Positions 1-64,000 of a stretch of DNA of 64,000 bases are shown in pieces. The stretch is taken from positions 1 through 64,000 of the IMG/VR virus record IMGVR_UViG_3300033233_000015. One strand, given 5' to 3'. Positions within the stretch are counted from its first letter, which is position 1. The number at the start of each line of letters is the position of its first letter. The stretch comes from a virus. Below the pieces are notes generated by a model that worked only from the letters and a program-made list of their open reading frames with translations, was not told where the DNA came from and made no database searches. Both the position numbers and the translations under genes were made by a program.

Positions 1-366
1 TACCTGCGGGATGAAGAGATTCGGAGCTGCAACGAGCATCGCGTACGGATTCACGGGTGCGTTCGACAAGGGCAAATACACAGCGAAGTGCACCACCCTC
101 ATCTTGCTCATCTGCCCGATGATCTCGCCGACGTGAACTTGTCGATCCTTCACTCCATGGAGCGGACCGTAATCGTAGGTCGTGCCATCGAACGCGTGGA
201 GACGAACCGTTCGCGTGAGCGCATCGTTGTACACGTGGCCCTCGTCGACCGCGACGACGGGTGCACCTTCGTCGGCGCAGATAGCGATCCACTTGCCATT
301 CCACTCGTCGGAGAAGCCGGGCACGGTCTCGGTGGAGGTCGTTGCGACGGGAAAAACGCGGAGCAC
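1..366 (-). CDS. M23 peptidase-like protein, Zn ligands degenerate; runs off the window edge
   Basis: Not in the ORF track. Manual translation from GTG at 366 gives MLRVFPV...GAPVVAVDEGHV...VHVGEIIGQM...VVHFAVY...PVNPYAML, an M23 scaffold pattern lacking HxxxD and HxH. Confidence 0.55.
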   Translation of the reverse strand, partial: MLRVFPVATTSTETVPGFSDEWNGKWIAICADEGAPVVAVDEGHVYNDALTRTVRLHAFDGTTYDYGPLHGVKDRQVHVGEIIGQMSKMRVVHFAVYLPLSNAPVNPYAMLVAAPNLFIPQV

Positions 367-375
367 TCGTCGAGC

Positions 376-744
376 TTACCCGAGTGGCGTAGCGATCTCG
401 ACTACGCGTTGCCCGACACGGATGTCGTACATGCGAACGAAGCCGGCGTTCACCTCGAGCGCGTAACGCGATGGTCGCTCGATGCGTCGGAGCATCATGT
501 CGTGCGGTTGCATGTTCTCGAGGATGCCAACGATGACGAAGTCCTTGTCTAGGAAGATGATGTCGAGCGGGATGTACGTCTCGTACATCCAGAATGCGCG
601 ATCGGTGTCCGAGTTGAACACGAAGAGCATCCCGTGGTTCCACGGTAGTGAGGATCGATGTGAGAGACCTTTCGCATGCTCAACTGGTGTGCGTGCGAGC
701 TCGGCGGTGATCTCGAACGCGTTGAGGAGAAGATGCACGATCAC
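376..744 (-). CDS. DUF192 family protein
   Basis: AELARTP..HAKGLS.R..L....GMLFVF, FWM.ET.IPLDIIF.D and RYALEVNAG motifs. Confidence 0.9.
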   Translation of the reverse strand: MIVHLLLNAFEITAELARTPVEHAKGLSHRSSLPWNHGMLFVFNSDTDRAFWMYETYIPLDIIFLDKDFVIVGILENMQPHDMMLRRIERPSRYALEVNAGFVRMYDIRVGQRVVEIATPLG

Positions 745-1619
745 GAGAAGAGACTCGGATCGCCGAGGTACTCAAAATGCATCGTATCTCTCAAGCTTGA
801 ATCGCGACCGAGCCAGTAGAAACCGTATCGTTCGAAGGCGTGCACCCAGCACTCCGGCATCGCCATGCGTGAGTACGGGCCGGTGTCCGGCTGAGCACAA
901 ATCGGATCTTGTGCCCAGTGCCCGACGCATCCGCAACACGGGTTCAACGCCGGATCGATGTCGATCGCGATGCCGTAGACGTGATTGGAGACCTCGAAGT
1001 TGTGGTACGTGTTCGCCATGCGCAAGCCGGAGTACGCCTTGGGCTGGTACGGCGTCGCTGTGCAGTCTCTCTTGATGGCAGCTTCGACGCACTTGAGCGC
1101 GGGAATGATCCGACGGTTGAGCGTCACCGGAAGTCCGAAGAACGTGGTCTGCACCGCGTAGTACGAGGGCGGGTGTGCGTTGAGTGCCGAATCTCCAAAG
1201 CCGGGGAAGTACCCGTAGTTCTGTGTCCGGTAGTTCACGGCCTGCGTGAACATCGCTGGGTCCTTCAAGTAGTTCGCTCGGATGAGGAACGGTTGGGGAG
1301 ATTGCTCAGGACATCCAGCCAACGATGACGATGCAGCAGAAGCCTTCTTCGACGAGAAGAGTGCAAGGGCCACCGTCGCCAACGCAACACCACCGCCAAC
1401 AAGGAGTGCTGTCTTGGACGGTTTCGAGAGTGGGTTGCGTGCGAGCGCGAGATCAGGTTGGAGCTTGTAGCCTTCGTACTTGAGCGCATGCTCGACGCTG
1501 TAGCTGTGGTTGGCGTGGATGTACACCCACACCTCTTGCTCTGTGCCACGCAGCACAATCTTGCCGTCTCGCGACAGCACGTATCTGCCGGTCGGAGAAG
1601 AAATGTACGGGTAGCGCAT
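741..1619 (-). CDS. Membrane-anchored M15-family peptidoglycan peptidase with N-terminal module and NP linker
   Basis: SNHVYGIAID (SxHxxGxAxD) and DTMHFE motifs; TM segment follows ARNPLSK; ATG 1619 overlaps the upstream stop (TGATG). Confidence 0.85.
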   Translation of the reverse strand: MRYPYISSPTGRYVLSRDGKIVLRGTEQEVWVYIHANHSYSVEHALKYEGYKLQPDLALARNPLSKPSKTALLVGGGVALATVALALFSSKKASAASSSLAGCPEQSPQPFLIRANYLKDPAMFTQAVNYRTQNYGYFPGFGDSALNAHPPSYYAVQTTFFGLPVTLNRRIIPALKCVEAAIKRDCTATPYQPKAYSGLRMANTYHNFEVSNHVYGIAIDIDPALNPCCGCVGHWAQDPICAQPDTGPYSRMAMPECWVHAFERYGFYWLGRDSSLRDTMHFEYLGDPSLFS

Positions 1620-2587
1620 CACAACATCCTTGCTGCGATACCGACGGCCAGAAGACCGACGCCGGTGATGATCGCGGCCACGGCTGCTGCACGCGCGGAG
1701 TTTCGGCTCAAAGGATTGGGCGTAGCTTCGAGCCACTGCCGGCCTTCTGGTGTCAAAGCAAAGACGTTGACGAAGCCTCTGCCGATAGAGAGCACTTGAT
1801 GGCGAACGAACACGACGTAGCCGAACTTCTGTAGACGCATGATGGTTTGCTGCGCGCGTCGTCTCGTTGTGTCGGACACCTCGGTGCCGCGTTGTGCCGC
1901 CAACTGTTGTGCGAGGTCTGTTGTCGTGAACTCGCTCACAGGACCCATCATCTTGATGGCTTCACGCCACGCTTGCATCGTGCGTTCGAACTGCGGCATC
2001 ACTTGTACAACCGACGGAAGTGCTTCGAGCTCTACCCAGCGACGACCTTCTGCCGTCAACTTGAAGTACCCGCGCCGACCTTGGCCGAGTCCGCTCGGAC
2101 GCGTGGCGACGAATCGAATGTAGCCGCGACGCTCGAGGTCGCGCACAACACGTCCGGCTTGCATGACGCTCATCGAGAGCTTCTGTGCGAGCTGCTTCGT
2201 GGTGAAATGAGGTTTCTGCGAAAGCTCTCGAATCGCTCGATGCACTGCTTCGAGCTTGCCGCGAAGCATGCCCTTGAACTGCGACCTCAACCCGGATGGC
2301 AGAGCGAGCACTGTAGGTCCAGCAGGAAGAGCGAGCACAGGCTTGGGTGCAGGAAGTTGCGGCGCCATCCGCGAAGATCGCCAGATGTCCTCGATGATCT
2401 TCTTGCCGATGAGCACCGCTTGCGCTGGACCAGGCAGGTTGCAGATGATCTTGCCTTGAGCGTCAGGGTAGACGCGCGCGATCTCTCGCACGTCAAGACA
2501 CCAAGAGATGCGTTCGCGGTCAAACCAGATCGCGAACGGGACGTCCCGATGTTTGTAGTTGGCCAGCGTCCCCGGAACCGCAGACAT
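1619..2587 (-). CDS. Tandem winged-helix protein with C-terminal membrane anchor
   Basis: Two repeats of FTT..LAQ.L...L.R/K.GY..F....F.LT.EGR.W.E; ends PNPLSRN plus a hydrophobic helix. Confidence 0.7.
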   Translation of the reverse strand: MSAVPGTLANYKHRDVPFAIWFDRERISWCLDVREIARVYPDAQGKIICNLPGPAQAVLIGKKIIEDIWRSSRMAPQLPAPKPVLALPAGPTVLALPSGLRSQFKGMLRGKLEAVHRAIRELSQKPHFTTKQLAQKLSMSVMQAGRVVRDLERRGYIRFVATRPSGLGQGRRGYFKLTAEGRRWVELEALPSVVQVMPQFERTMQAWREAIKMMGPVSEFTTTDLAQQLAAQRGTEVSDTTRRRAQQTIMRLQKFGYVVFVRHQVLSIGRGFVNVFALTPEGRQWLEATPNPLSRNSARAAAVAAIITGVGLLAVGIAARML

Positions 2588-2590
2588 GGA

Positions 2591-3514
2591 TCAACCAGGG
2601 AAGTAGCGTGCGATGACGTTCGCTGTCTTCACAGCCGGAACCATCGGCGCGTGGTTGTAGTACGCGTGGATGTCCTTTCGATACACGTCGAGCGCTCGAT
2701 TGGCTTTCGCATCCGTGAAGTTGTGGCGGTAGACGAGCGCATCGAAGACGTCGTCGAAGTAGTGACGACGGCCGTAGTAGCTGCGTCCGGCGCTTGAACG
2801 AGGATTCTTACTCGTGCCGAGCGCCGTCCTCACGAGTTCACCACCACTCGCGATGTTGAGTGCTTCGGTGATCTCATCGTCAGGCATATTCATGCTCTTG
2901 AGGAACGCGATCTTGCTTCCGATGGCACCTGGTGCGTCACGCAGAATGAAGACTGCACGCTCGATACGACCCTCGCGCGTCGTGGCTGGGTGCTTGTACT
3001 CCGGCTTCTGAAGACGCGGATTCGGATCTCCTCGATGGTGCTTGTCCATCCACCCGCGAGGATGGAATCGAGCGGGAGCTCCGCAGATGCCACAAATGCG
3101 TTGCTGGTTGGTACCTGGGCGCACCGTCTGTTGATAGACGTGCTGTCGGTACCGCGTGCACTCGACGTCGTACTCACCCGGAGGAACGAGTCCGCGAGGG
3201 TTCTCCGTCATCTTGCGCGGGTGATCGATGGTGTGGGTGTGAGGTGCCAGATCGTGAACGAACTCGAGATCGGCGCCGATGTGCCAGTTGCCGCGCTTTT
3301 GAAAGAGCTTGCTGACGTAGTACCCACCGCTCACGGGCCCCTGGTAGATGCGAAATGTTGGACCGCCGCCCGAGATGTACGTGAACCCTCTCGATTTTGC
3401 TTCTTGGATCGCAGCGTCGTACGAATCCCAATCGCGCACCATCGGGTTCTCCTGAAGACCCTCGTAAGGGTCTGCCCAACTACATCCCGAGCAGGTCCAC
3501 GGGTTCGCGTTCAT
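2591..3514 (-). CDS. NP-linked multi-module protein; includes a Pex14-N-like helical module
   Basis: Start MNANP overlaps the upstream stop (ATGA); five NP motifs separate dissimilar segments. Confidence 0.7.
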   Translation of the reverse strand: MNANPWTCSGCSWADPYEGLQENPMVRDWDSYDAAIQEAKSRGFTYISGGGPTFRIYQGPVSGGYYVSKLFQKRGNWHIGADLEFVHDLAPHTHTIDHPRKMTENPRGLVPPGEYDVECTRYRQHVYQQTVRPGTNQQRICGICGAPARFHPRGWMDKHHRGDPNPRLQKPEYKHPATTREGRIERAVFILRDAPGAIGSKIAFLKSMNMPDDEITEALNIASGGELVRTALGTSKNPRSSAGRSYYGRRHYFDDVFDALVYRHNFTDAKANRALDVYRKDIHAYYNHAPMVPAVKTANVIARYFPG

Positions 3515-3804
3515 TCGCACGCCTCTTCTTCCTCTTCGTCCTCCTCGTCTTCGAACTCTTCTTCCTCGTCTTCGTATTCTTCTTCCTCGGGCGCAGAGCA
3601 TGGACCGACCTCGGCGCACTCGATCTCGAGATCGTAGCGATCCTCGGCCATGCCCGCGATCTCTTCCATGCAGCCGAGCATGTCCGAGACGTAGATCTGA
3701 ACCTGATGCGGGTTGTTGGCGGTGAGGGCCTTGTTCAAGCCCACCAAGTCCTCACGGACACGCCGCATGAACGCACGAATTTCGCCCTTGGTCGGCTTGC
3801 TCAT
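3511..3804 (-). CDS. Small protein with highly acidic C-terminus
   Basis: ORF preceded by CTGACG-N17-TAGGAT; E/D-rich tail. Confidence 0.7.
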   Translation of the reverse strand: MSKPTKGEIRAFMRRVREDLVGLNKALTANNPHQVQIYVSDMLGCMEEIAGMAEDRYDLEIECAEVGPCSAPEEEEYEDEEEEFEDEEDEEEEEACE

Positions 3805-3842
3805 CGTGAACCATCCTACCCCTGTTTGAATCGAGCGTCAGC

Positions 3843-4877
3843 CTACGTAAACTCGACGAAACCCGCGCGATCCACGATGTAGAACCGACCGCCTTTTTGG
3901 ACGATGTCTCCGACGCTCATGCTTGTGTGCTGAAGCCCGCGTGACGAGATGAAACCACGAGCCTCGCCGTGAGGGCTCCAGTTCTCACCCTGCATCATGC
4001 CAAAAATGGCTTCGAGATACGTTTCGGCGACTCGACCGATGCACACATGTGTCTTCTCGAGTGCTGCCGGGTCCGGCATCAGGTTCTTCTTCTTGAGCCA
4101 CTCGACGCCCATGTTGCCGTCGCCAAAGAACTCAGTACGCGCATACCAGATGCGCGTCGAACCAAGTGCGTAGGCGCCGACAGGTGTAGTTGCCCCGAAT
4201 TGAGTTTGGCCGTGGCCAGCCCACGCAGAACTCACGATCCTTTGAAGCTCTCCGTCTGCGCAGTCAGGAACTAGCCGCAAGACACCACCTTTCCCACGAA
4301 TCACGCGACGTGGGTTGGGTGAACGTCCTGGAAAGTCGGGCGGCGGCGCGTACTCCTGTTCGTGAATCAACCGTTGGCGTTCGTGCTTCGCGATCTGAAG
4401 TGCAAGCTCTTCGCGGATGGCCAGCGGGATGTACTGCTGAACGACGTCCTGCGCCGGCGACTGGCGATAGAACGTCGAGAGTGGCTTCCCCAAGATGAGC
4501 TCGTGCACGTACATTGCTGCGCCAAGATTCACCCACTCGATCCACAAATACGGCGCGAGGCGTGCGTCGTACGCGCGAGGATCAGCGAGGACGCGCTTCT
4601 TCAGATCGTAGAGCTCGCGGGTGTTGTCGATGTAGATCCAGAGATCATCGATCGCGTGCTCCTTGTCCCCGCCCCACCAATCCGACGGGTTCCGCGCCAT
4701 CCGGTACTCAGCAGGGAAGCTCCGGTAGCAGCCCTCGCAGACCGGCCCGATGTAAAGAATGCGGAAGTCGTCGAGCGCGTCGTTCGGACACGGTTTCCAT
4801 GCACGCGTATCGAGCGTGTCGCGCGAGCCGTCCGCGTGCGGCATCTTGCAAACAAGGCTCTCACAGTTGCAGCGCAT
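3843..4877 (-). CDS. NP-linked multi-module protein with C-terminal YodL-like domain
   Basis: HTSMSVGDIV...FYIVDRAGFVE matches the YodL signature; MARNP and RSPNP linkers; conserved motif directly before the ATG. Confidence 0.7.
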   Translation of the reverse strand: MRCNCESLVCKMPHADGSRDTLDTRAWKPCPNDALDDFRILYIGPVCEGCYRSFPAEYRMARNPSDWWGGDKEHAIDDLWIYIDNTRELYDLKKRVLADPRAYDARLAPYLWIEWVNLGAAMYVHELILGKPLSTFYRQSPAQDVVQQYIPLAIREELALQIAKHERQRLIHEQEYAPPPDFPGRSPNPRRVIRGKGGVLRLVPDCADGELQRIVSSAWAGHGQTQFGATTPVGAYALGSTRIWYARTEFFGDGNMGVEWLKKKNLMPDPAALEKTHVCIGRVAETYLEAIFGMMQGENWSPHGEARGFISSRGLQHTSMSVGDIVQKGGRFYIVDRAGFVEFT

Positions 4878-4900
4878 CCTTCGTGGCTCCCTTGTCGGTC
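4878..4900 (-). promoter_or_regulatory. Conserved upstream motif, copy 1 (GACCGACAAGGGAGCCACGAAGG)
   Basis: Immediately precedes ATG 4877; begins 6 nt downstream of the -10-like TACACT. Confidence 0.85.
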
Positions 4901-4929
4901 ACGACCAGTGTACGCTAACCCACACGCCG

Positions 4930-5712
4930 ATGAACCCGTTCCTTCCTTCGTGGATCTTCCAACAGCAGTACAAAGAAAGGGAAGCAGCACGCAAGCGAAT
5001 GCTTGCGACGCCGTCGGAGCCGTGGACACCGGACATCAAGTGGAAGCCGGTCTTGCACATCCAGGTCGAGAGCTACCGCTGGTTCGTGCGTGATCTTTTC
5101 CCCGAAGCCACTGAGGTGCTGCCGGGTGAAGATTTCGCTCGTCATAAGTGCATGGTGCTCTCGCCGTCCGGTCGCTTCTGCTACGCGAAGAAGATCCTGC
5201 CTCCGAACGGCATGCTCGCAACGTTGTCGGGTCGCAAGCATGGGCACGTATTCTTCGACGCACCGGTGATGATCCCGATGCTCTTCGAACGCAAGCAATC
5301 AGGAGAACGGTTCTACGATTTCCCGGAAGAGCCGTGGATGAGCCTCACACCGATGGAGCTCTTCTCGCTTCGTCCCGGCACGAAGCTGACGAAGGGCCAC
5401 ACGGTTATCGCTGGGCTCGGGCTCGGTCACCAGCTCATCGAAGTCAGCCATCGCCCAACTGTTCGCGCGATCACGCTCGTCGAGAAAAATCCTGAGCTTG
5501 TGAGTTGGCTTCTTCCGCGAATCCGAACGCACATGGACCCGCGTGTGCCGCTTCGTGTGATCGTAGGAAGCGCTTACGACATCGTGCCGCAGCTCACCGC
5601 TGACGTTGCACTCATCGACATCTTCCCGCGCTACGGTGGCAACCGAGAGACCTGGCGTTACAAGACGCGCGGATGTCCCGCCATCGGCCGAGTTTGGGTG
5701 TGGGGTGGGTGA
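4930..5712 (+). CDS. SAM-dependent methyltransferase / spermidine-synthase-like protein
   Basis: WMSLTPME, VIAGLGLG, TLVEKNPEL and ALIDIF Rossmann motifs; start at 4930 is inferred. Confidence 0.65.
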   Translation: MNPFLPSWIFQQQYKEREAARKRMLATPSEPWTPDIKWKPVLHIQVESYRWFVRDLFPEATEVLPGEDFARHKCMVLSPSGRFCYAKKILPPNGMLATLSGRKHGHVFFDAPVMIPMLFERKQSGERFYDFPEEPWMSLTPMELFSLRPGTKLTKGHTVIAGLGLGHQLIEVSHRPTVRAITLVEKNPELVSWLLPRIRTHMDPRVPLRVIVGSAYDIVPQLTADVALIDIFPRYGGNRETWRYKTRGCPAIGRVWVWGG

Positions 5713-5747
5713 GGACAGCAGGGCCGTGACCAGGTAGAGTCGTTCGT

Positions 5748-7472
5748 ATGGTCGGTCCGCATACCTATCGCGTGCAGCCAGGGGATACTCCGACGCGCAT
5801 CGCGATCCAGTTCACGCGCTGCCCGAAGTGCGCACGCGATCTCGTGCTCGTGAACCCGCAGAAGCGACATGTCATGCTGCCGAACGGCTTTCTCACGTTC
5901 ACCGATCTTCGGGTCGGTGAGGAATTGAGGCTGCCGAACAAGTGGTTCGACGGCACGAACAAGCTCGAAGACAAGAGCGCGTGGCCGTGGCCGCCAGGCT
6001 GGGACGAACATTGGATCGATCAGCCGTTGGTTGGTCTTGGAGACGTCGCCTCCGATCTCGCTGCTTCACCGGAGTGGGCTGACATCCTGAAACAGCTCAA
6101 GGCGGAAGGTGTTGATCCTGCGACTCCTGCTGGAAAACTCATCGTCGACACAGCGCAACAGACCTTCGTCACGCAGTTCACCAGCCTGACTTCCAACTCG
6201 CTCGGCGTGGATATCGGAACAGCTAAAGTTGCTGCGAAGCAATTCGTTCTCGCCGGACAGACCATTGCTGGAGCAGTGACGAACATCAACGGCATCATCG
6301 AAGCGTCGAAGAGCGGTGTACCTCCGCAACAAGTTGCTCTGATGTTCACAGGAACGCTCATCGGACTCGCAGCAGCCGGAGGTTTGATCGTGCCCGGTGT
6401 CGGCGCTGCGATCATGCTTGGCGTCGGGTTCCTGCTCAAGGCGTTGCCTTGGGGCGATAAGCCAGCAGGCACACTCATCTGCGGGACAGATGAGAACGGG
6501 ATGCACGTCGTCGATCCGAAATTCGTCATCGGATGTGTCGCAGTAACAGGCTGCGACGGCCAGCACCCTACGCCTTGTCAGATTCAACCTGGCAGCTCAC
6601 TGTGGCGACATTTTCCGGTTCCGAGTTCTGACCCAAATTCCCCCGATGCCGGTTGGTTTGAACCCTTCGGTGCACCATCGGTGTTCTGGCCACCCGCCGC
6701 TCCAATTTATTGGTCTGCGTGGACGAACAAATCTGTGTTTGCGCGTCCGATCGATGTCGCGTTTCCAGAGTACCGACAGCTCGAGTGCGAGCTTGCAAAC
6801 TCGTACGCGTTGCCGGGCATCTCGCTCAAAGACATCGGCTTTCTTCGAGGCGCAGCCGTCATCGCGTTCCTGTCGGCGTTCTTCGCCGCGTGGAGAATGA
6901 ACAAAGAGTACGCGCTCAACGGCCTCAAACCGCGAGAAGACTGGGAAGTTCTTCTTCACACGTTGCGTGTGTGGAATCGAGCACACGAGCCTGGTGACGG
7001 ATTCGATTTCGAGCAGTCAACATCAACGCCGATCGGAGCAACATCCCGTGACGATTGTACGTACGTGCAGAGCACGTACGCGTCGATGCTCGTCAACAAA
7101 GCTGTGGGCGGTGCTAGCGGTACGGCTTACCAAGACGATGTCGTAGGTGGAAAGCTGCATCTCAACACGGGGAATCAAAAGACGACGAAGTTCATCGTCC
7201 CTCCAGGTCCGACCCTCGCACGCTCGCGTATCGATCTTGTTGCAGCACAAAGCGCGTCAACGTCGATGAGCACGACGAGCAAAGTGCTCATCGGTACCGC
7301 CATCGCAGTCGGACTCGGCGCACTCTCGCTCGAAGCGTACGCGCGCATGCACCACATGACCTTCGGTCAGAGCGCGAAGCATGTCTGGTCAGGTGTCACG
7401 AGCAAGTTCCACCGCACTCCTCGCATGGGTGGGCGTCCAATGCGTGCGCTTCCGCGTTCGCGTCGTCGGTAG
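5748..7472 (+). CDS. LysM-like (CPKC) N-terminal domain protein with internal and C-terminal TM segments; putative virion/membrane protein
   Basis: YRVQPGDTP..IA...L...NP....L.VGEEL.LP pattern; VGLG after the domain; C-terminal hydrophobic helix and basic tail. Confidence 0.7.
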   Translation: MVGPHTYRVQPGDTPTRIAIQFTRCPKCARDLVLVNPQKRHVMLPNGFLTFTDLRVGEELRLPNKWFDGTNKLEDKSAWPWPPGWDEHWIDQPLVGLGDVASDLAASPEWADILKQLKAEGVDPATPAGKLIVDTAQQTFVTQFTSLTSNSLGVDIGTAKVAAKQFVLAGQTIAGAVTNINGIIEASKSGVPPQQVALMFTGTLIGLAAAGGLIVPGVGAAIMLGVGFLLKALPWGDKPAGTLICGTDENGMHVVDPKFVIGCVAVTGCDGQHPTPCQIQPGSSLWRHFPVPSSDPNSPDAGWFEPFGAPSVFWPPAAPIYWSAWTNKSVFARPIDVAFPEYRQLECELANSYALPGISLKDIGFLRGAAVIAFLSAFFAAWRMNKEYALNGLKPREDWEVLLHTLRVWNRAHEPGDGFDFEQSTSTPIGATSRDDCTYVQSTYASMLVNKAVGGASGTAYQDDVVGGKLHLNTGNQKTTKFIVPPGPTLARSRIDLVAAQSASTSMSTTSKVLIGTAIAVGLGALSLEAYARMHHMTFGQSAKHVWSGVTSKFHRTPRMGGRPMRALPRSRRR

Positions 7473-7474
7473 CG

Positions 7475-7496
7475 GACCGACAAGGGAGCCACGAAG
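7475..7496 (+). promoter_or_regulatory. Conserved upstream motif, copy 2
   Basis: GACCGACAAGGGAGCCACGAAG directly before GTG 7497. Confidence 0.85.
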
Positions 7497-8126
7497 GTGA
7501 ACGTTGTTCCGCTCTTCAGGAACCCGAAGCGTGACCCTTTCAAGGTGCTCGAGGCGCTGGCGCGCGTTTCGTGGGACGTCTTCAGTCAGTGCTACAAGCC
7601 GGACTGCTGCATCGCTGCGACCAAAGTAGGGATCGAAGCGCTCAAACCGTTCGGGATCGCAGGCAGACCGATGCCGACACGCACGATGGCAGCCAACGCG
7701 GCGTACTGGCTCTACGTGGAAGGCAAGGTTCCTGAACCCGACTCGACTGCACGCGTCCTCATTATCGATGACACGTGCGACGACGGTACGGGGTACCCGG
7801 GCCACCTCGTCATCGTCGGCAAGGTGAAGGGCATCCCATTTCTCTTGGATCTGTCGGCTGTGCAGCTCGATCGACCTCACAAGGAGATCCACGTCCCGCC
7901 CGAAGGACTCCTCATCTTTTTGCCGCCGACGTTCGAGTTCAAGGGCACGTGGGCTGTTCCCGTCATCAATCCCCGAGGCGGTGCGATCCTCTACGCTCCT
8001 CATCCGAACCCACCGGATTACACGACGGCGTCGGACTGGTATCTTCGAACACCGTGGCACCACGCGACTTTTACGCGAATGCGTGATGAGCTGATCGAAG
8101 CCACGCGACAGGAGCTCGGTGAGTAA
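7497..8126 (+). CDS. Putative transglutaminase/papain-like (Cys-His-Asp) protein
   Basis: CCIAAT...GHLVIV...LLDLS..Q spacing typical of the fold. Confidence 0.45.
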   Translation: MNVVPLFRNPKRDPFKVLEALARVSWDVFSQCYKPDCCIAATKVGIEALKPFGIAGRPMPTRTMAANAAYWLYVEGKVPEPDSTARVLIIDDTCDDGTGYPGHLVIVGKVKGIPFLLDLSAVQLDRPHKEIHVPPEGLLIFLPPTFEFKGTWAVPVINPRGGAILYAPHPNPPDYTTASDWYLRTPWHHATFTRMRDELIEATRQELGE

Positions 8127-9909
8127 CGTGGAAACTGCAACCATTCTCGAGACCCACCAGGATGCATCCGAAGCCAAGCCAGGGCTCTACGTCGTGCACT
8201 CGGGAAGCCCGGCTTACTTTCCGGTGATGGGGTTCATCGAGGAGGGTCACGCGAAGCTTGTCGGCGAGTTCTACGACGATCGAGGACGTGTTGTGACCGT
8301 GGATGTTACGTCCAAGCCGGCGGTGTACATCGCGAACCCCGAGCCGACGAAGCACATGATCTCGATCGGGCCGGAGTTCTTCATCACGGCCCTCAAGGAC
8401 TACACCGATTGGCCCATCAAGTGGTGGCGCGAAGCCGTGCAGAACGCTGTCGACGCCGGCGGGACGAACATCACGCTCGGATCGGTCAAGCACGAGGACG
8501 GTACCGTCACAGTCTTCTGTGACGACGACGGCAGTGGCATGGACGAGGACACCATCATCAACAAGTTCCTCGTCCTCGGTGCGACGACCAAGATTGGAGC
8601 GAGTGGAGCTGCGGGCGGGTTCGGCAAAGCCAAGGAGCTCCTCCTCTTGCCTTGGGTTGCGTGGCGTATTCACTCACGCGACACGCTCATCCAAGGCGCA
8701 GGCATCGACTACACGCTCATTCGCACAGCATTTCGCCAAGGAACACGGCTCGAAGTCGTGATGCCGCCCGACAAGACCACCGACGGCGCCATCGCGCTCG
8801 GTTTTCTCCAGAAGTGCTACCTGCCGAACGTGAACTTCACGGTCAACGGTGTACCAGCTCGAGCTGATCTCGCGGGTGGCAACGTCATCGACAGCGTACC
8901 GGACAAGGCAGAGATCTACTTCATCCCCGCGAACGACAAGCAGTCGTATCTCTACGTTCGTACGCGTGGTCTCTACATGTTCTCGAGCTACGTCGGACCC
9001 ATCCCGGGATTTCTTGTCGCAGAGCTTCTCGCGCCTTCGATCGAGATCCTGACGGCCAACCGTGACGGGTTCCGTGATCGGTACGTGGCCATGGCGGTGG
9101 ATCGCCTCGGTGAGCGCATCGCGAAGGACAACATAAGCGCTCTTCGCGCCGGTAAGGGCCTTATCCGCAAGAAGTACGAAGGCACGGGCAAGTTTCGCTC
9201 GCGTGAACGAGCTTCTGAACTTCTCGAGCGCATCGGGCCCTACAGCTCGGGGCTTCTCAAGGAGCAGGACGCGCAGACCATCGTGGCTACGATCGGTGAC
9301 TACGCGCGTCGGGAAGAAGCAACACTAGCGTCACTTCCGTCGGCGCCTGTTGCAGCGGCCATGCTCGATCAGAAATTCCTTGGCCCGAACCACCTCGAAG
9401 CTGCGATCAAGCAGCTCGTGTGGGAGCCAGACTTCTACCTGATGAACGACATCGAGGGCTACTTCGTCCCGAAGAAGTTTTTCCCGGAGACGATGACGCC
9501 AACTGTTCTCAAGCTCGCCAAGGTGTGGGCCGAGCTCTGTCGCTACGTCCTCATGCAGCTCGGCACCGATCGTCGCTTCGGTGTGGGCTTCATCTTCTCT
9601 GAGGAGGTGGCTGCCGCAGCCGTGGAAGAGGAAGGACGTGATGAACGTGTCGAGCCATGGCTAATGGTCAACCCGTTCAAGGACATGCACAAGCGTGATG
9701 AGATGTGGCGCACAACCGATGCCGATCTCAAGTGGCTCTACGCGGCTGCGATCCACGAATCAACACACATCGCCGATCGCATCAGCTACCACGACGAGAG
9801 CTTTGCTGCGGCGCTCACGCGCAACGTGGCCAAGTGTGCGGACGGGTATCGCAAGATCAAGCAGATCGCTGGAGGCATCCGCATGCGTGGCGCACCGGAG
9901 CTCGACTGA
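8119..9909 (+). CDS. GHKL (HATPase) ATPase fused to a C-terminal HExxH zincin-like domain
   Basis: REAVQNAVDAG, DDDGSGMD, GGFGKAK and GT boxes; AIHESTH...HDESF. Confidence 0.8.
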   Translation: MSNVETATILETHQDASEAKPGLYVVHSGSPAYFPVMGFIEEGHAKLVGEFYDDRGRVVTVDVTSKPAVYIANPEPTKHMISIGPEFFITALKDYTDWPIKWWREAVQNAVDAGGTNITLGSVKHEDGTVTVFCDDDGSGMDEDTIINKFLVLGATTKIGASGAAGGFGKAKELLLLPWVAWRIHSRDTLIQGAGIDYTLIRTAFRQGTRLEVVMPPDKTTDGAIALGFLQKCYLPNVNFTVNGVPARADLAGGNVIDSVPDKAEIYFIPANDKQSYLYVRTRGLYMFSSYVGPIPGFLVAELLAPSIEILTANRDGFRDRYVAMAVDRLGERIAKDNISALRAGKGLIRKKYEGTGKFRSRERASELLERIGPYSSGLLKEQDAQTIVATIGDYARREEATLASLPSAPVAAAMLDQKFLGPNHLEAAIKQLVWEPDFYLMNDIEGYFVPKKFFPETMTPTVLKLAKVWAELCRYVLMQLGTDRRFGVGFIFSEEVAAAAVEEEGRDERVEPWLMVNPFKDMHKRDEMWRTTDADLKWLYAAAIHESTHIADRISYHDESFAAALTRNVAKCADGYRKIKQIAGGIRMRGAPELD

Positions 9910-11345
9910 TGGGCTGGGCGCTCACCAACACTGTCAGTAGCGGGCATCGCTACCGCTTCGTTGTTCAGCAGCCGACAACGGTGGGCGGTGCGTGGGGCGA
10001 TGTTCAGAGTGCGCTGCAAACGGACTGGGGCTTCGGCTACGTCGGCAACGATGTCACTCTCCAGCAAGTCGGTTCGAGCAATCTGTGGGTAGGAGAAGCC
10101 ATCCCGAACTCCGGGGTGGGATGGACACCAGCAACGGTTGCTGCGCAGTCGCAGAGCGTGAAGAACGGCTTCACGTACCTCGCGATAGCCGTGCAAGCGC
10201 GCGACGACCTCACGAGGCTTGTTCACAAGGGATCGACCTACAGCTTCGACGTTCGTGTGCCTTCGGCGTGGACCGTCAGCCAGGTGATGACCTACTTGCA
10301 AGGCAAAGGCTGGAACGTCGCGTCGGTCGTTCCAACCTCTGATGCCGTCAGCCTTCTTGCGGGTAGGGTCAACAGCATCGCGAAGACGATCGCGTTTGCG
10401 ATCACGGGCACGTGGAACGGCGCCGACAAGACGTCTATCGCGGATTCGGATGGAACGATCAGCTACGGGATCTTCTCGAGCCAAGCGCCGGTCTCCATCG
10501 CGGGTACGACACCGGCGGTAGGAGCAGCATCCTCTAGCAATGCGACGCCGTGGCTCATCGCTCTCGGGCTCGTAGGCGTAGCGGGGCTTGGTCTCTTCGC
10601 CTTCACTCGTAGCAAGGCGAAACAGAATCCGTCTTCGCCGATCTACTTCGACGATCTGCCACTCGAGGAGCGTCAACGACACGCACAATTGTGGCGCGCG
10701 TCGATCGCGAAACTTCGCGAGTTGTCGTACCCGTTCCAAGCAACGTTCGACGGCGAGCGCGTCACTGTGCTCGGTCGCGTACGAGATTTCGAGCCCTACA
10801 CAAGTCATCCATGCCAGCAAGCTGAAGCTACCGACGAATCGATGATGGTTCGTGGATCGGATGGCAATAAGTTCATCGTCTTCGGCCACAGCTTGTTTGT
10901 CGGCGACCAACGCCTCGTGTACCAATCCGGCTACCGTCGCCGTCCTGTAGTTGATCCTTTGGGACTAGGGTGGAAAGAGAATCCTATCGGCGTCTTCATC
11001 TACGACCTCGACGCGCTCGACAAGCTCGCGGAGCTCGAAGGTGCACACTGGCTCGAAGACGACCGTCGCATGTGGCAGCAGTACCGCAGCGGAAACACGG
11101 CGCACGCGTTTCAATTCGCGTGGTGGCACACGCACAAGCCAGGTGTCCTCGAGCCACAAGATCTTCCGTACTGGAAAGAGTATTTCGCTGGTGACATGGG
11201 CATCGAGCTCGGCGTCATCTACGGCGACGGTGGCTACGCGCGCTTCGCAGTGACCGACGAAGGTGAAATCGTGCTCGAAGGCAACACGACGCGTGCGGAG
11301 AAGATCGAACGCGCTGCCCAGCTTGGGTTTCGAGTTGTGCGATGA
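9909..11345 (+). CDS. NP-linked modular membrane protein
   Basis: ATG overlaps the upstream stop; N-terminal domain, TM, then modules after AKQNP and WKENP. Confidence 0.7.
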   Translation: MGWALTNTVSSGHRYRFVVQQPTTVGGAWGDVQSALQTDWGFGYVGNDVTLQQVGSSNLWVGEAIPNSGVGWTPATVAAQSQSVKNGFTYLAIAVQARDDLTRLVHKGSTYSFDVRVPSAWTVSQVMTYLQGKGWNVASVVPTSDAVSLLAGRVNSIAKTIAFAITGTWNGADKTSIADSDGTISYGIFSSQAPVSIAGTTPAVGAASSSNATPWLIALGLVGVAGLGLFAFTRSKAKQNPSSPIYFDDLPLEERQRHAQLWRASIAKLRELSYPFQATFDGERVTVLGRVRDFEPYTSHPCQQAEATDESMMVRGSDGNKFIVFGHSLFVGDQRLVYQSGYRRRPVVDPLGLGWKENPIGVFIYDLDALDKLAELEGAHWLEDDRRMWQQYRSGNTAHAFQFAWWHTHKPGVLEPQDLPYWKEYFAGDMGIELGVIYGDGGYARFAVTDEGEIVLEGNTTRAEKIERAAQLGFRVVR

Positions 11346-11689
11346 GCGATTCCAGTTCTTCCGGCTTTGGTGAGGTCATCGCGCTCACTCTCGGCGTCTC
11401 GGCAGCCGGACTCGCTGCGTGGTGGCTCGTCATGAAGGCTCCGCGCATCCTGGCTGCGCGTCGCGCAGAGCTCAACTCGCCGCCGCGAGGAACAGTTCGA
11501 ACGTTCGCCGAGGACACTATATTCAAGAAGTGCTCGTGCGGTCGCGCGTACACGAAGGCACAGTGGAAAAAGCTGCCGTTCGTCGGGTACCAGAAGTACG
11601 AATGGGGCGAGGTTCAGGAGCTACGCAACTGCGTCTGCGGCTCAACGATGGTCGTCGTGATCATCGAGGGCGACCGTGACTTGATGTAG
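11342..11689 (+). CDS. Membrane protein with Cys-rich (Zn-ribbon-like) C-terminus
   Basis: N-terminal TM; CSCG...RNCVCGS. Confidence 0.65.
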   Translation: MSDSSSSGFGEVIALTLGVSAAGLAAWWLVMKAPRILAARRAELNSPPRGTVRTFAEDTIFKKCSCGRAYTKAQWKKLPFVGYQKYEWGEVQELRNCVCGSTMVVVIIEGDRDLM

Positions 11690-11698
11690 GCTTGGCGC

Positions 11699-13351
11699 AT
11701 GACCGCCGATCAGGCTTCCATCCTCGCAGCAGGTCTCGGTCACGGCCGCCTTCACGCGTACGTCAAGAGCGGACGGATCGTGTTTACGGGCGGTCAGAGT
11801 GATCACTCGCTAGACATCGCAGCTTCTACCGAAGCACGCGTCCGTGCGCATTGGGACGGCTACGTCGAAAATAACGCTAAGTTTCTAGCCTCATCGGCAG
11901 CCATCGAACGGTTGCGTGCACGCGTCGAGCGTGAAGCCAAACGCTTGCGGGACAAAGAGTGGAGCTTGCCCGATGCCATGCGTGCGGCGCGTGTGAAGGC
12001 AGCTTTCGACACGTTCGACGATGTGTACTGGCGGCTTGAGGCCGTTCCAGACGAGGATCTATACGACGACAGCCACATCGACGATCCGCAAGAGAAGAAA
12101 AACTTGTGGAATCGCATCGAGAGCGAAGGTGTGTGGGGTATCAAATCGTCTTGGCGTCTGAGCGAAGACCCTGTTTACGATCCACCGAGCTCGAAGCACC
12201 ACGGGAAGCTCATCATGAGCGCGAAGTGGGAGGAAGCAGACGCTACGTGGGGCTTCGTTGGAGATGAATGGAAGGACTCAGGTTACGACACCGATCTCAG
12301 ACGTGCTGCAATGCACGCGTTTCTGGAAGCAGCCGGCGCTATTCCACTCACTCAAGTACCCGAAGATGCACTCGCTGATTTTTGGTTCGCTGTCGAGATC
12401 GCGCGCTTCGCGACGCGTTCAGATGCAGCGGTTCAAGAAGCGGACGCCAAGGGCATTATCCTTCTGTCTGTCGGCGGCGCTGTGCCCAAGTCTTCGTCTG
12501 TGCCGCCACCGATAGTTCCAACACGTGCGCCGCACTTCGCATCGAAGCACACGTTTCAGATCCGCCAGGACGTGTACGCTGGATGGAACGTCCTGCGCTT
12601 CGAGCAACCTCCGTTTGGGCCGGCTCAAGTAGAGAGGATGACGTCGCAGCTCGAGCCTCGCAAAGAAGCGCTCAACGTCGCCAAGAGCTACGCGCTCGAT
12701 CTCGCGCAACGCATGCAACCGAACCCGAACGCGATCCGTGTGCTCGATGAGCAAGGTGTGTGCGTCTACGCCGTGAAATCGACGGCTGCCGGACCACTCG
12801 AAGTGCCATGCCCTCCATCCGATCTCGATCGACCGGCTGTGCCGCGTCAGTACAACCCTCGATCGAATCCGCTCTCGCGCAACGCACAGACTGCTATCAC
12901 GATCAGTCTAGTGTTGGGAGGTTTCGGTGCTGTCGTGTGGCTGCTTCGCAGGCATTACAATGCGCCAGTAGCATCGGCGTCGATTCCATCGACTCCATCA
13001 GCACTGCCAAAGCACACAAGCAACGATTGCAGGCCCGACGACTGGTTGAGCGGTGCGTGGCAAGCTCTTGATTCTGACATCGTGACGCTGCAACACGGCA
13101 AGCTTTACTGGTTTGAAGTCTTCGATCGTAACGGCACACTCTCACAAGCCACCATCCGAAATGTTCTCACCGCAGGTGGTTGGAACATCCGAACAGGACC
13201 AACCTCACGCCCCGGTTTCCTGACCAAGCTCGAGTGGGTGGTCACAGCATTCTGGACCGGACCCACAACAACGACAGCGCGATACACGGACCTGACAAAC
13301 TTGGGCTTGGAGACCAACTACGGCAGCTTCTACCTCTGCATCTACTCCTGA
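11699..13351 (+). CDS. Large modular membrane protein (NP linker before TM)
   Basis: Leaderless-type start (TAGGCT-N6-ATG); YNPRSNPLSRNAQTA plus TM; shares modules with the 14242 and 9909 proteins. Confidence 0.7.
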   Translation: MTADQASILAAGLGHGRLHAYVKSGRIVFTGGQSDHSLDIAASTEARVRAHWDGYVENNAKFLASSAAIERLRARVEREAKRLRDKEWSLPDAMRAARVKAAFDTFDDVYWRLEAVPDEDLYDDSHIDDPQEKKNLWNRIESEGVWGIKSSWRLSEDPVYDPPSSKHHGKLIMSAKWEEADATWGFVGDEWKDSGYDTDLRRAAMHAFLEAAGAIPLTQVPEDALADFWFAVEIARFATRSDAAVQEADAKGIILLSVGGAVPKSSSVPPPIVPTRAPHFASKHTFQIRQDVYAGWNVLRFEQPPFGPAQVERMTSQLEPRKEALNVAKSYALDLAQRMQPNPNAIRVLDEQGVCVYAVKSTAAGPLEVPCPPSDLDRPAVPRQYNPRSNPLSRNAQTAITISLVLGGFGAVVWLLRRHYNAPVASASIPSTPSALPKHTSNDCRPDDWLSGAWQALDSDIVTLQHGKLYWFEVFDRNGTLSQATIRNVLTAGGWNIRTGPTSRPGFLTKLEWVVTAFWTGPTTTTARYTDLTNLGLETNYGSFYLCIYS

Positions 13352-13360
13352 GAGGAATCC

Positions 13361-13636
13361 ATGCGCCAACATCGCGTTCGAGCCGGTGACTCTCCCGTCG
13401 AGATCGCCATCCAGTACACAGGCTGTCCGAAGTGCGCACGTGATCTCGTGCTTGTGAACCCGCAGAAGGCTCGCGTGACGTATCCGAACGGCTTCATCAC
13501 GTTCCGTGAGCTCTACGATGGCGAAGTGCTCAACCTGCCGAACAAGTGGTTCGACGGCACGAACTTCGACGAGGACAAGAGTTCATGGCCATGGCCACCG
13601 GGTTGGGATGAAAACTGGCAGCAGCACCGTCGCTAG
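13361..13636 (+). CDS. Stand-alone LysM-like CPKC domain protein
   Basis: Highly similar to the first ~90 aa of the 5748 protein; GAGGA SD. Confidence 0.8.
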   Translation: MRQHRVRAGDSPVEIAIQYTGCPKCARDLVLVNPQKARVTYPNGFITFRELYDGEVLNLPNKWFDGTNFDEDKSSWPWPPGWDENWQQHRR

Positions 13637-13637
13637 C

Positions 13638-14240
13638 GTGCGCCCTTGGGACGTCCTTGGATCTACTGTGCGGCTCTACCACGGGTCGTACCTCGGCAAC
13701 GCTTCGTCGCTGCTCGAGAAAGGCGTCGTCCCACGCCGACAACTCATCGACTGCGACAGGTTCGTCGACGGTGTGCTCAACGATTACGGTGTCACGCGCG
13801 CTGATCTGCCGGCCTGGACGTGGGGCTACGCACTCGAGCGCTGCCAAGACACGGCCAAGGTGGTGTACCTCTCCGCCGACTACACATACGCGCTCGGCAA
13901 CAGCTTGGCTGGCTTCGAAGCCGAGGACAGCCTTCGTCACATCATCGCGAAGGAGCTCGGACTACCAGGCTACATCCCACCCGACAGAGACAGCGTGATG
14001 TGCGCCGTCGATGTCCCAACGCGCGTTCTCTTCAGTCCTGATGTCGAAACCGGATCGTACGGCATCGAGCGAGAGGAGATCTTCTTCCACTGCCTCACGG
14101 AGACGCCGCGCATCTTCAAGGATACCGATCACATTCTTCGCACGATGTTCCGCGTCGTGACCTTCCACAAGATCCCAGCGAACTGGATCAAATCTTGTTG
14201 GTCCGCGAAGCGACCTGAGTTCTTCAGGCCGAAGCGCTAG
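13638..14240 (+). CDS. ADP-ribosyltransferase-fold (KptA/Tpt1-like) protein
   Basis: LYHGS...SLLEKGV.P, VYLSAD and terminal IPANWI motifs. Confidence 0.55.
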   Translation: MRPWDVLGSTVRLYHGSYLGNASSLLEKGVVPRRQLIDCDRFVDGVLNDYGVTRADLPAWTWGYALERCQDTAKVVYLSADYTYALGNSLAGFEAEDSLRHIIAKELGLPGYIPPDRDSVMCAVDVPTRVLFSPDVETGSYGIEREEIFFHCLTETPRIFKDTDHILRTMFRVVTFHKIPANWIKSCWSAKRPEFFRPKR

Positions 14241-14241
14241 A

Positions 14242-15063
14242 TCACGTGCACGGGATCTCGGTCCACCACGGTACGGATCGACCGGCGAGTTTGCCCCATC
14301 GAGGATCGCTGGAACCTGTTCTCCATGTGGGCTGCACAGCATAGAGACACGCTCCACGTTCATCGAGCACACGCACCGCGTTCGGATTGTTCAACTGCCG
14401 ACTGGCGATGTACTGCGCGTGGTGCATTGCCCACTCAAGTGCCTGCCCGCGTGATCCGAACGCGAACTGCACCTTCGAGTGTGCAGGTTTTCCTGTGTAG
14501 AACGGATCATCGATCGTCGAGTTGCGCACGAGCTCGACAACGAGCCATCGACCAGAGCGTTTGTCCTGCACGAGCTTGTACTCGTAGACAGGGAAGCTTG
14601 CACTCGTCGGCGTGTATGGATTGCGTACCGGACGCGTGCGGATCGTCGGCTTGTTTCTGTCGACTTGTGCTTCTACGTAGCCACGCCGATAGCCTTCGTA
14701 CCAGATGGTCACGAGTCGCAGATCAGGTGATGACCGTTCGATCTGGAAATCAGCGGGGTTCTCGTTGAGGCGTCCGTTGCGCCCAGCTTCGTATCCACGA
14801 TGATAGGCGTGCTGGATGACGTCGAGAGCGATGGGTGTACTGTTCCACGTGTAGATCCACGAACCGCGTCGACGTTGTGCATCTCCGAGCCACGTCACGA
14901 ACCGCACGTTCGACGAGTTCGTTGGGTTCTTGTGCTGGAGCTTGTCGAAAGCGTTGGCCGCAACCCACACCACAGCCACTCCAGCAGCGAACGATCCGGT
15001 AACAGCAAGCAGAACTGTCCAAGCAGGCCACGGATCACTCGGCGGCAGCGTCAAGTCGCTCAT
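14242..15063 (-). CDS. NP-linked modular membrane protein with an RMF-like motif
   Basis: N-terminal TM; HKNP and VRNP linkers; AYHRGYEAG...NP...WYEGYRRG. Confidence 0.65.
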   Translation of the reverse strand: MSDLTLPPSDPWPAWTVLLAVTGSFAAGVAVVWVAANAFDKLQHKNPTNSSNVRFVTWLGDAQRRRGSWIYTWNSTPIALDVIQHAYHRGYEAGRNGRLNENPADFQIERSSPDLRLVTIWYEGYRRGYVEAQVDRNKPTIRTRPVRNPYTPTSASFPVYEYKLVQDKRSGRWLVVELVRNSTIDDPFYTGKPAHSKVQFAFGSRGQALEWAMHHAQYIASRQLNNPNAVRVLDERGACLYAVQPTWRTGSSDPRWGKLAGRSVPWWTEIPCT

Positions 15064-15065
15064 GA

Positions 15066-15509
15066 TCACCCCTCGTGGAGCGCGATACCTGCTGCAAGCC
15101 GTCGATTCATCACGCCGAGGCGTCGTGCAGCCACACGCGGCGAGACCATCGGGAACCATCCGACGACGGCTTCGTCGAAGTCATCCACGATGATGAGTGC
15201 GTCCTCGATGTCGAACCCGAAGTTCACGAGATCGCTGACGATGAACGCAACGTAGCGACTCAATTTGAAGAGCGACCGCGTCGGCTTCTGCATCGGTACG
15301 CGCGACTGGAACATCTTGAGGAACTCTTGCGCGAGCTGTTTACTCGGCGTGCCCTCGATCCATTCGTCGAAGATGAATTGTCCGTAGCCGTCGATGATCT
15401 GCTGAACCTGAGTGGTAGGCAGTCCTTGGCTCTCGAGCTGTCTCACGACTTTGTTCACGTACTCCACGATGTCCGTGAGCGTGTATTCCTCGTCACCAAA
15501 GACCGACAT
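15066..15509 (-). CDS. Hypothetical protein
   Basis: ORF with GAGGGAG SD before ATG 15509. Confidence 0.6.
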   Translation of the reverse strand: MSVFGDEEYTLTDIVEYVNKVVRQLESQGLPTTQVQQIIDGYGQFIFDEWIEGTPSKQLAQEFLKMFQSRVPMQKPTRSLFKLSRYVAFIVSDLVNFGFDIEDALIIVDDFDEAVVGWFPMVSPRVAARRLGVMNRRLAAGIALHEG

Positions 15510-15555
15510 GGACAACTCCCTCACCAGGTCAGGTGCAACGAAGGCTAAAGCTACA

Positions 15556-15575
15556 CCTTCGTGGCTCCCTTGTCG
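15556..15575 (-). promoter_or_regulatory. Conserved upstream motif, copy 3
   Basis: CGACAAGGGAGCCACGAAGG running into GTG-TAG (start-stop), ~45 nt upstream of the next gene. Confidence 0.8.
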
Positions 15576-15584
15576 TTCCTAGCG

Positions 15585-16175
15585 TCAGCTTCGAATAGCC
15601 TGCCAGATTTGCTGTGCCCAGCCGCTATACGACGATGGGTGAACTCCATCACTCGACAGCGGCACTGTTGCTGCCGGTACAACATCGACGCCAAGTGATT
15701 CGATGAGTGCGCGCACGCCAATCATCGGGTGCGCAGGCATGATCGGCGGTTGTACCCACACGATGCGTGCGCCGGTTGCGCGCAGACGATCGCGGAACTG
15801 CTCGTACGGACCACGTGGCGGCGCTGGTGAGTAGCCAAGATCGTTGGTGCCGAGCACGACGATTATGAGGGTTGGCGCGTAGGCTTCGAGCCAATCGGCC
15901 CACCTGTTGTCCACCCACTGCTTGACGGTAGTTCCTGCTTTTGCTTCGTAGCGAAAGCGCGCCAACATGCCGCTGTCACTCTGCGTAACGAGCTTCTGGA
16001 GATGCGGTGCGAGACCCACGGCGAGACTGTCGCCGATGAGCGCGACACGCATGGGAACAACAGTTGTACTCGTTGAAGGCTCACCGCTCTTTCGTGCGAG
16101 TAGGTAGCCGAGAAAGATGACGATCCCGCTTGCCGTACCGAGAAGCGCTGCGCGGCGAACGGTTCGCGACATCAT
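15585..16175 (-). CDS. Membrane-anchored SGNH/GDSL hydrolase
   Basis: IGDSL, LGTND and DGVHP blocks; N-terminal TM. Confidence 0.9.
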   Translation of the reverse strand: MMSRTVRRAALLGTASGIVIFLGYLLARKSGEPSTSTTVVPMRVALIGDSLAVGLAPHLQKLVTQSDSGMLARFRYEAKAGTTVKQWVDNRWADWLEAYAPTLIIVVLGTNDLGYSPAPPRGPYEQFRDRLRATGARIVWVQPPIMPAHPMIGVRALIESLGVDVVPAATVPLSSDGVHPSSYSGWAQQIWQAIRS

Positions 16176-16648
16176 GGCTTGCGTTGCTTGTAGAAATTCT
16201 TGACCGACTCGACGACAGCGTGCGGGTTGATGCCGTTGACGAAGATCTCCCAGCGATCTTCCACTTCGTCCTTGTCGTTACGCGGTACCCACACTTGATC
16301 GGTGAAATTGAACGGCGCAAACCCGCCAATGATGGCGCCACTGTAGTGAGCGGTGTCGAGCAGGAATGACACGCCGCCCTTTTCACCGTCACGGTGCTCC
16401 GAAAGCGCGATGTGGATCGAGACGTCGACGAGATCCGTGTCACCTGTCGTGCGTGCACCCGCCTCTGCGGCTGGCGGATAGACGTTGAGCTCCCAAGTAG
16501 GCTCTGCGTCATGATGATCGAACGGTCCTTCGACCATGAAGTCTTGTGCTTGGAACGCTTCGCCGATGCTTGTGAGCAGCCGAACGATCTTGGGCTCGTA
16601 CTTGTGTACCAGCTTGTCGACGCGGTCCTTGTCTTCGATGTACGTCAT
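16172..16648 (-). CDS. Hypothetical protein
   Basis: ORF from ATG 16648 with GAGG SD; coupled to the downstream gene. Confidence 0.6.
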   Translation of the reverse strand: MTYIEDKDRVDKLVHKYEPKIVRLLTSIGEAFQAQDFMVEGPFDHHDAEPTWELNVYPPAAEAGARTTGDTDLVDVSIHIALSEHRDGEKGGVSFLLDTAHYSGAIIGGFAPFNFTDQVWVPRNDKDEVEDRWEIFVNGINPHAVVESVKNFYKQRKP

Positions 16649-16683
16649 GGTGCCTCGTGCTTCGTGGAGAGTATCATCGAGTT

Positions 16684-16700
16684 CGACAAGGGAGCCACGA
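16684..16700 (+). promoter_or_regulatory. Conserved upstream motif, copy 4
   Basis: CGACAAGGGAGCCACGA directly before ATG 16701; begins 6 nt after the -10-like TATCAT. Confidence 0.85.
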
Positions 16701-16946
16701 ATGGACGCCCTGCATCTAGTTGAGGAACTTGTCACCCGTGAGGCTCGCGGTAGTGCAAAGCTGCCTCATATTTTCTGCGATACGCGCGCAGCGTACGAGA
16801 GCGAAGAAGAGTTTCAAGCATTCATCGCGAGCATGTGTGAAGCCGCGACGGAGCGCGGCTTTTATGCACGCATCGTTGCATCGTACATCTGCGACGATGG
16901 TGATCTATGGGATGTCGCGATCCATCTCGATCGACTTCTCGCTTGA
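16701..16946 (+). CDS. Hypothetical protein (81 aa)
   Basis: ATG follows the conserved motif. Confidence 0.6.
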   Translation: MDALHLVEELVTREARGSAKLPHIFCDTRAAYESEEEFQAFIASMCEAATERGFYARIVASYICDDGDLWDVAIHLDRLLA

Positions 16947-16975
16947 CTTACCAAACTTGGTGATAGGCTCGTTGC

Positions 16976-17599
16976 ATGCACAGCGCTCTCGCTCACGTCG
17001 CGCACGATCCGATCAGCCCCTTCACCTTCGACTACCGAGGCACCAAGACGGTGATCTCGAAGGCTAGAGGACGCTGGTGTTACGGGCACAGTGGCGGTCG
17101 TGGGAAACGATGCGCACCGACGTTTCGCCAAGCCGTCATCTTGGCCAAGCATGCCGTCGATGCACGTCACCAGTACGGCCACGAGAATCCTGCCACTCCA
17201 GCCACGGAGAACTCGGGCGGAGGAGGCGTCCTTCTCGCTCTCGTCGCAGCAGCTCTCGCCGGTGGCGGCGTGTACCTCTACATGAGGCACAACGCGAACA
17301 CGGCAGCCATCACCGATCCCGCGCAGATCATCATGGCGAAGATCAACCTCGAGCAGGTAGCCGGGAACCCCAGTCTTCACTTCACGTACAAGCGCGATCA
17401 ACCGATGACGTCTGCGACGCCGGCGTTCGCACAGGGCCTCTCACAATTTCAGGTCGCATTCAATCGCTTGGTGACGCCGGACAAGCTTGCTGATCTTCAG
17501 AAAGATTTGGGCCAGGCGAAGTTGCCTGCGTTTCCGCTTCGCACTGACGGCGTGCTCGATCGACCGACGTTCGACTGGCTCATCTACGCGCAGGGCTAG
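16976..17599 (+). CDS. NP-linked membrane protein with a peptidoglycan-binding-like C-terminal motif
   Basis: TG-n-TAGGCT-N6-ATG; GHENP then TM; FQ..FN...L.TDGVLD..T. Confidence 0.6.
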   Translation: MHSALAHVAHDPISPFTFDYRGTKTVISKARGRWCYGHSGGRGKRCAPTFRQAVILAKHAVDARHQYGHENPATPATENSGGGGVLLALVAAALAGGGVYLYMRHNANTAAITDPAQIIMAKINLEQVAGNPSLHFTYKRDQPMTSATPAFAQGLSQFQVAFNRLVTPDKLADLQKDLGQAKLPAFPLRTDGVLDRPTFDWLIYAQG

Positions 17600-17602
17600 T
17601 TC

Positions 17603-18250
17603 GTGAAGTCGTCACCGACAGCGAGCTTCGCGGCAGCTACCTATCCGCTTCCTCCTAACCGTGCCGGCATTGCCGGCAACCATCAGGAGGGATCGCTTAT
17701 TATCGGTGGGCAACCGACGATTCAGATTGCAGTAGCCGATCCCCCTTTCGACCTCATGGGCGTTGTCATTTCTCCCTTGGGGCTTGGCGATTTTTTCGCC
17801 GAGGTCGCCGCGTATTTCTACGCGAACTTCGGCCAGGCGTCGGCAGCTCGGTTTCAGCTCATCGGGATTCAGGGCGGGCTCACAATCAATGGCGCCGATC
17901 CGGCCGTCGGATTTTACCAGGCGCAACCGGATGGTGGGAATCCGCCGATTCAGCCCATCGTTCTTGGCGCAACGACGCGGATTTTGCTCGATACGGGTGG
18001 GCATCTTCCCGCCCCGACCTTCCCGCTCGTAGAGTCGATCAGCATGGCGGCGCTTCCGGCTTTCAACGAGACACGCAGTTTCGCTCCCGTAGGTTCGCCG
18101 CCTGTTGCCAACCAAAATAACTTCCCCGTCGCAAACGGCAAGGTGTGGTTCGGGCTTCGAATCGTCTCCGTTACTGGAACGGACATCGTATTTGGGCCCA
18201 GCCCCATCGACGGTCCCATCGGGACGATCTTCGCGCAGGAGATTGGTTAG
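17603..18250 (+). CDS. Hypothetical Pro/Gly-rich, beta-rich protein (possible virion protein)
   Basis: ORF composition only. Confidence 0.5.
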   Translation: MKSSPTASFAAATYPLPPNRAGIAGNHQEGSLIIGGQPTIQIAVADPPFDLMGVVISPLGLGDFFAEVAAYFYANFGQASAARFQLIGIQGGLTINGADPAVGFYQAQPDGGNPPIQPIVLGATTRILLDTGGHLPAPTFPLVESISMAALPAFNETRSFAPVGSPPVANQNNFPVANGKVWFGLRIVSVTGTDIVFGPSPIDGPIGTIFAQEIG

Positions 18251-18286
18251 ATGGTCGACACGACAGACACTCCCGCGTAACGGTTG

Positions 18287-18502
18287 ATGGCAGCTCATCG
18301 AACTTCCATGGAGCACACGAGCACTGCTCTACTTCTCCTCGAGTGGGACAACAACCAATGTCGTCTCTGCGGCGGAACGCGTCCGAACCACGAGATCGGT
18401 TGCGTCATCGATCACGCGCTCGCTGAACGTGGTCTCGACACGCAGAAGAACCGCGACAGCGCGCGAAAACTCATCGAGCTGACGCCGCCAATCGTTCGCT
18501 GA
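18287..18502 (+). CDS. Small Cys/His-containing hypothetical protein
   Basis: CRLC...H..GC pattern. Confidence 0.5.
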   Translation: MAAHRTSMEHTSTALLLLEWDNNQCRLCGGTRPNHEIGCVIDHALAERGLDTQKNRDSARKLIELTPPIVR

Positions 18503-18529
18503 TACCATCAAGGCACACGAAGGCGAGTC

Positions 18530-19141
18530 ATGAGCAAGAAGAAGAAATACAACCCGGAGAAGAGAACCTGGCGCGGTAAGTCCTACAAGAAGGGTGGGAA
18601 GCGTGTGCGGGACATCCGTACGAAGCTTCAAGCCAAAAGCATCAGCGAGGACTTCCACCATCGCGAAACACTCTCATTCAACTCGCTCGAGCTCTTCGAG
18701 AACCCGATCCTCTTCGAGAACCCCATCTCGGATGGAGCCAAGATGGCGATCGGAGCGGGTGTAGTCGCAGCGCTCGGTCTCGGAGCGTACTTTCTGTTCA
18801 AGCCCGCGACGGCTGCATCACCTTCGACTTCGGCGTCAACGACACCCTCATCGAGGCCGCTTGCCGAACCTGTGCATGATCGCGCTGAGCCACCGCCTCC
18901 TCCTTCTATCGTTGGTGGTTCGATCAACGATCGGTACATCTACGCCGCTGTGCAGATGTGGAACGGTACTACTTGGCAGCCCGTCGAAGAGGGTTGGATG
19001 CTGACATCGCACGCCCGCGCGATTCAGAGCAGCGTCGGCCATGCATTCTGGTTGTACTGGGACTTCTGGCGACCAGCACCCGTCAACGATTGGCACAGCG
19101 TCAAGACGCCGCCGGATGGACAACTCGACATCGCCATCTAG
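18530..19141 (+). CDS. Basic N-terminus, duplicated LFENP linker, TM and Trp-rich domain
   Basis: ELFENPILFENPISDGAKMAIG plus TM; ctcttcgagaaccc repeated at DNA level. Confidence 0.7.
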   Translation: MSKKKKYNPEKRTWRGKSYKKGGKRVRDIRTKLQAKSISEDFHHRETLSFNSLELFENPILFENPISDGAKMAIGAGVVAALGLGAYFLFKPATAASPSTSASTTPSSRPLAEPVHDRAEPPPPPSIVGGSINDRYIYAAVQMWNGTTWQPVEEGWMLTSHARAIQSSVGHAFWLYWDFWRPAPVNDWHSVKTPPDGQLDIAI

Positions 19142-19317
19142 TTCACTTCTCCGTGCTTATGAGCGTGCCGTAGCAGCGTACGCATGTACTGCGAAGCAGT
19201 GACACCGGCTGCTTCCGACAGGTCGCGTAGCCACGACACCTCGTCAGGCGTCATCCGAATACGGAGCGTGAACGTCTTAGGTGCAGGACGCACAAAGAGT
19301 CCGTTCTTTTTCTTCAC
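19138..19317 (-). CDS. Ribbon-helix-helix DNA-binding protein (59 aa)
   Basis: Manual translation TFTLRIRMTPDEVSWLRDLSEAAGVTASQYMRTLL; too short for the ORF track. Confidence 0.7.
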   Translation of the reverse strand: MKKKNGLFVRPAPKTFTLRIRMTPDEVSWLRDLSEAAGVTASQYMRTLLRHAHKHGEVN

Positions 19318-20238
19318 GACGGTTCCTCTGCATCAGGCGGAATGCTTCCCGGTGCATCGAAGATCGATTTGCGGTCGAGCCAACGATGTCCAATCCACTC
19401 GCCTTCTTTCGACATCCATTTTTGTAGGCACGATCCTTCATGCCCGTGCGTTCGATCGCAGCGCGCACCGCTGTAGCGCTTGAGGCACTGCACCTCTGGA
19501 CTTTCTGCCCACCGATCGCAACCGTCTTCGCCGTCTTTCACGCCAAAGAGACCGCAGTTGCGACACGCGATCTGAACATCGGGGTCCACACCGTTCGGTG
19601 GGCGGACACGCGCCTCTTCAGGCGTCGGAACAGAGTGCTTTTTCACGGAGCACTCCGCCCAGCATCGGCGTGGAGGATGCGGTCGCGCACGAACCGAAGC
19701 GCAATGGCCGTCGCTTGTGCCGCCGGCGTATCGGGGTTCTCGAGGATGAACGACCGCGCCTCCGCATCACACCACTTCGCGATGGCCTCGCGCTCGCGCT
19801 CCACGCGGTGCTTCGCGAACAGTTGGACGCAATTCTGGCCTGGATTCTCCATGACGAGCGCTTCGAGGTTCATTCCCGCTTCGCGGGCGCGCTTGAAGAG
19901 TGGCAGGATGTACTCGCGTTCGTAGGTCTTCCATTTCTCGGTGGCTTCGCGCAGAGACAATTCGAGCTTGTCGCGCTGATCGAGCAGGCACCACCCACAC
20001 ACGGAGATCGTTCCTCCGTTCACCGAGTCGCTGTCGACGACGACTTGCGGTCTCTTGCACGTCCGACACGGCTCGAGCGACGGATTCACGCGCTCTCCTC
20101 GGACTTGACGAGCTCGAACATGACGAAGCCGTCGTGGATTTTGTCGTCGTCCTTGAGCTCGAGGCCGTGTTTCTTCAACTCTGCGTTCACCTTCTCGATG
20201 ATGTCTTCGGGGTGATCGTCGTATTCGATGCGGATCAT
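19314..20238 (-). CDS. Run of three small hypothetical genes (19314-19646, 19643-20089, 20086-20238)
   Basis: GTGA-coupled ORFs, two with CxxC motifs. Confidence 0.55.
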
Positions 20239-20644
20239 GTGACGATGGTCTCTTTCTCGGCCTTCTTCGCGGTCTTCTCAGCATTCCGCCACGGTCATCC
20301 CGTCGTACGGATACTCCGAGCCTCGGTCGCGATCCTGTTGAAGCCAGAGCTCCAAACGGATCGCGCGCTCGCGGGCTCGAAAGGAGGTGCCGCGAACTTT
20401 CGTCGCGACGTCGAAGTGTTTGGATCCCATGCCCCATGAACCATCGGCAGCGGATCGCTCTGACAGTTTGCCCATACCCCGACGACGCCCGTCCGACCCC
20501 TTTCTGATCGGAAATCGTCGAAATCGACATCCGACGGCGAGCGGGGATGCACATCTCCCCCGCATCCGTCCGTACGTCTGTCGCGTACGGTTCGGCGGCG
20601 TAGATGCATATGTCACCGCATCCATTCACTCGTGACAATCGTCT

Positions 20645-20989
20645 TCACCTGAGTCTCCCGAGCTCGTCGCACCATCGCGCGATCGTCGTTTCGGTGCTCT
20701 CGTCCTTGCCCGCTCGCAGGACGACGTGCGCGATGCTCCACTCGATGCACCATGCCTGCCACGCGAACTGCTCGTCGGACAGACGCCCCGTCGCGGTCTT
20801 CAGTTCGATCTCGATGTGTCGGCCGCCGCGGCAGATGCCCCAAAGATCGCATTGGCCAGCCACGCCGAACGTCACCTTTCGCTTTCCGAAGCGCGCGACA
20901 CCGACGTTGCGGCGGAACAATCTGAGATCGGGTAGCAGGCGAGGGGCGGCGAGAAGGAGCGCTGCTTGAAGTTGAGATTCAAGAGACAT
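20645..20989 (-). CDS. VRR-NUC domain nuclease
   Basis: ESQLQ, FRRNVG, G..DL, IELKT.TGRLS.EQ..W. Confidence 0.9.
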   Translation of the reverse strand: MSLESQLQAALLLAAPRLLPDLRLFRRNVGVARFGKRKVTFGVAGQCDLWGICRGGRHIEIELKTATGRLSDEQFAWQAWCIEWSIAHVVLRAGKDESTETTIARWCDELGRLR

Positions 20990-21572
20990 GCTTCCACGTC
21001 TTTCGCGAGCACATGACGCTGATGACTGGCGGAGCCACTCCGTATTCGTCGGCGATCGATGTTTGCAGTTCTCCCGCTTCGACGCGCGCGCGAATCGAAC
21101 GCACGGCGCCGTCGTTGATCAGCTTCTTGATCCGGTTGCCAGAGATGAGACGCACGAGAGTCGATCGGACGTAGCCTCTGCACGATCTCGACTTCGATGC
21201 CATGTCCTTCATGTTGTCATCGTTCGTCCCGAGGAAGAGGTGTCGAGGACTGAAGCACGGACGTACGTCGCATTTGTGCAGAACGAAGAGTCCGTCGGGG
21301 ACGTCACCGTGCACAACCTGCCACGCGAATCGGTGAAGGAGGATCTTCTTTCCGCCGATCGTGACTCTCGTGTGCCCGGTTCGTAACGGGCTAAACGGTG
21401 AGAGGAGGCATTCGTCGCTATCGTGCGCCAGGATGATCGACTTCAGGAGATCGATTCGCGATCGGTTTCTGAAGATCGCGGAGCACGACATGGAGCAGAA
21501 GATCCGATCGCCGCGAACGCGAACGCTGTCGAAGAAATAGCAGCCGCACTCCTTGCACATGAACTGCGTCAT
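20979..21572 (-). CDS. HNH homing endonuclease
   Basis: HRFAW...VLHKCDVRPC.SP.HLFLGT.DDN.KDM. Confidence 0.85.
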   Translation of the reverse strand: MTQFMCKECGCYFFDSVRVRGDRIFCSMSCSAIFRNRSRIDLLKSIILAHDSDECLLSPFSPLRTGHTRVTIGGKKILLHRFAWQVVHGDVPDGLFVLHKCDVRPCFSPRHLFLGTNDDNMKDMASKSRSCRGYVRSTLVRLISGNRIKKLINDGAVRSIRARVEAGELQTSIADEYGVAPPVISVMCSRKTWKHVS

Positions 21573-21589
21573 CGGCGTGGATCGACCTC

Positions 21590-23863
21590 TCATCGGAAGA
21601 TGACCAACTTGTCGGAGCTGCGCGTCACGGCCGTGTAGATCCATCGCGTTCGTTTCTCGACGGGCATCCGATGTACCCCGTCGAGCACGACGGCGACCTT
21701 CTCGGCCTGGCTCCCCTGCATCTTGTGGCACGTGAGCGCGTAGCCGTAGTCGTAGAGATCACCGAGAGACGCCAGCGGCGCGACGCCGAGCTCGCTCGCG
21801 CGGTCGAAGTCGATCGTCTTCTCGGCGTAGAACTGAAGACCGCTCATCTCGACGTCTCTCGTCAGGCCGTCTTCGGGGAAGCTCACTTGGCATGTCCACT
21901 TCGGGCGCTTCTCGTTGTCGTCGTGACCGACGTCGCTCGCGATGATGCCGCGCATGCCGTTGAAGATGGGCGGCTTGTTCTTGAGACAGATGACGGCGTC
22001 GCCCTTCTGCGGCGGTAGATCGCTCGAGCCGAAGATCGCGTGACGCGCGCTGCGGTTGATCGTCGCTCGAGTTCGGTTCGTCCAGCAAATGACGACCATC
22101 GAGAGCATGTCATCGCGACCCGGCACGAAGCTCTTCGCCACGAAGTCGCCGAGCCCTCGATCGCTCACCATCCACACGTGCTTGTCGTCGCAGAAGCGCG
22201 TGTGCACGTCGCCGTTCTCTCGGACGTACTTGCTGAGCGCGATGATGGGGTTCGACTCGGCCTGCCGATGAATCTTCTCGAGGCGGATATCGGGGTGGCG
22301 CATGAGAGATCCCGATCCGCGTACGGGCTCTAGCTGGCCGTGATCGCCGACCGCCAAGATCGGCACGTCGTAGCGAAGCATCGACTCGAGCATCTCGTCG
22401 CTCACCATCGACGCCTCGTCGACGACGATGAGCTTGTACTGTCTGTCGAGCTCCTGACGACGGATGAACCTCGCGTTGTCACACACGCGGCAGCGACCCT
22501 CCTTGCGCGGCTTCGGAGGAGGAGGATCGCAGCCGAGGCAGGGACCGAGGTCGACGCGATCGGCGAGTTCCGCGGAGTTCTCGTCAAGCCGATCGATCGC
22601 GGGAAGCGCGCGGCAGTTGAGGTTGATCCTGCGGTGTCCGTAGATCACTTCCTTCGGCATGCACTCGGGGCACGGCCTGTAGATGAGCCCATGGATCGTG
22701 CCGCAGTAGGGGAGCGACACGGGGAGTCGTTCGCCCGCCTCGTCGTAGACGGCGATGTCCGTAGTCGTCGTGACGCCGTGCTCCTTCAACTTGCGGCCGA
22801 GCACGCTCGACGCCTTGCCCGTGAACGCGCAGAACGCGAGCGGCTGCGGCAGCTCGTGCGCCAGCACCGACACTACGGTCGTCTTGCCCGTGTTGTGAAC
22901 GATGATGCCGTTGGCGACGAAGTTGTTGGCCGGTGGCTCCATCTGAACGTCGTAGGTCGCCTCTTCGCCCATCTTGCGAACGCGAATCACCTTCACGGCG
23001 CGGGTAAATTCTTTGTGGAAGTGTTTGTGGGATTCCTTTCCGTGGATGCGTGCGTGTTCGGCGTGTGGCAGCACCGACAGGTTGCTGATGTCGTCGTTGA
23101 GCGTGTCTTCGTCGATGTGATGAACGTTCATGCCCTTAGGCAGATACTTGAACGACTTCGATGCCCCCGCGTTGTGCTTGAGCGCGTGCACGAACTCTTC
23201 GTAAGAGACGTTGTTCATGGTCGCCTCCACGACCAATTTGGCGCGAGCGACACGCACGTAGTCGTACGCGACGCCGTTACACAAGACGCGCTTGCGTGAT
23301 CCGATGGGGTGGTAGCGAGTGTTGATGATCACGCGCGGCGGACGCATGTCTAGCGACCGTCGACCCGCCCCATTTCCGGCGAGCATTGCTCCTTGCGCGA
23401 GCACCTTGTCCCCCACGCTGAGCGATTCGGCCTGCACGAATTCTCCGCCAGGCGTCGCGACAGGGTGGTCTCCCGTCAGTACCAGATGCCTGCCGTTGCT
23501 GAAGTCGACGCGCATCACTGGTTTCACGCCGGAGGCCAACACCGCTACGACTCTATTGCGCGAGATGGTTCCGTCGGACCAGAGAGAGTGAAGATGCGTC
23601 GGCATCGTCAGATCGATCCATCGACCAGCGCCGCGTTGCCCGTCCACCCTGAATCCGTTGAACTTCAAGTAGAGGTCGCGGAGGCTGATAGGACGACTGC
23701 TTACGCGAGACCCGCGGCTGTACCGAACGACCGTGTCTCCAGACAGGCACCCCGCATAGCCCGCGAACGTGAGCGCCTGCTTCGTCTCCGTGCCTCGATG
23801 GAGCCACGTCAGGATGCCCGAGTACGCTTCGCGCTGGTCAGGGCTGAGGTCGTTCTTGTTCAT
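21590..23863 (-). CDS. Dda/RecD-like SF1B helicase with an intein in Walker A
   Basis: GYAG|intein|TGKTT, AFTGKA, VDEASMV, GDHGQL, HRQA, YALTCHKMQGS, YTAVTR. Confidence 0.9.
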   Translation of the reverse strand: MNKNDLSPDQREAYSGILTWLHRGTETKQALTFAGYAGCLSGDTVVRYSRGSRVSSRPISLRDLYLKFNGFRVDGQRGAGRWIDLTMPTHLHSLWSDGTISRNRVVAVLASGVKPVMRVDFSNGRHLVLTGDHPVATPGGEFVQAESLSVGDKVLAQGAMLAGNGAGRRSLDMRPPRVIINTRYHPIGSRKRVLCNGVAYDYVRVARAKLVVEATMNNVSYEEFVHALKHNAGASKSFKYLPKGMNVHHIDEDTLNDDISNLSVLPHAEHARIHGKESHKHFHKEFTRAVKVIRVRKMGEEATYDVQMEPPANNFVANGIIVHNTGKTTVVSVLAHELPQPLAFCAFTGKASSVLGRKLKEHGVTTTTDIAVYDEAGERLPVSLPYCGTIHGLIYRPCPECMPKEVIYGHRRINLNCRALPAIDRLDENSAELADRVDLGPCLGCDPPPPKPRKEGRCRVCDNARFIRRQELDRQYKLIVVDEASMVSDEMLESMLRYDVPILAVGDHGQLEPVRGSGSLMRHPDIRLEKIHRQAESNPIIALSKYVRENGDVHTRFCDDKHVWMVSDRGLGDFVAKSFVPGRDDMLSMVVICWTNRTRATINRSARHAIFGSSDLPPQKGDAVICLKNKPPIFNGMRGIIASDVGHDDNEKRPKWTCQVSFPEDGLTRDVEMSGLQFYAEKTIDFDRASELGVAPLASLGDLYDYGYALTCHKMQGSQAEKVAVVLDGVHRMPVEKRTRWIYTAVTRSSDKLVIFR
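22892..23749 (-). mobile_element. Intein (286 aa) with in-frame HNH domain
   Basis: Starts CLSGDT; block B LTGDHPV; ends IIVHN with +1 Thr; internal HHIDEDTLNDDISNL. Confidence 0.92.
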
Positions 23864-26103
23864 CGCGGCGACGTGATCGGAACGAAGATGTCGCACGCGC
23901 ACGGTTTGCCGTCGTCACGGGTGCCGGAGCACGACGGCTTGGACAAATCCTCGATCTGAGGCGATGGAGGATTCGAGAACACCAGTGATCGGTGAACATC
24001 TCGCATGTGACCGCATCGACACCTATCGTCTTTTTTCATTTCGTTCCTCCGTGCGGTGACGATCCGACGACGTCGACGACGTTCCACGCAAGGCCGCTCG
24101 GTGTGAGTTCTAGATCGGGCGCGCACCTCGGGCAGTGCCAAGCGACAGTGGGGATTCGAGACGCAGCGAGATCGGACTCGATGCGCTCGAGATCGCGCGC
24201 GTCGGGATCGCATCCGCAGGTCTCGCAGGTCCACTTCTTGTGATTCATCGGTATGTCCTCCCCTGCTTCCCGCTGACGTGAACGCATCCGTGCCTAAGCC
24301 ACGAGAGCCACGCCCCCATGATCGACATCGCTTCGCGCTGCGCGGCCTCGATCAAATGCTGCTGGAGGCGCTTCGGCGCGCAGCCGCAGACACGAATCGT
24401 GCGACCCAGGATGGTCGTCGACACGATCGGTGAACCGTCGGGTTGCAAGTGCATGTCGATCACGAACCGATGCCGACGATGCCGACGTTGTCCTTGATCT
24501 CCAGGCTCTCGAACGCGAGGTCGCTGATCGCGTGTCCCCACACGCCATACTGCTTGTGCTTCTTGTAGACAGCCTTGTACGCGCGCGCGAGCTGCCAGAG
24601 CAGGTAGCCGACAGACATCTGCTCGCGCTTGTTGCACGTGTACGGCTTGATCGTCACGCGAGCCACCTTGCTCAGCGGGTACGTGAGATCGAACGTGTAC
24701 GTCCTCGTCGGGAGATAGCTCTCGGTCGTCGCGAACGCTCCGCGACGGCGGCGACGGCTCTTGCCGAGCCGCGCTCCGCTAATGAGAGACCACTGCTCGG
24801 GCTTGAGCGTCGCAGCCGTCTCGACGTCTACGAAGAGCGAGAGATCGACCTCGCGCTGCGCGTCGTGCGAGGCACGCATGTCGGAGATGCGAAACATGCC
24901 GCGAGGCAGTTTTCGCTTGTGTTTGACGCTCGGTGGTGGCGGCGTCGGGATGCGTTTGATCTCCGTCGCGGGCTTCCTGCGACGGAACGTCATCGGCGGA
25001 GGAGTCGCCTTCGCAGGCAGGCCCTTGTGGACGACACGAATCGGCTTGCCGACCTCGACGAGCTCCACCATCTCGATCTCGGGTTCGGGGATCGTGTATG
25101 TCGGTTTCGCGCGCATCCACGCCGGCATTGGTCCGCGCGACGGCGGCCAGTTCATGAGACCGATCACCCTCTTCTTCGCTTTTTTTTTCATGTCGATTCC
25201 TCCATCCGCTTCATCCGCCTCGCCTCGTGCCCTCGCCTCCCGTTCGCTCTCGAGTCCACGCAGTACGTGCAGAACATCGGGTGATTGCACCCGACGCGCC
25301 ACTCGCGAGGTCGTCCGCACGTGCTGCACATCGCGATGCCGATCGCGTCATCCACCGCAGCGCCGACGAAGGCCGCAGCGGAGGTGATCAGCGGAACACC
25401 GCCAGCGGTCCACTTCGGCGCGAGCCGAACAGGGCTCTTCCTCCCTCGGTAGACGCTCCACGCGCGAGCTTCGGGGGCGCGGCTCTCATACAGGAAGGAG
25501 AGGGGGCTACCCTTCGCTCCGAGGTGCTGCGCCTCTTCGAAGAGCTCGAGGATCTCGTCACGGAGGTGGCTCACAAGAAGATGACGACGCGCCCGCGCAT
25601 CGCCCTCGCGAAGAGGCATGCATCGTCGTGCATGCGATACGGCATCGAGCAGAACGCGCAGCGGCGAAACCACCTCATCACGACCTCTTTTTCTGATCGG
25701 CGACCCACGCGACAACGGATCGATGAAGGTTCTCTCTGTGCGAGCTCGTCAGGTGCCAGGCGATCTGGCCTCCGATGTGCCACTCGAAGACGAAGAGCGC
25801 GATGGCGGTCGCGCGCTGTTCGATCTTCTCGCCTAGCGTCACGCACGCGGAGAAGATCGGGTTCGGATCGCGGAAGATCGCACTCGCGCGTGCGCGCGTC
25901 TCGCCACGCAGCATCGACGCCGACGTAACGGTGGAACCCCACTCCTCGAGCAGCTTGCAGACGTCGGGACGCTGGCCGTTCGAGGCGTACATCGCTTCGT
26001 TCTGACCTCGAAGGACGATGAAGAAGGCGAAGCCGAGACCGCCGAGCGATTCGTCGAGGGTCTTGGCGAGATCGCGTAGCGCGCTTTCGGTGGTGTCGCT
26101 CAT
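23860..26103 (-). CDS. Cluster of small hypothetical genes (23860-24039, 24036-24248, 24245-24454, 24460-25191, 25678-26103 and others)
   Basis: Overlapping start/stop coupling, GGAGG SDs, several Cys motifs. Confidence 0.5.
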
Positions 26104-27047
26104 CGCAAGAGGAAGCCTTCACCGTGGAGCTTGAAGAGGATGCGTCCCGCTTCGAGATCGTGGCGCTCCTTCACGGGGCGGACGACGAAGCCCTCGCGCA
26201 CGTGCGGCGCGAGCGTCGACTTGCCTTCAGCATGCAGGCGCAGTTCTCCGTCCCACGGACCACGGAAGAGAACAGGGACAGTGGGGACGCCGAGTTTCTC
26301 CGCCAACGCGAAGAAGTCGTCCGCGTCAAGCCAGCATCGCGTCTTCACATCGATCGCATCGAAGAGGCGCAAGCCGACATCGCCCGTCGAGACACCGTAC
26401 GGAAATCCGCCGGTGTACCCGTGCGTCTCGCCGTAGATACCGATGTTGGGATGCTCAGCGAGCTTCTCCGTCAAGCTGTACTTGCGCGCCGCCATCCACC
26501 ACTTCGACGAGGGCACGTCGAGCTTGAAGCGCGTGCGAGATCCGACCCACAAGCGTGTACCGTCGTGAACGTAGCGCGCGTTCTCGCCGTGGAGTTTCTC
26601 GGTGAGCACGACCTCCTCACCGAGGACGAGCTTGTCGGGGTAGCGACGCAGGCCCTCGACGTCGTACACCGGCAGCAGCCCCGGATCGCGTTCGTCGCCG
26701 CCGCCTTCCTTCTCCTCGGGCGGTTCGTACTTCGTGATCGATAGCGCGGCGGCAACGTCGTCGCCCTCGGACATGCCGACGTCAGCCCTCGTGAGGAGCC
26801 CCATCGAGAAGACGCCGCGGAGTCTCTTCGCGCGGATGCGGCGGTGATCGCCGAGGAACGCGAAGCGAAGATCGTTCGGCGCCACAACGGCGTCGACTGG
26901 CACGTACACCGCGAGATCGCCTTCGGCGAAGTCGCCGGTGCGGATGATGATCGGGTAACCGCGCACGCTTGTTATCGATAGACTGTCGGCGTTCGGATGC
27001 TTCGTCAGTGCGCCAACGCGCACCACTTCAACGTGAAATTCGCTCAT
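26100..27047 (-). CDS. RNA ligase, DRB0094/Rnl5-like
   Basis: N-terminal HPNADSL...LRGVFSMGL domain; motif I EKLHGEN, YGE, FD, EGFV and FK. Confidence 0.85.
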   Translation of the reverse strand: MSEFHVEVVRVGALTKHPNADSLSITSVRGYPIIIRTGDFAEGDLAVYVPVDAVVAPNDLRFAFLGDHRRIRAKRLRGVFSMGLLTRADVGMSEGDDVAAALSITKYEPPEEKEGGGDERDPGLLPVYDVEGLRRYPDKLVLGEEVVLTEKLHGENARYVHDGTRLWVGSRTRFKLDVPSSKWWMAARKYSLTEKLAEHPNIGIYGETHGYTGGFPYGVSTGDVGLRLFDAIDVKTRCWLDADDFFALAEKLGVPTVPVLFRGPWDGELRLHAEGKSTLAPHVREGFVVRPVKERHDLEAGRILFKLHGEGFLLR

Positions 27048-27343
27048 GTCGATGCCTCCTTCAAGACCCACGTCTCGCCGGTTACTTCTGCCTGGTACTT
27101 CGCGCACTCCTCGCAGAGCTCCGCGTTGACGACGCCGAAGATGACATCGCGCTTGGCGTGCGTCGCCTTACGAAAGCAGCCGGCCTTGCACGGGTGGAGC
27201 CTCGCTTCGAGGCTCTCGATGCGCGACTGAAGGGTCGCAGAGCGAAGCGCCTCTGCGTCAAGCTGCGCGCGTAGGCGCACGATGCAGAATTGATCACCGC
27301 CGCGCTGGCCGTGCGGGCACGGAGGTATCGCGTCTTCGGTCAT
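27044..27343 (-). CDS. Hypothetical protein
   Basis: Translationally coupled ORF. Confidence 0.5.
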   Translation of the reverse strand: MTEDAIPPCPHGQRGGDQFCIVRLRAQLDAEALRSATLQSRIESLEARLHPCKAGCFRKATHAKRDVIFGVVNAELCEECAKYQAEVTGETWVLKEAST

Positions 27344-27855
27344 AGGTGCCCCCATGTCCTGCCGGAGTGGATCGACTTGATGCACGACTTGCTGACGCCG
27401 AACTTCTTCGCAATCGAGATTTTCGTGTCGCCCCGAGCGAGAGCCTCTCTGATTCGCTCGACCTGGAGATCCGTCAGCTTGGATGTCGGGCAACGCTCAC
27501 CGGGCGGTGTCTTCCAGGTCTTGCCGCGACCCTTGGTCCACATGTCCTTGTTGTTGTCGTCTAGCGTCCCGAGAAACAAATGCTTCGGGTTGGTGCACCT
27601 CCGATTGTCGCACTTGTGCAGGACGCACATCCCGTCAGGAATTGGACCCACGAAGACGGTGTACGAAAAACGGTGCGCCAGCATCTTCTTCCAGCCGAAC
27701 GACACGCATGCGTAGCCGTTCGCCTGAAGGCTGCCGATCCAATCCCAACATCCGCTTGGATGCTTGACGGCCCTGCGCTCAAACGCTTCGAGTCTCGACC
27801 GGGGCTTTGGCAGCGGGCGACCGCAGGCTCCGCAAAGGATCTTGAGTTTTTTCAC
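27340..27855 (-). CDS. HNH homing endonuclease
   Basis: CWDW.G...GY...AHRFSY...VLHKCDNRRCTNPKHLFLGT..DN..DM; C-terminal HTH. Confidence 0.9.
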   Translation of the reverse strand: MKKLKILCGACGRPLPKPRSRLEAFERRAVKHPSGCWDWIGSLQANGYACVSFGWKKMLAHRFSYTVFVGPIPDGMCVLHKCDNRRCTNPKHLFLGTLDDNNKDMWTKGRGKTWKTPPGERCPTSKLTDLQVERIREALARGDTKISIAKKFGVSKSCIKSIHSGRTWGHL

Positions 27856-29564
27856 CCGATGCCCTCTTTCTTCAAATACGAAGAGAAGCCGTTATCGTCG
27901 GTCTCTTCGGACGGCTCCTCGTATGCGTCCCCTCGAGCAGCCTCGAGCGCACCCTGGACGAGCTCCGCAGCCCTGGTGAGTGCGACCTCGCGCTCCTCTG
28001 CCTCAACGGCCTTTGCGTCTTGCGCTTCCTTGCGCGTGATGCGCGACTCGTACGCCGCGATCCACTTCGCGTCGCTGGCGAACGACGCCTTGGTCTCTTC
28101 GCTCCACGCCCACGGAGGCCACGCGCCGTAGTGATCCTTGAATTTTGCGCCCGCAAAGCCGGGACGAAATCCCTTGCGCCGAGCGAGCTTCACCATGTCG
28201 TCGAAGAACGCTCGGCGCATGTCTTCGGTCGCGGTGCTGCGTTTGACGAGCTCGGCGCTAGTCTCTGCGACGCGCTTCTCTTCGTGGACGTGCTTGAACT
28301 CGAAACCGCAGTACGGGCAGATCGTGCGGCTCGGCTCGACGTACGCGAAGCACCCTTTGCAGATTTTCATCTTCATCGGTGAGGGCCGACGGGGACGGTC
28401 GGTCAACTCCCAATGCAAATCTTCGTGCGGGAATCCATGCTTGTCGATGTTTTGGGCATGATCTAGCAAGAGCGGAGCGACGCTAGGGTGCTTGAGGCAC
28501 CCCGACGGGCAGCCCGGATGCCAGGGACGAAGAACTCGCCCGACGCTCTGGCGGTAGAGCACTAGCGACTGCGTCGGCCGCGCGTGGACGACACACTTTG
28601 CCGATGGAACGTCCACGCCTTCCAAAAAAATATTGCAATTGCTCACCGCTTCGAGCTCGCCCTCGCCGAGCGCCTTGACGATTCGGCGCCGCTCGCCTTC
28701 GGCGGTCGTGCCGTCCACGTGCGCGACGCGCACACCGGCCGCCCCGAAGCGCGCGCAGATGTCGAGCGAGTGCGCGATGCTCGTCGCGAAGATGAACGTG
28801 CGCCGACGCGCTCCCTCGGTGTACCCGCCGCCCGCCTTCGGATAGAGGTGCGCCAGCTTCAGCCAATGCTCGACGAGATTTCCGACGAGCTCCTGCTTGC
28901 GCATCACCTCGCCGAGCTCGCCCTCGTCGTAGTCGCCAGCGATGACGCGAACGCTCGAGAGATCGGGTGAGACAGGTGTGGAGTAGCAGTCGGGAACGGC
29001 AATGAAGCCACCGCGGATCAGTTCCGAGTACGTCGAAACGACTTCGAGGCAGTCGAAGACGCTGCCTAATGGCTTGCCGTCGAGGCGCGCGGGCGTCGCG
29101 GTGAAGCCGATGATGATGGCGTCTTTGAAATGCTCAAGCAGGGCCAGGTACGAGTCCGACAGAGATCGATGAGCTTCGTCGATCAGGACGAGTCCGGCGT
29201 TGGGCTTCTTGCGGCGCGCGAGCGTCTGGATCGAAGCGATCTGCGTCGAGGCGTCGGGGTTCGTGCGATCGTCGTCGCCGCGCATGACACCGATGTTCGT
29301 GATGCCGAGCCGAGTCAGTTGATCGGCGCACTGATCGATGAGCTCTAGACGGTGGCAGACGAAGAGTACGGGCACCGACGACGTGCGGATGATGCTGGCC
29401 GCCAGCAACATCTTTCCGGATCCGGTGGGCGAGACTAGAAGAATTTTTTTCTTGCCGTCGCGCACGAGATTACGAAGCGACTGGATGGCGCGCGACTGGT
29501 AGGGCCGAAGATCGGTCGGCTTCACGTCCAGCAACGCGGATCGATCAAAGAGCGGCATGGTCAT
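27852..29564 (-). CDS. SF2 DEAH helicase with C-terminal Zn finger
   Basis: LRPYQ, PTGSGK, DEAH, TATP, EGVDVP, QSVGRVLR, CKGC..CPYCG. Confidence 0.92.
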   Translation of the reverse strand: MTMPLFDRSALLDVKPTDLRPYQSRAIQSLRNLVRDGKKKILLVSPTGSGKMLLAASIIRTSSVPVLFVCHRLELIDQCADQLTRLGITNIGVMRGDDDRTNPDASTQIASIQTLARRKKPNAGLVLIDEAHRSLSDSYLALLEHFKDAIIIGFTATPARLDGKPLGSVFDCLEVVSTYSELIRGGFIAVPDCYSTPVSPDLSSVRVIAGDYDEGELGEVMRKQELVGNLVEHWLKLAHLYPKAGGGYTEGARRRTFIFATSIAHSLDICARFGAAGVRVAHVDGTTAEGERRRIVKALGEGELEAVSNCNIFLEGVDVPSAKCVVHARPTQSLVLYRQSVGRVLRPWHPGCPSGCLKHPSVAPLLLDHAQNIDKHGFPHEDLHWELTDRPRRPSPMKMKICKGCFAYVEPSRTICPYCGFEFKHVHEEKRVAETSAELVKRSTATEDMRRAFFDDMVKLARRKGFRPGFAGAKFKDHYGAWPPWAWSEETKASFASDAKWIAAYESRITRKEAQDAKAVEAEEREVALTRAAELVQGALEAARGDAYEEPSEETDDNGFSSYLKKEGIG

Positions 29565-30004
29565 GCGTGACGCTCCAGGTATAAGACCGCAGCGCGAACC
29601 AACCCGAGGTCGTCCTTCAGAAATCCGATCGCAGAATTGCACTGACCGCAGAGCGCACCGCGCACCTTCCCTGAGAGGTGGCAGTGATCGATGTGAAGCG
29701 GCTTCGATTTCGTTCCGTGTTTGCCGCAGATGCCGCATTCGCTAGCCCGAAGCGAAACGACCAATTCTCGGCTTATCCCGTGCTGCCAAGCGACCTGGCT
29801 TTCTGGATATTTGCGCTTGTATTCGAGACTGGCCTTCCTCTTTTTTGATGGGTCTCGTGCGTACTTGATCCGATCCAGTTCGCGGTACTTCTCTGCGTTC
29901 TTTGCTCGAAATTTGCGAGCGTACTCCTTCACGTGTTCTCGGTTCTTGTTGCGCCATTCGCGCATGTACGCTGAGTGCGACCGCTTCTCTTCTTCGGATC
30001 TCAT
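29561..30004 (-). CDS. Endonuclease VII family protein
   Basis: CGICG...IDHCH..GKVRGALC..CN.AIG.LKD. Confidence 0.9.
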   Translation of the reverse strand: MRSEEEKRSHSAYMREWRNKNREHVKEYARKFRAKNAEKYRELDRIKYARDPSKKRKASLEYKRKYPESQVAWQHGISRELVVSLRASECGICGKHGTKSKPLHIDHCHLSGKVRGALCGQCNSAIGFLKDDLGLVRAAVLYLERHA

Positions 30005-32617
30005 CGACGACCCCACCGCGCCCGCGCCGCCTTGCGCGCGATGCGACGACGCTGGCGACGTTTCGCCTGGTCGTAGTTCGCGAGAACGATGGCGGCGTCG
30101 ATCATGTCGGTGGACGACGGACCGAGGAATCCCAAGAAGAAGTTGAAGGCGATGTTCGTCTCTTCTTCGGCACGCTTCTTCTTCAGCGCGCGCATCGCGC
30201 GTTTGGCGTCTCGGAGTCTCATTCTTTCGCCTCCCGCGCGAGCTGCGCGCGCGTGACTTCGTCGCGAAGCGCCGTGACCAGTCGGGCGCGAAGCGAGCGG
30301 TGGGTGCGACTCTCGTATTCGAGCGCGTATCCGTCGATCAGCGAAATCAGTTCTTGCGCCTCAGCGTAGTCGAGCGCGAACGTGAACTCTCTTCGCGGAG
30401 ATGGCGTGTCGCACACGCGGCAGTGCGTGAGCCACTCCTTCGCGGCGCCGTTGAAGATGCCGCAGGCGCAGGTCCATCCGGGGATGTCGAGGCTCATGTG
30501 GGGTCGACCGATCTCGATAGATCCACATCCATCACACTGCACACACTGAGGTGACGACCATCTCTCGATAGTACGATCCACCGAGCGTGCGGCGAGGAAG
30601 GGGGTTGACTCACCCGATCGATTACCTGCTGAATCAGATCGTTCGGATCATCTCGAAGTGTAGTTCTAAGATCGGAGATGAATTGGTCGCGCGGTATGGC
30701 GTACACCCTTGACTCGTCTCCTTCTCGAGTAGCGGAGATGAGGTAGTCCAATTTTGGAGAACTGAGACGCAGCCCTCGCATCAGCGCGATCAGCGCGGGA
30801 GATATCTCTTCCAGATAGACGTTGTCTTCGGCGCTCATCGCGGCTTCGCTTTCTTGAGCGCGGTGATCGCCTGTTCGTGGATCTCGAAATGAGCCGCGGA
30901 CGCCGCGCTCAGCGTGTCGCCACGCACGTACCGCTCGAGCGCGCGATAGAGCTCGGGAGCAGCCCTCATGAGGTCGGCGCGATCCTTCGACACGCTCATC
31001 GACATCCAGTCTTCAGGCTGCGGGCCGAATCGAAGAACCACGATGTTGTCGCTCTCGCACTGCTGCGAGAGCGTCCACGTCTCTTCGGTCGGATGCTTCA
31101 CGGAGACCTCCGCAGCGCTTCTTCCACCTCTTCATCCGAAACCGGCGCGGACAAGTACCCCTGGCCGTCGAACACGCAGACGACCTCCCACGGGATCCAC
31201 GATTCGTCTTCTTGCCTGACCTCGATGAAGACGCGGTCCCCCGTCTTCATGCGCACGAACTCGTGCGCGTACGCATCGGGCGCGACCCATCGATCGTCCG
31301 CATCGACGATCTCCTCGGTCTCTGGCTCGCGCCATTTTCGGCACACGATCGTCATTGGAGAGCCCCCTCACGATCGTCGACGATGTTGGCCTGCTGCCAC
31401 TCGTGCGCGCACGTCGCCGAGCAGCAGGTGACGATGATCGTTCGATCGCTCGTGCGGCCAACAGCGAAGAGCCACGCGCCAGGGAGGCAGAGGAAGTTCG
31501 GCTTGACGCCAGTCGAGACGCCGCCGTCCCTTTGGCACTGCGCGCACGTCATGGTGTGACCGATCGGCATCGGCACGACGATGCTGCTCGCCTTTTTCTT
31601 GGCCTTCATGCTTCGGGTGCCTCCCCGACATCGGTTGCCAAGAGCAGCGTGCGGACGTCGTCGCGCAGGAGTTCGACCATCCCAAGGCACGCGCGCGCGA
31701 CGCGACGACGCGGGTGCCCGTCGGGCAGTTCGTGGATCTCCCGCAGCAGCGACTCGGTGCGACGCTCGAAGATCGCGAGCAAGTCGGCTTCGGTGATCGT
31801 CGAGCGTCTCACTTTGAGCTCACTTTTGAAGTGAGCGCCTGAACCTCCGAGCCCCATGTCGAGAATGTGGAGCTCTCGATCCGTGAACTCGGGCGTCTCG
31901 ATGTTTCCCGAGCTCGGGGGTGAATCGTTGATCTCCTGCTCGATGATCTCGACGCGCCCGTCGGGCCACCGTATGGCAGGGAGCATCGTCGATGTGCCGT
32001 CGTCCTCGGTGCGCAGGACCTCGCCGCGTTCGCCGTGTTCGCCGCGAAGGTAAGTAAGATTCGTGATCGGTAGAAAAACCTCTTTCATCGCGCACGCCGA
32101 GACTTGAGGACCAAGGGCGGATCGGCCTGCTTCGTCTGCTCTCTGAGTCGCCTCGCCTGCTCCTCGTTCGCGGTGCGAAGAACATGGATCTCGGACTTCA
32201 ACCGATCCACCGACGATGATTTCATCATCTCGTCGGTCAACTTCTGCTCGAGTTCTTCCGCCTGCTTCTCGCTGCGTTGGAGCTGCTCGCAGAGCACCTC
32301 GATGAGAGCGACGGCCGCGCGTTCGAGCTTCGTCATTTCGGATCCGATTCGGGTTCGCCGCCGTAGTAGACGCGCGTACTGGCCAACGCTTCGTGGTCCT
32401 GCCACATGACTTCCTCAAGCTCGCTGCGCGAGTTGCCGATCTCGTGAAGCGCGCGCGAGAGCGCCTTTTCTGCACGTTTCTGCCGTTTGCTTCGGCTTGA
32501 GTTCGCCACCTCGATGAAGAGGGTTTGGATCTCGTTCCGCATGGTCCGCAACAGTCGACCGATCTGCTCATGTCGCTCGAACGGTATCGTCGGATGCTTC
32601 ATCTTTCTGGTGGCCAT
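30001..32617 (-). CDS. Run of nine small hypothetical genes (30001-30222, 30219-30497, 30494-30838, 30835-31101, 31098-31355, 31352-31609, 31606-32088, 32085-32336, 32333-32617)
   Basis: Unbroken chain of ATGA/GTGA overlaps. Confidence 0.6.
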
Positions 32618-32796
32618 CAGCGTTTTCTCTTCCCGTTCGAGTCGAGCCCGCGCTCGACGAGCAGCCGAACGACGTCGCTCATGCTCGGCTCGATGCCCGT
32701 CAGGCTCAGGATTTCCTGCTGACGTTTGAGAATCCGATCGTGGAGCGTTTTGGAGATGCGGGCGGCGATTTGCACGTCTTGGTTTTCGGTTGTCAC
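32617..32796 (-). CDS. Ribbon-helix-helix regulator, leaderless first gene of the left arm
   Basis: VQIAARISKTLHDRI...SMSDVVRLLVERGL; GTG 7 nt after TAGTAT. Confidence 0.7.
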   Translation of the reverse strand: MTTENQDVQIAARISKTLHDRILKRQQEILSLTGIEPSMSDVVRLLVERGLDSNGKRKR

Positions 32797-32799
32797 GCA

Positions 32800-32855
32800 T
32801 TCGATACTAGCGGATCGTTTCAAAGTTGACAACAGGAACAGAGAGCGTAGTGTCG
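32800..32855. promoter_or_regulatory. Bidirectional sigma70-type promoter at the transcription divergence point
   Basis: Plus strand TTGACA(32826)-N16-TAGTGT; minus strand TTGTCA-N17-TAGTAT; the two -35 boxes overlap in the quasi-palindrome GTTGACAAC. Confidence 0.8.
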
Positions 32856-32890
32856 CGCGTTAGAGAGTTGGTTGGTGGCTGAGGAGGAGG

Positions 32891-33595
32891 ATGTTCATGA
32901 GCGATGCGATTCGCATTCGTAGGGCGTGTATTCTCGACACGGAGACGACGGCGCTGGATCCCGCCCAAGCGCAGTGCATCGAGGTGGCCGTCTGCCTCTA
33001 CGACCTCGAGCACGCGCAACCGATCTCGAGTTTCGCGAGTCTGATCCGCATCGACGGGAACGACGAGTGGGGCATGCCCGCGAATCCCGCTGAGCACATC
33101 AACGGCATCAAGCCCGCGATGTTGAAGGATGCGCGACCCGCCGACGAGGTATGGCGTGCGGTGAAGTGGATGATCGCGTCGGCGGACGTCATCGTCGCGC
33201 ATCGCGCGGAGTTCGATCGCAAGTTCGTCCCCGATTTTCAGAAGCCTTGGGCTTGTTCGAAGATCGACATCCAGTGGCCCGACCGCGCGCGTGGCGACTC
33301 ACTCGTGCAGCTTGCGCTCGGCCTCGGACTCGGCGTTGCGAGCGCGCATCGGGCGATGGCCGACGTCGACACGCTCGCGCGCATCTTCACGCGCGTCGCC
33401 GAGAAGGGGCACTCGCTCGAGGCGATGCTCGTGCGAGCCATGCGTCCGAAGGTGAAGTACGTCTCGCTCGCGCCGTTCGAGGAGCGAGAGATCGTCAAGT
33501 CGCACGGCTTCCTTTGGGAACCGTCTGCGAAGGAGTGGTATCGCTTCATGCCGCCCGAAGACGTCGGCGAGCTCCCGTTCAAGGTGCGGACGTGA
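32891..33595 (+). CDS. DEDDh 3'-5' exonuclease (DnaQ/epsilon-like)
   Basis: LDTETT, AHRAEFD, HRAMAD; strong GAGGAGG SD. Confidence 0.9.
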   Translation: MFMSDAIRIRRACILDTETTALDPAQAQCIEVAVCLYDLEHAQPISSFASLIRIDGNDEWGMPANPAEHINGIKPAMLKDARPADEVWRAVKWMIASADVIVAHRAEFDRKFVPDFQKPWACSKIDIQWPDRARGDSLVQLALGLGLGVASAHRAMADVDTLARIFTRVAEKGHSLEAMLVRAMRPKVKYVSLAPFEEREIVKSHGFLWEPSAKEWYRFMPPEDVGELPFKVRT

Positions 33596-35181
33596 GCGCG
33601 CATATTGGAACGGTCGGCACGCAGGGTTATCGCTTCAGCGTGCGCGTCTCGGCATCGACGGGCGGCGTCGAGGTGGCGGAGGTGTTCGGCGACGATCGCG
33701 ATCGGGATGACGTTCGCCTCGATCCGATCCAGGCCCGAAACCTCGCCGCGCTTCTCGTGCGGGCGTCGGAAGAGGTTGAGCGGATGCGTGCTCCTGCGGA
33801 TCGGGAACGGTCACGGATAAGAGTCGGCGATGCTCTGCTCGGAATGCGCGTGCGTTTGGACGGGGAGAAAGGCGAGGGCGAGATCGTTCAAATTCACTTC
33901 GGCGCCGTCGAAGTCGATTGGGGAGATGGCCGCATCACCACGGTGAAGCAAAATTCGGTAGGGAACCTTGGGGGACTGCTGCGCTCAGCGGTGAGGTCGC
34001 GCCAATGATCTCGCCCAAGTGCGCGAATCCATCGACGTGCGAGATTCATGGACCGCACTGCGAGTGCGGCCATCCGTACGCGCGCCACGGGTTGTCACCC
34101 GTCGGGCGGCGTGACGTGCACTCCAAGTGCGCCGACTGCGACTGCGTGAAGGTTCTTCCCGTTTCCGTGGTCGTCGTCGAGACCGACGAAAGCCGCGCGC
34201 GTCGTCAAGCCTTCCTCGACGCGCAGCCACCGATTCACGTCGAAGAACTCGATGTCGATCACGCAGCGCATCTCGTTACGAAGGCCGAGAAACTCGCGAA
34301 GACATTCCTGAACGCGCTCTCGCCGTCTTTCGACACAAGCGACAACAGGCTCGCGCTCGTTCGACTTCTGCTCGAGTTCGCGCGCGACGAGCGCGTCCGC
34401 ATGGCCGATCTGCTCGACGCTCGCGCCGCTCGAGAGCGAGCGAGCGGAGATGACATGAGTGACCCGCAGGGCATTGCGAATTGGATTCGCGACGGAGGGA
34501 ACCCGTGAAGCGCGAGACCGTCACGTACGAGTGCGATGCCTGCAAGAAGGCGATCGAGTGCTCCCCTGGAAAACTGGAAGAGCAGACCGGGGGAGAGTGG
34601 CGCATCTTGCGCGTTCACGTCTCTAGGATGAACGGACAGACGGTGTCTGAGGGACACGGCCACGCCTGCTCGAGCGTGTGCGCCGAAAAAGTGGTCGCGT
34701 CGCTGGCGATGGCGAAAAGAGGGAAGAGCACCCCTGACAAGCAGACGCCGGCGTCCATCAAGCAGTGGATCACCGATCAGAGGGTGGCTCAGGAGAAGCG
34801 ATCGAATCGACGGACGCGCACGAAGAAGGGGGCCGCACGATGAGCGATTGGGAACCAGAAGAGTACGCGGACGATCCGAAGGTCAACGCGATGCTCAACA
34901 TTGCTGCTGGCATTTTCGCCCTTGCGCGCGCGACCGACGGTCTTCTGTACGCGCTGAAATACAGCAAGGGAGAAGGCATGAGTGTCGCGGAAGCGATCGA
35001 GGTCGGCGCGAAAAACATCGCAGAAGCGATTCAACTCAGCGATCCCGAACCTGTCGAACCCGTAGACGTCGATCCAATCGTTGAGGCGATTTCTGACATG
35101 AAGATCGAACTGTCGACGGAACTGTCGCGCCTGTCGGCGGAACTGTCGGAAGCGATCTCCAAGTCATCGGACGAGCGATGA
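33592..35181 (+). CDS. Four hypothetical genes (33592-34008, 34005-34508, 34505-34843, 34840-35181)
   Basis: Coupled ORFs. Confidence 0.55.
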
Positions 35182-36266
35182 CCTCGCGCGTCTATCTTTG
35201 GGAGACAAAAACTACGTCTGAGGACATTTCGAACGGGTCGACGTTTTTTCTGAGAACCATTCTCGATCCGCAGCTCTCTCTCTACATACCCGCGCTGCGC
35301 ACGATGGGATTCGACCCGATCGGCGCCATCTACGACGTGCTACGCAAGCCGGGACAGTTGCCGTCGAACATTCCGCTCAAGGATGCGGACGGAGTGAAGA
35401 TCGTCTTCGACGCAGCAGGCCGGCGCGCGCGCACCAAGGACGGCAAGAAGTGGCGTGAGACGGGCGGCGACGGTCTCTTCTTGCAGACGCGACCCGAGAC
35501 TCCTGAGGAGTACGGCAAGCGTTGTCTCGGCGCCATCGCTGAGGATCCGAATAGGTACTACGCGCGGGCGAAGGTCGTGCGGCTCGAGGCCGACGAGCGC
35601 GAGGCTGCGGCGGACGTGTGGAACACGGCCACGCAGATGCGCGACGCGCGAAGACTGAAGGTGTTTGCGCGGAATCCTGATGCGTGCATGTCTTGGTCTC
35701 GTGAGTGCGACTACTTGCGCGTCTGCGCTGGGCAGGCCGACATCATGGATCCGATTCTGTTCAGGAACGAGGAGGCGCACGTCGAGTTGAAGTTGGAGAA
35801 CGAAGAGAGCGGAACCAATCTGCTCACGCAGAGCGCGATGCGTTCGTACCGTTCGTGCCCGCGCAAGTTCTACTATCGCTACGAGCTTCGTCAGCGACCG
35901 CTCAGCAAAGCGGAGGCGCTGACCACTGGCAACTCGGTACACGAGGCGCTCGACGTCTTCCGTCGCACCTGTTCGCTCGATGCGGCGCTGGTGGCGCTCA
36001 CGACCGACGATCTCTACGTGCGCGCGAAGGAGGCGGCGATGCTCGTCGGCTACGCCGCGCGCTGGCCGACTCCGCGAGGCGTCATCGCAATCGAAAAGCA
36101 GTTCCGCATCCCGCTCATCAACCCCGCTACCTGCGCACCGAGCAAGACGTTCGAACTTGGCGGAAAGGTCGACGCGATCGTTGAGGAGGAGGCCGCGCTC
36201 GCGTCGCTTGAACCGAGTTTGGAGTACGTGCTCGAAGGTTCGTTGAAGGAGGAGGCTGTTCCGTGA
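35178..36266 (+). CDS. PD-(D/E)xK Cas4/RecB-like exonuclease, circularly permuted
   Basis: ETKT, QLSLY and C..C....C come before SCPRKFYY, G.SVH, E.QF and GKVD. Confidence 0.8.
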   Translation: MTSRVYLWETKTTSEDISNGSTFFLRTILDPQLSLYIPALRTMGFDPIGAIYDVLRKPGQLPSNIPLKDADGVKIVFDAAGRRARTKDGKKWRETGGDGLFLQTRPETPEEYGKRCLGAIAEDPNRYYARAKVVRLEADEREAAADVWNTATQMRDARRLKVFARNPDACMSWSRECDYLRVCAGQADIMDPILFRNEEAHVELKLENEESGTNLLTQSAMRSYRSCPRKFYYRYELRQRPLSKAEALTTGNSVHEALDVFRRTCSLDAALVALTTDDLYVRAKEAAMLVGYAARWPTPRGVIAIEKQFRIPLINPATCAPSKTFELGGKVDAIVEEEAALASLEPSLEYVLEGSLKEEAVP

Positions 36267-36814
36267 GCTACGGCGGAACGCATCGACGCAACGATCTGAC
36301 TGGCGAAGTCTTTGGACGCTGGACTGTCGTTCGTCGCGTTGAGAATCGCCAGAGGCCGAGCGGAGTGATGGCGATGTACGAATGCCTATGTGTCTGCGGC
36401 GTCGTGAAGACGGTCCTCGCTCAAACGCTTCGATCCAGCAGTTCGCGCTCGTGCGGGTGTTTGCTGAAAGACGTCGCGGCGGAAATGTGCCGCGCACGAT
36501 CGACGCACGGTCATTCGCGCGGTGGAAAATTGACGCCGACGTTTCGTTCGTGGATTTCAATGCATGACCGCGTCCGATCAAATAATCCGAACAGCAAGCC
36601 GTATTACAAGGATCTTGGCATTCGCGTCTGCGACCGTTGGTCCGACTTCGAGAATTTCTTGAAAGACATGGGCGACAGGCCGTCGCTTCTCCATTCGCTC
36701 GATCGGTTCCCGAATGGCGATGGCAACTACGAGCCAGGCAATGTGCGTTGGGCGACCAGCGTGGAGCAGACCTTCAATCGCAAGAAGAGGAAACTTCCGA
36801 AAGGATCAACATGA
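36263..36814 (+). CDS. Putative homing endonuclease (HNH-like)
   Basis: DLTG..FGRWTV, C.C.CG, SCGC, W.SM..R, GI.VC.RW..FENF..DMG, SLDR...G.YEPGNVRWAT. Confidence 0.8.
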   Translation: MSYGGTHRRNDLTGEVFGRWTVVRRVENRQRPSGVMAMYECLCVCGVVKTVLAQTLRSSSSRSCGCLLKDVAAEMCRARSTHGHSRGGKLTPTFRSWISMHDRVRSNNPNSKPYYKDLGIRVCDRWSDFENFLKDMGDRPSLLHSLDRFPNGDGNYEPGNVRWATSVEQTFNRKKRKLPKGST

Positions 36815-37716
36815 TCGATCTGAAACGAATCACCGAAGGCAAGCAACAGCGCGAGCCGCGCGTCCTGATCTACTCCGCCGACGGCGTCGGTAAGACGCGA
36901 TTCGCGGCGGGTGCGCCCGATCCGTTCTTCATTGACGTCAATCGAGGCAGCTTCCAGTACGACGTCAAGCGCGTCGTGCCGGAGACGTGGAGCGAAGTGC
37001 TCGAATGGGTCGGCGCCGTCGAGCGCGGCGACATCAAGTGCAAGACGCTCGTCATCGACTCGATCAGTGACCTCGAGCACATCGGCAACGCGGAATTTTT
37101 TCCAAACACGACCATCGACAAATGGGACGGCGGATATGGACGCGGAACGGGCTACGCGGTGACGCGCTGGCGCGAGTTCGTCTCCGCCCTTGAGCGCGTT
37201 TGGAACGCCGGCAAGTCGATAGTCCTGATCGGCCACATGCAGGTGAAGCGGTTCGACGACCCGACCGGAGTCGGTTACGAGCGGTATCAGATCGCTGCTC
37301 GCGAACAACTCGCAGGTCTCCTTCGTCAATGGGTAGACTTCGTTCTCTTCGCGAATCTCGAGGTCGCGCAGCAGAAGGTCGGCGGCGACGTCAAGATGGT
37401 GACGAACGGCACGCGATGGATCCACACGCAGCGATCCCCCGCCTTCGACGCCAAGAGTCGAGGCACGACGCTCTTCCCCGAGAAGGTGCTCCTGTCGTGG
37501 GACGAGTTCGCCAAGGCGCGCGCGGCCGACACTGCGCGCGCGGAGGAGTTGAAGCGAGAGATCGAGTCGATGCTCAAAGAGATCGGCGACAAGAAGCTCG
37601 ACGAGATCGTCAAGGAGTACCTGCGCGCGAACCCCGGCATGGTGGTCGAGGCGCGCAACCGCGTGGCGTCGAAGTTGGAAGAGAAGAGAGCGAGTTCGAA
37701 GGAGAACGACAAATGA
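36811..37716 (+). CDS. Sak4-like AAA ATPase (single-strand annealing protein)
   Basis: DGVGKT, VIDSI, GGYGRG, LIGH, AKSR. Confidence 0.85.
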   Translation: MIDLKRITEGKQQREPRVLIYSADGVGKTRFAAGAPDPFFIDVNRGSFQYDVKRVVPETWSEVLEWVGAVERGDIKCKTLVIDSISDLEHIGNAEFFPNTTIDKWDGGYGRGTGYAVTRWREFVSALERVWNAGKSIVLIGHMQVKRFDDPTGVGYERYQIAAREQLAGLLRQWVDFVLFANLEVAQQKVGGDVKMVTNGTRWIHTQRSPAFDAKSRGTTLFPEKVLLSWDEFAKARAADTARAEELKREIESMLKEIGDKKLDEIVKEYLRANPGMVVEARNRVASKLEEKRASSKENDK

Positions 37717-38231
37717 TCAGTCCGGGGAATTACAAGGCCAAGGCAGTCAAGAGCAGCGTGCAGTTCGGCGAGACCGAGCGAGGCAATCTCCAGATCGCGG
37801 TCGATCTGGACATCAAGAACGAGAAGGGGGAGTCGCTCGGCACGATGACGACGTTCCTCTTCTTCACCGACGCCTCGCAGAGCTACTCGTACGAGCGACT
37901 GCGCGCGCTCGGGTGGCAGGGCAAAGGTCCCGAAGAGGTCGACAACATGGAGGGCATCGACGCGAACGAGGTCGAAGTTCGCGTCACGCAGCCAGAGTCG
38001 TACAAGGCGCCCGACGGCACGATGAAGATGGGACAGAGCAAGGTCGAGATCACGACGGGTGCCGGAAAGGTCGTGCTCGCGAAGACGGTCGACGCCTCGA
38101 CGTTCAAGGCTCGATTGAAAGCGCTCGGCGGCGGCGGTGCAGCTCCGTCGGGCGGCAGCAGCGGCGGAGCAGCGGCGCCGCCGTTCATCTTCAACACGAT
38201 CGAGGCGGACGAGCCGTGGTGGAGGGGCTGA
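37713..38231 (+). CDS. SSB-like protein
   Basis: Follows Sak4; PG.YKA start; Gly/Ala-rich tail ending APPF plus a short extension. Confidence 0.6.
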   Translation: MISPGNYKAKAVKSSVQFGETERGNLQIAVDLDIKNEKGESLGTMTTFLFFTDASQSYSYERLRALGWQGKGPEEVDNMEGIDANEVEVRVTQPESYKAPDGTMKMGQSKVEITTGAGKVVLAKTVDASTFKARLKALGGGGAAPSGGSSGGAAAPPFIFNTIEADEPWWRG

Positions 38232-38656
38232 AGCAGTGCTTCAAGTGCGGCAAGCATTTGCCGAGACAGGCGTTCTACCGTCATTCAAAGATGGCGGACG
38301 GCCTTCTCGGCAAATGCAAGTCGTGCACGAAAAACGACGCAATCAACCATCGGATGAAGAATCCGGAGCGTATGCGTGAATCCGAACGTGCCCGAAGACA
38401 GACGCCGAAGCGACGCGCGTGGGCGAAGCAATACGAGAACACTCCGGCTAGAAAACGAATCTCGTTTGCCCACCACAAGGTGTGTCAGGCGATCATCGAC
38501 GGAAAACTGGTCAAGAAGCCCTGCGAAGTATGCGGAGACAAGGCCAATGCTCATCACGATGACTACAGCAAGCCGCTCGACGTTCGATGGTTGTGCACCA
38601 CTCACCACGTAGAGCATCACCGAATGATGAGGAAAAAGGCAGAGGACGCAGGGTAG
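38216..38656 (+). CDS. HNH endonuclease
   Basis: CFKC...FY.H..MADG.L.KCK.C; PCEVCG...AHHDDYSKPLDVRWLC..HH. Confidence 0.85.
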   Translation: MVEGLKQCFKCGKHLPRQAFYRHSKMADGLLGKCKSCTKNDAINHRMKNPERMRESERARRQTPKRRAWAKQYENTPARKRISFAHHKVCQAIIDGKLVKKPCEVCGDKANAHHDDYSKPLDVRWLCTTHHVEHHRMMRKKAEDAG

Positions 38657-38876
38657 GGATCGGCGGTTGAGGGCCGCGCATCGGGTGAAGCAAAGGAGAA
38701 GCGCAGGATCGAGGAGGTCGATTCGTTTTTCGATAAGACCTCGGTAGGCCGCGCGCTTCGAGGAACGTACGGAGATCAAATCTCCCGCAGAGACCCAAGG
38801 TAGCCACTCGGGCTCACGCATCCAGAGGCGCGCAAGCCTCGAACGCCCGGTGCTCGGCTGCTCAGCCGCCGATCCC
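38656..38876 (+). ncRNA. Candidate ~220-nt structured non-coding RNA
   Basis: 38656-38671 pairs with 38861-38876 (16 bp, one GU); stem extends via 38678-38687/38844-38853; several internal hairpins. Confidence 0.6.
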
Positions 38877-38896
38877 AACACGACACGGAGGAAGAC

Positions 38897-39253
38897 ATGG
38901 ACGAGATCGAATTGAAGAAGGTCTGCGACGAAATCTTGGTGATCTCGGACTTCCTGAACGCGACGACCGAGGAGACTAACGAGCGCAACGAGGACAACTC
39001 GTACGTCGCCGAGAAGAATCCGACCGATCCGATCCGAGAGCCCGGTGAGCAGTTCGACATCCGTGTTCAGCGCGAACACGGCAAGGCGTGGCAGGCACGG
39101 GTGACGCGATCGGTTCGCCAACGGAACGCCGTAGTTGTCACCGTCGCACGCGGTCTTGTGTCCCTCAGTCCAGCAGCGGCGCTCCTGTCGCTGCTCGACG
39201 TACTGAAGGTGGATCTTCGTCACCGTCGGGATGCGGCGGCGAGGTTCATCTAA
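38897..39253 (+). CDS. Hypothetical protein
   Basis: GGAGG SD. Confidence 0.6.
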   Translation: MDEIELKKVCDEILVISDFLNATTEETNERNEDNSYVAEKNPTDPIREPGEQFDIRVQREHGKAWQARVTRSVRQRNAVVVTVARGLVSLSPAAALLSLLDVLKVDLRHRRDAAARFI

Positions 39254-39384
39254 GAGTCTCGGGGAGCGTCTTCCTTTCGTTCCTTTCGGAAGTCGCTACG
39301 AGCATCGACGCGCGGCCGATGCCCCGATGATCCGTGCACCTGTCGCCGTGGCGTGGCACGGCAATTTCGACTTCGGAGAGGGCG

Positions 39385-39930
39385 ATGTCAAAGAAACGCG
39401 CGTACTGCTCCCACTGCAAGCACGATGATCACAAGGGCCGCAAGTGCGGCTACGGTGAGGGCATCGGTACGACCGTCGCGGTGTGCGTCTGCGAGACCGA
39501 CAAGCGAGGCCGAGTCGTCACGCCCGCGAGCGTGGAGTTCGTGAATCGCGAGACGCTCTTCGCGAAGGCGCTCGACGATGCGGCGAAGGCCGCCCACGCG
39601 ATGGGCGACGCGCTTGCGCGCGCGCACGAGGATGCTCGTCGCGAAGGGATCGAACGAGCTGTCTTCGGAGATCGCGAATGCACTGGCGGGGGGATCGTGA
39701 AGACCAGCGACCGTAAAACGCAGCGAGATCATCAGATCGAGATCAAGCTCAGCGCCAGTGAACGCCTTCTCTTCAAGGCGGTCACGAAACGACGCGGCTT
39801 CCGAAACATTTCGGAGATGGTTCGATACGTCGTACGCGCGTACGAGGAGGACACCCGCGAGGGGCGACCAGTCTGCACGGGGCAACTCGTTCACGACGCA
39901 TTCAATTCTTGCCCGGTGCACGACGCATGA
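39385..39930 (+). CDS. Hypothetical protein with a C-terminal RHH-like segment
   Basis: IEIKLSASER..F....G..NISEMVR. Confidence 0.55.
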   Translation: MSKKRAYCSHCKHDDHKGRKCGYGEGIGTTVAVCVCETDKRGRVVTPASVEFVNRETLFAKALDDAAKAAHAMGDALARAHEDARREGIERAVFGDRECTGGGIVKTSDRKTQRDHQIEIKLSASERLLFKAVTKRRGFRNISEMVRYVVRAYEEDTREGRPVCTGQLVHDAFNSCPVHDA

Positions 39931-40445
39931 CGACGATGCCTCTCTTGCCCGGCGTCAGCGGCACCGCTCGCTTCAGCGAGGACGGTCGCTACCGCTACAT
40001 GCTCCGTCGCTGGTGGCAGGGCGGTGGCCGTGCCGCCATCTTCATCGGTCTCAACCCGAGCAAGGCGGGCTCGGACGTAGACGATCTCACGATCCGCAAG
40101 TGCATCGGCTTCGCGACCACTTGGGGATGCAGCGAGATCGTCATGCTGAACCTCTTCGGTCTCATCGCGACGGATCCCGAGGAGCTCTTCACCTCGCTCG
40201 ATCCGGTCGGTCGAGAGAACGAGTATTGGGTCGACCAGACGCTCGCGCTGTACGGCGACGACGCCAAATTGATCGCCGCGTGGGGCGCGCATCCGATGGC
40301 GGAGACGCGCGGCTGCAAGCTCGAGTACGCGCTTCGGCCGCGCAAGATGATGTGCCTCGGTAAGACCAAGGACGGATCACCGCGGCACCCGTCACGAATC
40401 GCGTACGCGACTGCGCTCGAGCCGTTTCGCGGAGGTTCGCTTTGA
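39927..40445 (+). CDS. DUF1643 family protein
   Basis: YRY.L.R.W, FIGLNPS, DD.TIRKC..FA, NLF...ATDP, AAWG, G.TKDGSPRHP. Confidence 0.9.
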   Translation: MTTMPLLPGVSGTARFSEDGRYRYMLRRWWQGGGRAAIFIGLNPSKAGSDVDDLTIRKCIGFATTWGCSEIVMLNLFGLIATDPEELFTSLDPVGRENEYWVDQTLALYGDDAKLIAAWGAHPMAETRGCKLEYALRPRKMMCLGKTKDGSPRHPSRIAYATALEPFRGGSL

Positions 40446-40768
40446 GTCGCAGAAAGCAGTGCGCGAAGTGCCCGTGGCGCGTGGATGTCGATCCGAACGA
40501 CATCCCGAACGGCTACTCGCGCGAGCTTCACGCGGGGCTCGCGTGCACGATCGCGGAGCCAGGCGCGATTCGCGTCGGTGCTCTTCGCATGATGGCGTGC
40601 CACGAGTCGAAGGTCGGCAAAGAGAAACCGTGCGTCGGATGGCTCGCGAACCAACTCGGTCCAGGGAACAACATCGCGCTTCGCATCTGCGCGCTGCGCG
40701 ACAAGAGCCTTGCGAACTTCCGTCTCGTGGGTGAGCAGCACGAGCGGTTCGAGGACACGTTGCCATGA
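40442..40768 (+). CDS. Cys-rich protein (DUF6283-like)
   Basis: C.KCPWR.D...MACH.S...C.GWL. Confidence 0.65.
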   Translation: MSRRKQCAKCPWRVDVDPNDIPNGYSRELHAGLACTIAEPGAIRVGALRMMACHESKVGKEKPCVGWLANQLGPGNNIALRICALRDKSLANFRLVGEQHERFEDTLP

Positions 40769-41246
40769 GCGTCAGCGACGAGAAGAAGACATACGCCGCC
40801 GACATCCTCGACGAACTTCGGAGTGGGGGTCGGGACGTCGCGGGCGTTGTCGTCATCGTGGTCACCGAGCACGGCAGCGATCTGCGTGTGTCGGTTGCCG
40901 ACGGGTTTTCTAAGAATCTTGTGCTCGACAGCGCGCAGGAGACGATCGCTTCGATTCCGCGCGAGCGCTGGAAGATCGAAGTGGAGATCAAGGGGTACGG
41001 GGTATGAAAATATCGACCGTTGGGAATGGCCAAGCAAGATGGATGTCCACGCGAACCGCTGTACGCGAGACGCTCTACGAGGCGAAACGATCCATGACGA
41101 TCGAGGAGTTGGTGGAAGAGACGGAGGGAGCAGCATCGACCATTCGTAGTCACCTCGCTGATCTCGTATGGGACGGGCGTGTTGTTCGGATCGAAGATCA
41201 CCCCGTTCGTTACATTCATTCGTTTTGGGCCAAACAACGCACATGA
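40765..41246 (+). CDS. Two small genes (40765-41007; 41004-41246, wHTH-like)
   Basis: Coupled ORFs; MTIEEL.EET..A.STIRSHLADL..DGRV. Confidence 0.55.
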
Positions 41247-41659
41247 AAGCCCTATCCCTCCGCCAGCCGTGGGCCGCGCTCGTCGTGCACTTCGGCAAGC
41301 ACATCGAGAATCGGCGCTGGAACACCTCGTTCCGTGGCGAGTTCCTCATCCACGCGGCCAAGGGCATGACGAATCGCGAGTTCGAGGAAGCGATGGACTT
41401 CGCGTTTGAGTTGATCGGCGACAAGTGCCCGACCGAAGCGCAGCTCCGATCGATGCTCATGTTCGGTGGCATCGTCGGTCGCGCGAATCTTGTCGATGTG
41501 ATTCCCCCGCGATCGATGTTCTATCCGTCGGGCGTCGAGCGCGGGTGGCACATGCCCGAGCAGTACGGCTTCGTCCTCGAGAGCGTCGCGCCGCTGACGT
41601 TCGAACCGATGCGCGGCGAGCTCGGGTTCTTCGAGGTTCGGAAGGTGGCCAATGTCTGA
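41243..41659 (+). CDS. ASCH domain protein
   Basis: KALSLRQPWA, GKHIENR.W.T.FRG..LIHA. Confidence 0.9.
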   Translation: MKALSLRQPWAALVVHFGKHIENRRWNTSFRGEFLIHAAKGMTNREFEEAMDFAFELIGDKCPTEAQLRSMLMFGGIVGRANLVDVIPPRSMFYPSGVERGWHMPEQYGFVLESVAPLTFEPMRGELGFFEVRKVANV

Positions 41660-44270
41660 CTACCGCATCCTCCAAGGCGACGCGCTCGAGCGTCTTCGCG
41701 AACTGCCGTCCGACTCGTTCGACGCGATGCTCTGCGATCCGCCGGCCGGAATTTCGTTCATGAACAAAAAGTGGGATGGCGATAAGGGCGGACGCGATCA
41801 GTGGATCGCGTGGCTCGCCGACGTCATGCGCGAGGCGAGGCGATGTTTGAAGCCTGGCGCGTACGCGCTCGTGTGGGCGCTTCCCCGCACGTCGCACTGG
41901 ACCGCGATGGCGATCGAGAACGCGGGCTTCGAGGTGCGCGATGTCGTCACGCATGTCTTCGGGTGTCTGAGCGATGACACCGAAATACTGCTCGATTCAG
42001 GGTGGACCCGCTACCGTAATATCGACGAAGGTGATCTCGCACTTTGCTACGATGCGGAGCATGACGAGTTCCGATGGCAGCGCGTCGAGGAAGTCGTCTC
42101 CTACGCCTACGCGGATACCGCCTTCCGTATTCGCTCGGATCGTACAGACCAGCTCGTCTCCCGCGAGCACCGCTGCCTCGTTGAACGAGATGGAGGCTAC
42201 GCTTTCGCGCGAGCAGACTCACTGGAACGCGAAGCGCGTGTACCCGTTCTGGAAGACGTGCACGAACTGCTCGCAGCCCTTCCCGTGCCATACGAGGGAA
42301 CAGGCGGTTCGGAACGCATCGTGTGCGGGGTGTCACGGATCGCTCATCTCGAAGGCGAAAAAGGGTGTCTACCGAACGCCCGCAGCGACATGCCTGCATT
42401 GTCGCAAGACGTTCCGTCGTCATCGAGGTCAGCCGACATCGCGCGCGAAATACTGCACCAAAAAATGTTGGGGAGCTGCACGGTCAGCGGACCCGAAGTT
42501 CGCGGCGAAGATGCGGAAGATCGGGGCATTGGGTCGGTCGGGATGGACGGCCGCGAGCGCGGACTCGTATCGGGAGAAGATGAGCGGAGCGAAGAATCCG
42601 GCCTGGCGGGGCGGAGTCACTTTCAAGCGGAACAAGGGGAACTACATCGGGCCGAAGTACGTGAGATGTCCGAAGGTGTTCGCCAAGATGTCGCGCAAGG
42701 ACGGCTACGTGATGGAGCATCGACTAGTCGTCGCTCAGCAGATCGGTCGCTCGCTGACGCGCACGGAGTCAGTGCACCACGAAGACCACAACACGCGGAA
42801 CAACTCACCATCGAACCTTCTGCTCTTCGCGACGAACCGAGATCACAAGCTGTACGAGGCGCACGGTTCACCCGCACCGATCTGGCGACTGTAGAGCCCG
42901 TTCTGTACGAGGGCATCGTCTGGTGCGTTCGGGTGCCGACGGGGGCGTTCGTCGCGCGTCGTAACGGCAAGGCGTTCGTCACGGGTAATTCTGGTTTCCC
43001 GAAGTCGCTCGATCTGTCGAAAGCGATCGACGCGCACTTCGGCGCCGAGCGCGAGGTCGTCGGCACGCGAACGCTGACGGGCAACGCAGCGGTCTCGACG
43101 AAGGAGAAGGGCGGCACGTACGGTGTGCAAGTCGGCACCGCGCCGGCGAAAGAGGTCGATGTGACGACGGCGGCGACGCCAGAGGCCGCTGCGTACGACG
43201 GCTACGGCACGGCGCTGAAGCCCGCCTCCGAGCACTGGATCCTCGCGCGCAAGCCGCTCGAGGGGACGTACGCGGAGAACGCGTTGAAGTGGGGGACGGG
43301 AGGGATCGCGATCGATGCGTGCCGCATCGGATACGCCAGCGAGGGCGATCAAGCAGCAGCAGCGCAACGAGCGTGCCACGATCAGAACGCGGGTCGCACG
43401 GCCTACGGCGACTTCAACAACGGCGCAGCGTCGCTGCCTGGCTACTTCGAGAAGCAGGCGCTCGGCCGATGGCCCGCGAACCTCATGCTGTCGCACGCGG
43501 ACGGGTGCGAGCGGACCGGCTCGTCGACGTCGATACGATCCGTACCGCGCGGCGTCTCGGTGCGAAATAACAAGAACGCGATCTACGGCCCTGGCCTCGG
43601 CGGTCGGCCGGAAAAGGTCGAAGAGGTCGAAGAGGTCGAAGAGGTCGAAGAGGTCTTCTCGTGCGTCTCGGGATGCCCTGTCAAGCTCCTCGACGAACAG
43701 AGCGGCGATCGTCCCGGCATGTCCGGCGGCGGCGCGCACCACTCGGAGTACGAGGGCGGCATGTTCGGCGCGATCGACTCGACGTCGACGGCGCGCGCGG
43801 ACACGGGCGGCGCGTCGCGCTTCTTCTACGTCGCCAAGGCCAGCCGCTTCGAGCGCGAGCTCGGATGCGAACATCTTCCGAAGAAGTCGGCGGGCGAGAT
43901 GGTCGATCGCGAGGACGAGAGCGACGGTATGAAGAGCCCACGCGCTGGCGCGGGCCGCACGGGCGGAGCGCGCAACCATCACCCCACGATCAAGAGCGTC
44001 GCGCTCGCGACGTACCTGGCAAAGCTCATCAAGCCGCCGAAGTCCGCGAGGCTGCTCAATCCGTTTGCCGGATCGGGCACCGAGGGCATCGGCGCGATGC
44101 GCGCGGGCTTCGACGAGATCGTCTGCATCGAACTAGAGCCCGAGTACGTCGCCATCGCCGAAGCTCGCTTCGCGCGATGGTCGGAGATCCCCACGCACGT
44201 CAACCCGCAGGAGTCCAAACCCGCGAAGGTGGACGAGCGGCAGGCGTCGCTCTTCGGAGGTTCGCGATGA
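41652..44270 (+). CDS. Beta-class N6A/N4C DNA methyltransferase with intein
   Basis: DPPA motif IV; FG|intein|SGFPKS; LKPA.E...LARKP; GRWPAN; HPTIK; NPFAGSGT. Confidence 0.88.
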   Translation: MSDYRILQGDALERLRELPSDSFDAMLCDPPAGISFMNKKWDGDKGGRDQWIAWLADVMREARRCLKPGAYALVWALPRTSHWTAMAIENAGFEVRDVVTHVFGCLSDDTEILLDSGWTRYRNIDEGDLALCYDAEHDEFRWQRVEEVVSYAYADTAFRIRSDRTDQLVSREHRCLVERDGGYAFARADSLEREARVPVLEDVHELLAALPVPYEGTGGSERIVCGVSRIAHLEGEKGCLPNARSDMPALSQDVPSSSRSADIAREILHQKMLGSCTVSGPEVRGEDAEDRGIGSVGMDGRERGLVSGEDERSEESGLAGRSHFQAEQGELHRAEVREMSEGVRQDVAQGRLRDGASTSRRSADRSLADAHGVSAPRRPQHAEQLTIEPSALRDEPRSQAVRGARFTRTDLATVEPVLYEGIVWCVRVPTGAFVARRNGKAFVTGNSGFPKSLDLSKAIDAHFGAEREVVGTRTLTGNAAVSTKEKGGTYGVQVGTAPAKEVDVTTAATPEAAAYDGYGTALKPASEHWILARKPLEGTYAENALKWGTGGIAIDACRIGYASEGDQAAAAQRACHDQNAGRTAYGDFNNGAASLPGYFEKQALGRWPANLMLSHADGCERTGSSTSIRSVPRGVSVRNNKNAIYGPGLGGRPEKVEEVEEVEEVEEVFSCVSGCPVKLLDEQSGDRPGMSGGGAHHSEYEGGMFGAIDSTSTARADTGGASRFFYVAKASRFERELGCEHLPKKSAGEMVDREDESDGMKSPRAGAGRTGGARNHHPTIKSVALATYLAKLIKPPKSARLLNPFAGSGTEGIGAMRAGFDEIVCIELEPEYVAIAEARFARWSEIPTHVNPQESKPAKVDERQASLFGGSR
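41964..42989 (+). mobile_element. Intein (342 aa) in the methyltransferase
   Basis: Starts CLSDDTEIL; block B VSREHR; ends VWCVRVPTGAFVARRNGKAFVTGN with +1 Ser. Confidence 0.9.
42190..42894 (+). CDS. HNH endonuclease nested in the +1 frame inside the intein
   Basis: CxxC Zn motifs, NPAWRGG, YVMEHRLVV...ESVHHEDHNTRNNSPSNL. Confidence 0.85.
   Translation: MEATLSREQTHWNAKRVYPFWKTCTNCSQPFPCHTREQAVRNASCAGCHGSLISKAKKGVYRTPAATCLHCRKTFRRHRGQPTSRAKYCTKKCWGAARSADPKFAAKMRKIGALGRSGWTAASADSYREKMSGAKNPAWRGGVTFKRNKGNYIGPKYVRCPKVFAKMSRKDGYVMEHRLVVAQQIGRSLTRTESVHHEDHNTRNNSPSNLLLFATNRDHKLYEAHGSPAPIWRL
43611..43655 (+). repeat. 9-bp tandem repeat (GAAGAGGTC x4 plus one variant) encoding EEV
   Basis: Directly visible. 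Confidence 0.95.
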
Positions 44271-44686
44271 CCGACCAGCGCCCCAAAGTGGTGACCGACC
44301 AGCCCGCCACCCGCACCTACAACGAGATCACTCCGTCGATGCGCGCGTTCATCGGGACGCGCGAGGTGCTTCGCCGCATCGGCTACAGAGCCGACGATCT
44401 CTACTGCATGACGGCGCGCAGCGCGAAGCTGCGCGGCGCGATCAGCGCGTTCTGCGTTCTGAGGACGCAGGGCAAGGAGTTCTCGGTCGAGCTCGGAGCC
44501 ATCGACAGCGAGCCGAAGTTCGCCGACGAGTACAAGATCATCGCGTACGTCGTCAACGCGGGCGGGATCCCGAAGCCCGATCTCGATCGCATGTATAACG
44601 AGTGCGAGGCGCGACAGAACGTCGTCGATCTGGTGATGGCGATTCAGGCAAAGGGGATCCTTCTCCCGAGCGAGATGCTTCGATGA
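44267..44686 (+). CDS. Hypothetical protein
   Basis: Coupled ORF with GGAGG SD. Confidence 0.6.
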   Translation: MTDQRPKVVTDQPATRTYNEITPSMRAFIGTREVLRRIGYRADDLYCMTARSAKLRGAISAFCVLRTQGKEFSVELGAIDSEPKFADEYKIIAYVVNAGGIPKPDLDRMYNECEARQNVVDLVMAIQAKGILLPSEMLR

Positions 44687-45186
44687 AGTCGCCGTGGACC
44701 ATCTCGTGGAGAGCGGACCCGCGCGCGCGTGCGATCGCCGACCGCCACTACAACAGACAGAACCCTGGCTCACCGCAGTTCGTGCCGCCTGGAAAGCCGC
44801 TCGTTCTTCTGACCGACGACGCGCGCGCGCTCTGGATCTCGCACTGGCCGATCGCCGAGTACGTGAAGCACGAGTGGGCGGGCGCGTGGATGTGCACCTG
44901 CTTCCGAAACGAAGCGCGCGAGGTCTACCTGTCGAGCGATCTCATTCGCGCTGCGGTGGCGGCGACGATCGCGGAGTGGGGCACACCTCCCGAGCTCGGG
45001 ATGGTGACGTTCGTCGATCCCGAGAAGACGCACAAGAAGCGCGATCCGGGTCGCTGCTTTCGGAAAGCGGGCTTCCGCGTCGTCGGCCGCACCAAGGACA
45101 AGAACCTCGTCGCGTTGCAACTCTTGCCGTCGGAGATGCCCGAACCACTCGCGCCTCTCTCGACGCAGATCGGACTATTCGCATGA
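44683..45186 (+). CDS. Mom-like (GNAT-fold) putative DNA modification protein
   Basis: RHY, SSDLIR, VTFVD...PG.CF.KAGF..VG.T parallel the Mom C-terminal motifs. Confidence 0.5.
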   Translation: MKSPWTISWRADPRARAIADRHYNRQNPGSPQFVPPGKPLVLLTDDARALWISHWPIAEYVKHEWAGAWMCTCFRNEAREVYLSSDLIRAAVAATIAEWGTPPELGMVTFVDPEKTHKKRDPGRCFRKAGFRVVGRTKDKNLVALQLLPSEMPEPLAPLSTQIGLFA

Positions 45187-45358
45187 TGACGCCCGAACAG
45201 AACCGAGATCGAATCCTGGCGCGGATCGACGCGATCATGAACCAACCGTACAAGGCTCCCGAGCGCATCAAGTCGGAGCTCTACGCCTTCATGATCGAAG
45301 AGTTCCGCGCGTGCTCGGAAGCGACGCTGCGGGCGGTTCGTGACGGGAAGGTCAAGCC

Positions 45359-46036
45359 GTGAACAATCCGAACGCGGTCGTTCTTCTCTCGGGAGGCATG
45401 GACTCGGTGGCGGCGCTCTATTGGGCGCGGACGCGGTACGACCGCGTCTTCGCCGTGTCGTTCGACTATGGTCAGCCGAACCGCGACGCCGAACTGTACG
45501 TAGCGGGGACGTGCGCGAAGGGGCTCGACATCAAGTGGGATCGGCTCGTCCTGGCGGGGCTTCCTCGAGCGGGGCTCCTCGATCACATCGAGCCGCACAA
45601 CGACGCGAAACCGATCAACGCCGCGTTCGTGCCCGGCCGGAACCTCGTCTTCCTCACGCTGGCGGCGGGCCGTGCGACGTCTCTCTGCCCGAACGGCAAC
45701 ATCGATCTCGTCATCGGAGCGTGCGTCGACGACGCGCGCGGGTTCCCCGACTGCCGCGCGACGACGCTGGCGAAGCTCGGCGAGGCGCTGCGTGCGGGCA
45801 TGGCGAGGGAGATCCAAATCGTCTCGCCGTGGATCGATCGCACCAAGACGCAGATCCTCGACTCGCTCGACGGAGCTGCGCGTATCGCCGTCGCACGATC
45901 GTGGTCGTGCTACCGAGGCACGGGGCCGTGCGGCGAATGCTCGGCCTGCGTCGCACGCGCACGCGCGTTCGCCGCTGCGCATCTTCGCGATGAATCCTCG
46001 ATGCCCATCATGACGGGCGGGGACGGTGCGCGATGA
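45359..46036 (+). CDS. queC: 7-cyano-7-deazaguanine synthase
   Basis: LSGGMDS, DYGQ, VPGRN, PDCR, SCY...CGEC.AC..R. Confidence 0.92.
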   Translation: MNNPNAVVLLSGGMDSVAALYWARTRYDRVFAVSFDYGQPNRDAELYVAGTCAKGLDIKWDRLVLAGLPRAGLLDHIEPHNDAKPINAAFVPGRNLVFLTLAAGRATSLCPNGNIDLVIGACVDDARGFPDCRATTLAKLGEALRAGMAREIQIVSPWIDRTKTQILDSLDGAARIAVARSWSCYRGTGPCGECSACVARARAFAAAHLRDESSMPIMTGGDGAR

Positions 46037-46758
46037 AGGCGTTCTTCGCGATCGGTGATGCGCACACGGGGATCAAGTTCCTGTCGGACAAGCGCGTCCT
46101 CTTCAGTTTCGCGTACGTCGGAACCAACTGGCTCCCGAATCACAAGCTCGCGGAGGTCTGCGCGGGCTCGCCTGAGGTGATGATCGATTCTGGCGTGTTC
46201 ACGGCCTGGAAGCAGGGGAAGACCATCGAGCTCGAAACGTACGTCGATTGGCTCAAGAACACCGCGCCAGCGTTTCGGTGGTGCATGGCGCTCGACGTCA
46301 TCACGGACGCGAAGGCGTCGCTCGCGCAGTGGCGCAAGATGATCTCCTCGGCGCCGACGCTCGCCTCCAGCATCGTGCCGGTGTGGCACGAAGGCGATCC
46401 GCTCGACATCCTCGACGAGTACGTCTCGCTCTCGGAGCTCGTCGCTCTCGGCCGCATCGAGGGTCGCCGATCGGAGCAGAAGACGTACGAGTTCTACGAC
46501 GCGGCGTTCAATGCCTACCCTGAGGGCAGGTTTCACGCGCTCGGTCAAGCGAACCCCGTGCACCTAGAGCCGTATCCGTTCGCGTCGTTCGACTCGACGG
46601 GATGGCAGCGCGACGCAGCGTACTCGAACGCGGCGAGGTGGCCGTTCAACCGCTGCTCGAAGGAGACGCGGCTTCGCGCGTACATCGAGGCCATCGAAAC
46701 GATCGAGCACAAGCCGCCGAAGCAGTTGAGCCTCGCGATGGGGAGGAGGACGGCGTGA
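46033..46758 (+). CDS. TGT-fold protein (possible DpdA-like DNA transglycosylase)
   Basis: IDSGVFT, LDVI, VPVWH, HALG, SFDSTGW; coupled to queC. Confidence 0.65.
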   Translation: MKAFFAIGDAHTGIKFLSDKRVLFSFAYVGTNWLPNHKLAEVCAGSPEVMIDSGVFTAWKQGKTIELETYVDWLKNTAPAFRWCMALDVITDAKASLAQWRKMISSAPTLASSIVPVWHEGDPLDILDEYVSLSELVALGRIEGRRSEQKTYEFYDAAFNAYPEGRFHALGQANPVHLEPYPFASFDSTGWQRDAAYSNAARWPFNRCSKETRLRAYIEAIETIEHKPPKQLSLAMGRRTA

Positions 46759-47126
46759 GCAAGCACGAAGAACGCGCGCGGCGGGTGAACGCATCGACTT
46801 GTCCCGCTCAGGAGAGCAACGATCCGAAGGATTGCAACTGCGTCGAAACACTCGTTGCCGAGTTCGACGCGGTAGAGGCGGAGGCGAAGTCCGCCGAGCC
46901 TGGCGGAGTAGATCGCATCGTGCCGCTGTCGAACGGCGACATCGAAGTATGGAGCGACGGGCACGCGCATACTTACTCGCCGACCTCACGACTCGTCGCT
47001 GCTGAGGATGATGTAGCGCGGTTGCGAACTGCGCTGACGAACATGCTGGAGACGCAACTCTCGAAGTCGAGCGAGGGTGATCGGCATCGGGACCAGGCGC
47101 GCGACGTGATGAGGAGGACCGCGTGA
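46755..47126 (+). CDS. Hypothetical protein
   Basis: Coupled ORF with GGAGG SD. Confidence 0.5.
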   Translation: MSKHEERARRVNASTCPAQESNDPKDCNCVETLVAEFDAVEAEAKSAEPGGVDRIVPLSNGDIEVWSDGHAHTYSPTSRLVAAEDDVARLRTALTNMLETQLSKSSEGDRHRDQARDVMRRTA

Positions 47127-47304
47127 AAGATCGAGTGAGAGGCGCGCTCGTCATCGCTCTCGTGGTCGCGTACTGCATCGCGATCATGCACGACTTCTAC
47201 TATCTGCGCACCGCGCGTCCGCACGAGATCGGGTGGTGTCTGCAATGATGATCATTGGCATCGGGGGCTTGACATCGTCGACCGTTCCGTGGCATTGGTG
47301 GTTG

Positions 47305-47754
47305 GTGCCGCGCGGAGCGAAGCCAAAAATCTACGACAAGGGTCTCGTTGCGCGCGTAACCGATTTGTACGCGGGTGGGATGACGCAGACCGAAGTGGCC
47401 GCTGCGGTCGGGCTCACGCAGAAGGTCGTGTGGAAGTTGATGCTTCGTCACGGAATCAAGGCGCGCGTCGCGGCGAAACGAGATCAGCGAGGTCCGAAAA
47501 ATTCCACATGGAAAGGTGGGCAGGCTCGATATGCAGCCCTGCATCTTCGGGTCGCGACCGTTCGCGGTAAGCCGAAGCGATGCGGGGACTGCGGGACCAC
47601 GAAGGCGAAACGATACGAGTGGGCAAACCTGACGGGTCGCTACGACGACGTGAACGATTACAGACGGCTATGCGTTTCCTGTCATCACAAGATGGACGGA
47701 ACCGTCCGCAACCTTGGGGCGCACACCAAGAGAAAGGGTACTCGCCCGAGATGA
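47305..47754 (+). CDS. HTH plus HNH-like endonuclease
   Basis: WKG..A.Y.ALH.RV...C.DCG...YEWAN...Y.RLC.SCH...D. Confidence 0.75.
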   Translation: MPRGAKPKIYDKGLVARVTDLYAGGMTQTEVAAAVGLTQKVVWKLMLRHGIKARVAAKRDQRGPKNSTWKGGQARYAALHLRVATVRGKPKRCGDCGTTKAKRYEWANLTGRYDDVNDYRRLCVSCHHKMDGTVRNLGAHTKRKGTRPR

Positions 47755-49152
47755 TGACGATTGGTTCATTGTTCTCGGGCATAAGTAGGCGGCCTCGAGT
47801 TGGGGCTTGAGCGCTCGGGCTTCGGCCCCGTCGTCTTCCAGTGCGAGATCGATCCGTTCTGCCGCAGCGTGCTCGCAAAGCACTGGCCCGACGCAAAGAG
47901 GTATGAGGATGTCCGATCCATTGACGAGTCCGCTCCACGAGTCGACGTCCTCTGCGGAGGATTCCCTTGCACGGACATCAGCGTCGCTGGAAGGGGAGCG
48001 GGACTCGAGGGAGAGCACTCCGGGCTCTGGTTCGAGTTCGCTCGCATCATTCGCGTTCTACGACCGCGGATCGTTGTTGCCGAAAACGTGGCAGCTCTCC
48101 TTGGTAGGGGAATCGATCGTATACTCGGAGACCTTTCCTCGCTCGGGTACGATGCGGAGTGGTCGACTCTACGAGCGAGCGACTTGGGCGCGCCGCACCT
48201 CAGGGATCGCGTCTTCATCATCGCGTGGAGGGTGGCCGACGCCGACGGCGAACGACTGGAAGGGGCCGAACCTCAGCGGGAGCGGGACGGCGAGCTCGAA
48301 CTCGCTGTCGACGAAGGTAGCGTTGTGGCCGACGCCGAACGCAGCGAGGGGGCAGACGCTCCCCGAGGAAGCGTCGGACACGGGAGCGATGCCCGACGGC
48401 TCGAAGCGTCAGTTCGGTCTTCGCGAAGCGGTGAAGCGATCGACATGGCCGACGCCACGAGCTCACGATGCGGAGTCGCCGGGCGGATTCGATCGAGCGA
48501 CGGAGGGCGGCCCGAGCTTGGCGACGGCGGTGCGATTGTGGCCGACGCCCGACGCTTCGATGGTGACGGGCGGTCGGACGCTGCCGTCGGACTGCTCGGA
48601 TACGGGGCGCATGCCCGACGGGACGAAGAGACAGATGGGGCTGCGCGAGGCGGTGAAGCGCTCGACGTGGCCGACGCCGACAGCGGGCGATGCGAAATCA
48701 TCGGGATCGAGGAACCTCGAAGGCTCGGATGCACATCAGGGGATCTCGCTGACGGATCTGGTGCTGCACGGAGGCTCGACGATCGGCCGCCGTGGGACGA
48801 CGACGTGGCCGACACCGAGCGCGACGCCGTACGGATCGAGTCAGAACGGGGTGAACAGCGACAGACCGAGTGCGGGGACTCCGTCGCTCGAGACGAGCGC
48901 GAAGAAGGAGGGCGGCGTCCTGAATCCGTCGTGGGTCGAGTGCCTGATGGGATTTCCGATCGGGTACACCGATGGCCTGCCGGTCCCGACGAAGAGCAGT
49001 ACGAGTGGGAGCCGCCGCGCGCGCTCCCCAAAGGCCGACACCCCAACCGAGCCGCACGACTGAAGGCGCTCGGCAACGCGGTCGTGCCGCAGCAGGGCGA
49101 GGTTGTCGGTCGAGAGGTGCATCGGATTCTTGCTGAGCGAGGTGTGATGTGA
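47751..49152 (+). pseudogene. C5-cytosine DNA methyltransferase, alpha polypeptide, frameshifted in motif I
   Basis: SLFSGI [extra AGTA at 47784-47787] GGLELG; GFPC, ENV, R.RVF and LKALGNAVVP are intact. Confidence 0.8.
47903..49063 (+). CDS. Overlapping alternate-frame MTase beta polypeptide with WPTP repeats and motif IX
   Basis: Six WPTP repeats and LNPSWVECLMGFPIGYT; frame open for more than 1.1 kb; start uncertain. Confidence 0.7.
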   Translation: MRMSDPLTSPLHESTSSAEDSLARTSASLEGERDSRESTPGSGSSSLASFAFYDRGSLLPKTWQLSLVGESIVYSETFPRSGTMRSGRLYERATWARRTSGIASSSSRGGWPTPTANDWKGPNLSGSGTASSNSLSTKVALWPTPNAARGQTLPEEASDTGAMPDGSKRQFGLREAVKRSTWPTPRAHDAESPGGFDRATEGGPSLATAVRLWPTPDASMVTGGRTLPSDCSDTGRMPDGTKRQMGLREAVKRSTWPTPTAGDAKSSGSRNLEGSDAHQGISLTDLVLHGGSTIGRRGTTTWPTPSATPYGSSQNGVNSDRPSAGTPSLETSAKKEGGVLNPSWVECLMGFPIGYTDGLPVPTKSSTSGSRRARSPKADTPTEPHD

Positions 49153-49899
49153 TCGCGCTGTTCAGGCGGGGCACCCTCAAGCTCGAAATGTATCTCGTGG
49201 ACGCCTTCGGAAATAGGCTTCCAACGAACCAAGGAATCGCCGTCGCTGGCTATTTCCCGAGTCTTCCGCCGACACCAGCGCCGACGGGGATCCCCGTCTT
49301 GTCGCCAGGCAGGCGTCTCTGCTCTGGCTGCCAGCAGGTTCGACCCCTCGCCGAGTTCGGTTACGGCGGTCACGACGGCCACGCGCGCGCCGCGCGATGC
49401 GCGTCGTGTCGCCGCGCGAATCCGTACGCTCGCATGGGTGAACGCGAGTGCGAACGATGTGGATGTCGAACCGACGCCGCTGGTGGCGTCTGTCGATTCT
49501 GTCAGGAACGAGAAGGTCAGAAGGAGAACGATCATGGATAAGAAAGAGTTGTGGCTCAGGTTTGCGTGTGCGGCTTTGGCGAACCTCGAGACGGGAGACG
49601 ACATCGACGACGACGCGGAAGACGTCGCGAAGCTCGCCGACGCGATGGTCGAGGAGTACGAAGAGCGGTTCGCCACCCCCCGTCGGCGCCGCGGCAAAGA
49701 AGGAGACTGATCGATGGCTCAGTTCTTCGTGCCGATCGACGTCGCGATCGAAGCTCGTGATCGCGAAGACGCCTTTCGTCAGGCGAGCAGCGTCCAAGCG
49801 CTCGTGAAGAACCCCTTCGTCCGAGGTCAACTCGAGAACGAGGGGGTTCAGGTCAAGAAGATCACCGTCTTCATGCCGCAAGAGAAACCGAGGGTGTGA
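49149..49899 (+). CDS. Three small hypothetical genes (49149-49541 Zn-finger-like, 49534-49710, 49714-49899)
   Basis: Coupled ORFs. Confidence 0.55.
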
Positions 49900-49901
49900 C
49901 C

Positions 49902-50765
49902 ATGGGAACGAAAGATACTCGCGCGGCACACGGGGCTTCGGGCAAGAGGGACGTCCTCTTGTTCGATCCCGACGACTTGGTGCTCGTCACCGATCCGAGC
50001 CACCCGCTCTACCAGCCGTCGGTCAACGCTCCGCCCGAAGAGGCCGACGTGCTCAACATCATGCACTACGGCATCATCGAACCGATCGTCGTGCGCAAGA
50101 ATCCCGAGACGGGCGAGACCGAGGTCGTCGCGGGACGGACGCGAACCAAGGCGCTTCGCGAGGCGAACCGCCGCCTCAAGGCGCGAGGCGACAAGCCGCA
50201 CATGATGCCAGCCATCGCCAAGCGCGGTGAGATTTCGATGCTCGCGGGCGTCATGGTGAGCGAGAACGCCATCCGACGCACGTACTCCCCCATGGAGCGC
50301 GCGAACGAGATGAAGAAGCTCGCCGACATGAACTTCTCGGACGAGGACATCGCCGTCACGTTCGGGCTGAAATCGGTCACGAGCGTCAAGACGGCGATGG
50401 CGGTCCTCGACGCGACCAAGACGGTGCGTGACGCCGTCGACTCGGGCAAGGTCACGTTCGCGCAGGCCGCGAAGCTGGCGTCACTGCCGCCCGACGATCA
50501 GCGCGCGAAGATCGAGGAGATCGACAAGATCGGCGCCGTCAACGGCAAGCGCAACGGCAGCGCGCGACAGCGAGCTCAGTTCGTCAACGATGGCCCCGTC
50601 GCTCGCGGCAAGCGAGAAGTCGAGAAGAAACTCGAAGCGCTCAAGGGAGAAGACGTTCCCGCGAAACTCGACGCTCACCGAGTTCGGCACTGGCGAGAGG
50701 CGCTTGAGTGGTATCTCGGCGAGGAGAACGCGCTCTGTTCGGTGGTGGCGAGCGATGGCGACTAG
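49902..50765 (+). CDS. ParB-like protein
   Basis: GIIEPIVVR, VVAGRTR..A, SENAIR, HTH. Confidence 0.85.
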   Translation: MGTKDTRAAHGASGKRDVLLFDPDDLVLVTDPSHPLYQPSVNAPPEEADVLNIMHYGIIEPIVVRKNPETGETEVVAGRTRTKALREANRRLKARGDKPHMMPAIAKRGEISMLAGVMVSENAIRRTYSPMERANEMKKLADMNFSDEDIAVTFGLKSVTSVKTAMAVLDATKTVRDAVDSGKVTFAQAAKLASLPPDDQRAKIEEIDKIGAVNGKRNGSARQRAQFVNDGPVARGKREVEKKLEALKGEDVPAKLDAHRVRHWREALEWYLGEENALCSVVASDGD

Positions 50766-51138
50766 GCGCAAACCGTACGTCGCGCCGAAGATCGTCATCC
50801 TGCCGACGACGATGGTGGTTTCTCGTCCGCGCTGGAAGGAGTTCCTCTCTCGCATGGAGGGGAAAGAGGGCTGCAACTTCCGCGAGGATCCGAAGAAGCT
50901 AGAGACCCGCAAGGAGAGCGCGCGGTTCGGCAAGCCTCGGATCGTTTGGAACTGCGAGCACACCCTGAATATCGCCTCGCGACTGCTTCGAAAGATGGGC
51001 TTCGATGTCGAATCGTCGCTCACTTACTTCCGCAGCCGCGGCGGCTACTGCGACTGCGAAGTGCTCTTCAACGTGCCGCGTCGACGTCGTCGCGGGCGAC
51101 AGCGACGGCGCATTCGGAAGAAGGGATCACCGTCATGA
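50755..51138 (+). CDS. DUF2695-like protein
   Basis: C.HTL...GGYCDCEVLFNV. Confidence 0.75.
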   Translation: MATRRKPYVAPKIVILPTTMVVSRPRWKEFLSRMEGKEGCNFREDPKKLETRKESARFGKPRIVWNCEHTLNIASRLLRKMGFDVESSLTYFRSRGGYCDCEVLFNVPRRRRRGRQRRRIRKKGSPS

Positions 51139-53276
51139 CGCGGCACTTTTCGTTCTGGTGCGAGTCATGCCCGACGCGCGTTCTGGTGGAGACGGAGGTG
51201 TCCGCAGCTTCCTGCTATCCCGATCCTGAGTACGTGGGCGCGATGGACGGAGTGGCCACCGCACGTATCCGTCCGCCTGTAGAACACGATGACGGGCTTG
51301 AGATCGCTGATCTCTGCCCCGCGGACGGCGGGCAGCTGCACTGCCTCGACGAACTGATCGGTCGAGGCCTCATCCCGCATCACGACGACATCGACTCTCC
51401 GAATCTGCACGCAGGTTGGATCGAGAAAAGAAAGGCGAGTGCGTGAACTCGCGTCGCCCGTGCCCCGACTGCGGCGAACCGGTCGAGGTTCGCCGCTCGG
51501 AGTCGGAGGGGAACTATCCAGGCGCGATGGTGATCTTGGGCTTCGAGATCAAGTGCGGTCCCGAACACGAACGACGATGCCGATACTACAAGGAGAAGAC
51601 ATCATGAGCGCTCGAGGCAAGGCAAGGAAGTTGGTCCGTCTCGCTACGGACAAGGGGACACCGGACAACGAAGCGATGGCCGCCGCGATGACGGCATGCA
51701 GGATCATCAACGAGAACGATCTGCTCGACGACGAAGGCGAGGGTGGTATCGGATCGATCATCAGCGGCGCTGGTCTCGACGAAGATCAGGTCGAAGCCGC
51801 CACATCGATCTTCAAGAAGCTCTCCGATCCCGAGTTCGTCTCGTCGGTGAAGAAGATCGCGCGTTCGCTCATGCGGGGGAGGCGGAGGTGAACCGCGACA
51901 CGCGACGACGTGCCGAGCGTCGCGCTGAAGGCGTCTGTATTCGGTGCGGCAAATGGGAGATCGCGCGCGAGCGATCACGATCACGGTGCGGCGACTGCCT
52001 CGAATACCAACGGACACGAAACGAGCGAGCGAGGAGACGATGAGCTGGCACGCGCGATGGGGAAAACCCGATCCGTTCAAGAAGCCGGTCAAGGTCGGCG
52101 AGCGAATCGGACCATGGGAGGTGCTCGGCGAAGTTCGCGCGCACGCGCACTACGGTGTTCAAATCAAGGCGCGATGCATCGTCTGCGGGGTCACGCGCAT
52201 CCACGTTCAGACGCGCTTGCGGTACGCGGCGAAGAAGGCGAAGCGCGGTGGCGTCGCGCTCGGTCACAAGGGATGCGGAAAGACGAAGCGATGATCTCCA
52301 CCACATGCATCGTGTGCGGCGGGTTCGCGACCGAGTGGTGTGCTCGGCTCGAGCATCGCGCGTTCGCGTCGAGCATCACGCCGAAGATGGAGCCGCACTG
52401 CCGCGAGCACGGGATGGTGAGATTCTTAGACGACTCGAAGCGTGTCGATTGGGCCGCGCGTCTCGCCGTCGTCAAGAGCGACTGGTATCGCGTGCTCAAG
52501 TTCTGCAGCATCGAGCCCGCCTTCAACGACTCGATGACGGATTCGCTCGCGGTCGAACGGTACATCAAGGAGCTTCAGATCGCCCTCGACCTCGCGGGCA
52601 CCGTCATGTGTCTCATGTGCACGCGCACCGATCACACGACAGCCGAGCACGAGCGGCTCGCGGAGATGAGCCCGCAGCCCTCTGGCGGCATCGAGGCGAT
52701 GCGCAAGGGCGAGTTGAAGAAACTTCGCAAGATCGCAGAGGCGGCCCGAGACGTCGTCGATTCGACGGAGGACGTCTTCGCCGAGCTCAACGAACTGCTC
52801 CGAGAGGCTGGCTACTAGTGGGCGCCGTAGATATCTTCTCCGCGACGGAGCCGTGCGAGTATGAGGGCTCGCGCAAGGTGATCTCGCGCGACGGACACGC
52901 TTCACCGCTGCTCTGCGTCGCGCATGCGGAGGAGTGGTTCAAGAACGTGCCCGGCTGCACGCACATCGCGCGTCCGAGGCTCCTTCCGGGCGAGGGAGAA
53001 TCGCACCCCTGCCAAGCGAACTGGCCGTTCACGGGGGCTGTACCAGGATGAAGAAAGGATCGGATCATGACGCCTAGAGAATTGGGTGGAGCAATCACGC
53101 GCGCGGAGGACGTGTTCGTTTGGGTGGGGTACACCCGAGACAAGGGGGTGTTCATTCGCGTCCCGAAGCCGGCGGCGAGAGAGATTGTGGACGAGGCGAA
53201 AGCCGAAGAGGTGACGAACGTCGAGGCGCACGCCTCCGGCAACGAAGTCTTCATTGGCCATTCGCCGCCGTACTGA
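51135..53276 (+). CDS. Run of small hypothetical genes (including 51604-51891 DUF2786-like and 52291-52818)
   Basis: Chain of overlapping start/stop codons; KARKL.RLA......NEA.AA. Confidence 0.5.
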
Positions 53277-54163
53277 TGCTCTCCCTACCTTCCGAACTCG
53301 CAGGTCTTCCGCTCGTCGCGTCCGTGAGCGGAGGCAAGGATTCGACGGCGCTCATCCTCGCGCTGCTCGAGGCGGGGCTCGTGACGCGCTACGTCTTCGC
53401 CGACACGGGATGGGAAGCGCCAGAGACGTACACGTACCTCGACACGCTCCGCACGAAGCTCGGGATCGTGATCGACGTAGTGGGCGTGCCAGGAGGGATG
53501 CTCGCCATCGCGACGAAGAAGGCGGGCTTCCCTCAGCGCAAGGGGCGGTGGTGCACCGAGAAGCTCAAGATGATTCCGATCCGCGAATACCACCGCGCGA
53601 TCGGCGCCGACGTCGTCAACGTGGTCGGCGTCCGCGCGGAAGAGAGCGCGAAGCGGGCGGCGATGTCGGAACTCGAGGACGACGCCGAATGGGGCGGGTG
53701 GGTGTGGAGACCGCTGCTTCGATGGAGCGTCGCGGAGGTGCTGGCGATCCACCATCGACACGGCGTCCCCGTGAACCCGCTCTACAAGCGCGGTCACAAC
53801 CGCGTCGGCTGCTACCCGTGCATCAACGCCGACAAGGAAGAGATCCGCCTCGTCGCCGAACACTCGCCCGAGCGCATCGACGAGATTCGGGCGCACGAGC
53901 TGGCGCAGAGCACCGAGCGCGCGCGCCGCAACACGAGCGGCGAAGGAAACTTCAAGCATCTGACCTCGACGTACTTCAGTGCGCGTGAGTCGCTCGGACC
54001 GCGCGGCATCGACGAGGTCGTGGAGTGGTCGCGCACCGACCACGGCGGCAAGCAGCTGCCGCTCCTCGCTTCCGTTCCGAGCGGCGGATGTATGCGATGG
54101 GGTCTCTGCGAACCGCCGACGACGGAAGGAGAAGGAGAAGACGATGCAGCACAAGGAAATTGA
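53276..54163 (+). CDS. PAPS reductase family (PP-loop) protein
   Basis: SGGKDS, ADTGWE, WCTEKLK, GVRAEES.KR, RPLLRW, NPLY..G..RVGC.PC. Confidence 0.88.
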   Translation: MLSLPSELAGLPLVASVSGGKDSTALILALLEAGLVTRYVFADTGWEAPETYTYLDTLRTKLGIVIDVVGVPGGMLAIATKKAGFPQRKGRWCTEKLKMIPIREYHRAIGADVVNVVGVRAEESAKRAAMSELEDDAEWGGWVWRPLLRWSVAEVLAIHHRHGVPVNPLYKRGHNRVGCYPCINADKEEIRLVAEHSPERIDEIRAHELAQSTERARRNTSGEGNFKHLTSTYFSARESLGPRGIDEVVEWSRTDHGGKQLPLLASVPSGGCMRWGLCEPPTTEGEGEDDAAQGN

Positions 54164-55420
54164 CTCGATGCCTACGGGGGTGGCTCACCCCGACGGCCGC
54201 ACGTACAGCAACGCGACGCCCGACGACAAGAAGCCGATCGACAAGGACACCCCAAAGTGCGTCGGCTGCGGAAGCTGGCATGGGGGTGTAGGGGCAGAGC
54301 ATCTCTGCATGCAGGCGGAGATCCTCCGCCTACGAACGGAGAACCACGCACTGAGGCTGCGATGACAGACGACGATCCGTTTTTCCCTACGACGATGACC
54401 ACCGCAGCGAAGGCCGATCTCGAGCTGCTCGATCGCATCCTCGATCCGCGAAACGATCCCGAACTGTCACCCGCCGAGCGGCGCGCGTTCCACGACATGC
54501 GGTGCACGATTCGCGCGGGAGACCAGGGCAGGCTCACCGCGAAACAAGCGGCGTGGGCGAACGAGGTCAATGCGCGGCTCAGGCCGATCGATCTCAGTAC
54601 GGTGCCTGGGCTGACGGGTCGCGTTCCAACGATGTCCGTGCTCGCGGCGCCGCTACCGAAAAGGCCACCCGGACGATGAAAACGTGCGAGGTGTGCGGGT
54701 GCCAGGTTCCCGATCGCAGTCACCAGGACGCGACCGCGCGGACTTGCTCTCCGACGTGCGCGTCGACGCTGTTCAAGCGCGAACATCCCGACTGGTCTCG
54801 TCGTCTTCTCGTTGCGGACGAGGATCACCCGATGCTCGGGCTTCGGATAGTACGGCGCGAGCGTCCACTTCCCACCGAAGTAGGAGAAGAACGGCCTGAG
54901 CGGCGCGCTGAATCCGAAGCCGAGCTGTCGGGTTGGCTCTCTCATTGGTCGTCCTGCTTGCGGGACGAGTACGACGGACGTGGCGGCCGGCGGAGAGGCG
55001 AGGACGGCATGAACGAATGGGAAAAATTGCCAGCGGACACGTCTAAGACGTGCGGGTATTCCGAACTGCCGTTTCACGGCGGGACCATCGTGGTGTGGAC
55101 CTCGAACGAAGATGCTTCAGGTCGATGCGGTAAGAAGGCAACGACGGCACGCATCTCTAGATGCGGATGCGGCAGGCGCGACATGTCCACCTTCTGTTGC
55201 GACAAGCATCGGAAACACGCGGGTTCGTGATCCGATGAGCAGGGGCGCCCAACGCGACGAGACGATCCTTCTCCAGCAGATGGTCGACGCCATCCGCGAG
55301 TCGCGAGGCCAACCTCCTCTCTACGCGACCGATCGCGAGACGTACCACGTGTACCCCGATCCAACCGCGAGCCGAGATTTTCTTCCGTCCGGCATGAAGC
55401 GCAGTCGCGTCTATCAGTGA
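54144..55420 (+). CDS. Terminal run of small hypothetical genes of the right arm
   Basis: Coupled ORFs 54144-54365, 54362-54679, 54676-55230 and 55236-55420. Confidence 0.45.
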
Positions 55421-55503
55421 CGAGCCCACACCCACGCGAGCGCGATGACGACCGCGATCGATCCCAAGATGACGATCGCGACGAGGACCACGCCCTCCTT
55501 CAC
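55414..55503 (-). CDS. 29-aa single-TM membrane peptide
   Basis: MKEGVVLVAIVILGSIAVVIALAWVWARH; GTGA-coupled to the upstream gene. Confidence 0.55.
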   Translation of the reverse strand: MKEGVVLVAIVILGSIAVVIALAWVWARH

Positions 55504-56471
55504 GAGAAGGCTCGGCGGAAGAAGTCGACGACACCGCCCACGACAGCGCCAACGAGGGCGCCGACGGGACCTCCGATCGCAGCTCCGACCGCTACGCCTC
55601 CCGCGATGATCGCCACGTCGCTAGCGCCCGATCCTTTCGTAGCGACCATCGGCGAACGAAGACCTGCCGTGCACATCATGCCGACCTTCGTCTGCACAGC
55701 GACGCAGTTGTACGGCGCGATTCCTGGCTGACGACCGACGAGCAGTGGCTTGCCGTCATGAACCATGAGACCGCAGAGCTCGGGATCGCTCATCACATCG
55801 ACCGTGTCTCTTGGGGTGCCGTCCACGATGCAGTAGCGACTGAGGAGTCCCTGCGCGATCCCCACATAGTCGTCCTGATCGGTGCCGTGAAACGGGGGCC
55901 ACCAGTAGCCTTGGATGACTCCGATGCTCGGTTCGCTCACCGTCTTCGCGACCTTGACCCCGAGCCAGGTCGTCCCTCCGGGCTGCGGCACGTACTGGCC
56001 GTAGTTCTCGGCCTTGCCAGGATAGCTGGCGAGCTGGTTGTCGATGATCCACGGCTTGCCGGGACCGAAGAAGAGCCCACCCGAGTAGCCCGCCTTCACG
56101 AGCGCGTCGTCGAGCATCTTCGAGTTCGTTCGCATCGTCGAAACGAACATCATCTCGTTCGTCGTGAGATGCATCATTCCGAGCGTGATCGGCGTCACCG
56201 TCACCGCGCGTTGCATGTACGCGAGGTCCGAGAGACGCGCGGTGAGGAACGTGCACTCAAGGATGTCCGCCACCCGCTGCATGATGCGTGCGCCCATGCC
56301 CGGATAGAAGCCGTCGATCTTGATCGGCGTCGAGGTCACGTAGAACGTCGCGGTGTGGTTCTTGTACGAGCTCGTGATGGGCGTGAACGTGACCTGAGCC
56401 TGCCCGTTCTTCACGGCGTCGAGGACGAGAGCTTCGTAGGCGGGATCGCTTGCTGACTTGGGCCAGTTCAT
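55500..56471 (-). CDS. Globular protein with C-terminal Gly-zipper membrane anchor
   Basis: ATGA coupling; GGVAVGAAIGGPVGALVGAVVGG. Confidence 0.65.
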   Translation of the reverse strand: MNWPKSASDPAYEALVLDAVKNGQAQVTFTPITSSYKNHTATFYVTSTPIKIDGFYPGMGARIMQRVADILECTFLTARLSDLAYMQRAVTVTPITLGMMHLTTNEMMFVSTMRTNSKMLDDALVKAGYSGGLFFGPGKPWIIDNQLASYPGKAENYGQYVPQPGGTTWLGVKVAKTVSEPSIGVIQGYWWPPFHGTDQDDYVGIAQGLLSRYCIVDGTPRDTVDVMSDPELCGLMVHDGKPLLVGRQPGIAPYNCVAVQTKVGMMCTAGLRSPMVATKGSGASDVAIIAGGVAVGAAIGGPVGALVGAVVGGVVDFFRRAFS

Positions 56472-56887
56472 TTTTGCATCAACTCCCATCCCGTAAACGC
56501 GAGGCCAGCACTGAGCGACACGATGGTGAGCACCGCAGCGGTCTTCGACAAGCTCGACATCTGCTGTACGGGCGGCGTCGGTTCTACGCCGCCCGTCGGA
56601 ACGTACGCGCCGCACGCGTGGAAGCATCCCTCAAGGGGGTTGCCCTGCCGATCGCGCGTCCATGTGTGCGGCTCGACGAGGAGAAGCGCGGTCACTCCGG
56701 GCAGAGGGAAGCTCTCGGTTACGCCGAGCGGAATCGCCAGATCGTTCGCCAGGGCGTTCGCTCGAGCGACGAGCGCTGCAGGGATGGGGCCGTCTTCGCC
56801 CTCATTCCAGTAGCGGTATCCGCTCGGAATGACTCCGCGCGGGCACTTGGCGGCGTAGCCCGCTCCTGCTCCGTACGAGACAGACAT
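56468..56887 (-). CDS. C-terminally anchored membrane protein
   Basis: SSLSKTAA plus TM; leaderless-type start. Confidence 0.65.
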   Translation of the reverse strand: MSVSYGAGAGYAAKCPRGVIPSGYRYWNEGEDGPIPAALVARANALANDLAIPLGVTESFPLPGVTALLLVEPHTWTRDRQGNPLEGCFHACGAYVPTGGVEPTPPVQQMSSLSKTAAVLTIVSLSAGLAFTGWELMQK

Positions 56888-56912
56888 CGCTCAGGAGCGT
56901 AACATGCGGGGC

Positions 56913-57932
56913 ATGTACGTGCGCGACGGCTTCGAGGACGTGGCCTTCAACGGAAGGCGAGTCACGAGTCTCGGATACGGTCTCGGGTTCGATCTCAGCG
57001 ACGTGGGCGACGCGGTTATGGATGTTGTTGACGCCGCCATCGATGCGGTCGCGTACTTTGGAAAGCACCTCGACTCGGTTGCCGAAATTGCGATCGTGGC
57101 CGGTCTCGTGATGGCGACTGGCGGCGGGGTCTTGCTCGCGAAGGGCGCGGTAGGTGCCGCAACACTCATCGCGGTGGGTGGTGCGCTGAGTTCTGCGGGG
57201 TACGCGATCGATCGGTTGGAAAAACAGTACGGACCGCAAATCAAGGCCGCGATCGATTGGGCTCAGACGGGAACTCACTCCGCGACCGACGCGCTCCGCA
57301 AAGCGATGCACGACATGCCTCCGAAGGAGCAGGCCGATCTCATCGCGTCGCAGGACTACCGTATCGCGATCAATCTGCTCAACGACTACGGGGCTCACCC
57401 CGAACGCACTGCGGGAATGCCTGAGCCGACGTTTCGCGATCCGGATGTTGATGTGGCTGCGATCTTGAAGAAGGTCAGCGCGAACGAGCTGACGGGACGC
57501 GAAGCGTACGAAGCGTTCGCGAACAGCGGTCGCATGGCCGAGAGCGCGATCGAGCGTGCGAAGTGGGAGAACAGCCTTCGCTATTCACCGATCGGGGCGC
57601 TCATCCTCGCTGGCATCGCCGAGAACAGCAAGTCGGCTGTCGTGATGCTCGGCACGGCTCGAGATTTGGAGAACGCGGCAGCCGCACATCCATCCAACGA
57701 GTCGGAGCTCCTCGGTCTCGCGAAGACGTTGAGGGAACGTGCGAAGCAGACGGCTCGCGCTGCCGCTGGAGCGGGGGTCGCGAGCGCGGGGGTCGCGAGC
57801 ACGAGCGGCAAGAAAAAACTCGTCGTCGGCACCGTCGTCGCGGGCGGCGCTGCGGCGGGCGGGCTCGCGTGGTACGCGAGCAAGCACGGCCTCACGATGA
57901 TGCAGGCGCTTCGTCGGATCTTCGGTCATTGA
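56913..57932 (+). CDS. Membrane protein with GRxV...GLG leader
   Basis: GFEDVAFNGRRVTSLGYGLG; TM hairpin and C-terminal TM; start 56913 inferred from TAACAT-N7-ATG. Confidence 0.7.
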   Translation: MYVRDGFEDVAFNGRRVTSLGYGLGFDLSDVGDAVMDVVDAAIDAVAYFGKHLDSVAEIAIVAGLVMATGGGVLLAKGAVGAATLIAVGGALSSAGYAIDRLEKQYGPQIKAAIDWAQTGTHSATDALRKAMHDMPPKEQADLIASQDYRIAINLLNDYGAHPERTAGMPEPTFRDPDVDVAAILKKVSANELTGREAYEAFANSGRMAESAIERAKWENSLRYSPIGALILAGIAENSKSAVVMLGTARDLENAAAAHPSNESELLGLAKTLRERAKQTARAAAGAGVASAGVASTSGKKKLVVGTVVAGGAAAGGLAWYASKHGLTMMQALRRIFGH

Positions 57933-57957
57933 CGAGCGAGCGACTCACGCTTAGGCT
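57929..57957 (+). promoter_or_regulatory. Sigma70-type promoter for a leaderless mRNA
   Basis: TTGACG-N17-TAGGCT-N6-GTG. Confidence 0.75.
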
Positions 57958-57963
57958 ACTTCC

Positions 57964-58152
57964 GTGATCCCGAAGCTCACCGAGGTTTTCCACTTCAAGG
58001 CCACTCCCGAGCAGGCTCGCGCGATCAAGAGGATGGCCAAAGCCCGACGCATGCATGTCGGAGCGTGGCTCCGATCGGTCGTCGTCGCTGCGTCTGCTCC
58101 TCTCTCAAGCAACGGGTCGATGAATCTCGACACGCCGAGGCTACCGAAATGA
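57964..58152 (+). CDS. Ribbon-helix-helix protein
   Basis: VFHFKATPEQARAIKRMAKARRMHVGAWLRSVV. Confidence 0.65.
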   Translation: MIPKLTEVFHFKATPEQARAIKRMAKARRMHVGAWLRSVVVAASAPLSSNGSMNLDTPRLPK

Positions 58153-58631
58153 GCTCGCCCCAGGATCAGATTCTCGGCTTCCAGCCGGAATCCAAGGTTT
58201 CGATCGACGCCCGGCATTGGGAGTCTCTCAAGCGCATCGTGTGGCGCATGAAGACGTCGTGGGGCTTCGTCGAGAGCGAGTGCCGCGACCTCATCGCTTC
58301 GTGCCAGCACGCTGAGGGATGTTTGGGAGCCGACGACATTCGAGAGCCGTGCCTGTCGTCGTGTCCCGACAGGCAGACCCGCCTCTCGGCGCTCGTCATC
58401 TACGCCAACGCGCGCGAGTTCATCTCCGTGAACGCGCCCAAGCCCACCTCGATCGAGGGCGGCGGATACATCCCGCCGACGCGTGAGTTCTTCGATCTCG
58501 TTCTGAGCGAGCTCGTCGTCGCGCACGCCGAGCTCGACGACATGAAGAAGTTGATTCAGGAATCGGGCGCGACTCTTCCGCCCACCGTCAGTCCGCCCGT
58601 CCTCCCCCCAAAATCGGAGCCTCAACCGTGA
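58149..58631 (+). CDS. Hypothetical protein
   Basis: Coupled ORF. Confidence 0.55.
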   Translation: MSSPQDQILGFQPESKVSIDARHWESLKRIVWRMKTSWGFVESECRDLIASCQHAEGCLGADDIREPCLSSCPDRQTRLSALVIYANAREFISVNAPKPTSIEGGGYIPPTREFFDLVLSELVVAHAELDDMKKLIQESGATLPPTVSPPVLPPKSEPQP

Positions 58632-58984
58632 ACATCGAGCTCGATCCGCAAGCCAACATCATCATCGCCCGCCTCATCGACATGCAGCGCACCGAGAGCG
58701 GCATCATCATGCCCGACACGCAGATCAAGGGCGTCACCGTCTTCGCGCTCGTCGAGCGAATCGGTCCCGACGTCAAGCGATGCAAGCCCGGCGATGTCAT
58801 CCTTCCTCGAGCGGTGGAGCACTGCTGGCTTCGGGGTGGTACATTCCATCGCGCGCTCATTCAGGACGAGCACGTCGTCGCGATCGTCAAGAACGGCTTC
58901 AACCGCGAGCACATGAAGTTCGTGGACGAGCGCATCGCGGCGGGCGACGACGGCGGTGGTAAAGAAAAGAGGCTGGTCACGTGA
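58628..58984 (+). CDS. GroES/Cpn10-like co-chaperonin
   Basis: L.P....I, TESGIIMPD mobile loop, V..IGP.V...KPGD.I, LI.DEHVVAIV. Confidence 0.75.
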   Translation: MNIELDPQANIIIARLIDMQRTESGIIMPDTQIKGVTVFALVERIGPDVKRCKPGDVILPRAVEHCWLRGGTFHRALIQDEHVVAIVKNGFNREHMKFVDERIAAGDDGGGKEKRLVT

Positions 58985-60123
58985 AACTCGAAGCGGTGTA
59001 CGAACGTCGCAGAGAAGTTCGCCGGCCACGCCGCGCAGCGTCGCCGTGCGGATGTGGATGCGCAGCGTCACCGCGAGGAGTCGTTCCGCCGCCAGCGCCG
59101 CGCGCGCGCGAGGTCCGACGAGAGGTTCGCGATTTCGGTTCGATGCTCGACGCGCTCGAGGCTGCGAAGGCTCAGGGCGCGACACATGCGCTGCAGAGCG
59201 GATACGCCGTCTACTTCCCGATCTCCGCTGCGGCGGGGTACGACCACTGCGCCATCTATCAGAGACTCGGCAAGTGGCACATCGAAGCGCCAGGCAAGAA
59301 GAGCAGAGGTCCGCTTCCCACGCTTGCGGTCCCGATCGGTGATCTGATCTTCTCTCTTCAAGGGCGCGGCGCGAGAGAGGCCGATCCGCCAGGCGGTCCA
59401 GTTCTGCGAGTCGGATCGACCATCGTTCTGCCCGCTGGACATCGCGTCGGTATGGGTCGTCTTCGCAAGGACACGACGGTTCGGATCGATCGAATCGAGA
59501 ACGACTCCGAGGGAGCCCCGATCTACGGGTTCTCTTGGATGGATGAGAGAGGCAAGGCCCGAAGCGGGTGGCTCTCGCAGAGCGAAGCGCTTCAATACGT
59601 TCGACGTGGCGGTTTCTCTCACGAGTCACCCTCGCGCGAGATCGAGTCGGAGTGCCGTCCGTACCTGAAGATCGAGCGCGACGAGAAGCGTTTCCGTGCG
59701 TGCCAAGCGATCGCCGATCGCATCGGGCCAATCGACTCGACCGAGAAGTCGTACGAGGTGCTTCGGCAGGCGGTTGGTCACGAACTCGCCGAGCGGTTCG
59801 GTGTGATGACGATGGACACGCACTTGAAGCTCCGCGACATCGCCGAGACCGGGGCAGGCGAGACGGACGCCGTGATGGCGCCGAAGGTGCCGACGCTTCA
59901 GGCCGCTCTCCTCTCGTCGCCGACGTACGCGATCATCTATCACGTGCATCCCGCCGCGAGCGAGAGGCCGAGCGATGCGGATGTCGAAGTGACCAAGGAC
60001 TTCGCGAAAGCGTTCGCGGAGGTCGGTGTGCCGCTACTCGATCACATCATCATCTCGACGGGATCGAAGAAGGGGCACTACTCGTTCGCCGAGTCGAAAC
60101 CGAAGACGCTTCAAGTGGAGTGA
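58981..60123 (+). CDS. Modular protein with C-terminal RadC/JAB domain
   Basis: E.F.V, HVHP.....PSDAD, LLDHIII. Confidence 0.8.
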   Translation: MKLEAVYERRREVRRPRRAASPCGCGCAASPRGVVPPPAPRAREVRREVRDFGSMLDALEAAKAQGATHALQSGYAVYFPISAAAGYDHCAIYQRLGKWHIEAPGKKSRGPLPTLAVPIGDLIFSLQGRGAREADPPGGPVLRVGSTIVLPAGHRVGMGRLRKDTTVRIDRIENDSEGAPIYGFSWMDERGKARSGWLSQSEALQYVRRGGFSHESPSREIESECRPYLKIERDEKRFRACQAIADRIGPIDSTEKSYEVLRQAVGHELAERFGVMTMDTHLKLRDIAETGAGETDAVMAPKVPTLQAALLSSPTYAIIYHVHPAASERPSDADVEVTKDFAKAFAEVGVPLLDHIIISTGSKKGHYSFAESKPKTLQVE

Positions 60124-60126
60124 TCG

Positions 60127-60911
60127 ATGTCGAACCAACAGCAGCAGCAGACCAAGACGCTCGAGATTCCGAAGGCCGAGTATCCGATCGTCAACAGGGT
60201 TATCACCGATCATCCGTTTCCGACGGAACCCGTACAGGGAGTGCCCGTCGATCCTCATCGCCCGGCAGCGCTGATCTGGAATCTAGGGTCACCGCATCCG
60301 ATCGTGAACAACCTCAAGATCGTGCGCATGTACGTGGTGCCCGGAATCAGTGCAGAGATTTACAGCGCGAGCGAGGACGGGAAAATGGGCGTGCGCAACG
60401 CGATCCCGTGGCCGCAAATTCGCGTCGTAGAAGAGGTGTGCGACGCCGAGTCGTTCGTCGCGGAGATTGTCGCGGCCGAGCGGGACGACGACGACGACGA
60501 CGATCCCGATCCCGAGCCTGCGCCCACTCCGCTCGTGGCTCTTCAACCAATGCCGAACGGTGGAGTTTCCTGATGCCTCCCACGACCGCGACGCTCGTCT
60601 ATAGAGTGACGCCGACGAACGTCCTTCCGACCGCGACGATGCAGGCGAAGATGGCGGCAGTTCCGCTCTACGCAAGCGCGCTGACCGACCCGGTGCTCAA
60701 GACGCTGTTCGACTGCACGGTGGCATCCGATGCGACCGCGCCCGCAGGACCGAACATCGATCGCACCATCGTGCTCAACTTGGGCGCGGGGTTCTTCTCT
60801 CTCTTCCCGACCGCTGCCGATTGGGCAACGGCGTTCAACGATCTCTTCGGCAGAACGCTCGCTCTTCTTCTTCCGGCGCAGGTGAAGAGCCTTCCGGTGG
60901 TGTTCGCATGA
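60127..60911 (+). CDS. Two hypothetical genes (60127-60573, 60573-60911)
   Basis: Coupled ORFs. Confidence 0.55.
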
Positions 60912-62344
60912 GCGGTGACGGCAGACGTGACGGCAGACGACACCGCGGCGTGGCCGCTCCTCCCGAGCACGAAATCGTCGACGAACTCTCCGAAGAGATC
61001 GAGGACAACGGAGAGACGCGCGCGGTCGCAAACGAGGAGACCGTCAAGCGCGAAGGTGCGCTCAACGCGGAAGCGGTGCAAAGCAACCGCCGGCGGAAGT
61101 CCATCGAGAACAAGAAGAGGGGTGGTGCCGGGACAGTTCCCTGGAACGAGTCTCGAGCGCCGCTTCTCTACGACGACATCATCGCGCTCTACCCGCCGAA
61201 CACGTTGATGATCTACGTCGAGCGTCTCTCGGGCACGCTCGCGAGCTGGTACTTGTACGGACAGCCGAAGAGCGGTCACGAGCTCTATCAGGCGATCCTC
61301 AAGCAGTGTCACGGGCGAAAAGAGGAGACCGAGTACCGCGTCGTCTTCCGCGATGCGCAGCGGAAGTTCGAACGAGGCATCGGTCGGCTCACGCTTCCGT
61401 CGACGCTCGACGACGCTACGCTCCCCGTGCAGCCTCAGGGAATGGGGATGCCGAACGGCGTGCCGCCCGCGAACTACGGGCAGCAAAACGGCTACGGTCA
61501 GCCGAACGGATATCCGCCGCAACAGCCGCCGCAGAACAACGGCTACCCGCAACAGCAGCAGCCTCCGCCGCAGAACTATCCGCAGCAAGCACCGCAGTTC
61601 GCGCAGCAACCGATGCAGCCGATGCAGCCGCAGTACGCGGGTCACTCACCGCAGGAGACGCAGGTGCTCCTCGACATGCAGCGGCAGATCGCCGAGATGA
61701 GCGGGCGAGTGACCGCGTACCTGACGCAGCAACCGATGCAGACGCCGCCTCAGCAAGATCAGCATCGACCGATCTACGATCGGCCGTCGCCGCGCTACAA
61801 CGGAAGCGTCGTACCGCCCGCTCCTCAGCCTCCGCCGCAACAGGCCATGCAGCCTCCGCCGGGGATGTACCACGTCCCCGGATTCGGCTTCGTCCCCACC
61901 GCGAAGCTCATGGAAGCGATGGGAGTCGTCGGGCCTCAGCAGCAGCAGGCTCCAGCAGCTCCTCCGCAGCCCCCGAGGAACGCTGCCGACGAGTTCCGAA
62001 GCGCGATCGGTCTCATGACCACGGTCGCCGATGCCGCGCGCACCGTGCAGTCGATTTTCCCTAGCGCAGCAAGCGCGCCCGCGGCGCCGGCCGCTAGAGA
62101 AGACGACGATCTGCCGATGAAGACGATCAAGTACGGCGACTTCAACACGGTCGTGAACAAGGAAGACGGCAGCCTGCGGATTCCAGACACGATCGCCGCG
62201 AACGGCGAGAAGATCCTCGGTTGGATCGAGAAGCAGCGCAAAGACATCCAAGCCCAACGCCAGCAACCTCAGTCGATACCCGAGCAACCGCCTCAGAACG
62301 GCATGATGCCGATGCCGCAGTATCCCGGAGAACAGCAGCGATGA
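60908..62344 (+). CDS. Gln/Pro-rich low-complexity protein
   Basis: Globular N-terminal part followed by a long QP/NGY-rich region. Confidence 0.7.
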   Translation: MSGDGRRDGRRHRGVAAPPEHEIVDELSEEIEDNGETRAVANEETVKREGALNAEAVQSNRRRKSIENKKRGGAGTVPWNESRAPLLYDDIIALYPPNTLMIYVERLSGTLASWYLYGQPKSGHELYQAILKQCHGRKEETEYRVVFRDAQRKFERGIGRLTLPSTLDDATLPVQPQGMGMPNGVPPANYGQQNGYGQPNGYPPQQPPQNNGYPQQQQPPPQNYPQQAPQFAQQPMQPMQPQYAGHSPQETQVLLDMQRQIAEMSGRVTAYLTQQPMQTPPQQDQHRPIYDRPSPRYNGSVVPPAPQPPPQQAMQPPPGMYHVPGFGFVPTAKLMEAMGVVGPQQQQAPAAPPQPPRNAADEFRSAIGLMTTVADAARTVQSIFPSAASAPAAPAAREDDDLPMKTIKYGDFNTVVNKEDGSLRIPDTIAANGEKILGWIEKQRKDIQAQRQQPQSIPEQPPQNGMMPMPQYPGEQQR

Positions 62345-62796
62345 AGGCGAACGTCACGATCGAATTTACCGACGAGGAGTTGAAGGACTACGGGTGGGGT
62401 CTTCTCGTCCGCGGGATCCAGTCTCTCGGCAAGATCAAGGTGTTCGACGATCCGCAGTCGGTGAGCATGATCCAAGGCATGATCAACCAGCTCATCAACG
62501 GTGCGAACGCCGCGAGATCGGGTACGCGCGTCCCGCCCGCGTGGGGTCCTCAGCCACCGATCGGATACGGACCGATGCCCACGCAACAAGCGCGCGTCGT
62601 TCCGATTCAACCGCAGATCGTTCACGACAAGTGCTTCGTGATCGAGGAGACGCGTGCGAACGAAGCAGGAATCGGGTGTCACGTCTGCGCGTCGTTCAAC
62701 GCTGCGGGACGAACCGTGTGTCGTCACTGCGGTCACGAGCTCTGCTGCGATATCCCCGGTCCCGTGATCACTCCGCCACCGAAAACACAAATGTGA
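62341..62796 (+). CDS. Hypothetical protein with C-terminal Zn ribbon
   Basis: CHVC...N....VCRHCG. Confidence 0.6.
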   Translation: MKANVTIEFTDEELKDYGWGLLVRGIQSLGKIKVFDDPQSVSMIQGMINQLINGANAARSGTRVPPAWGPQPPIGYGPMPTQQARVVPIQPQIVHDKCFVIEETRANEAGIGCHVCASFNAAGRTVCRHCGHELCCDIPGPVITPPPKTQM

Positions 62797-62827
62797 CGAC
62801 CGCGCGCGCATCGCGTACGATGCGCTC

Positions 62828-63385
62828 ATGCGGGTCTACAACGTGCAGCCCGGCGACAGCCCGGCGTCGATCGCAATTTCGTACGCTGGATGCCCAAAAT
62901 GTTCGATCGATCTCGTCTCCGTGAATCCGCACAAGCCGACCGTTCGCTATCCGAACGGCTACGTGACGTTCAAGGATCTGCGCGCGGGTGAGCGGCTCTG
63001 GCTCCCCGACAAGTGGTTCAGCGGCGCGCTCGATGATTTGCCGAGCGAATATTTCGCATCGCTGCCGAGCGCCGACGGATTTCTGGCCGATCCACGGCCG
63101 AACCTGCCGCCGCCGCAAAAGGGGCCGTCCGGTCCTCCGGACTATCCGAAACCTCCTCCTCTGATCATCTCGCCCGTGGCACCGTATCGGCCGCCGCCCT
63201 TGGCGCCGGTGCCCGATCCGTCCAAGCAGAAGCCGCCGAACGCTGGTGGCGGAGGATCGGCGGGCGGCGGAACCCCAGGAGAGACGACGCCGTCGGAGTC
63301 GGGCATGAGCACCGGAGCGAAGGTCGCCATCGGATTCGCAGTCGCCGCAGCAGGAGGGTTCGCACTATGGACTTTGGCGAAGTAA
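62828..63385 (+). CDS. LysM-like CPKC domain, Pro-rich linker, C-terminal TM
   Basis: Third copy of the domain; GTGACG-N17-TACGAT-N6-ATG. Confidence 0.75.
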   Translation: MRVYNVQPGDSPASIAISYAGCPKCSIDLVSVNPHKPTVRYPNGYVTFKDLRAGERLWLPDKWFSGALDDLPSEYFASLPSADGFLADPRPNLPPPQKGPSGPPDYPKPPPLIISPVAPYRPPPLAPVPDPSKQKPPNAGGGGSAGGGTPGETTPSESGMSTGAKVAIGFAVAAAGGFALWTLAK

Positions 63386-63585
63386 GCATCCACGGTCGTT
63401 CGGTCGCCGAGCTCGGAATGCTCGGTGCTGACGTCAACGTCACGAACTGCCCCGCCTGCTCGTGCAGCGGGTATTTTTGGGCGGGCATGTTCCTCGGAGC
63501 GGGCACGCTCTACATCACGACCGCAGTGCTCGGCGCTGCTGCGATCTTCGGATCGACGGTCGCGTACAAGCGGATGAATCCGTGA
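63367..63585 (+). CDS. Small membrane protein with GRxV...LG leader
   Basis: MDFGEVSIHGRSVAELGMLG; TM; ends in NP. Confidence 0.65.
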   Translation: MDFGEVSIHGRSVAELGMLGADVNVTNCPACSCSGYFWAGMFLGAGTLYITTAVLGAAAIFGSTVAYKRMNP

Positions 63586-63592
63586 GCTCGTG

Positions 63593-64000
63593 ATGGACTT
63601 CGGGAGCGAACTCTCTTTCGGTGGTCGTTCCGTCGAAGGATTCGGGCTCGGCACGTTTCTTCGCCAGCCGTCCGTCGAGGATCTTCGCAACCTCATCAAC
63701 GCCAAAGACTACGAGCTGAATCAAATCTACAAGCACTACATGGCCTTCTGGCAGATGTGGGAGACCGTAGATTTGCCGGCCAAGCTCGATTGGGCCAACG
63801 ACTGGAACGCGCTTCTCGCAAGATACAAGAAGGCAAAGGAGACCGCGCAGTGGGCGTTCGACAAGGCGGCGGGGCAGCCGTGGCCGGACTCGGTCATCCT
63901 GGCTCCCGACGAATGGAACACCGTGCTTCGAGCGCTGAGAAAAAATTGGGACGGCAAGACGGGGGGTACGCTGGAGAAGGGTGATGAGGCCGATCTCGAA
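63593..64000 (+). CDS. Protein with GRxV...GLG leader; runs off the window edge
   Basis: Manual translation MDFGSELSFGGRSVEGFGLGTFLRQPSVEDLRNLINAK..., open to position 64000. Confidence 0.7.
   Translation, partial: MDFGSELSFGGRSVEGFGLGTFLRQPSVEDLRNLINAKDYELNQIYKHYMAFWQMWETVDLPAKLDWANDWNALLARYKKAKETAQWAFDKAAGQPWPDSVILAPDEWNTVLRALRKNWDGKTGGTLEKGDEADLE

Follow-up and report, generated by a model that had tools for sequence, protein, structure and literature searches.

Polyvalent proteins occur in phages and conjugative elements, and many are very large. From 2 to 15 domains have been described per protein, among them recurrent hallmarks such as the MPTase peptidase, and processing by an embedded zincin-like peptidase has been proposed (Iyer et al. 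2017, PMC5512222). The window analyzed here is a stretch of 64,000 nucleotides (positions 1 to 64,000 of IMG/VR virus record IMGVR_UViG_3300033233_000015), whose first 19.2 kb form a block of accessory genes. Like polyvalent proteins, the block proteins are strings of unrelated small domains, belong to a mobile element and show extensive domain shuffling. Several unrelated domains share one polypeptide in the proteins starting at 14242 (a helix, a beta3-alpha unit, an RMF-like part and a domain of ~100 aa), 11699 (at least four modules) and 2591 (at least three). They differ in their size (200-550 aa), in the membrane anchor that many carry and in having no hallmark domain by Pfam: neither the MPTase zincin, YodL, RadC nor other hallmark domains were found in any ORF of 1-20 kb (E ≤ 0.01-0.1). 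An earlier sequence-only reading had named YodL and RadC as polyvalent hallmarks here, which the Pfam result does not bear out for any block ORF. The polyvalent-protein paper describes no linker motif (the word 'linker' occurs 0 times; PMC5512222).

What recurs in the block proteins is the dipeptide Asn-Pro (NP). Autocleavage at Asn-Pro is described for RsgI, in which NP sits in a turn that joins beta1 to beta2 in the periplasmic RsgI-PD fold (PMC10328401); the same paper treats the cut of reovirus mu1 after Asn42 as cleavage of this kind. FlhB is autocleaved at an NPTH motif and its homolog YscU typifies family N6, in which NPTH lies in a four-strand sheet with four helices (PMC3207474). The block shares the dipeptide that is scissile in these systems, and in the membrane proteins RsgI and FlhB a cut close to the membrane controls signaling. 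However, those proteins have one site in a dedicated fold, whereas the block has dozens, in unrelated contexts and mostly in predicted linkers, which we infer to lie on the cytoplasmic side of the membrane.

Polymorphic toxins carry junction motifs, VENN in CdiA and PxxxxDPxGL in Rhs, and these likewise place a short conserved peptide at the joint of interchangeable modules in fast-evolving conflict proteins. Their motifs are longer, divide a single constant region from a single variable toxin tip, and have DNA homology or a defined autoprotease behind them; the block motif, in contrast, is dipeptide-centered and is repeated many times, in viral proteins that are small and either cytoplasmic or membrane-tethered. 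The internal proteins of T4 bear N-terminal capsid-targeting sequences (consensus L/I-x-E), and prepilins bear class III signal peptides (G|F). Both are short leaders (5-10 residues) with a conserved motif at their end, which in prepilins lies just ahead of a hydrophobic helix, but their consensus is another one, and the NP motif is also internal and lies 7-9 residues from the helix instead of abutting it.

Asn-Pro excess in the accessory-gene block

The 25 proteins of 1-19.2 kb (6254 aa) contain 37 NPs against 13.1 expected from the N and P content of each protein (O/E 2.8). None of 2000 within-protein shuffles reached 37, NP ranked first of 293 dipeptides by over-representation, and 18 of the 25 proteins bear it (9.7 expected). 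Every NP listed by the sequence-only reading was found at its gene, and its proposed comparison of 1-19 kb with 19-55 kb gave O/E values of 2.8 and 1.76. The excess is real; both dipeptide and region were chosen post hoc, after inspection of the sequence. The enriched zone extends slightly beyond 19141, the end coordinate first given, to a protein at 19643..20089.

One explanation of these numbers assigns NP no dedicated function: they would be the sum of ordinary Asn-Pro uses (in turns, at the ends of loops and at the start of helices), some domain families specific to the lineage that conserve NP, and the post hoc selection just mentioned. NP is indeed generically over-represented (O/E 1.38 in a sample of 42 E. 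coli proteins), and the replication and repair genes at 19.2-55 kb are themselves mildly enriched (24 against 13.6), the remainder of the 110-kb genome giving 54 against 47.4 (O/E 1.14). Yet the Poisson probability for the block, 5e-8, is still 6e-5 once the generic bias is allowed for, and the helix N-cap dipeptides SP, TP and DP are not raised. Only two paralogous pairs occur in the block and paralogy accounts for little of the excess; a repeat domain supplies only 3 of the 37 NPs.

The excess was replicated in two related metagenomic loci, L011 (40 against 12.4 expected; p 2e-6 against the 1.38 baseline) and L002 (41 against 17). In L011 about 18 of the 40 come from this repeat-domain family alone, which favors the explanation without function. 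Other relatives show no NP excess, and neither do ~120 wider M15 peptidase homologs (O/E 0.86). All 12 NP[LIVM]S motifs of the genome, L002 and L011 fall inside this gene block, and the clustering of NP at N-termini and beside membrane helices (below) is not expected of generic turns. Overall, we consider an absence of dedicated function improbable, though still a serious contender.

The signal might alternatively reside in nucleic acid, with AAYCC selected in mRNA or DNA and found in frame because GC3-rich codon usage tolerates it best there. AAYCC is enriched in sense frame 0 only (37 against 3 and 3 in the other frames); with a genome GC3 of 70%, it matches common codons in that frame alone, so frame specificity by itself does not decide the matter. 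On the other hand, AAYCC tracks gene orientation on both DNA strands, the third base of the Pro codon follows general usage, and the surplus of AAT before Pro is a codon-pair effect seen across the whole genome. Residue preferences flanking NP are at the amino-acid level, and homologs keep NP with different codons. Within the block, NP is encoded by eight different hexamers, so the earlier remark that codons differ between copies was correct. A nucleic-acid signal, already disfavored, is thus highly improbable.

Module layout of the block proteins

The NP-bearing proteins discussed below are named by their start coordinates.

741..1619, minus strand: 292 aa; a 60-aa module at the N-terminus is followed by NPLS (codons 1431-1436), a membrane helix (aa 70-88) and an M15 peptidase domain
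1619..2587, minus strand: 322 aa, tail-anchored winged-helix protein, with NPLS (1712-1717) 8 residues ahead of the C-terminal helix (aa 300-318)
2591..3514, minus strand: 307 aa, with NP at five places (aa 4, 23, 105, 165 and 237) and at least three modules, which are found apart from one another in other proteins
3843..4877, minus strand: 344 aa, with ARNP at aa 63 and SPNP at aa 188
7497..8126, plus strand: 209 aa, with a module start at NP9
8119..9909, plus strand: 596 aa, GHKL ATPase (Pfam HATPase_c_3) with a C-terminal HExxH
9909..11345, plus strand: 478 aa, with an N-terminal domain, a membrane helix (aa 215-233), KQNP at aa 240 and a C-terminal module
11699..13351, plus strand: 550 aa, with at least four modules (module map, 214 matches) and YNPRSNPLS (aa 386-393) ahead of a membrane helix (aa 398-416)
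14242..15063, minus strand: 273 aa, with a membrane helix, NP46, a beta3-alpha unit, an RMF-like helical pair with NP102, a linker with NP148 and a domain of ~100 aa with NP226 in an internal loop
16976..17599, plus strand: 207 aa, with HENP at aa 71, 13 residues ahead of a membrane helix (aa 85-103)
18530..19141, plus strand: 203 aa, with NP at aa 8 and FENP at aa 58 and 64, the second being NPIS just ahead of a membrane helix (aa 72-90)
19643..20089, minus strand: 148 aa, with three NPs

The proteins are thus short and multi-modular, many with one membrane helix, in agreement with the earlier description of small modules strung together and tethered to a membrane. Modules of the block recur in relatives in different combinations. 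The 741 protein matches Pfam Peptidase_M15_4 (E 1.3e-13) and has a second NP (939-944) within the peptidase domain; its close homologs without the N-terminal module start with the helix itself and lack NP, and a homolog with an upstream M23 domain (P0170) has ENPIS ahead of the helix. The 1619 protein gives Pfam MarR/HTH matches and a PHROG assignment as transcriptional regulator.

The layout of the 14242 protein is based on an AlphaFold model (mean pLDDT 72), RMF matches and an alignment of the domain family. Residues 77-136 scored below the Pfam cut-off for RMF (PF04957; E 7e-4, 20 bits against 27.9), and in fold searches matched the RMF fold over its whole length: the top VIA match was 4v8g_AV (Z 6.3, rmsd 2.0 Å over 52 of 53 residues, 25% identity), and Foldseek matched 2jrm and 9iot (probability 0.91-0.97). 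Given the middling Z score, we call this segment RMF-like.

Position and conservation of Asn-Pro

NP lies within the first 10 residues in 11 of 55 proteins, compared with 5 of 153 elsewhere, and within 16 residues of 7 of 13 single membrane helices, compared with 1 of 32 elsewhere (Fisher p 2.6e-4). All four NP[LI]S motifs of the window (in the 741, 1619, 11699 and 18530 proteins) are followed by a predicted membrane helix within ~8 residues, as first reported. The consensus around NP is [R/K/E]-N-P-x-[S/T]-(P), with E/R/K at -1 and S/T two residues past Pro, and disorder propensity exceeds background upstream of NP and not downstream. NP is retained in 79% of homologs below 80% identity, where ~35% is expected for a dipeptide. 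It is kept in the one homolog of the 1619 protein below 80% identity, ARNP and SPNP are both kept in the one diverged homolog of the 3843 protein, and NP[LMI]S ahead of the helix persists in homologs of the 11699 protein at 41-59% identity. NP158 and NP171 of the 7497 protein are not conserved; in the 8119 family NP518 is conserved and NP73 is not.

In about six module families unrelated to one another, homology blocks that recur in different architectures have NP at their start. One is the 7497 module, found as the C-terminal half of a 403-aa L011 protein, with homology from KKNPK at residue 201. The 9909 C-terminal module recurs in L011 (16937-18037) after a different N-terminal domain, the common block beginning at KQNP. 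An NPYTP domain (at least six copies), two modules of the 2591 protein and the NP[LI]S membrane-helix anchor also start at NP. For the 2591 protein, alignment A1 places the blocks following NP23 and NP237 in common with protein P0002, and the middle block in common with P0003, where it is followed by NP and a membrane helix.

The idea that NP sits at module boundaries holds for 2591 NP23 and NP237, 14242 NP46 and NP148, 9909 NP240, 7497 NP9 and the helix-adjacent sites, and fails for the IANP before the GHKL domain of the 8119 protein, which only 1 of 6 homologs conserves. In the AlphaFold models, which cover two proteins, NP46 and NP148 of the 14242 protein lie in low-confidence linkers ahead of structured elements, as do all five NPs of the 2591 protein, at pLDDT <50 and 5-15 residues ahead of helices in a poor model (mean pLDDT 44); NP102 and NP226 of the 14242 protein lie inside domains. 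Further NPs inside folded domains are 8119 NP518 and 11699 NP342, the latter in a repeat-type domain; these four were absent from the earlier list. Boundaries without NP occur in the 11699 protein at ~aa 65-74 and 213-260. Although about six families bear out the proposal that homologous modules start at NP, an unsupervised test of all BLAST block starts gave only a weak signal (16 starts no more than 8 residues from an NP, where 10.5 would be expected). This weak global result, like the intradomain NPs, favors the absence of a dedicated function.

Possible proteolytic processing and a proposed module-start motif

The sequence-only reading proposed that NP is a protease site or packaging tag by which small effectors could be strung together, tethered to a membrane and released. 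Cutting, whether by a virus-encoded protease or by the Asn itself, would take off short N-terminal leaders, separate modules and free them from their membrane tethers. Several observations are consistent with such cleavage: NP is conserved with preferred flanks within otherwise variable linkers, the short N-terminal leaders ending in NP look like cleaved targeting peptides, and two candidate proteases are encoded mid-block. The 7497 protein, which has no sequence match in Pfam or the PDB, is possibly a transglutaminase-like Cys protease, the Atlas lead being DUF2026 and Transglut_core3, each in only 20% of cluster members. The 8119 protein carries an HExxH that Pfam assigns to no peptidase; this motif and the W-L-M-L-N-P-F ahead of it occur in every homolog down to 44% identity. 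The Asn-Pro autocleavage of RsgI, FlhB and reovirus mu1 (PMC10328401, PMC3207474) and the embedded metallopeptidases proposed to cut polyvalent phage proteins into units (PMC5512222) provide precedents.

However, known Asn-Pro self-cleavage requires a dedicated fold, and the NP contexts here are unrelated. The NPTH motif of N6 asparagine peptide lyases is absent from the whole genome, L002 and L011, and neither NPGP (2A-like D-x-E-x-NPGP ribosome skipping) nor the NP(Q/K)T(N/G/S) of sortase B type signals (NPQTN, NPKTG) was found, which in secreted proteins precedes a membrane helix and a basic tail at the very C-terminus. An NP and helix at the C-terminal end occur in the 1619 protein only, a winged-helix protein with no N-terminal hydrophobic segment by inspection; all other NP sites lie at N-termini or within the chain. 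For the 14242 protein, NP226 falls in a loop between a helix and a strand, and no RsgI domain was among its fold matches listed, where absence does not exclude such a domain. Several conserved NPs are buried loops within folded domains. Three L011 proteins have only 5 residues ahead of NP, which leaves nothing useful for cleavage to release, and the proteins with NP in their first 10 residues similarly have nothing upstream to free. In two relatives retaining the GHKL-HExxH gene (L003, L005), the surroundings of that gene have no excess of NP. We consider processing unlikely and, in our view, most NP sites are not cleaved. A fuller version, in which [R/K/E]-N-P-x-[S/T] would be a virus-specific processing and sorting code, seems doubtful: cut by the 7497 candidate, the 8119 GHKL-HExxH protein or Asn itself, it would strip leaders and free small effectors (for example an RMF-like ribosome silencer or a winged-helix regulator) from cytoplasmic-face tethers at a set time in infection.

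The explanation that we favor, if tentatively, is that NP is the core of a lineage-specific module-start motif, [R/K/E]-N-P-x-[S/T]-(P), carried along by fusion and shuffling. Within the accessory-gene block, in this virus and in its two nearest relatives alike, the motif would show where a small protein module begins on its N-terminal side; a Gly/Ala-rich single membrane helix would be one of these modules. Modules would retain their NP edge through gene fusion, splitting and recombination, and the same motif would thus appear in three settings: just after the initiator Met of stand-alone proteins, at internal junctions and beside a membrane anchor. The Asn-Pro turn may end a flexible leader or linker and insulate the module that follows, which would let new combinations fold. 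An insulating turn alone fails to explain Asn-Pro over Ser-, Thr- or Asp-Pro, a gap that a specific reader or protease could fill; NP may also be recognized by a factor of viral or host origin.

Even if it is only punctuation, NP would offer a simple sequence rule by which dozens of proteins labeled 'hypothetical', from a virus lineage as yet uncharted, could be split into functional modules, and the block documents unusually free module shuffling within viral proteins that are small and membrane-tethered. Should NP instead signal processing or docking, it would constitute a new system of short linear motifs in a bacterial virus, one whose substrates are obvious and for which there are two candidate enzymes.

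Of 94 internal NPs, 23 have a Met no more than 6 residues upstream (9.8 expected, the enrichment being inflated by homologous copies), with no Shine-Dalgarno sequence upstream of these Mets, which fits former start codons kept after fusion.

Excess of Asn-Pro in the accessory genes

The virus record, from IMG/VR, comprises 110,081 bp, of which the window covers the first 64 kb. It is rated complete by CheckV and contains 179 genes (94% coding), called by codon scoring with training on the record itself; 25 of these lie within 1-19.2 kb, termed here the accessory block. The Asn-Pro dipeptide (NP) occurs 37 times in the 6254 residues of the block, a count reached by 0 of 2000 within-protein shuffles, whereas the composition of the individual proteins predicts 13.1; it ranks first for over-representation among 293 testable dipeptides. 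Asn directly precedes Pro at 19% of Asn residues in the block versus 7% elsewhere. The rest of the genome contains 54 NP against 47.4 expected (observed/expected ratio, O/E, 1.14) and the structural half has an O/E of ≤1; the NP excess in the first 19 kb, where the sequence-only reading had pointed to NP motifs, is real. SP, TP and DP are not enriched in the block, and thus neither helix capping nor Pro in general accounts for the excess. A helix N-cap reading was rejected on the same grounds and because most NPs lie 5-15 residues ahead of the first helix or strand, and paralogy was rejected as a source because the block contains just two paralogous pairs. That the excess has no dedicated function is somewhat unlikely, as it stays significant (p = 6e-5) over the baseline O/E of 1.38 in a sample of 42 E. 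coli proteins.

A motif acting at the level of nucleic acid is highly improbable: AAYCC is enriched in the sense frame only (37 versus 3 and 3) and tracks gene orientation on both DNA strands. Eight different hexamers encode NP in the block, in keeping with the earlier remark that codons differ between copies. A special role for the AAT codon at NP was rejected, since the preference for AAT reflects a genome-wide, generic codon-pair bias towards T-ending codons ahead of Pro. Across the whole genome, codons ending in T for Asn, Asp, Tyr, Phe, Ile and His occur 2-5 times more often immediately ahead of a Pro codon than in other positions.

Features of the accessory block and of related locus L011 (coordinates, strand, description)
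741-1619 (-): protein with an M15 peptidase domain
1619-2587 (-): tail-anchored protein with a C-terminal membrane helix and a pair of MarR-like winged-helix units
7497-8126 (+): 209-aa protein with a Cys/His/Asp pattern
8119-9909 (+): GHKL ATPase fused to a C-terminal domain with A-A-A-I-H-E-x-T-H...Y-H-D-E-S-F (HExxH)
11918-12337 (+): residues 74-213 of the 11699 protein, matching many stand-alone proteins of ~140 aa
14242-15063 (-): membrane-anchored viral protein with an RMF-like (ribosome modulation factor) module at residues 77-136
14299-14631 (-), 12536-12805 (+) and L011 16946-21050: ~100-aa domain, a new family (strand-strand-strand-helix-hairpin)
L011 18034-19245: three tandem copies of the ~100-aa domain

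A metagenome scan with the GHKL protein recovered 11 loci, with relatives on contigs Ga0334722_10000708 (47 kb) and Ga0334722_10000022 (246 kb) analyzed through 21-kb loci. The two closest, L002 and L011, carry accessory genes of the same kind and share the NP excess: 41 versus 17.0 expected in L002 (GHKL protein 85% identical), and 40 versus 12.4 (O/E 3.2) in L011 (75% identical, from the 246-kb contig), where most sites fall in proteins that are not orthologous to window proteins. Loci L003 and L005 retain the GHKL gene amid different neighbors and lack the excess, and ~120 M15 peptidase homologs from other sources have an NP O/E of 0.86. This ties the excess to the accessory gene pool itself, and not to the sample or to GC-rich viruses in general. 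Where homologs fall under 80% identity, 79% of the aligned cases still have NP; an average dipeptide would be expected to persist in ~35%.

Placement of NP at N-termini, membrane helices and module edges

A consensus built from 80 pooled sites in the window and L011 has Arg or Lys at -4 and -2, Glu (3.6-fold), Arg, Lys or Pro at -1, then N-P, any residue, Ser/Thr (2.7-fold) and Pro. NP lies in the first 10 residues of 11/55 proteins versus 5/153 in the rest of the genome, as in M-R-R-N-P, M-F-D-D-E-N-P and V-N-x-x-P-x-x-R-N-P. Predicted membrane helices have an NP within 16 residues in 7 of 13 cases in the block and 1 of 32 elsewhere (Fisher p 2.6e-4), and in 5 of 9 cases in L011. The sequence-only reading had described NP(L/I)S motifs followed by a membrane helix, and all four window copies do precede a predicted, Gly/Ala-rich helix, with a gap of ~8 residues; all 12 copies of NP[LIVM]S across the genome, L002 and L011 fall in this block. 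In the 11699 protein the motif ahead of the helix is retained in homologs of 41-59% identity. Close homologs of the M15 protein without the upstream module start right at the helix (M...K-T-A-L) and have no NP, and one homolog with an upstream M23 domain carries E-N-P-I-S-K-P ahead of the helix.

Homology blocks that recur in different architectures start at NP. The 7497 module is free-standing in the window, and homology to it starts at residue 201 of a 403-aa L011 protein; what precedes the C-terminal module of the 9909 protein is a membrane helix in the window and another domain in L011; a second protein, P0002, shares the first and last modules of the 2591 protein; and the ~100-aa domain starts with N-P-Y-T-P in at least six copies. 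All copies of this domain end in N-P-N-x-x-R-V-L-D-E-x-G-x-C, and it has no Pfam match and no clear fold match. The proposal that NP marks module boundaries holds for these block starts but not throughout: the 11699 protein has NP-free edges at about residues 65-74 and 213-260, and several conserved NPs sit within domains (in the NPN loop of the repeat domain, in the NPF ahead of the 8119 HExxH, and as NP102, at residue 102, of the 14242 protein). NP73 of the 8119 protein and NP158 and NP171 of the 7497 protein are not conserved. An unsupervised test of all BLAST block starts, many of which are truncated weak alignments, was only mildly positive (16 within 8 residues of NP versus 10.5 expected).

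AlphaFold models of two proteins were examined. In the 14242 model (mean pLDDT 72) the membrane helix runs to residue 43 with NP46 just past its end, and NP148 falls in a linker of low confidence, 10 residues ahead of the strand that opens the C-terminal domain; NP226 occupies a confident loop within that domain, and NP102 is inside the RMF-like helical pair. The 2591 model is poor (mean pLDDT 44) and was used solely to place NPs in low-confidence stretches; all five fall below 50 pLDDT, with predicted helices following 5-15 residues later. Residues upstream of NP are slightly more prone to disorder than background (p 0.02-0.045), and those downstream are not.

Possible roles in punctuation or processing

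The statistics and comparative pattern of the motif are solid. The best fit to them, which we put forward tentatively, is that NP is a punctuation motif at module starts. In this reading a flexible leader or linker would end in an Asn-Pro turn, and the NP edge would stay with its module through fusion, fission and recombination. Of 94 internal NPs, 23 have a Met among the 6 preceding residues (for example M-T-E-N-P at two unrelated junctions, and M-A-R-N-P) versus 9.8 expected; homologous copies inflate the count. This excess supports a history of fusion. Present-day internal translation starts at such Mets were rejected, as none of the six in the window has an upstream Shine-Dalgarno sequence.

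The sequence-only reading had instead speculated that NP is a protease site or packaging tag. True self-cleavage at Asn-Pro occurs in RsgI (PMC10328401) and in the NPTH motif of FlhB (PMC3207474), cleavage of reovirus mu1 after Asn42 is counted by the RsgI paper as of the same kind (PMC10328401), and for polyvalent proteins cutting by zincins embedded in them has been proposed (PMC5512222). Two candidate enzymes are also encoded in the block. The 7497 protein may be a transglutaminase-fold Cys protease, on a lead from the ESM Atlas, in which 20% of members of its nearest clusters carry DUF2026 or Transglut_core3; Pfam and PDB sequence searches gave no match. The HExxH motif of the 8119 GHKL protein is invariant in 11/11 related loci, down to 44% identity. 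However, NPTH and NPGP are absent from the genome, L002 and L011, the NP contexts are structurally unrelated, and a uniform cleavage code fits poorly with leaders that are very short and with NPs that are buried; we regard proteolytic processing as unlikely.

We know of no described system with such a motif. The closest parallels to module-start punctuation come from polymorphic toxins, with their junction motifs, and from polyvalent proteins, with their strings of domains. The present case departs from both in its scale, its membrane tethering and the many repeats of a dipeptide-centered motif. YodL and RadC, named earlier as signs of polyvalent proteins, were not detected in the block by Pfam.

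Gene content and relatives of the block

Pfam matches in 1-20 kb are few: M15 and M23 peptidase domains, DUF192, the double winged-helix protein, a GDSL hydrolase and the GHKL ATPase. The 8119 protein, extended to 1113 aa in L008-L010, belongs to an uncharacterized viral family. The predicted architecture of the 1619 protein is that of a membrane-sequestered transcription regulator. Residues 77-136 of the 14242 protein match Pfam RMF at E 7e-4 (score under the family cut-off), Foldseek gave a probability of 0.91-0.97 for RMF, and the top VIA match was 4v8g RMF (Z 6.3, rmsd 2.0 Å, 52/53 residues aligned); at E ≤ 0.001, a Foldseek search of the PDB with the 14242 model returned nothing. The module may be a tethered ribosome-hibernation mimic.

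Features beyond the block
20-55 kb: replication and DNA-modification genes (intein-bearing helicase, RNA ligase, PD-(D/E)XK nuclease, AAA_24 protein, two methylases, ParB, PAPS reductase)
21590-23863 (-): RecD/UvrD-like helicase split by an intein that carries an HNH endonuclease (Pfam Intein_splicing, HNH_3)
61-109 kb half (window 60908-62341; L013, L014, L015): Pfam matches to LysM with Big_3_5, M23 and Prim-Pol
Far end of genome: Prim-Pol

Pfam identified no terminase, portal or capsid family among ten large ORFs tested at ~61-109 kb, and the virion module appears to differ from those of known tailed phages. Neither Megablast searches of phage and plasmid collections with the 1-20 kb sequence nor scans of IMG/VR with the GHKL protein or the degenerate DNA pattern for NPN...RVLDE..G.C gave a match, and a scan of GTDB genome contigs with a single protein, P0156, found no relative. 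A search with the whole 11699 protein (E ≤ 0.001) gave 214 cluster representatives, the majority of them stand-alone ~140-aa proteins, which places its residues 74-213 in a widespread, uncharacterized small-protein family without a Pfam family. The nearest named homologs of the M15 domain are MAG proteins annotated as Polyangiales and Myxococcota, and the one sequencing run that holds the GHKL gene is a sediment metagenome; together these hint, as a lead only, at a myxobacterial host.

Follow-up and report, generated by a model that had tools for sequence, protein, structure and literature searches.

What is the 221-nt stretch that separates an HNH-type endonuclease gene from an ORFan in the genome of an uncultured bacterial virus, and does it act as RNA, as DNA or not at all? 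The stretch lies in the window, a piece of 64,000 nt that comprises positions 1 to 64,000 of IMG/VR record IMGVR_UViG_3300033233_000015; the whole virus genome is 110,081 bp long and is rated complete by CheckV. The original prediction had described the stretch, called the element below, as a structured RNA of no recognised kind directly after an HNH gene. The locus is organised as follows, in whole-window coordinates:

35178-36266, PD-(D/E)XK nuclease gene (Pfam PDDEXK_1)
36263-36814, first free-standing HNH endonuclease gene (phrog_374, E 7e-52)
36814-37716, AAA_24 ATPase gene (Pfam AAA_24)
37713-38231, 172-aa gene with a Gly-rich tail (no family)
38216-38656, plus strand, HNH-type (His-Me finger) endonuclease gene, 146 aa (phrog_2340 'endonuclease', E 4.3e-26)
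38656-38876, plus strand, the element, non-coding
38656-38687, plus strand, 5' arm of the closing helix, 32 nt with 31 paired (minimum free energy (MFE) fold, mean pair probability 0.99, gapless inverted repeat)
38688-38843, plus strand, branched core (MFE fold and pair probabilities)
38844-38876, plus strand, 3' arm of the closing helix, 33 nt with 31 paired (MFE fold, pair probabilities)
38887-38892, plus strand, GGAGGA ribosome-binding site of the downstream gene (sequence; fold of 38600-38960)
38897-39253, plus strand, ORFan, 118 aa (no family)
39334-39930, 198-aa ORF (no family)
39909-40445, DUF1643 protein gene (Pfam DUF1643)
40442-40768, DUF6283 protein gene (Pfam DUF6283)

Both genes flanking the element are on the plus strand, and the junctions are tight. 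The last G of the TAG stop codon of the HNH gene (38654-38656) is base 1 of the element, and the 3' end of the element is followed by 10 nt, the GGAGGA ribosome-binding site and the ATG at 38897. At its other end, the HNH gene starts with a GTG located before the preceding gene has ended (stop codon at 38229-38231). The gene before the element proved to be an HNH-type nuclease, as predicted: besides the phrog_2340 match (E 4e-26), the protein has conserved Cys/His motifs, and the Cys and His columns of the HNH alignment are invariant. A secondary match names it 'endonuclease VII' (phrog_1035, E 1.7e-9), and Pfam detected no RuvC or other domain in the 146-aa protein. On the downstream side, the G+C content of the ORFan by codon position is coding-like (0.66/0.39/0.76), and a search of 5.8 billion proteins returned only the ORFan itself, with no viral relative. 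The 198-aa ORF and a 163-aa ORF likewise had no relatives among viral contigs. PADLOC and NCBIfam searches of the neighbouring genes gave nothing beyond two weak HTH-type matches, in an 80-aa ORF at 41004-41246. The prediction that the gap is one of the largest in its gene arm is not established: a crude gene call leaves several further candidate gaps of at least 240 nt there.

The element itself does not resemble a gene. All three plus-strand frames contain stop codons, and the G+C content by codon position is flat across the frames (0.59-0.67), compared with 0.39-0.49 at position 2 and 0.69-0.86 at position 3 in the neighbouring genes; the coding G+C pattern of the genome is absent from every frame of the element. 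Three mechanical minus-strand ORFs cross the element without a Pfam match, and the longest of them is antisense to the HNH gene, which itself has 319 relatives.

Nor does the element belong to a known RNA family. An Rfam scan of the 64-kb window with 4227 models, among them HEARO, 6S, Y RNA-like, tmRNA, RNase P, SRP, group I and II introns and riboswitches, gave no match at the gathering score. A permissive scan of 38400-39100 returned three matches, all with E > 1 and with scores of at most half the gathering threshold. ARAGORN detected no tRNA or tmRNA gene in the window. With both searches empty, the description of the element as unrecognised, and as lacking a tmRNA, RNase P, SRP or tRNA signature, holds.

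We then assessed its folding. The plus strand of the 221-nt element folds at -120.4 kcal/mol, against -85.98 +/- 4.51 kcal/mol for 200 dinucleotide shuffles (z -7.63), and none of the 200 shuffles folds as well. The minus strand reaches -110.7 kcal/mol (z -5.57, 0 of 200 shuffles as good), so that the plus-strand fold is better by 9.7 kcal/mol; folded as single-stranded DNA, the element reaches -59.3 kcal/mol (z -4.83, 0 of 200 as good). The signal is also unusual against the genome's own background. Energies of 1485 windows of 221 nt over the whole 110,081-bp record were regressed on G+C content, and the element in register lay 4.6 SD below the fit, with just two of the 1485 windows folding lower. 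Of these two, one is a long inverted repeat at 109.34-109.54 kb, close to where the record ends, with the look of an iteron origin, and one is a coding stretch a short way upstream of the element.

The arms and inner hairpins named in the original prediction are all present where it placed them, and all are used in the MFE fold. The closing helix comprises 31 pairs with a mean pair probability of 0.99, arranged as 16 bp, a 1-nt bulge, 5 bp, a 1x1 mismatch and 10 bp. Its departures from a perfect inverted repeat had been predicted to be mostly G-U compatible on the plus strand, and this was borne out: read as plus-strand RNA, the four non-Watson-Crick pairs are without exception G-U, and read from the minus strand all would be A-C; the plus strand is also the one that folds better. 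If the differences between the arms were random transitions, four of four would fall this way with a chance of 1 in 16. The strand bias is a hint of RNA-level selection, and a weak one, with only four pairs to count.

Folded alone, the 157-nt core (38688-38844) is far less exceptional, at -58.2 kcal/mol on the plus strand (z -2.65, 1 of 200 shuffles as good) and -59.9 kcal/mol on the minus strand (z -2.29, 5 of 200). Its hairpins at 38771-38785 and 38790-38815 are robust (P 0.93 and 0.96, respectively). Bistability affects the left domain (38698-38759, with its hairpin at 38714-38742) and the GAGGC hairpin at 38825-38840, where P is 0.35-0.51 and about half of the ensemble pairs in another way. 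The exceptional signal is the long-range closing stem, which makes up nearly all of it; the multibranch core exceeds chance only slightly. In a longer fold of 38600-38960, GGAGGA is not paired with the element.

The surroundings of the element were compared with those of related viruses. The AAA_24 protein retrieved 27 viral loci, 21 at 64-80% identity, three at 48% and three at 33%. The 172-aa gene follows the AAA_24 gene in all 24 loci whose stored DNA reaches it; the three relatives at 33% identity match the ATPase only, and the DNA of one locus (L024) ends inside the 172-aa gene. None of the related loci contains the HNH gene, the element or the small genes that follow. Since the upstream gene is kept while the HNH gene, the element and the next genes are absent in the relatives, the element lies at a synteny break, and the block that holds it seems, from this comparison of loci, to be unique to this virus. 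In the relatives, the gene after the 172-aa gene is mostly one of about 450-520 codons, in a crude ORF map; its copy in one of them (L016) matches window positions 21593-22462 on the other strand.

The end of the 172-aa gene locates the break more closely. In most relatives its frame ends with ...CCGTTC followed by a stop codon. Here the same ...CCGTTC codons are followed by 17 extra codons that overlap the start of the HNH gene, and the HNH block therefore looks as if it had been inserted right there. The gap after the homologous upstream gene was folded in 18 related loci: many of them have an ordinary G+C-rich hairpin, and 8 of the 18 have a ribosome-site hairpin just before the next gene. 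Homology between the element and this gap was considered and rejected; a MAFFT alignment was patchily similar, and a profile of eight gaps, run with filters off, found no match near the element at E <= 100.

No sigma-70-like promoter was detected in 37500-40000. The closing helix does not qualify as an intrinsic terminator, as no T-run follows it; the sequence after the helix is AACACGACACGG. One weak inner terminator candidate lies at 38706-38724, and terminator-like sites over the scanned region number 4, against 2.3 +/- 1.5 in shuffles. The description of the element as a structured RNA was thus upheld in part: the structure is real, far beyond chance and unrecognised, and an independent RNA gene is not indicated, because there is neither a sigma-70-like promoter nor a T-run after the closing stem. 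For the same two reasons, the simplest reading is that the element, placed between two genes of the same strand, forms an internal part of a polycistronic message.

Our best explanation, which we put forward as quite possibly correct though somewhat short of probable, sees in the element a structure that acts in cis as part of a polycistronic RNA, namely an intercistronic stem of the RNase III type bordering a mobile HNH insertion. The element would ride inside a rightward polycistronic transcript of the recombination/replication gene arm, and its active part would be the 31-bp closing helix, about three turns of double-stranded RNA. Long double-stranded RNA is a natural substrate of RNase III in a bacterial host. 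Cleavage by this enzyme, or the stable helix alone, would keep the HNH message and the downstream one apart, so that the stabilities of the two could be set independently and the translation of the downstream gene would be insulated. The downstream gene would initiate alone from its own strong GGAGGA, which the fold leaves free.

The dimensions of the helix agree with what is described for RNase III. The idealised E. coli substrate is given as 22 bp, or two A-helical turns, with a minimum of about 11 bp (PMC3867540), and RNase III is described as cutting the long stems that flank rRNAs in polycistronic precursors (PMC6582327). Measured against about 22 bp, a size that holds for E. coli and may not be that of the host, the helix is long enough, with 31 pairs, the outer 16 of them without interruption. 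With a core that is only modestly stable (z -2.65) and half bistable, the element reads more readily as a stem for processing or insulation than as an elaborate functional RNA. The flanking HNH gene, judged from the junction with the 172-aa gene, looks inserted. Also in favour of this reading, ordinary G+C-rich hairpins occupy the gap after the upstream gene in many of the 18 related loci folded, and plain ones follow the stop codon of three HNH relatives among the 64 folded.

Two points run counter to an RNase III-type stem. A simple processing hairpin could be far smaller than an element of 221 nt that encloses 157 nt, and the fold statistics would look the same for a DNA palindrome, as the z-score of the DNA fold illustrates. 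A six-frame search of the genome for a viral RNase III came back empty, and the searches described next produced no homologue of the element; both observations also count against this reading.

Relatives of the element were sought by sequence and by structure. BLASTN and nhmmer searches with the 221 nt against 33 loci found nothing (best E 0.46). A covariance model built from the single element sequence and its MFE structure recovered only the element from the window and the 33 loci, the best other match being one of 87 nt (13.6 bits, E 0.072). The same model had no match outside the element's own genome among four related virus genomes rated 95-100% complete, and its best score in 80 metagenome loci with HNH relatives was 11.5 bits (E 0.18). 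BLAST of the element against five related records (those four and one rated 65% complete) gave only chance matches of 14-19 nt, and the INPHARED phage collection gave a single chance match of 30 nt (E 0.3). Relatives of the DUF1643 protein, used as a handle, were only 41-44% identical, and the element was absent from their loci.

A two-arm pattern of the closing stem had no match in 2.9 million viral contigs or in 241 million metagenome records. A looser version matched 83 loci of bacterial genomes from unrelated phyla. In the majority of the 80 that were inspected, pairing does not go beyond the imposed 11 bp, and none shares inner sequence. Four long palindromes among these matches (L153, L154, L159 and L171) were rejected as relatives, being unrelated, single-copy in their own genomes and without an Rfam family. 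The 80 matches examined are chance or unrelated palindromes, and the element is a singleton in the viral, metagenome and bacterial collections searched. It is also single-copy in the 110,081-bp virus genome. No RNA run is listed as containing the stretch; one DNA sequencing run does, in a single identical contig that spans the element without variants or joints; the run may be the source of the record.

A rival possibility is that the element is a functionless remnant of a DNA palindrome, either a solo MITE- or REPIN-like copy from a host or a scar of the recombination that placed the HNH block, tolerated between genes. The terminal inverted repeats around about 157 bp have the form expected of such a remnant, the element folds well as DNA too, and it sits at the synteny break just described, with the upstream gene present in 24 of 24 loci and the HNH gene, the element and the next genes in none. 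The genome also holds other mobile DNA: a second free-standing HNH gene, an intein with HNH_3 and an IS1595 transposase. However, the element occurs once in the virus genome and resembles neither the IS1595 ends nor anything else in it, and no target-site duplication is visible, the flanks GGGTA| and |AACAC being different. An apparent direct repeat (GCCGCCG...CAACACGA) flanking the HNH gene and the element was rejected as not significant, as 28 of 300 shuffles score as high. Further against a remnant stand the empty two-arm searches of the viral and metagenome collections, the lack of shared inner sequence in the 80 of 83 bacterial matches examined, with all four long palindromes single-copy, and the arm differences, every one of which is G-U compatible on the plus strand. 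The mobile-repeat (MITE/REPIN) version is weakened by these findings from the collections searched, though the host may still harbour a family of such copies. We consider a remnant of either kind unlikely, yet worth keeping in view.

Another reading would give the enclosed RNA a role of its own: an autonomous or excised trans-acting non-coding RNA of an undescribed family, about 160-220 nt long, which would be released by cleavage of the closing helix and would act on a viral or host target or together with a protein partner. The long terminal helix, the multibranch core with its two very stable inner hairpins and the lack of an Rfam match are in its favour, as is the core's modest advantage over shuffles, equalled by only one in 200. 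Against it, neither a promoter nor a terminator of its own was found, half of the core is bistable, the collections searched contain no homologue, and complementarity of at least 14 nt between the element and the rest of the genome is limited to self matches. Typical partners are not encoded either. The six-frame genome search detected no reverse transcriptase (RVT_1), nor did the Pfam-scanned ORFs, and no Ro/TROVE protein. A retron-like RNA is thereby ruled out, as is a Y RNA-like (YrlA) RNA, which lacks an Rfam match as well as a TROVE match.

The ORFan was considered as a possible partner. In the ESM Atlas (model pLDDT 0.62) it lies near the Ribosomal_S30AE, dsRNA-binding and DUF3622 clusters, at TM 0.40-0.59, all below the naming bar, while its AF2 model is poor and unusable for this purpose (pLDDT 52.3, pTM 0.29). 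The likeness to dsRNA-binding and HPF-like folds can serve as a lead only. Weighing both sides, we regard a trans-acting RNA as improbable. A more specific form would have the RNA cut out at the 31-bp helix and partnered by the ORFan encoded 21 nt downstream, and the HNH gene, the RNA and the ORFan would together be a single mobile accessory unit, serving perhaps in regulation or as an anti-defence decoy; this is a long shot.

A functional link between the element and the HNH gene, which the original prediction itself had called speculation, fails the test of co-occurrence. The HNH family has 319 relatives at E <= 0.001, the closest 56% identical. The covariance model matched none of 82 loci with HNH relatives, made up of 80 metagenome loci, recovered with a 36-member alignment, and 2 viral ones. 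In these loci the next plus-strand ORF of at least 50 aa begins less than 100 nt after the HNH stop codon in 47 of 82, lies farther away in 22 and is undetermined in 13, in a crude map that ignores minus-strand genes and short ORFs. The downstream 221 nt of 64 of the 82 were also folded; 16 had too little DNA, and two (L077 and L082) were left out as apparent duplicates of L076 and L080. Six of the 64 had z < -4, a rough figure from 12 mononucleotide shuffles each. Three of the six are plain G+C-rich hairpins just after the stop codon, none like the element, and the other three look like generally paired sequence, with an ORF at once or within a long gap.

The least probable reading, and a highly doubtful one, gives the element a function as DNA, in the form of a cruciform or protein-binding inverted repeat that might be recognised by the structure-tolerant nuclease encoded next to it or might serve in replication or recombination: its place within a recombination module of PD-(D/E)XK nuclease, AAA_24 ATPase and Gly-rich-tail genes, the 'endonuclease VII' match of the HNH protein and the long iteron-origin-like inverted repeat elsewhere in the same genome speak for it, but the element contains no iterons or repeated motifs, its four GATC sites were rejected as an origin mark because GATC is common genome-wide (11 per kb, with at least four in 23% of 221-nt windows), the cumulative G+C-skew minimum lies away from it at about 30-32 kb, the imperfections of the arms favour RNA pairing, and no HNH relative carries such a site.

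If the intercistronic stem is the right reading, this would be one more virus that uses a long double-stranded stem between cistrons to uncouple a selfish endonuclease gene from its neighbours. Such a result would be useful for annotation and not surprising, the mechanism being of a known kind. The element would matter more if the enclosed RNA were a discrete product with a partner; to our knowledge, few phage-encoded structured RNAs of such size have known roles. Strongly folding orphan intergenic stretches are not rare in viral genomes, and the main value of the element is that of a well-documented singleton candidate in an uncultured viral lineage.

Several known systems share features with the element. 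Like retron msr-msd RNA (PMC7736814), in which the 5' and 3' ends pair (a1/a2) around stem-loops, the element is closed by its ends; unlike a retron, it has no reverse transcriptase in the same genome in any of six frames. HEARO and the omega-RNA of IscB (PMC9755519) likewise adjoin an HNH-domain gene. However, no Rfam threshold is reached here and HEARO is absent even at E <= 10. IscB-type proteins combine RuvC and HNH in several hundred aa, whereas the neighbour here has 146 aa and only the HNH-type motif; the HEARO RNA lies upstream of its gene, whereas the element lies downstream.

The combination of a free-standing endonuclease gene and an adjacent non-coding insert with RNA structure recalls the mobile cassette of a homing endonuclease gene and the 50-nt bypass insert of gene 60 in T4-type phages (10.1101/2022.08.31.505936; PMC2988022). 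The T4 insert is inside the coding region and is bypassed by ribosomes, whereas the element is intergenic and four times longer. A further difference from the T4 cassette is that the element stands beside none of the 82 HNH relatives.

MITE/REPIN-type repeats have inverted termini around 100-250 bp and form long hairpins when transcribed. The element matches them in its inverted terminal repeats and enclosed length, but it is single-copy, has no target-site duplication and has no family in three collections.

Closest to the intercistronic stem that we favour are RNase III processing sites. The early and late mRNAs of phage T7 carry intercistronic RNase III sites, which are single hairpins of a few tens of nt. 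The element differs from these in enclosing 157 nt of RNA that matches no known family, and cleavage here is predicted. With the T7 sites and the stems of 16S and 23S rRNA alike, it shares an imperfect stem of more than two helical turns, placed here between genes that would be cotranscribed, and with the rRNA stems (PMC6582327) it shares distant arms that enclose a structured RNA.

When the whole virus genome was scanned in 1485 windows of 221 nt, with folding energy regressed on G+C, the lowest-energy outlier (residual z -5.0) was an inverted repeat of iteron-like units beyond the window, 3' of the Prim-Pol gene. Four copies of GATGGGGAT were found within 109381-109447, together with two copies of the inverse unit, ATCCCCATC. 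We regard the inverted repeat as a candidate replication origin.

Features of the virus genome and of two bacterial loci
Own genome 109340-109545 (about 5340-5545 of L206, a stretch beyond the window): inverted repeat of iteron-like units
Own genome 106636-109293: Prim-Pol gene
Own genome 106389-106635 (L206 about 2389-2635): promoter-like sequence and hairpin, immediately 5' of the Prim-Pol gene
Own genome 104013-105032, minus strand: IS1595-family transposase
Window 38254-38317: hairpin with 13-bp arms, GCATTTGCCGAGA / TCTCGGCAAATGC, within HNH gene codons 1-35
Window 36263-36814, plus strand: second free-standing HNH endonuclease
Window 26100-27107, minus strand: RNA ligase
Window 21590-23902, minus strand: UvrD-like helicase split by an intein that carries an HNH_3 domain
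Window 45359-46036, same arm as the non-coding element: QueC
Window 41652-44270 and 47800-49152, same arm: two DNA methylases
Window 53120-54163, same arm: PAPS-reductase-domain protein
L153 1501-1716 and L154 1501-1729: near-perfect palindromes in MAGs labelled Steroidobacteraceae and Gammaproteobacteria

The stretch upstream of the Prim-Pol gene carries a promoter-like TTGACG-17 nt-TAGAGT and then the hairpin, which is about 90 nt long and has arms that differ only by one U-G on the plus strand. The stretch has a rough folding z of -6.2 and is a candidate structured leader.

A second strongly folding stretch, window 38111-38331 (residual z -4.8 in the genome scan), contains the hairpin near the start of the HNH gene and also takes in G+C-rich codons that encode the Gly linker in the preceding, 172-aa gene. 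The latter runs, at 38170-38231, 17 codons beyond the ...CCGTTC-stop end found in most relatives, and its extended tail overlaps the HNH gene start; this extension and overlap resemble the left boundary of the HNH insertion. Should the 172-aa protein be SSB-like and end in a C-terminal Pro-Phe tip, that tip is buried in this virus.

Eighteen related viral loci were folded in the gap that follows their homologue of the 172-aa gene. Eight of them (L009, L012, L013, L018, L019, L020, L022 and L023) have in common a small hairpin, either GGGAAAAGGAGATCCC or a close variant of it, which lies immediately 5' of the next gene and has the ribosome-binding site in its loop; most have an additional G+C-rich hairpin upstream of the small one. 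The small hairpin, a translational element conserved in this group of viruses, is missing from the window's genome.

The palindromes of L153 and L154, bacterial loci retrieved by closing-stem pattern, are unrelated to the element, the likeness being only the 11-nt ends imposed by the search pattern. They are homologous to each other (216-229 nt, up to -208.7 kcal/mol), have likewise palindromic flanks, occur once in each genome and matched no Rfam family.

The virus genome is also rich in mobile and RNA-related genes, among them those for the intein-split helicase, the RNA ligase, the second free-standing HNH endonuclease and the IS1595-family transposase. The presence of QueC, the methylases and the PAPS-reductase-domain protein in one arm suggests that the DNA is modified, perhaps with a 7-deazaguanine type of modification.
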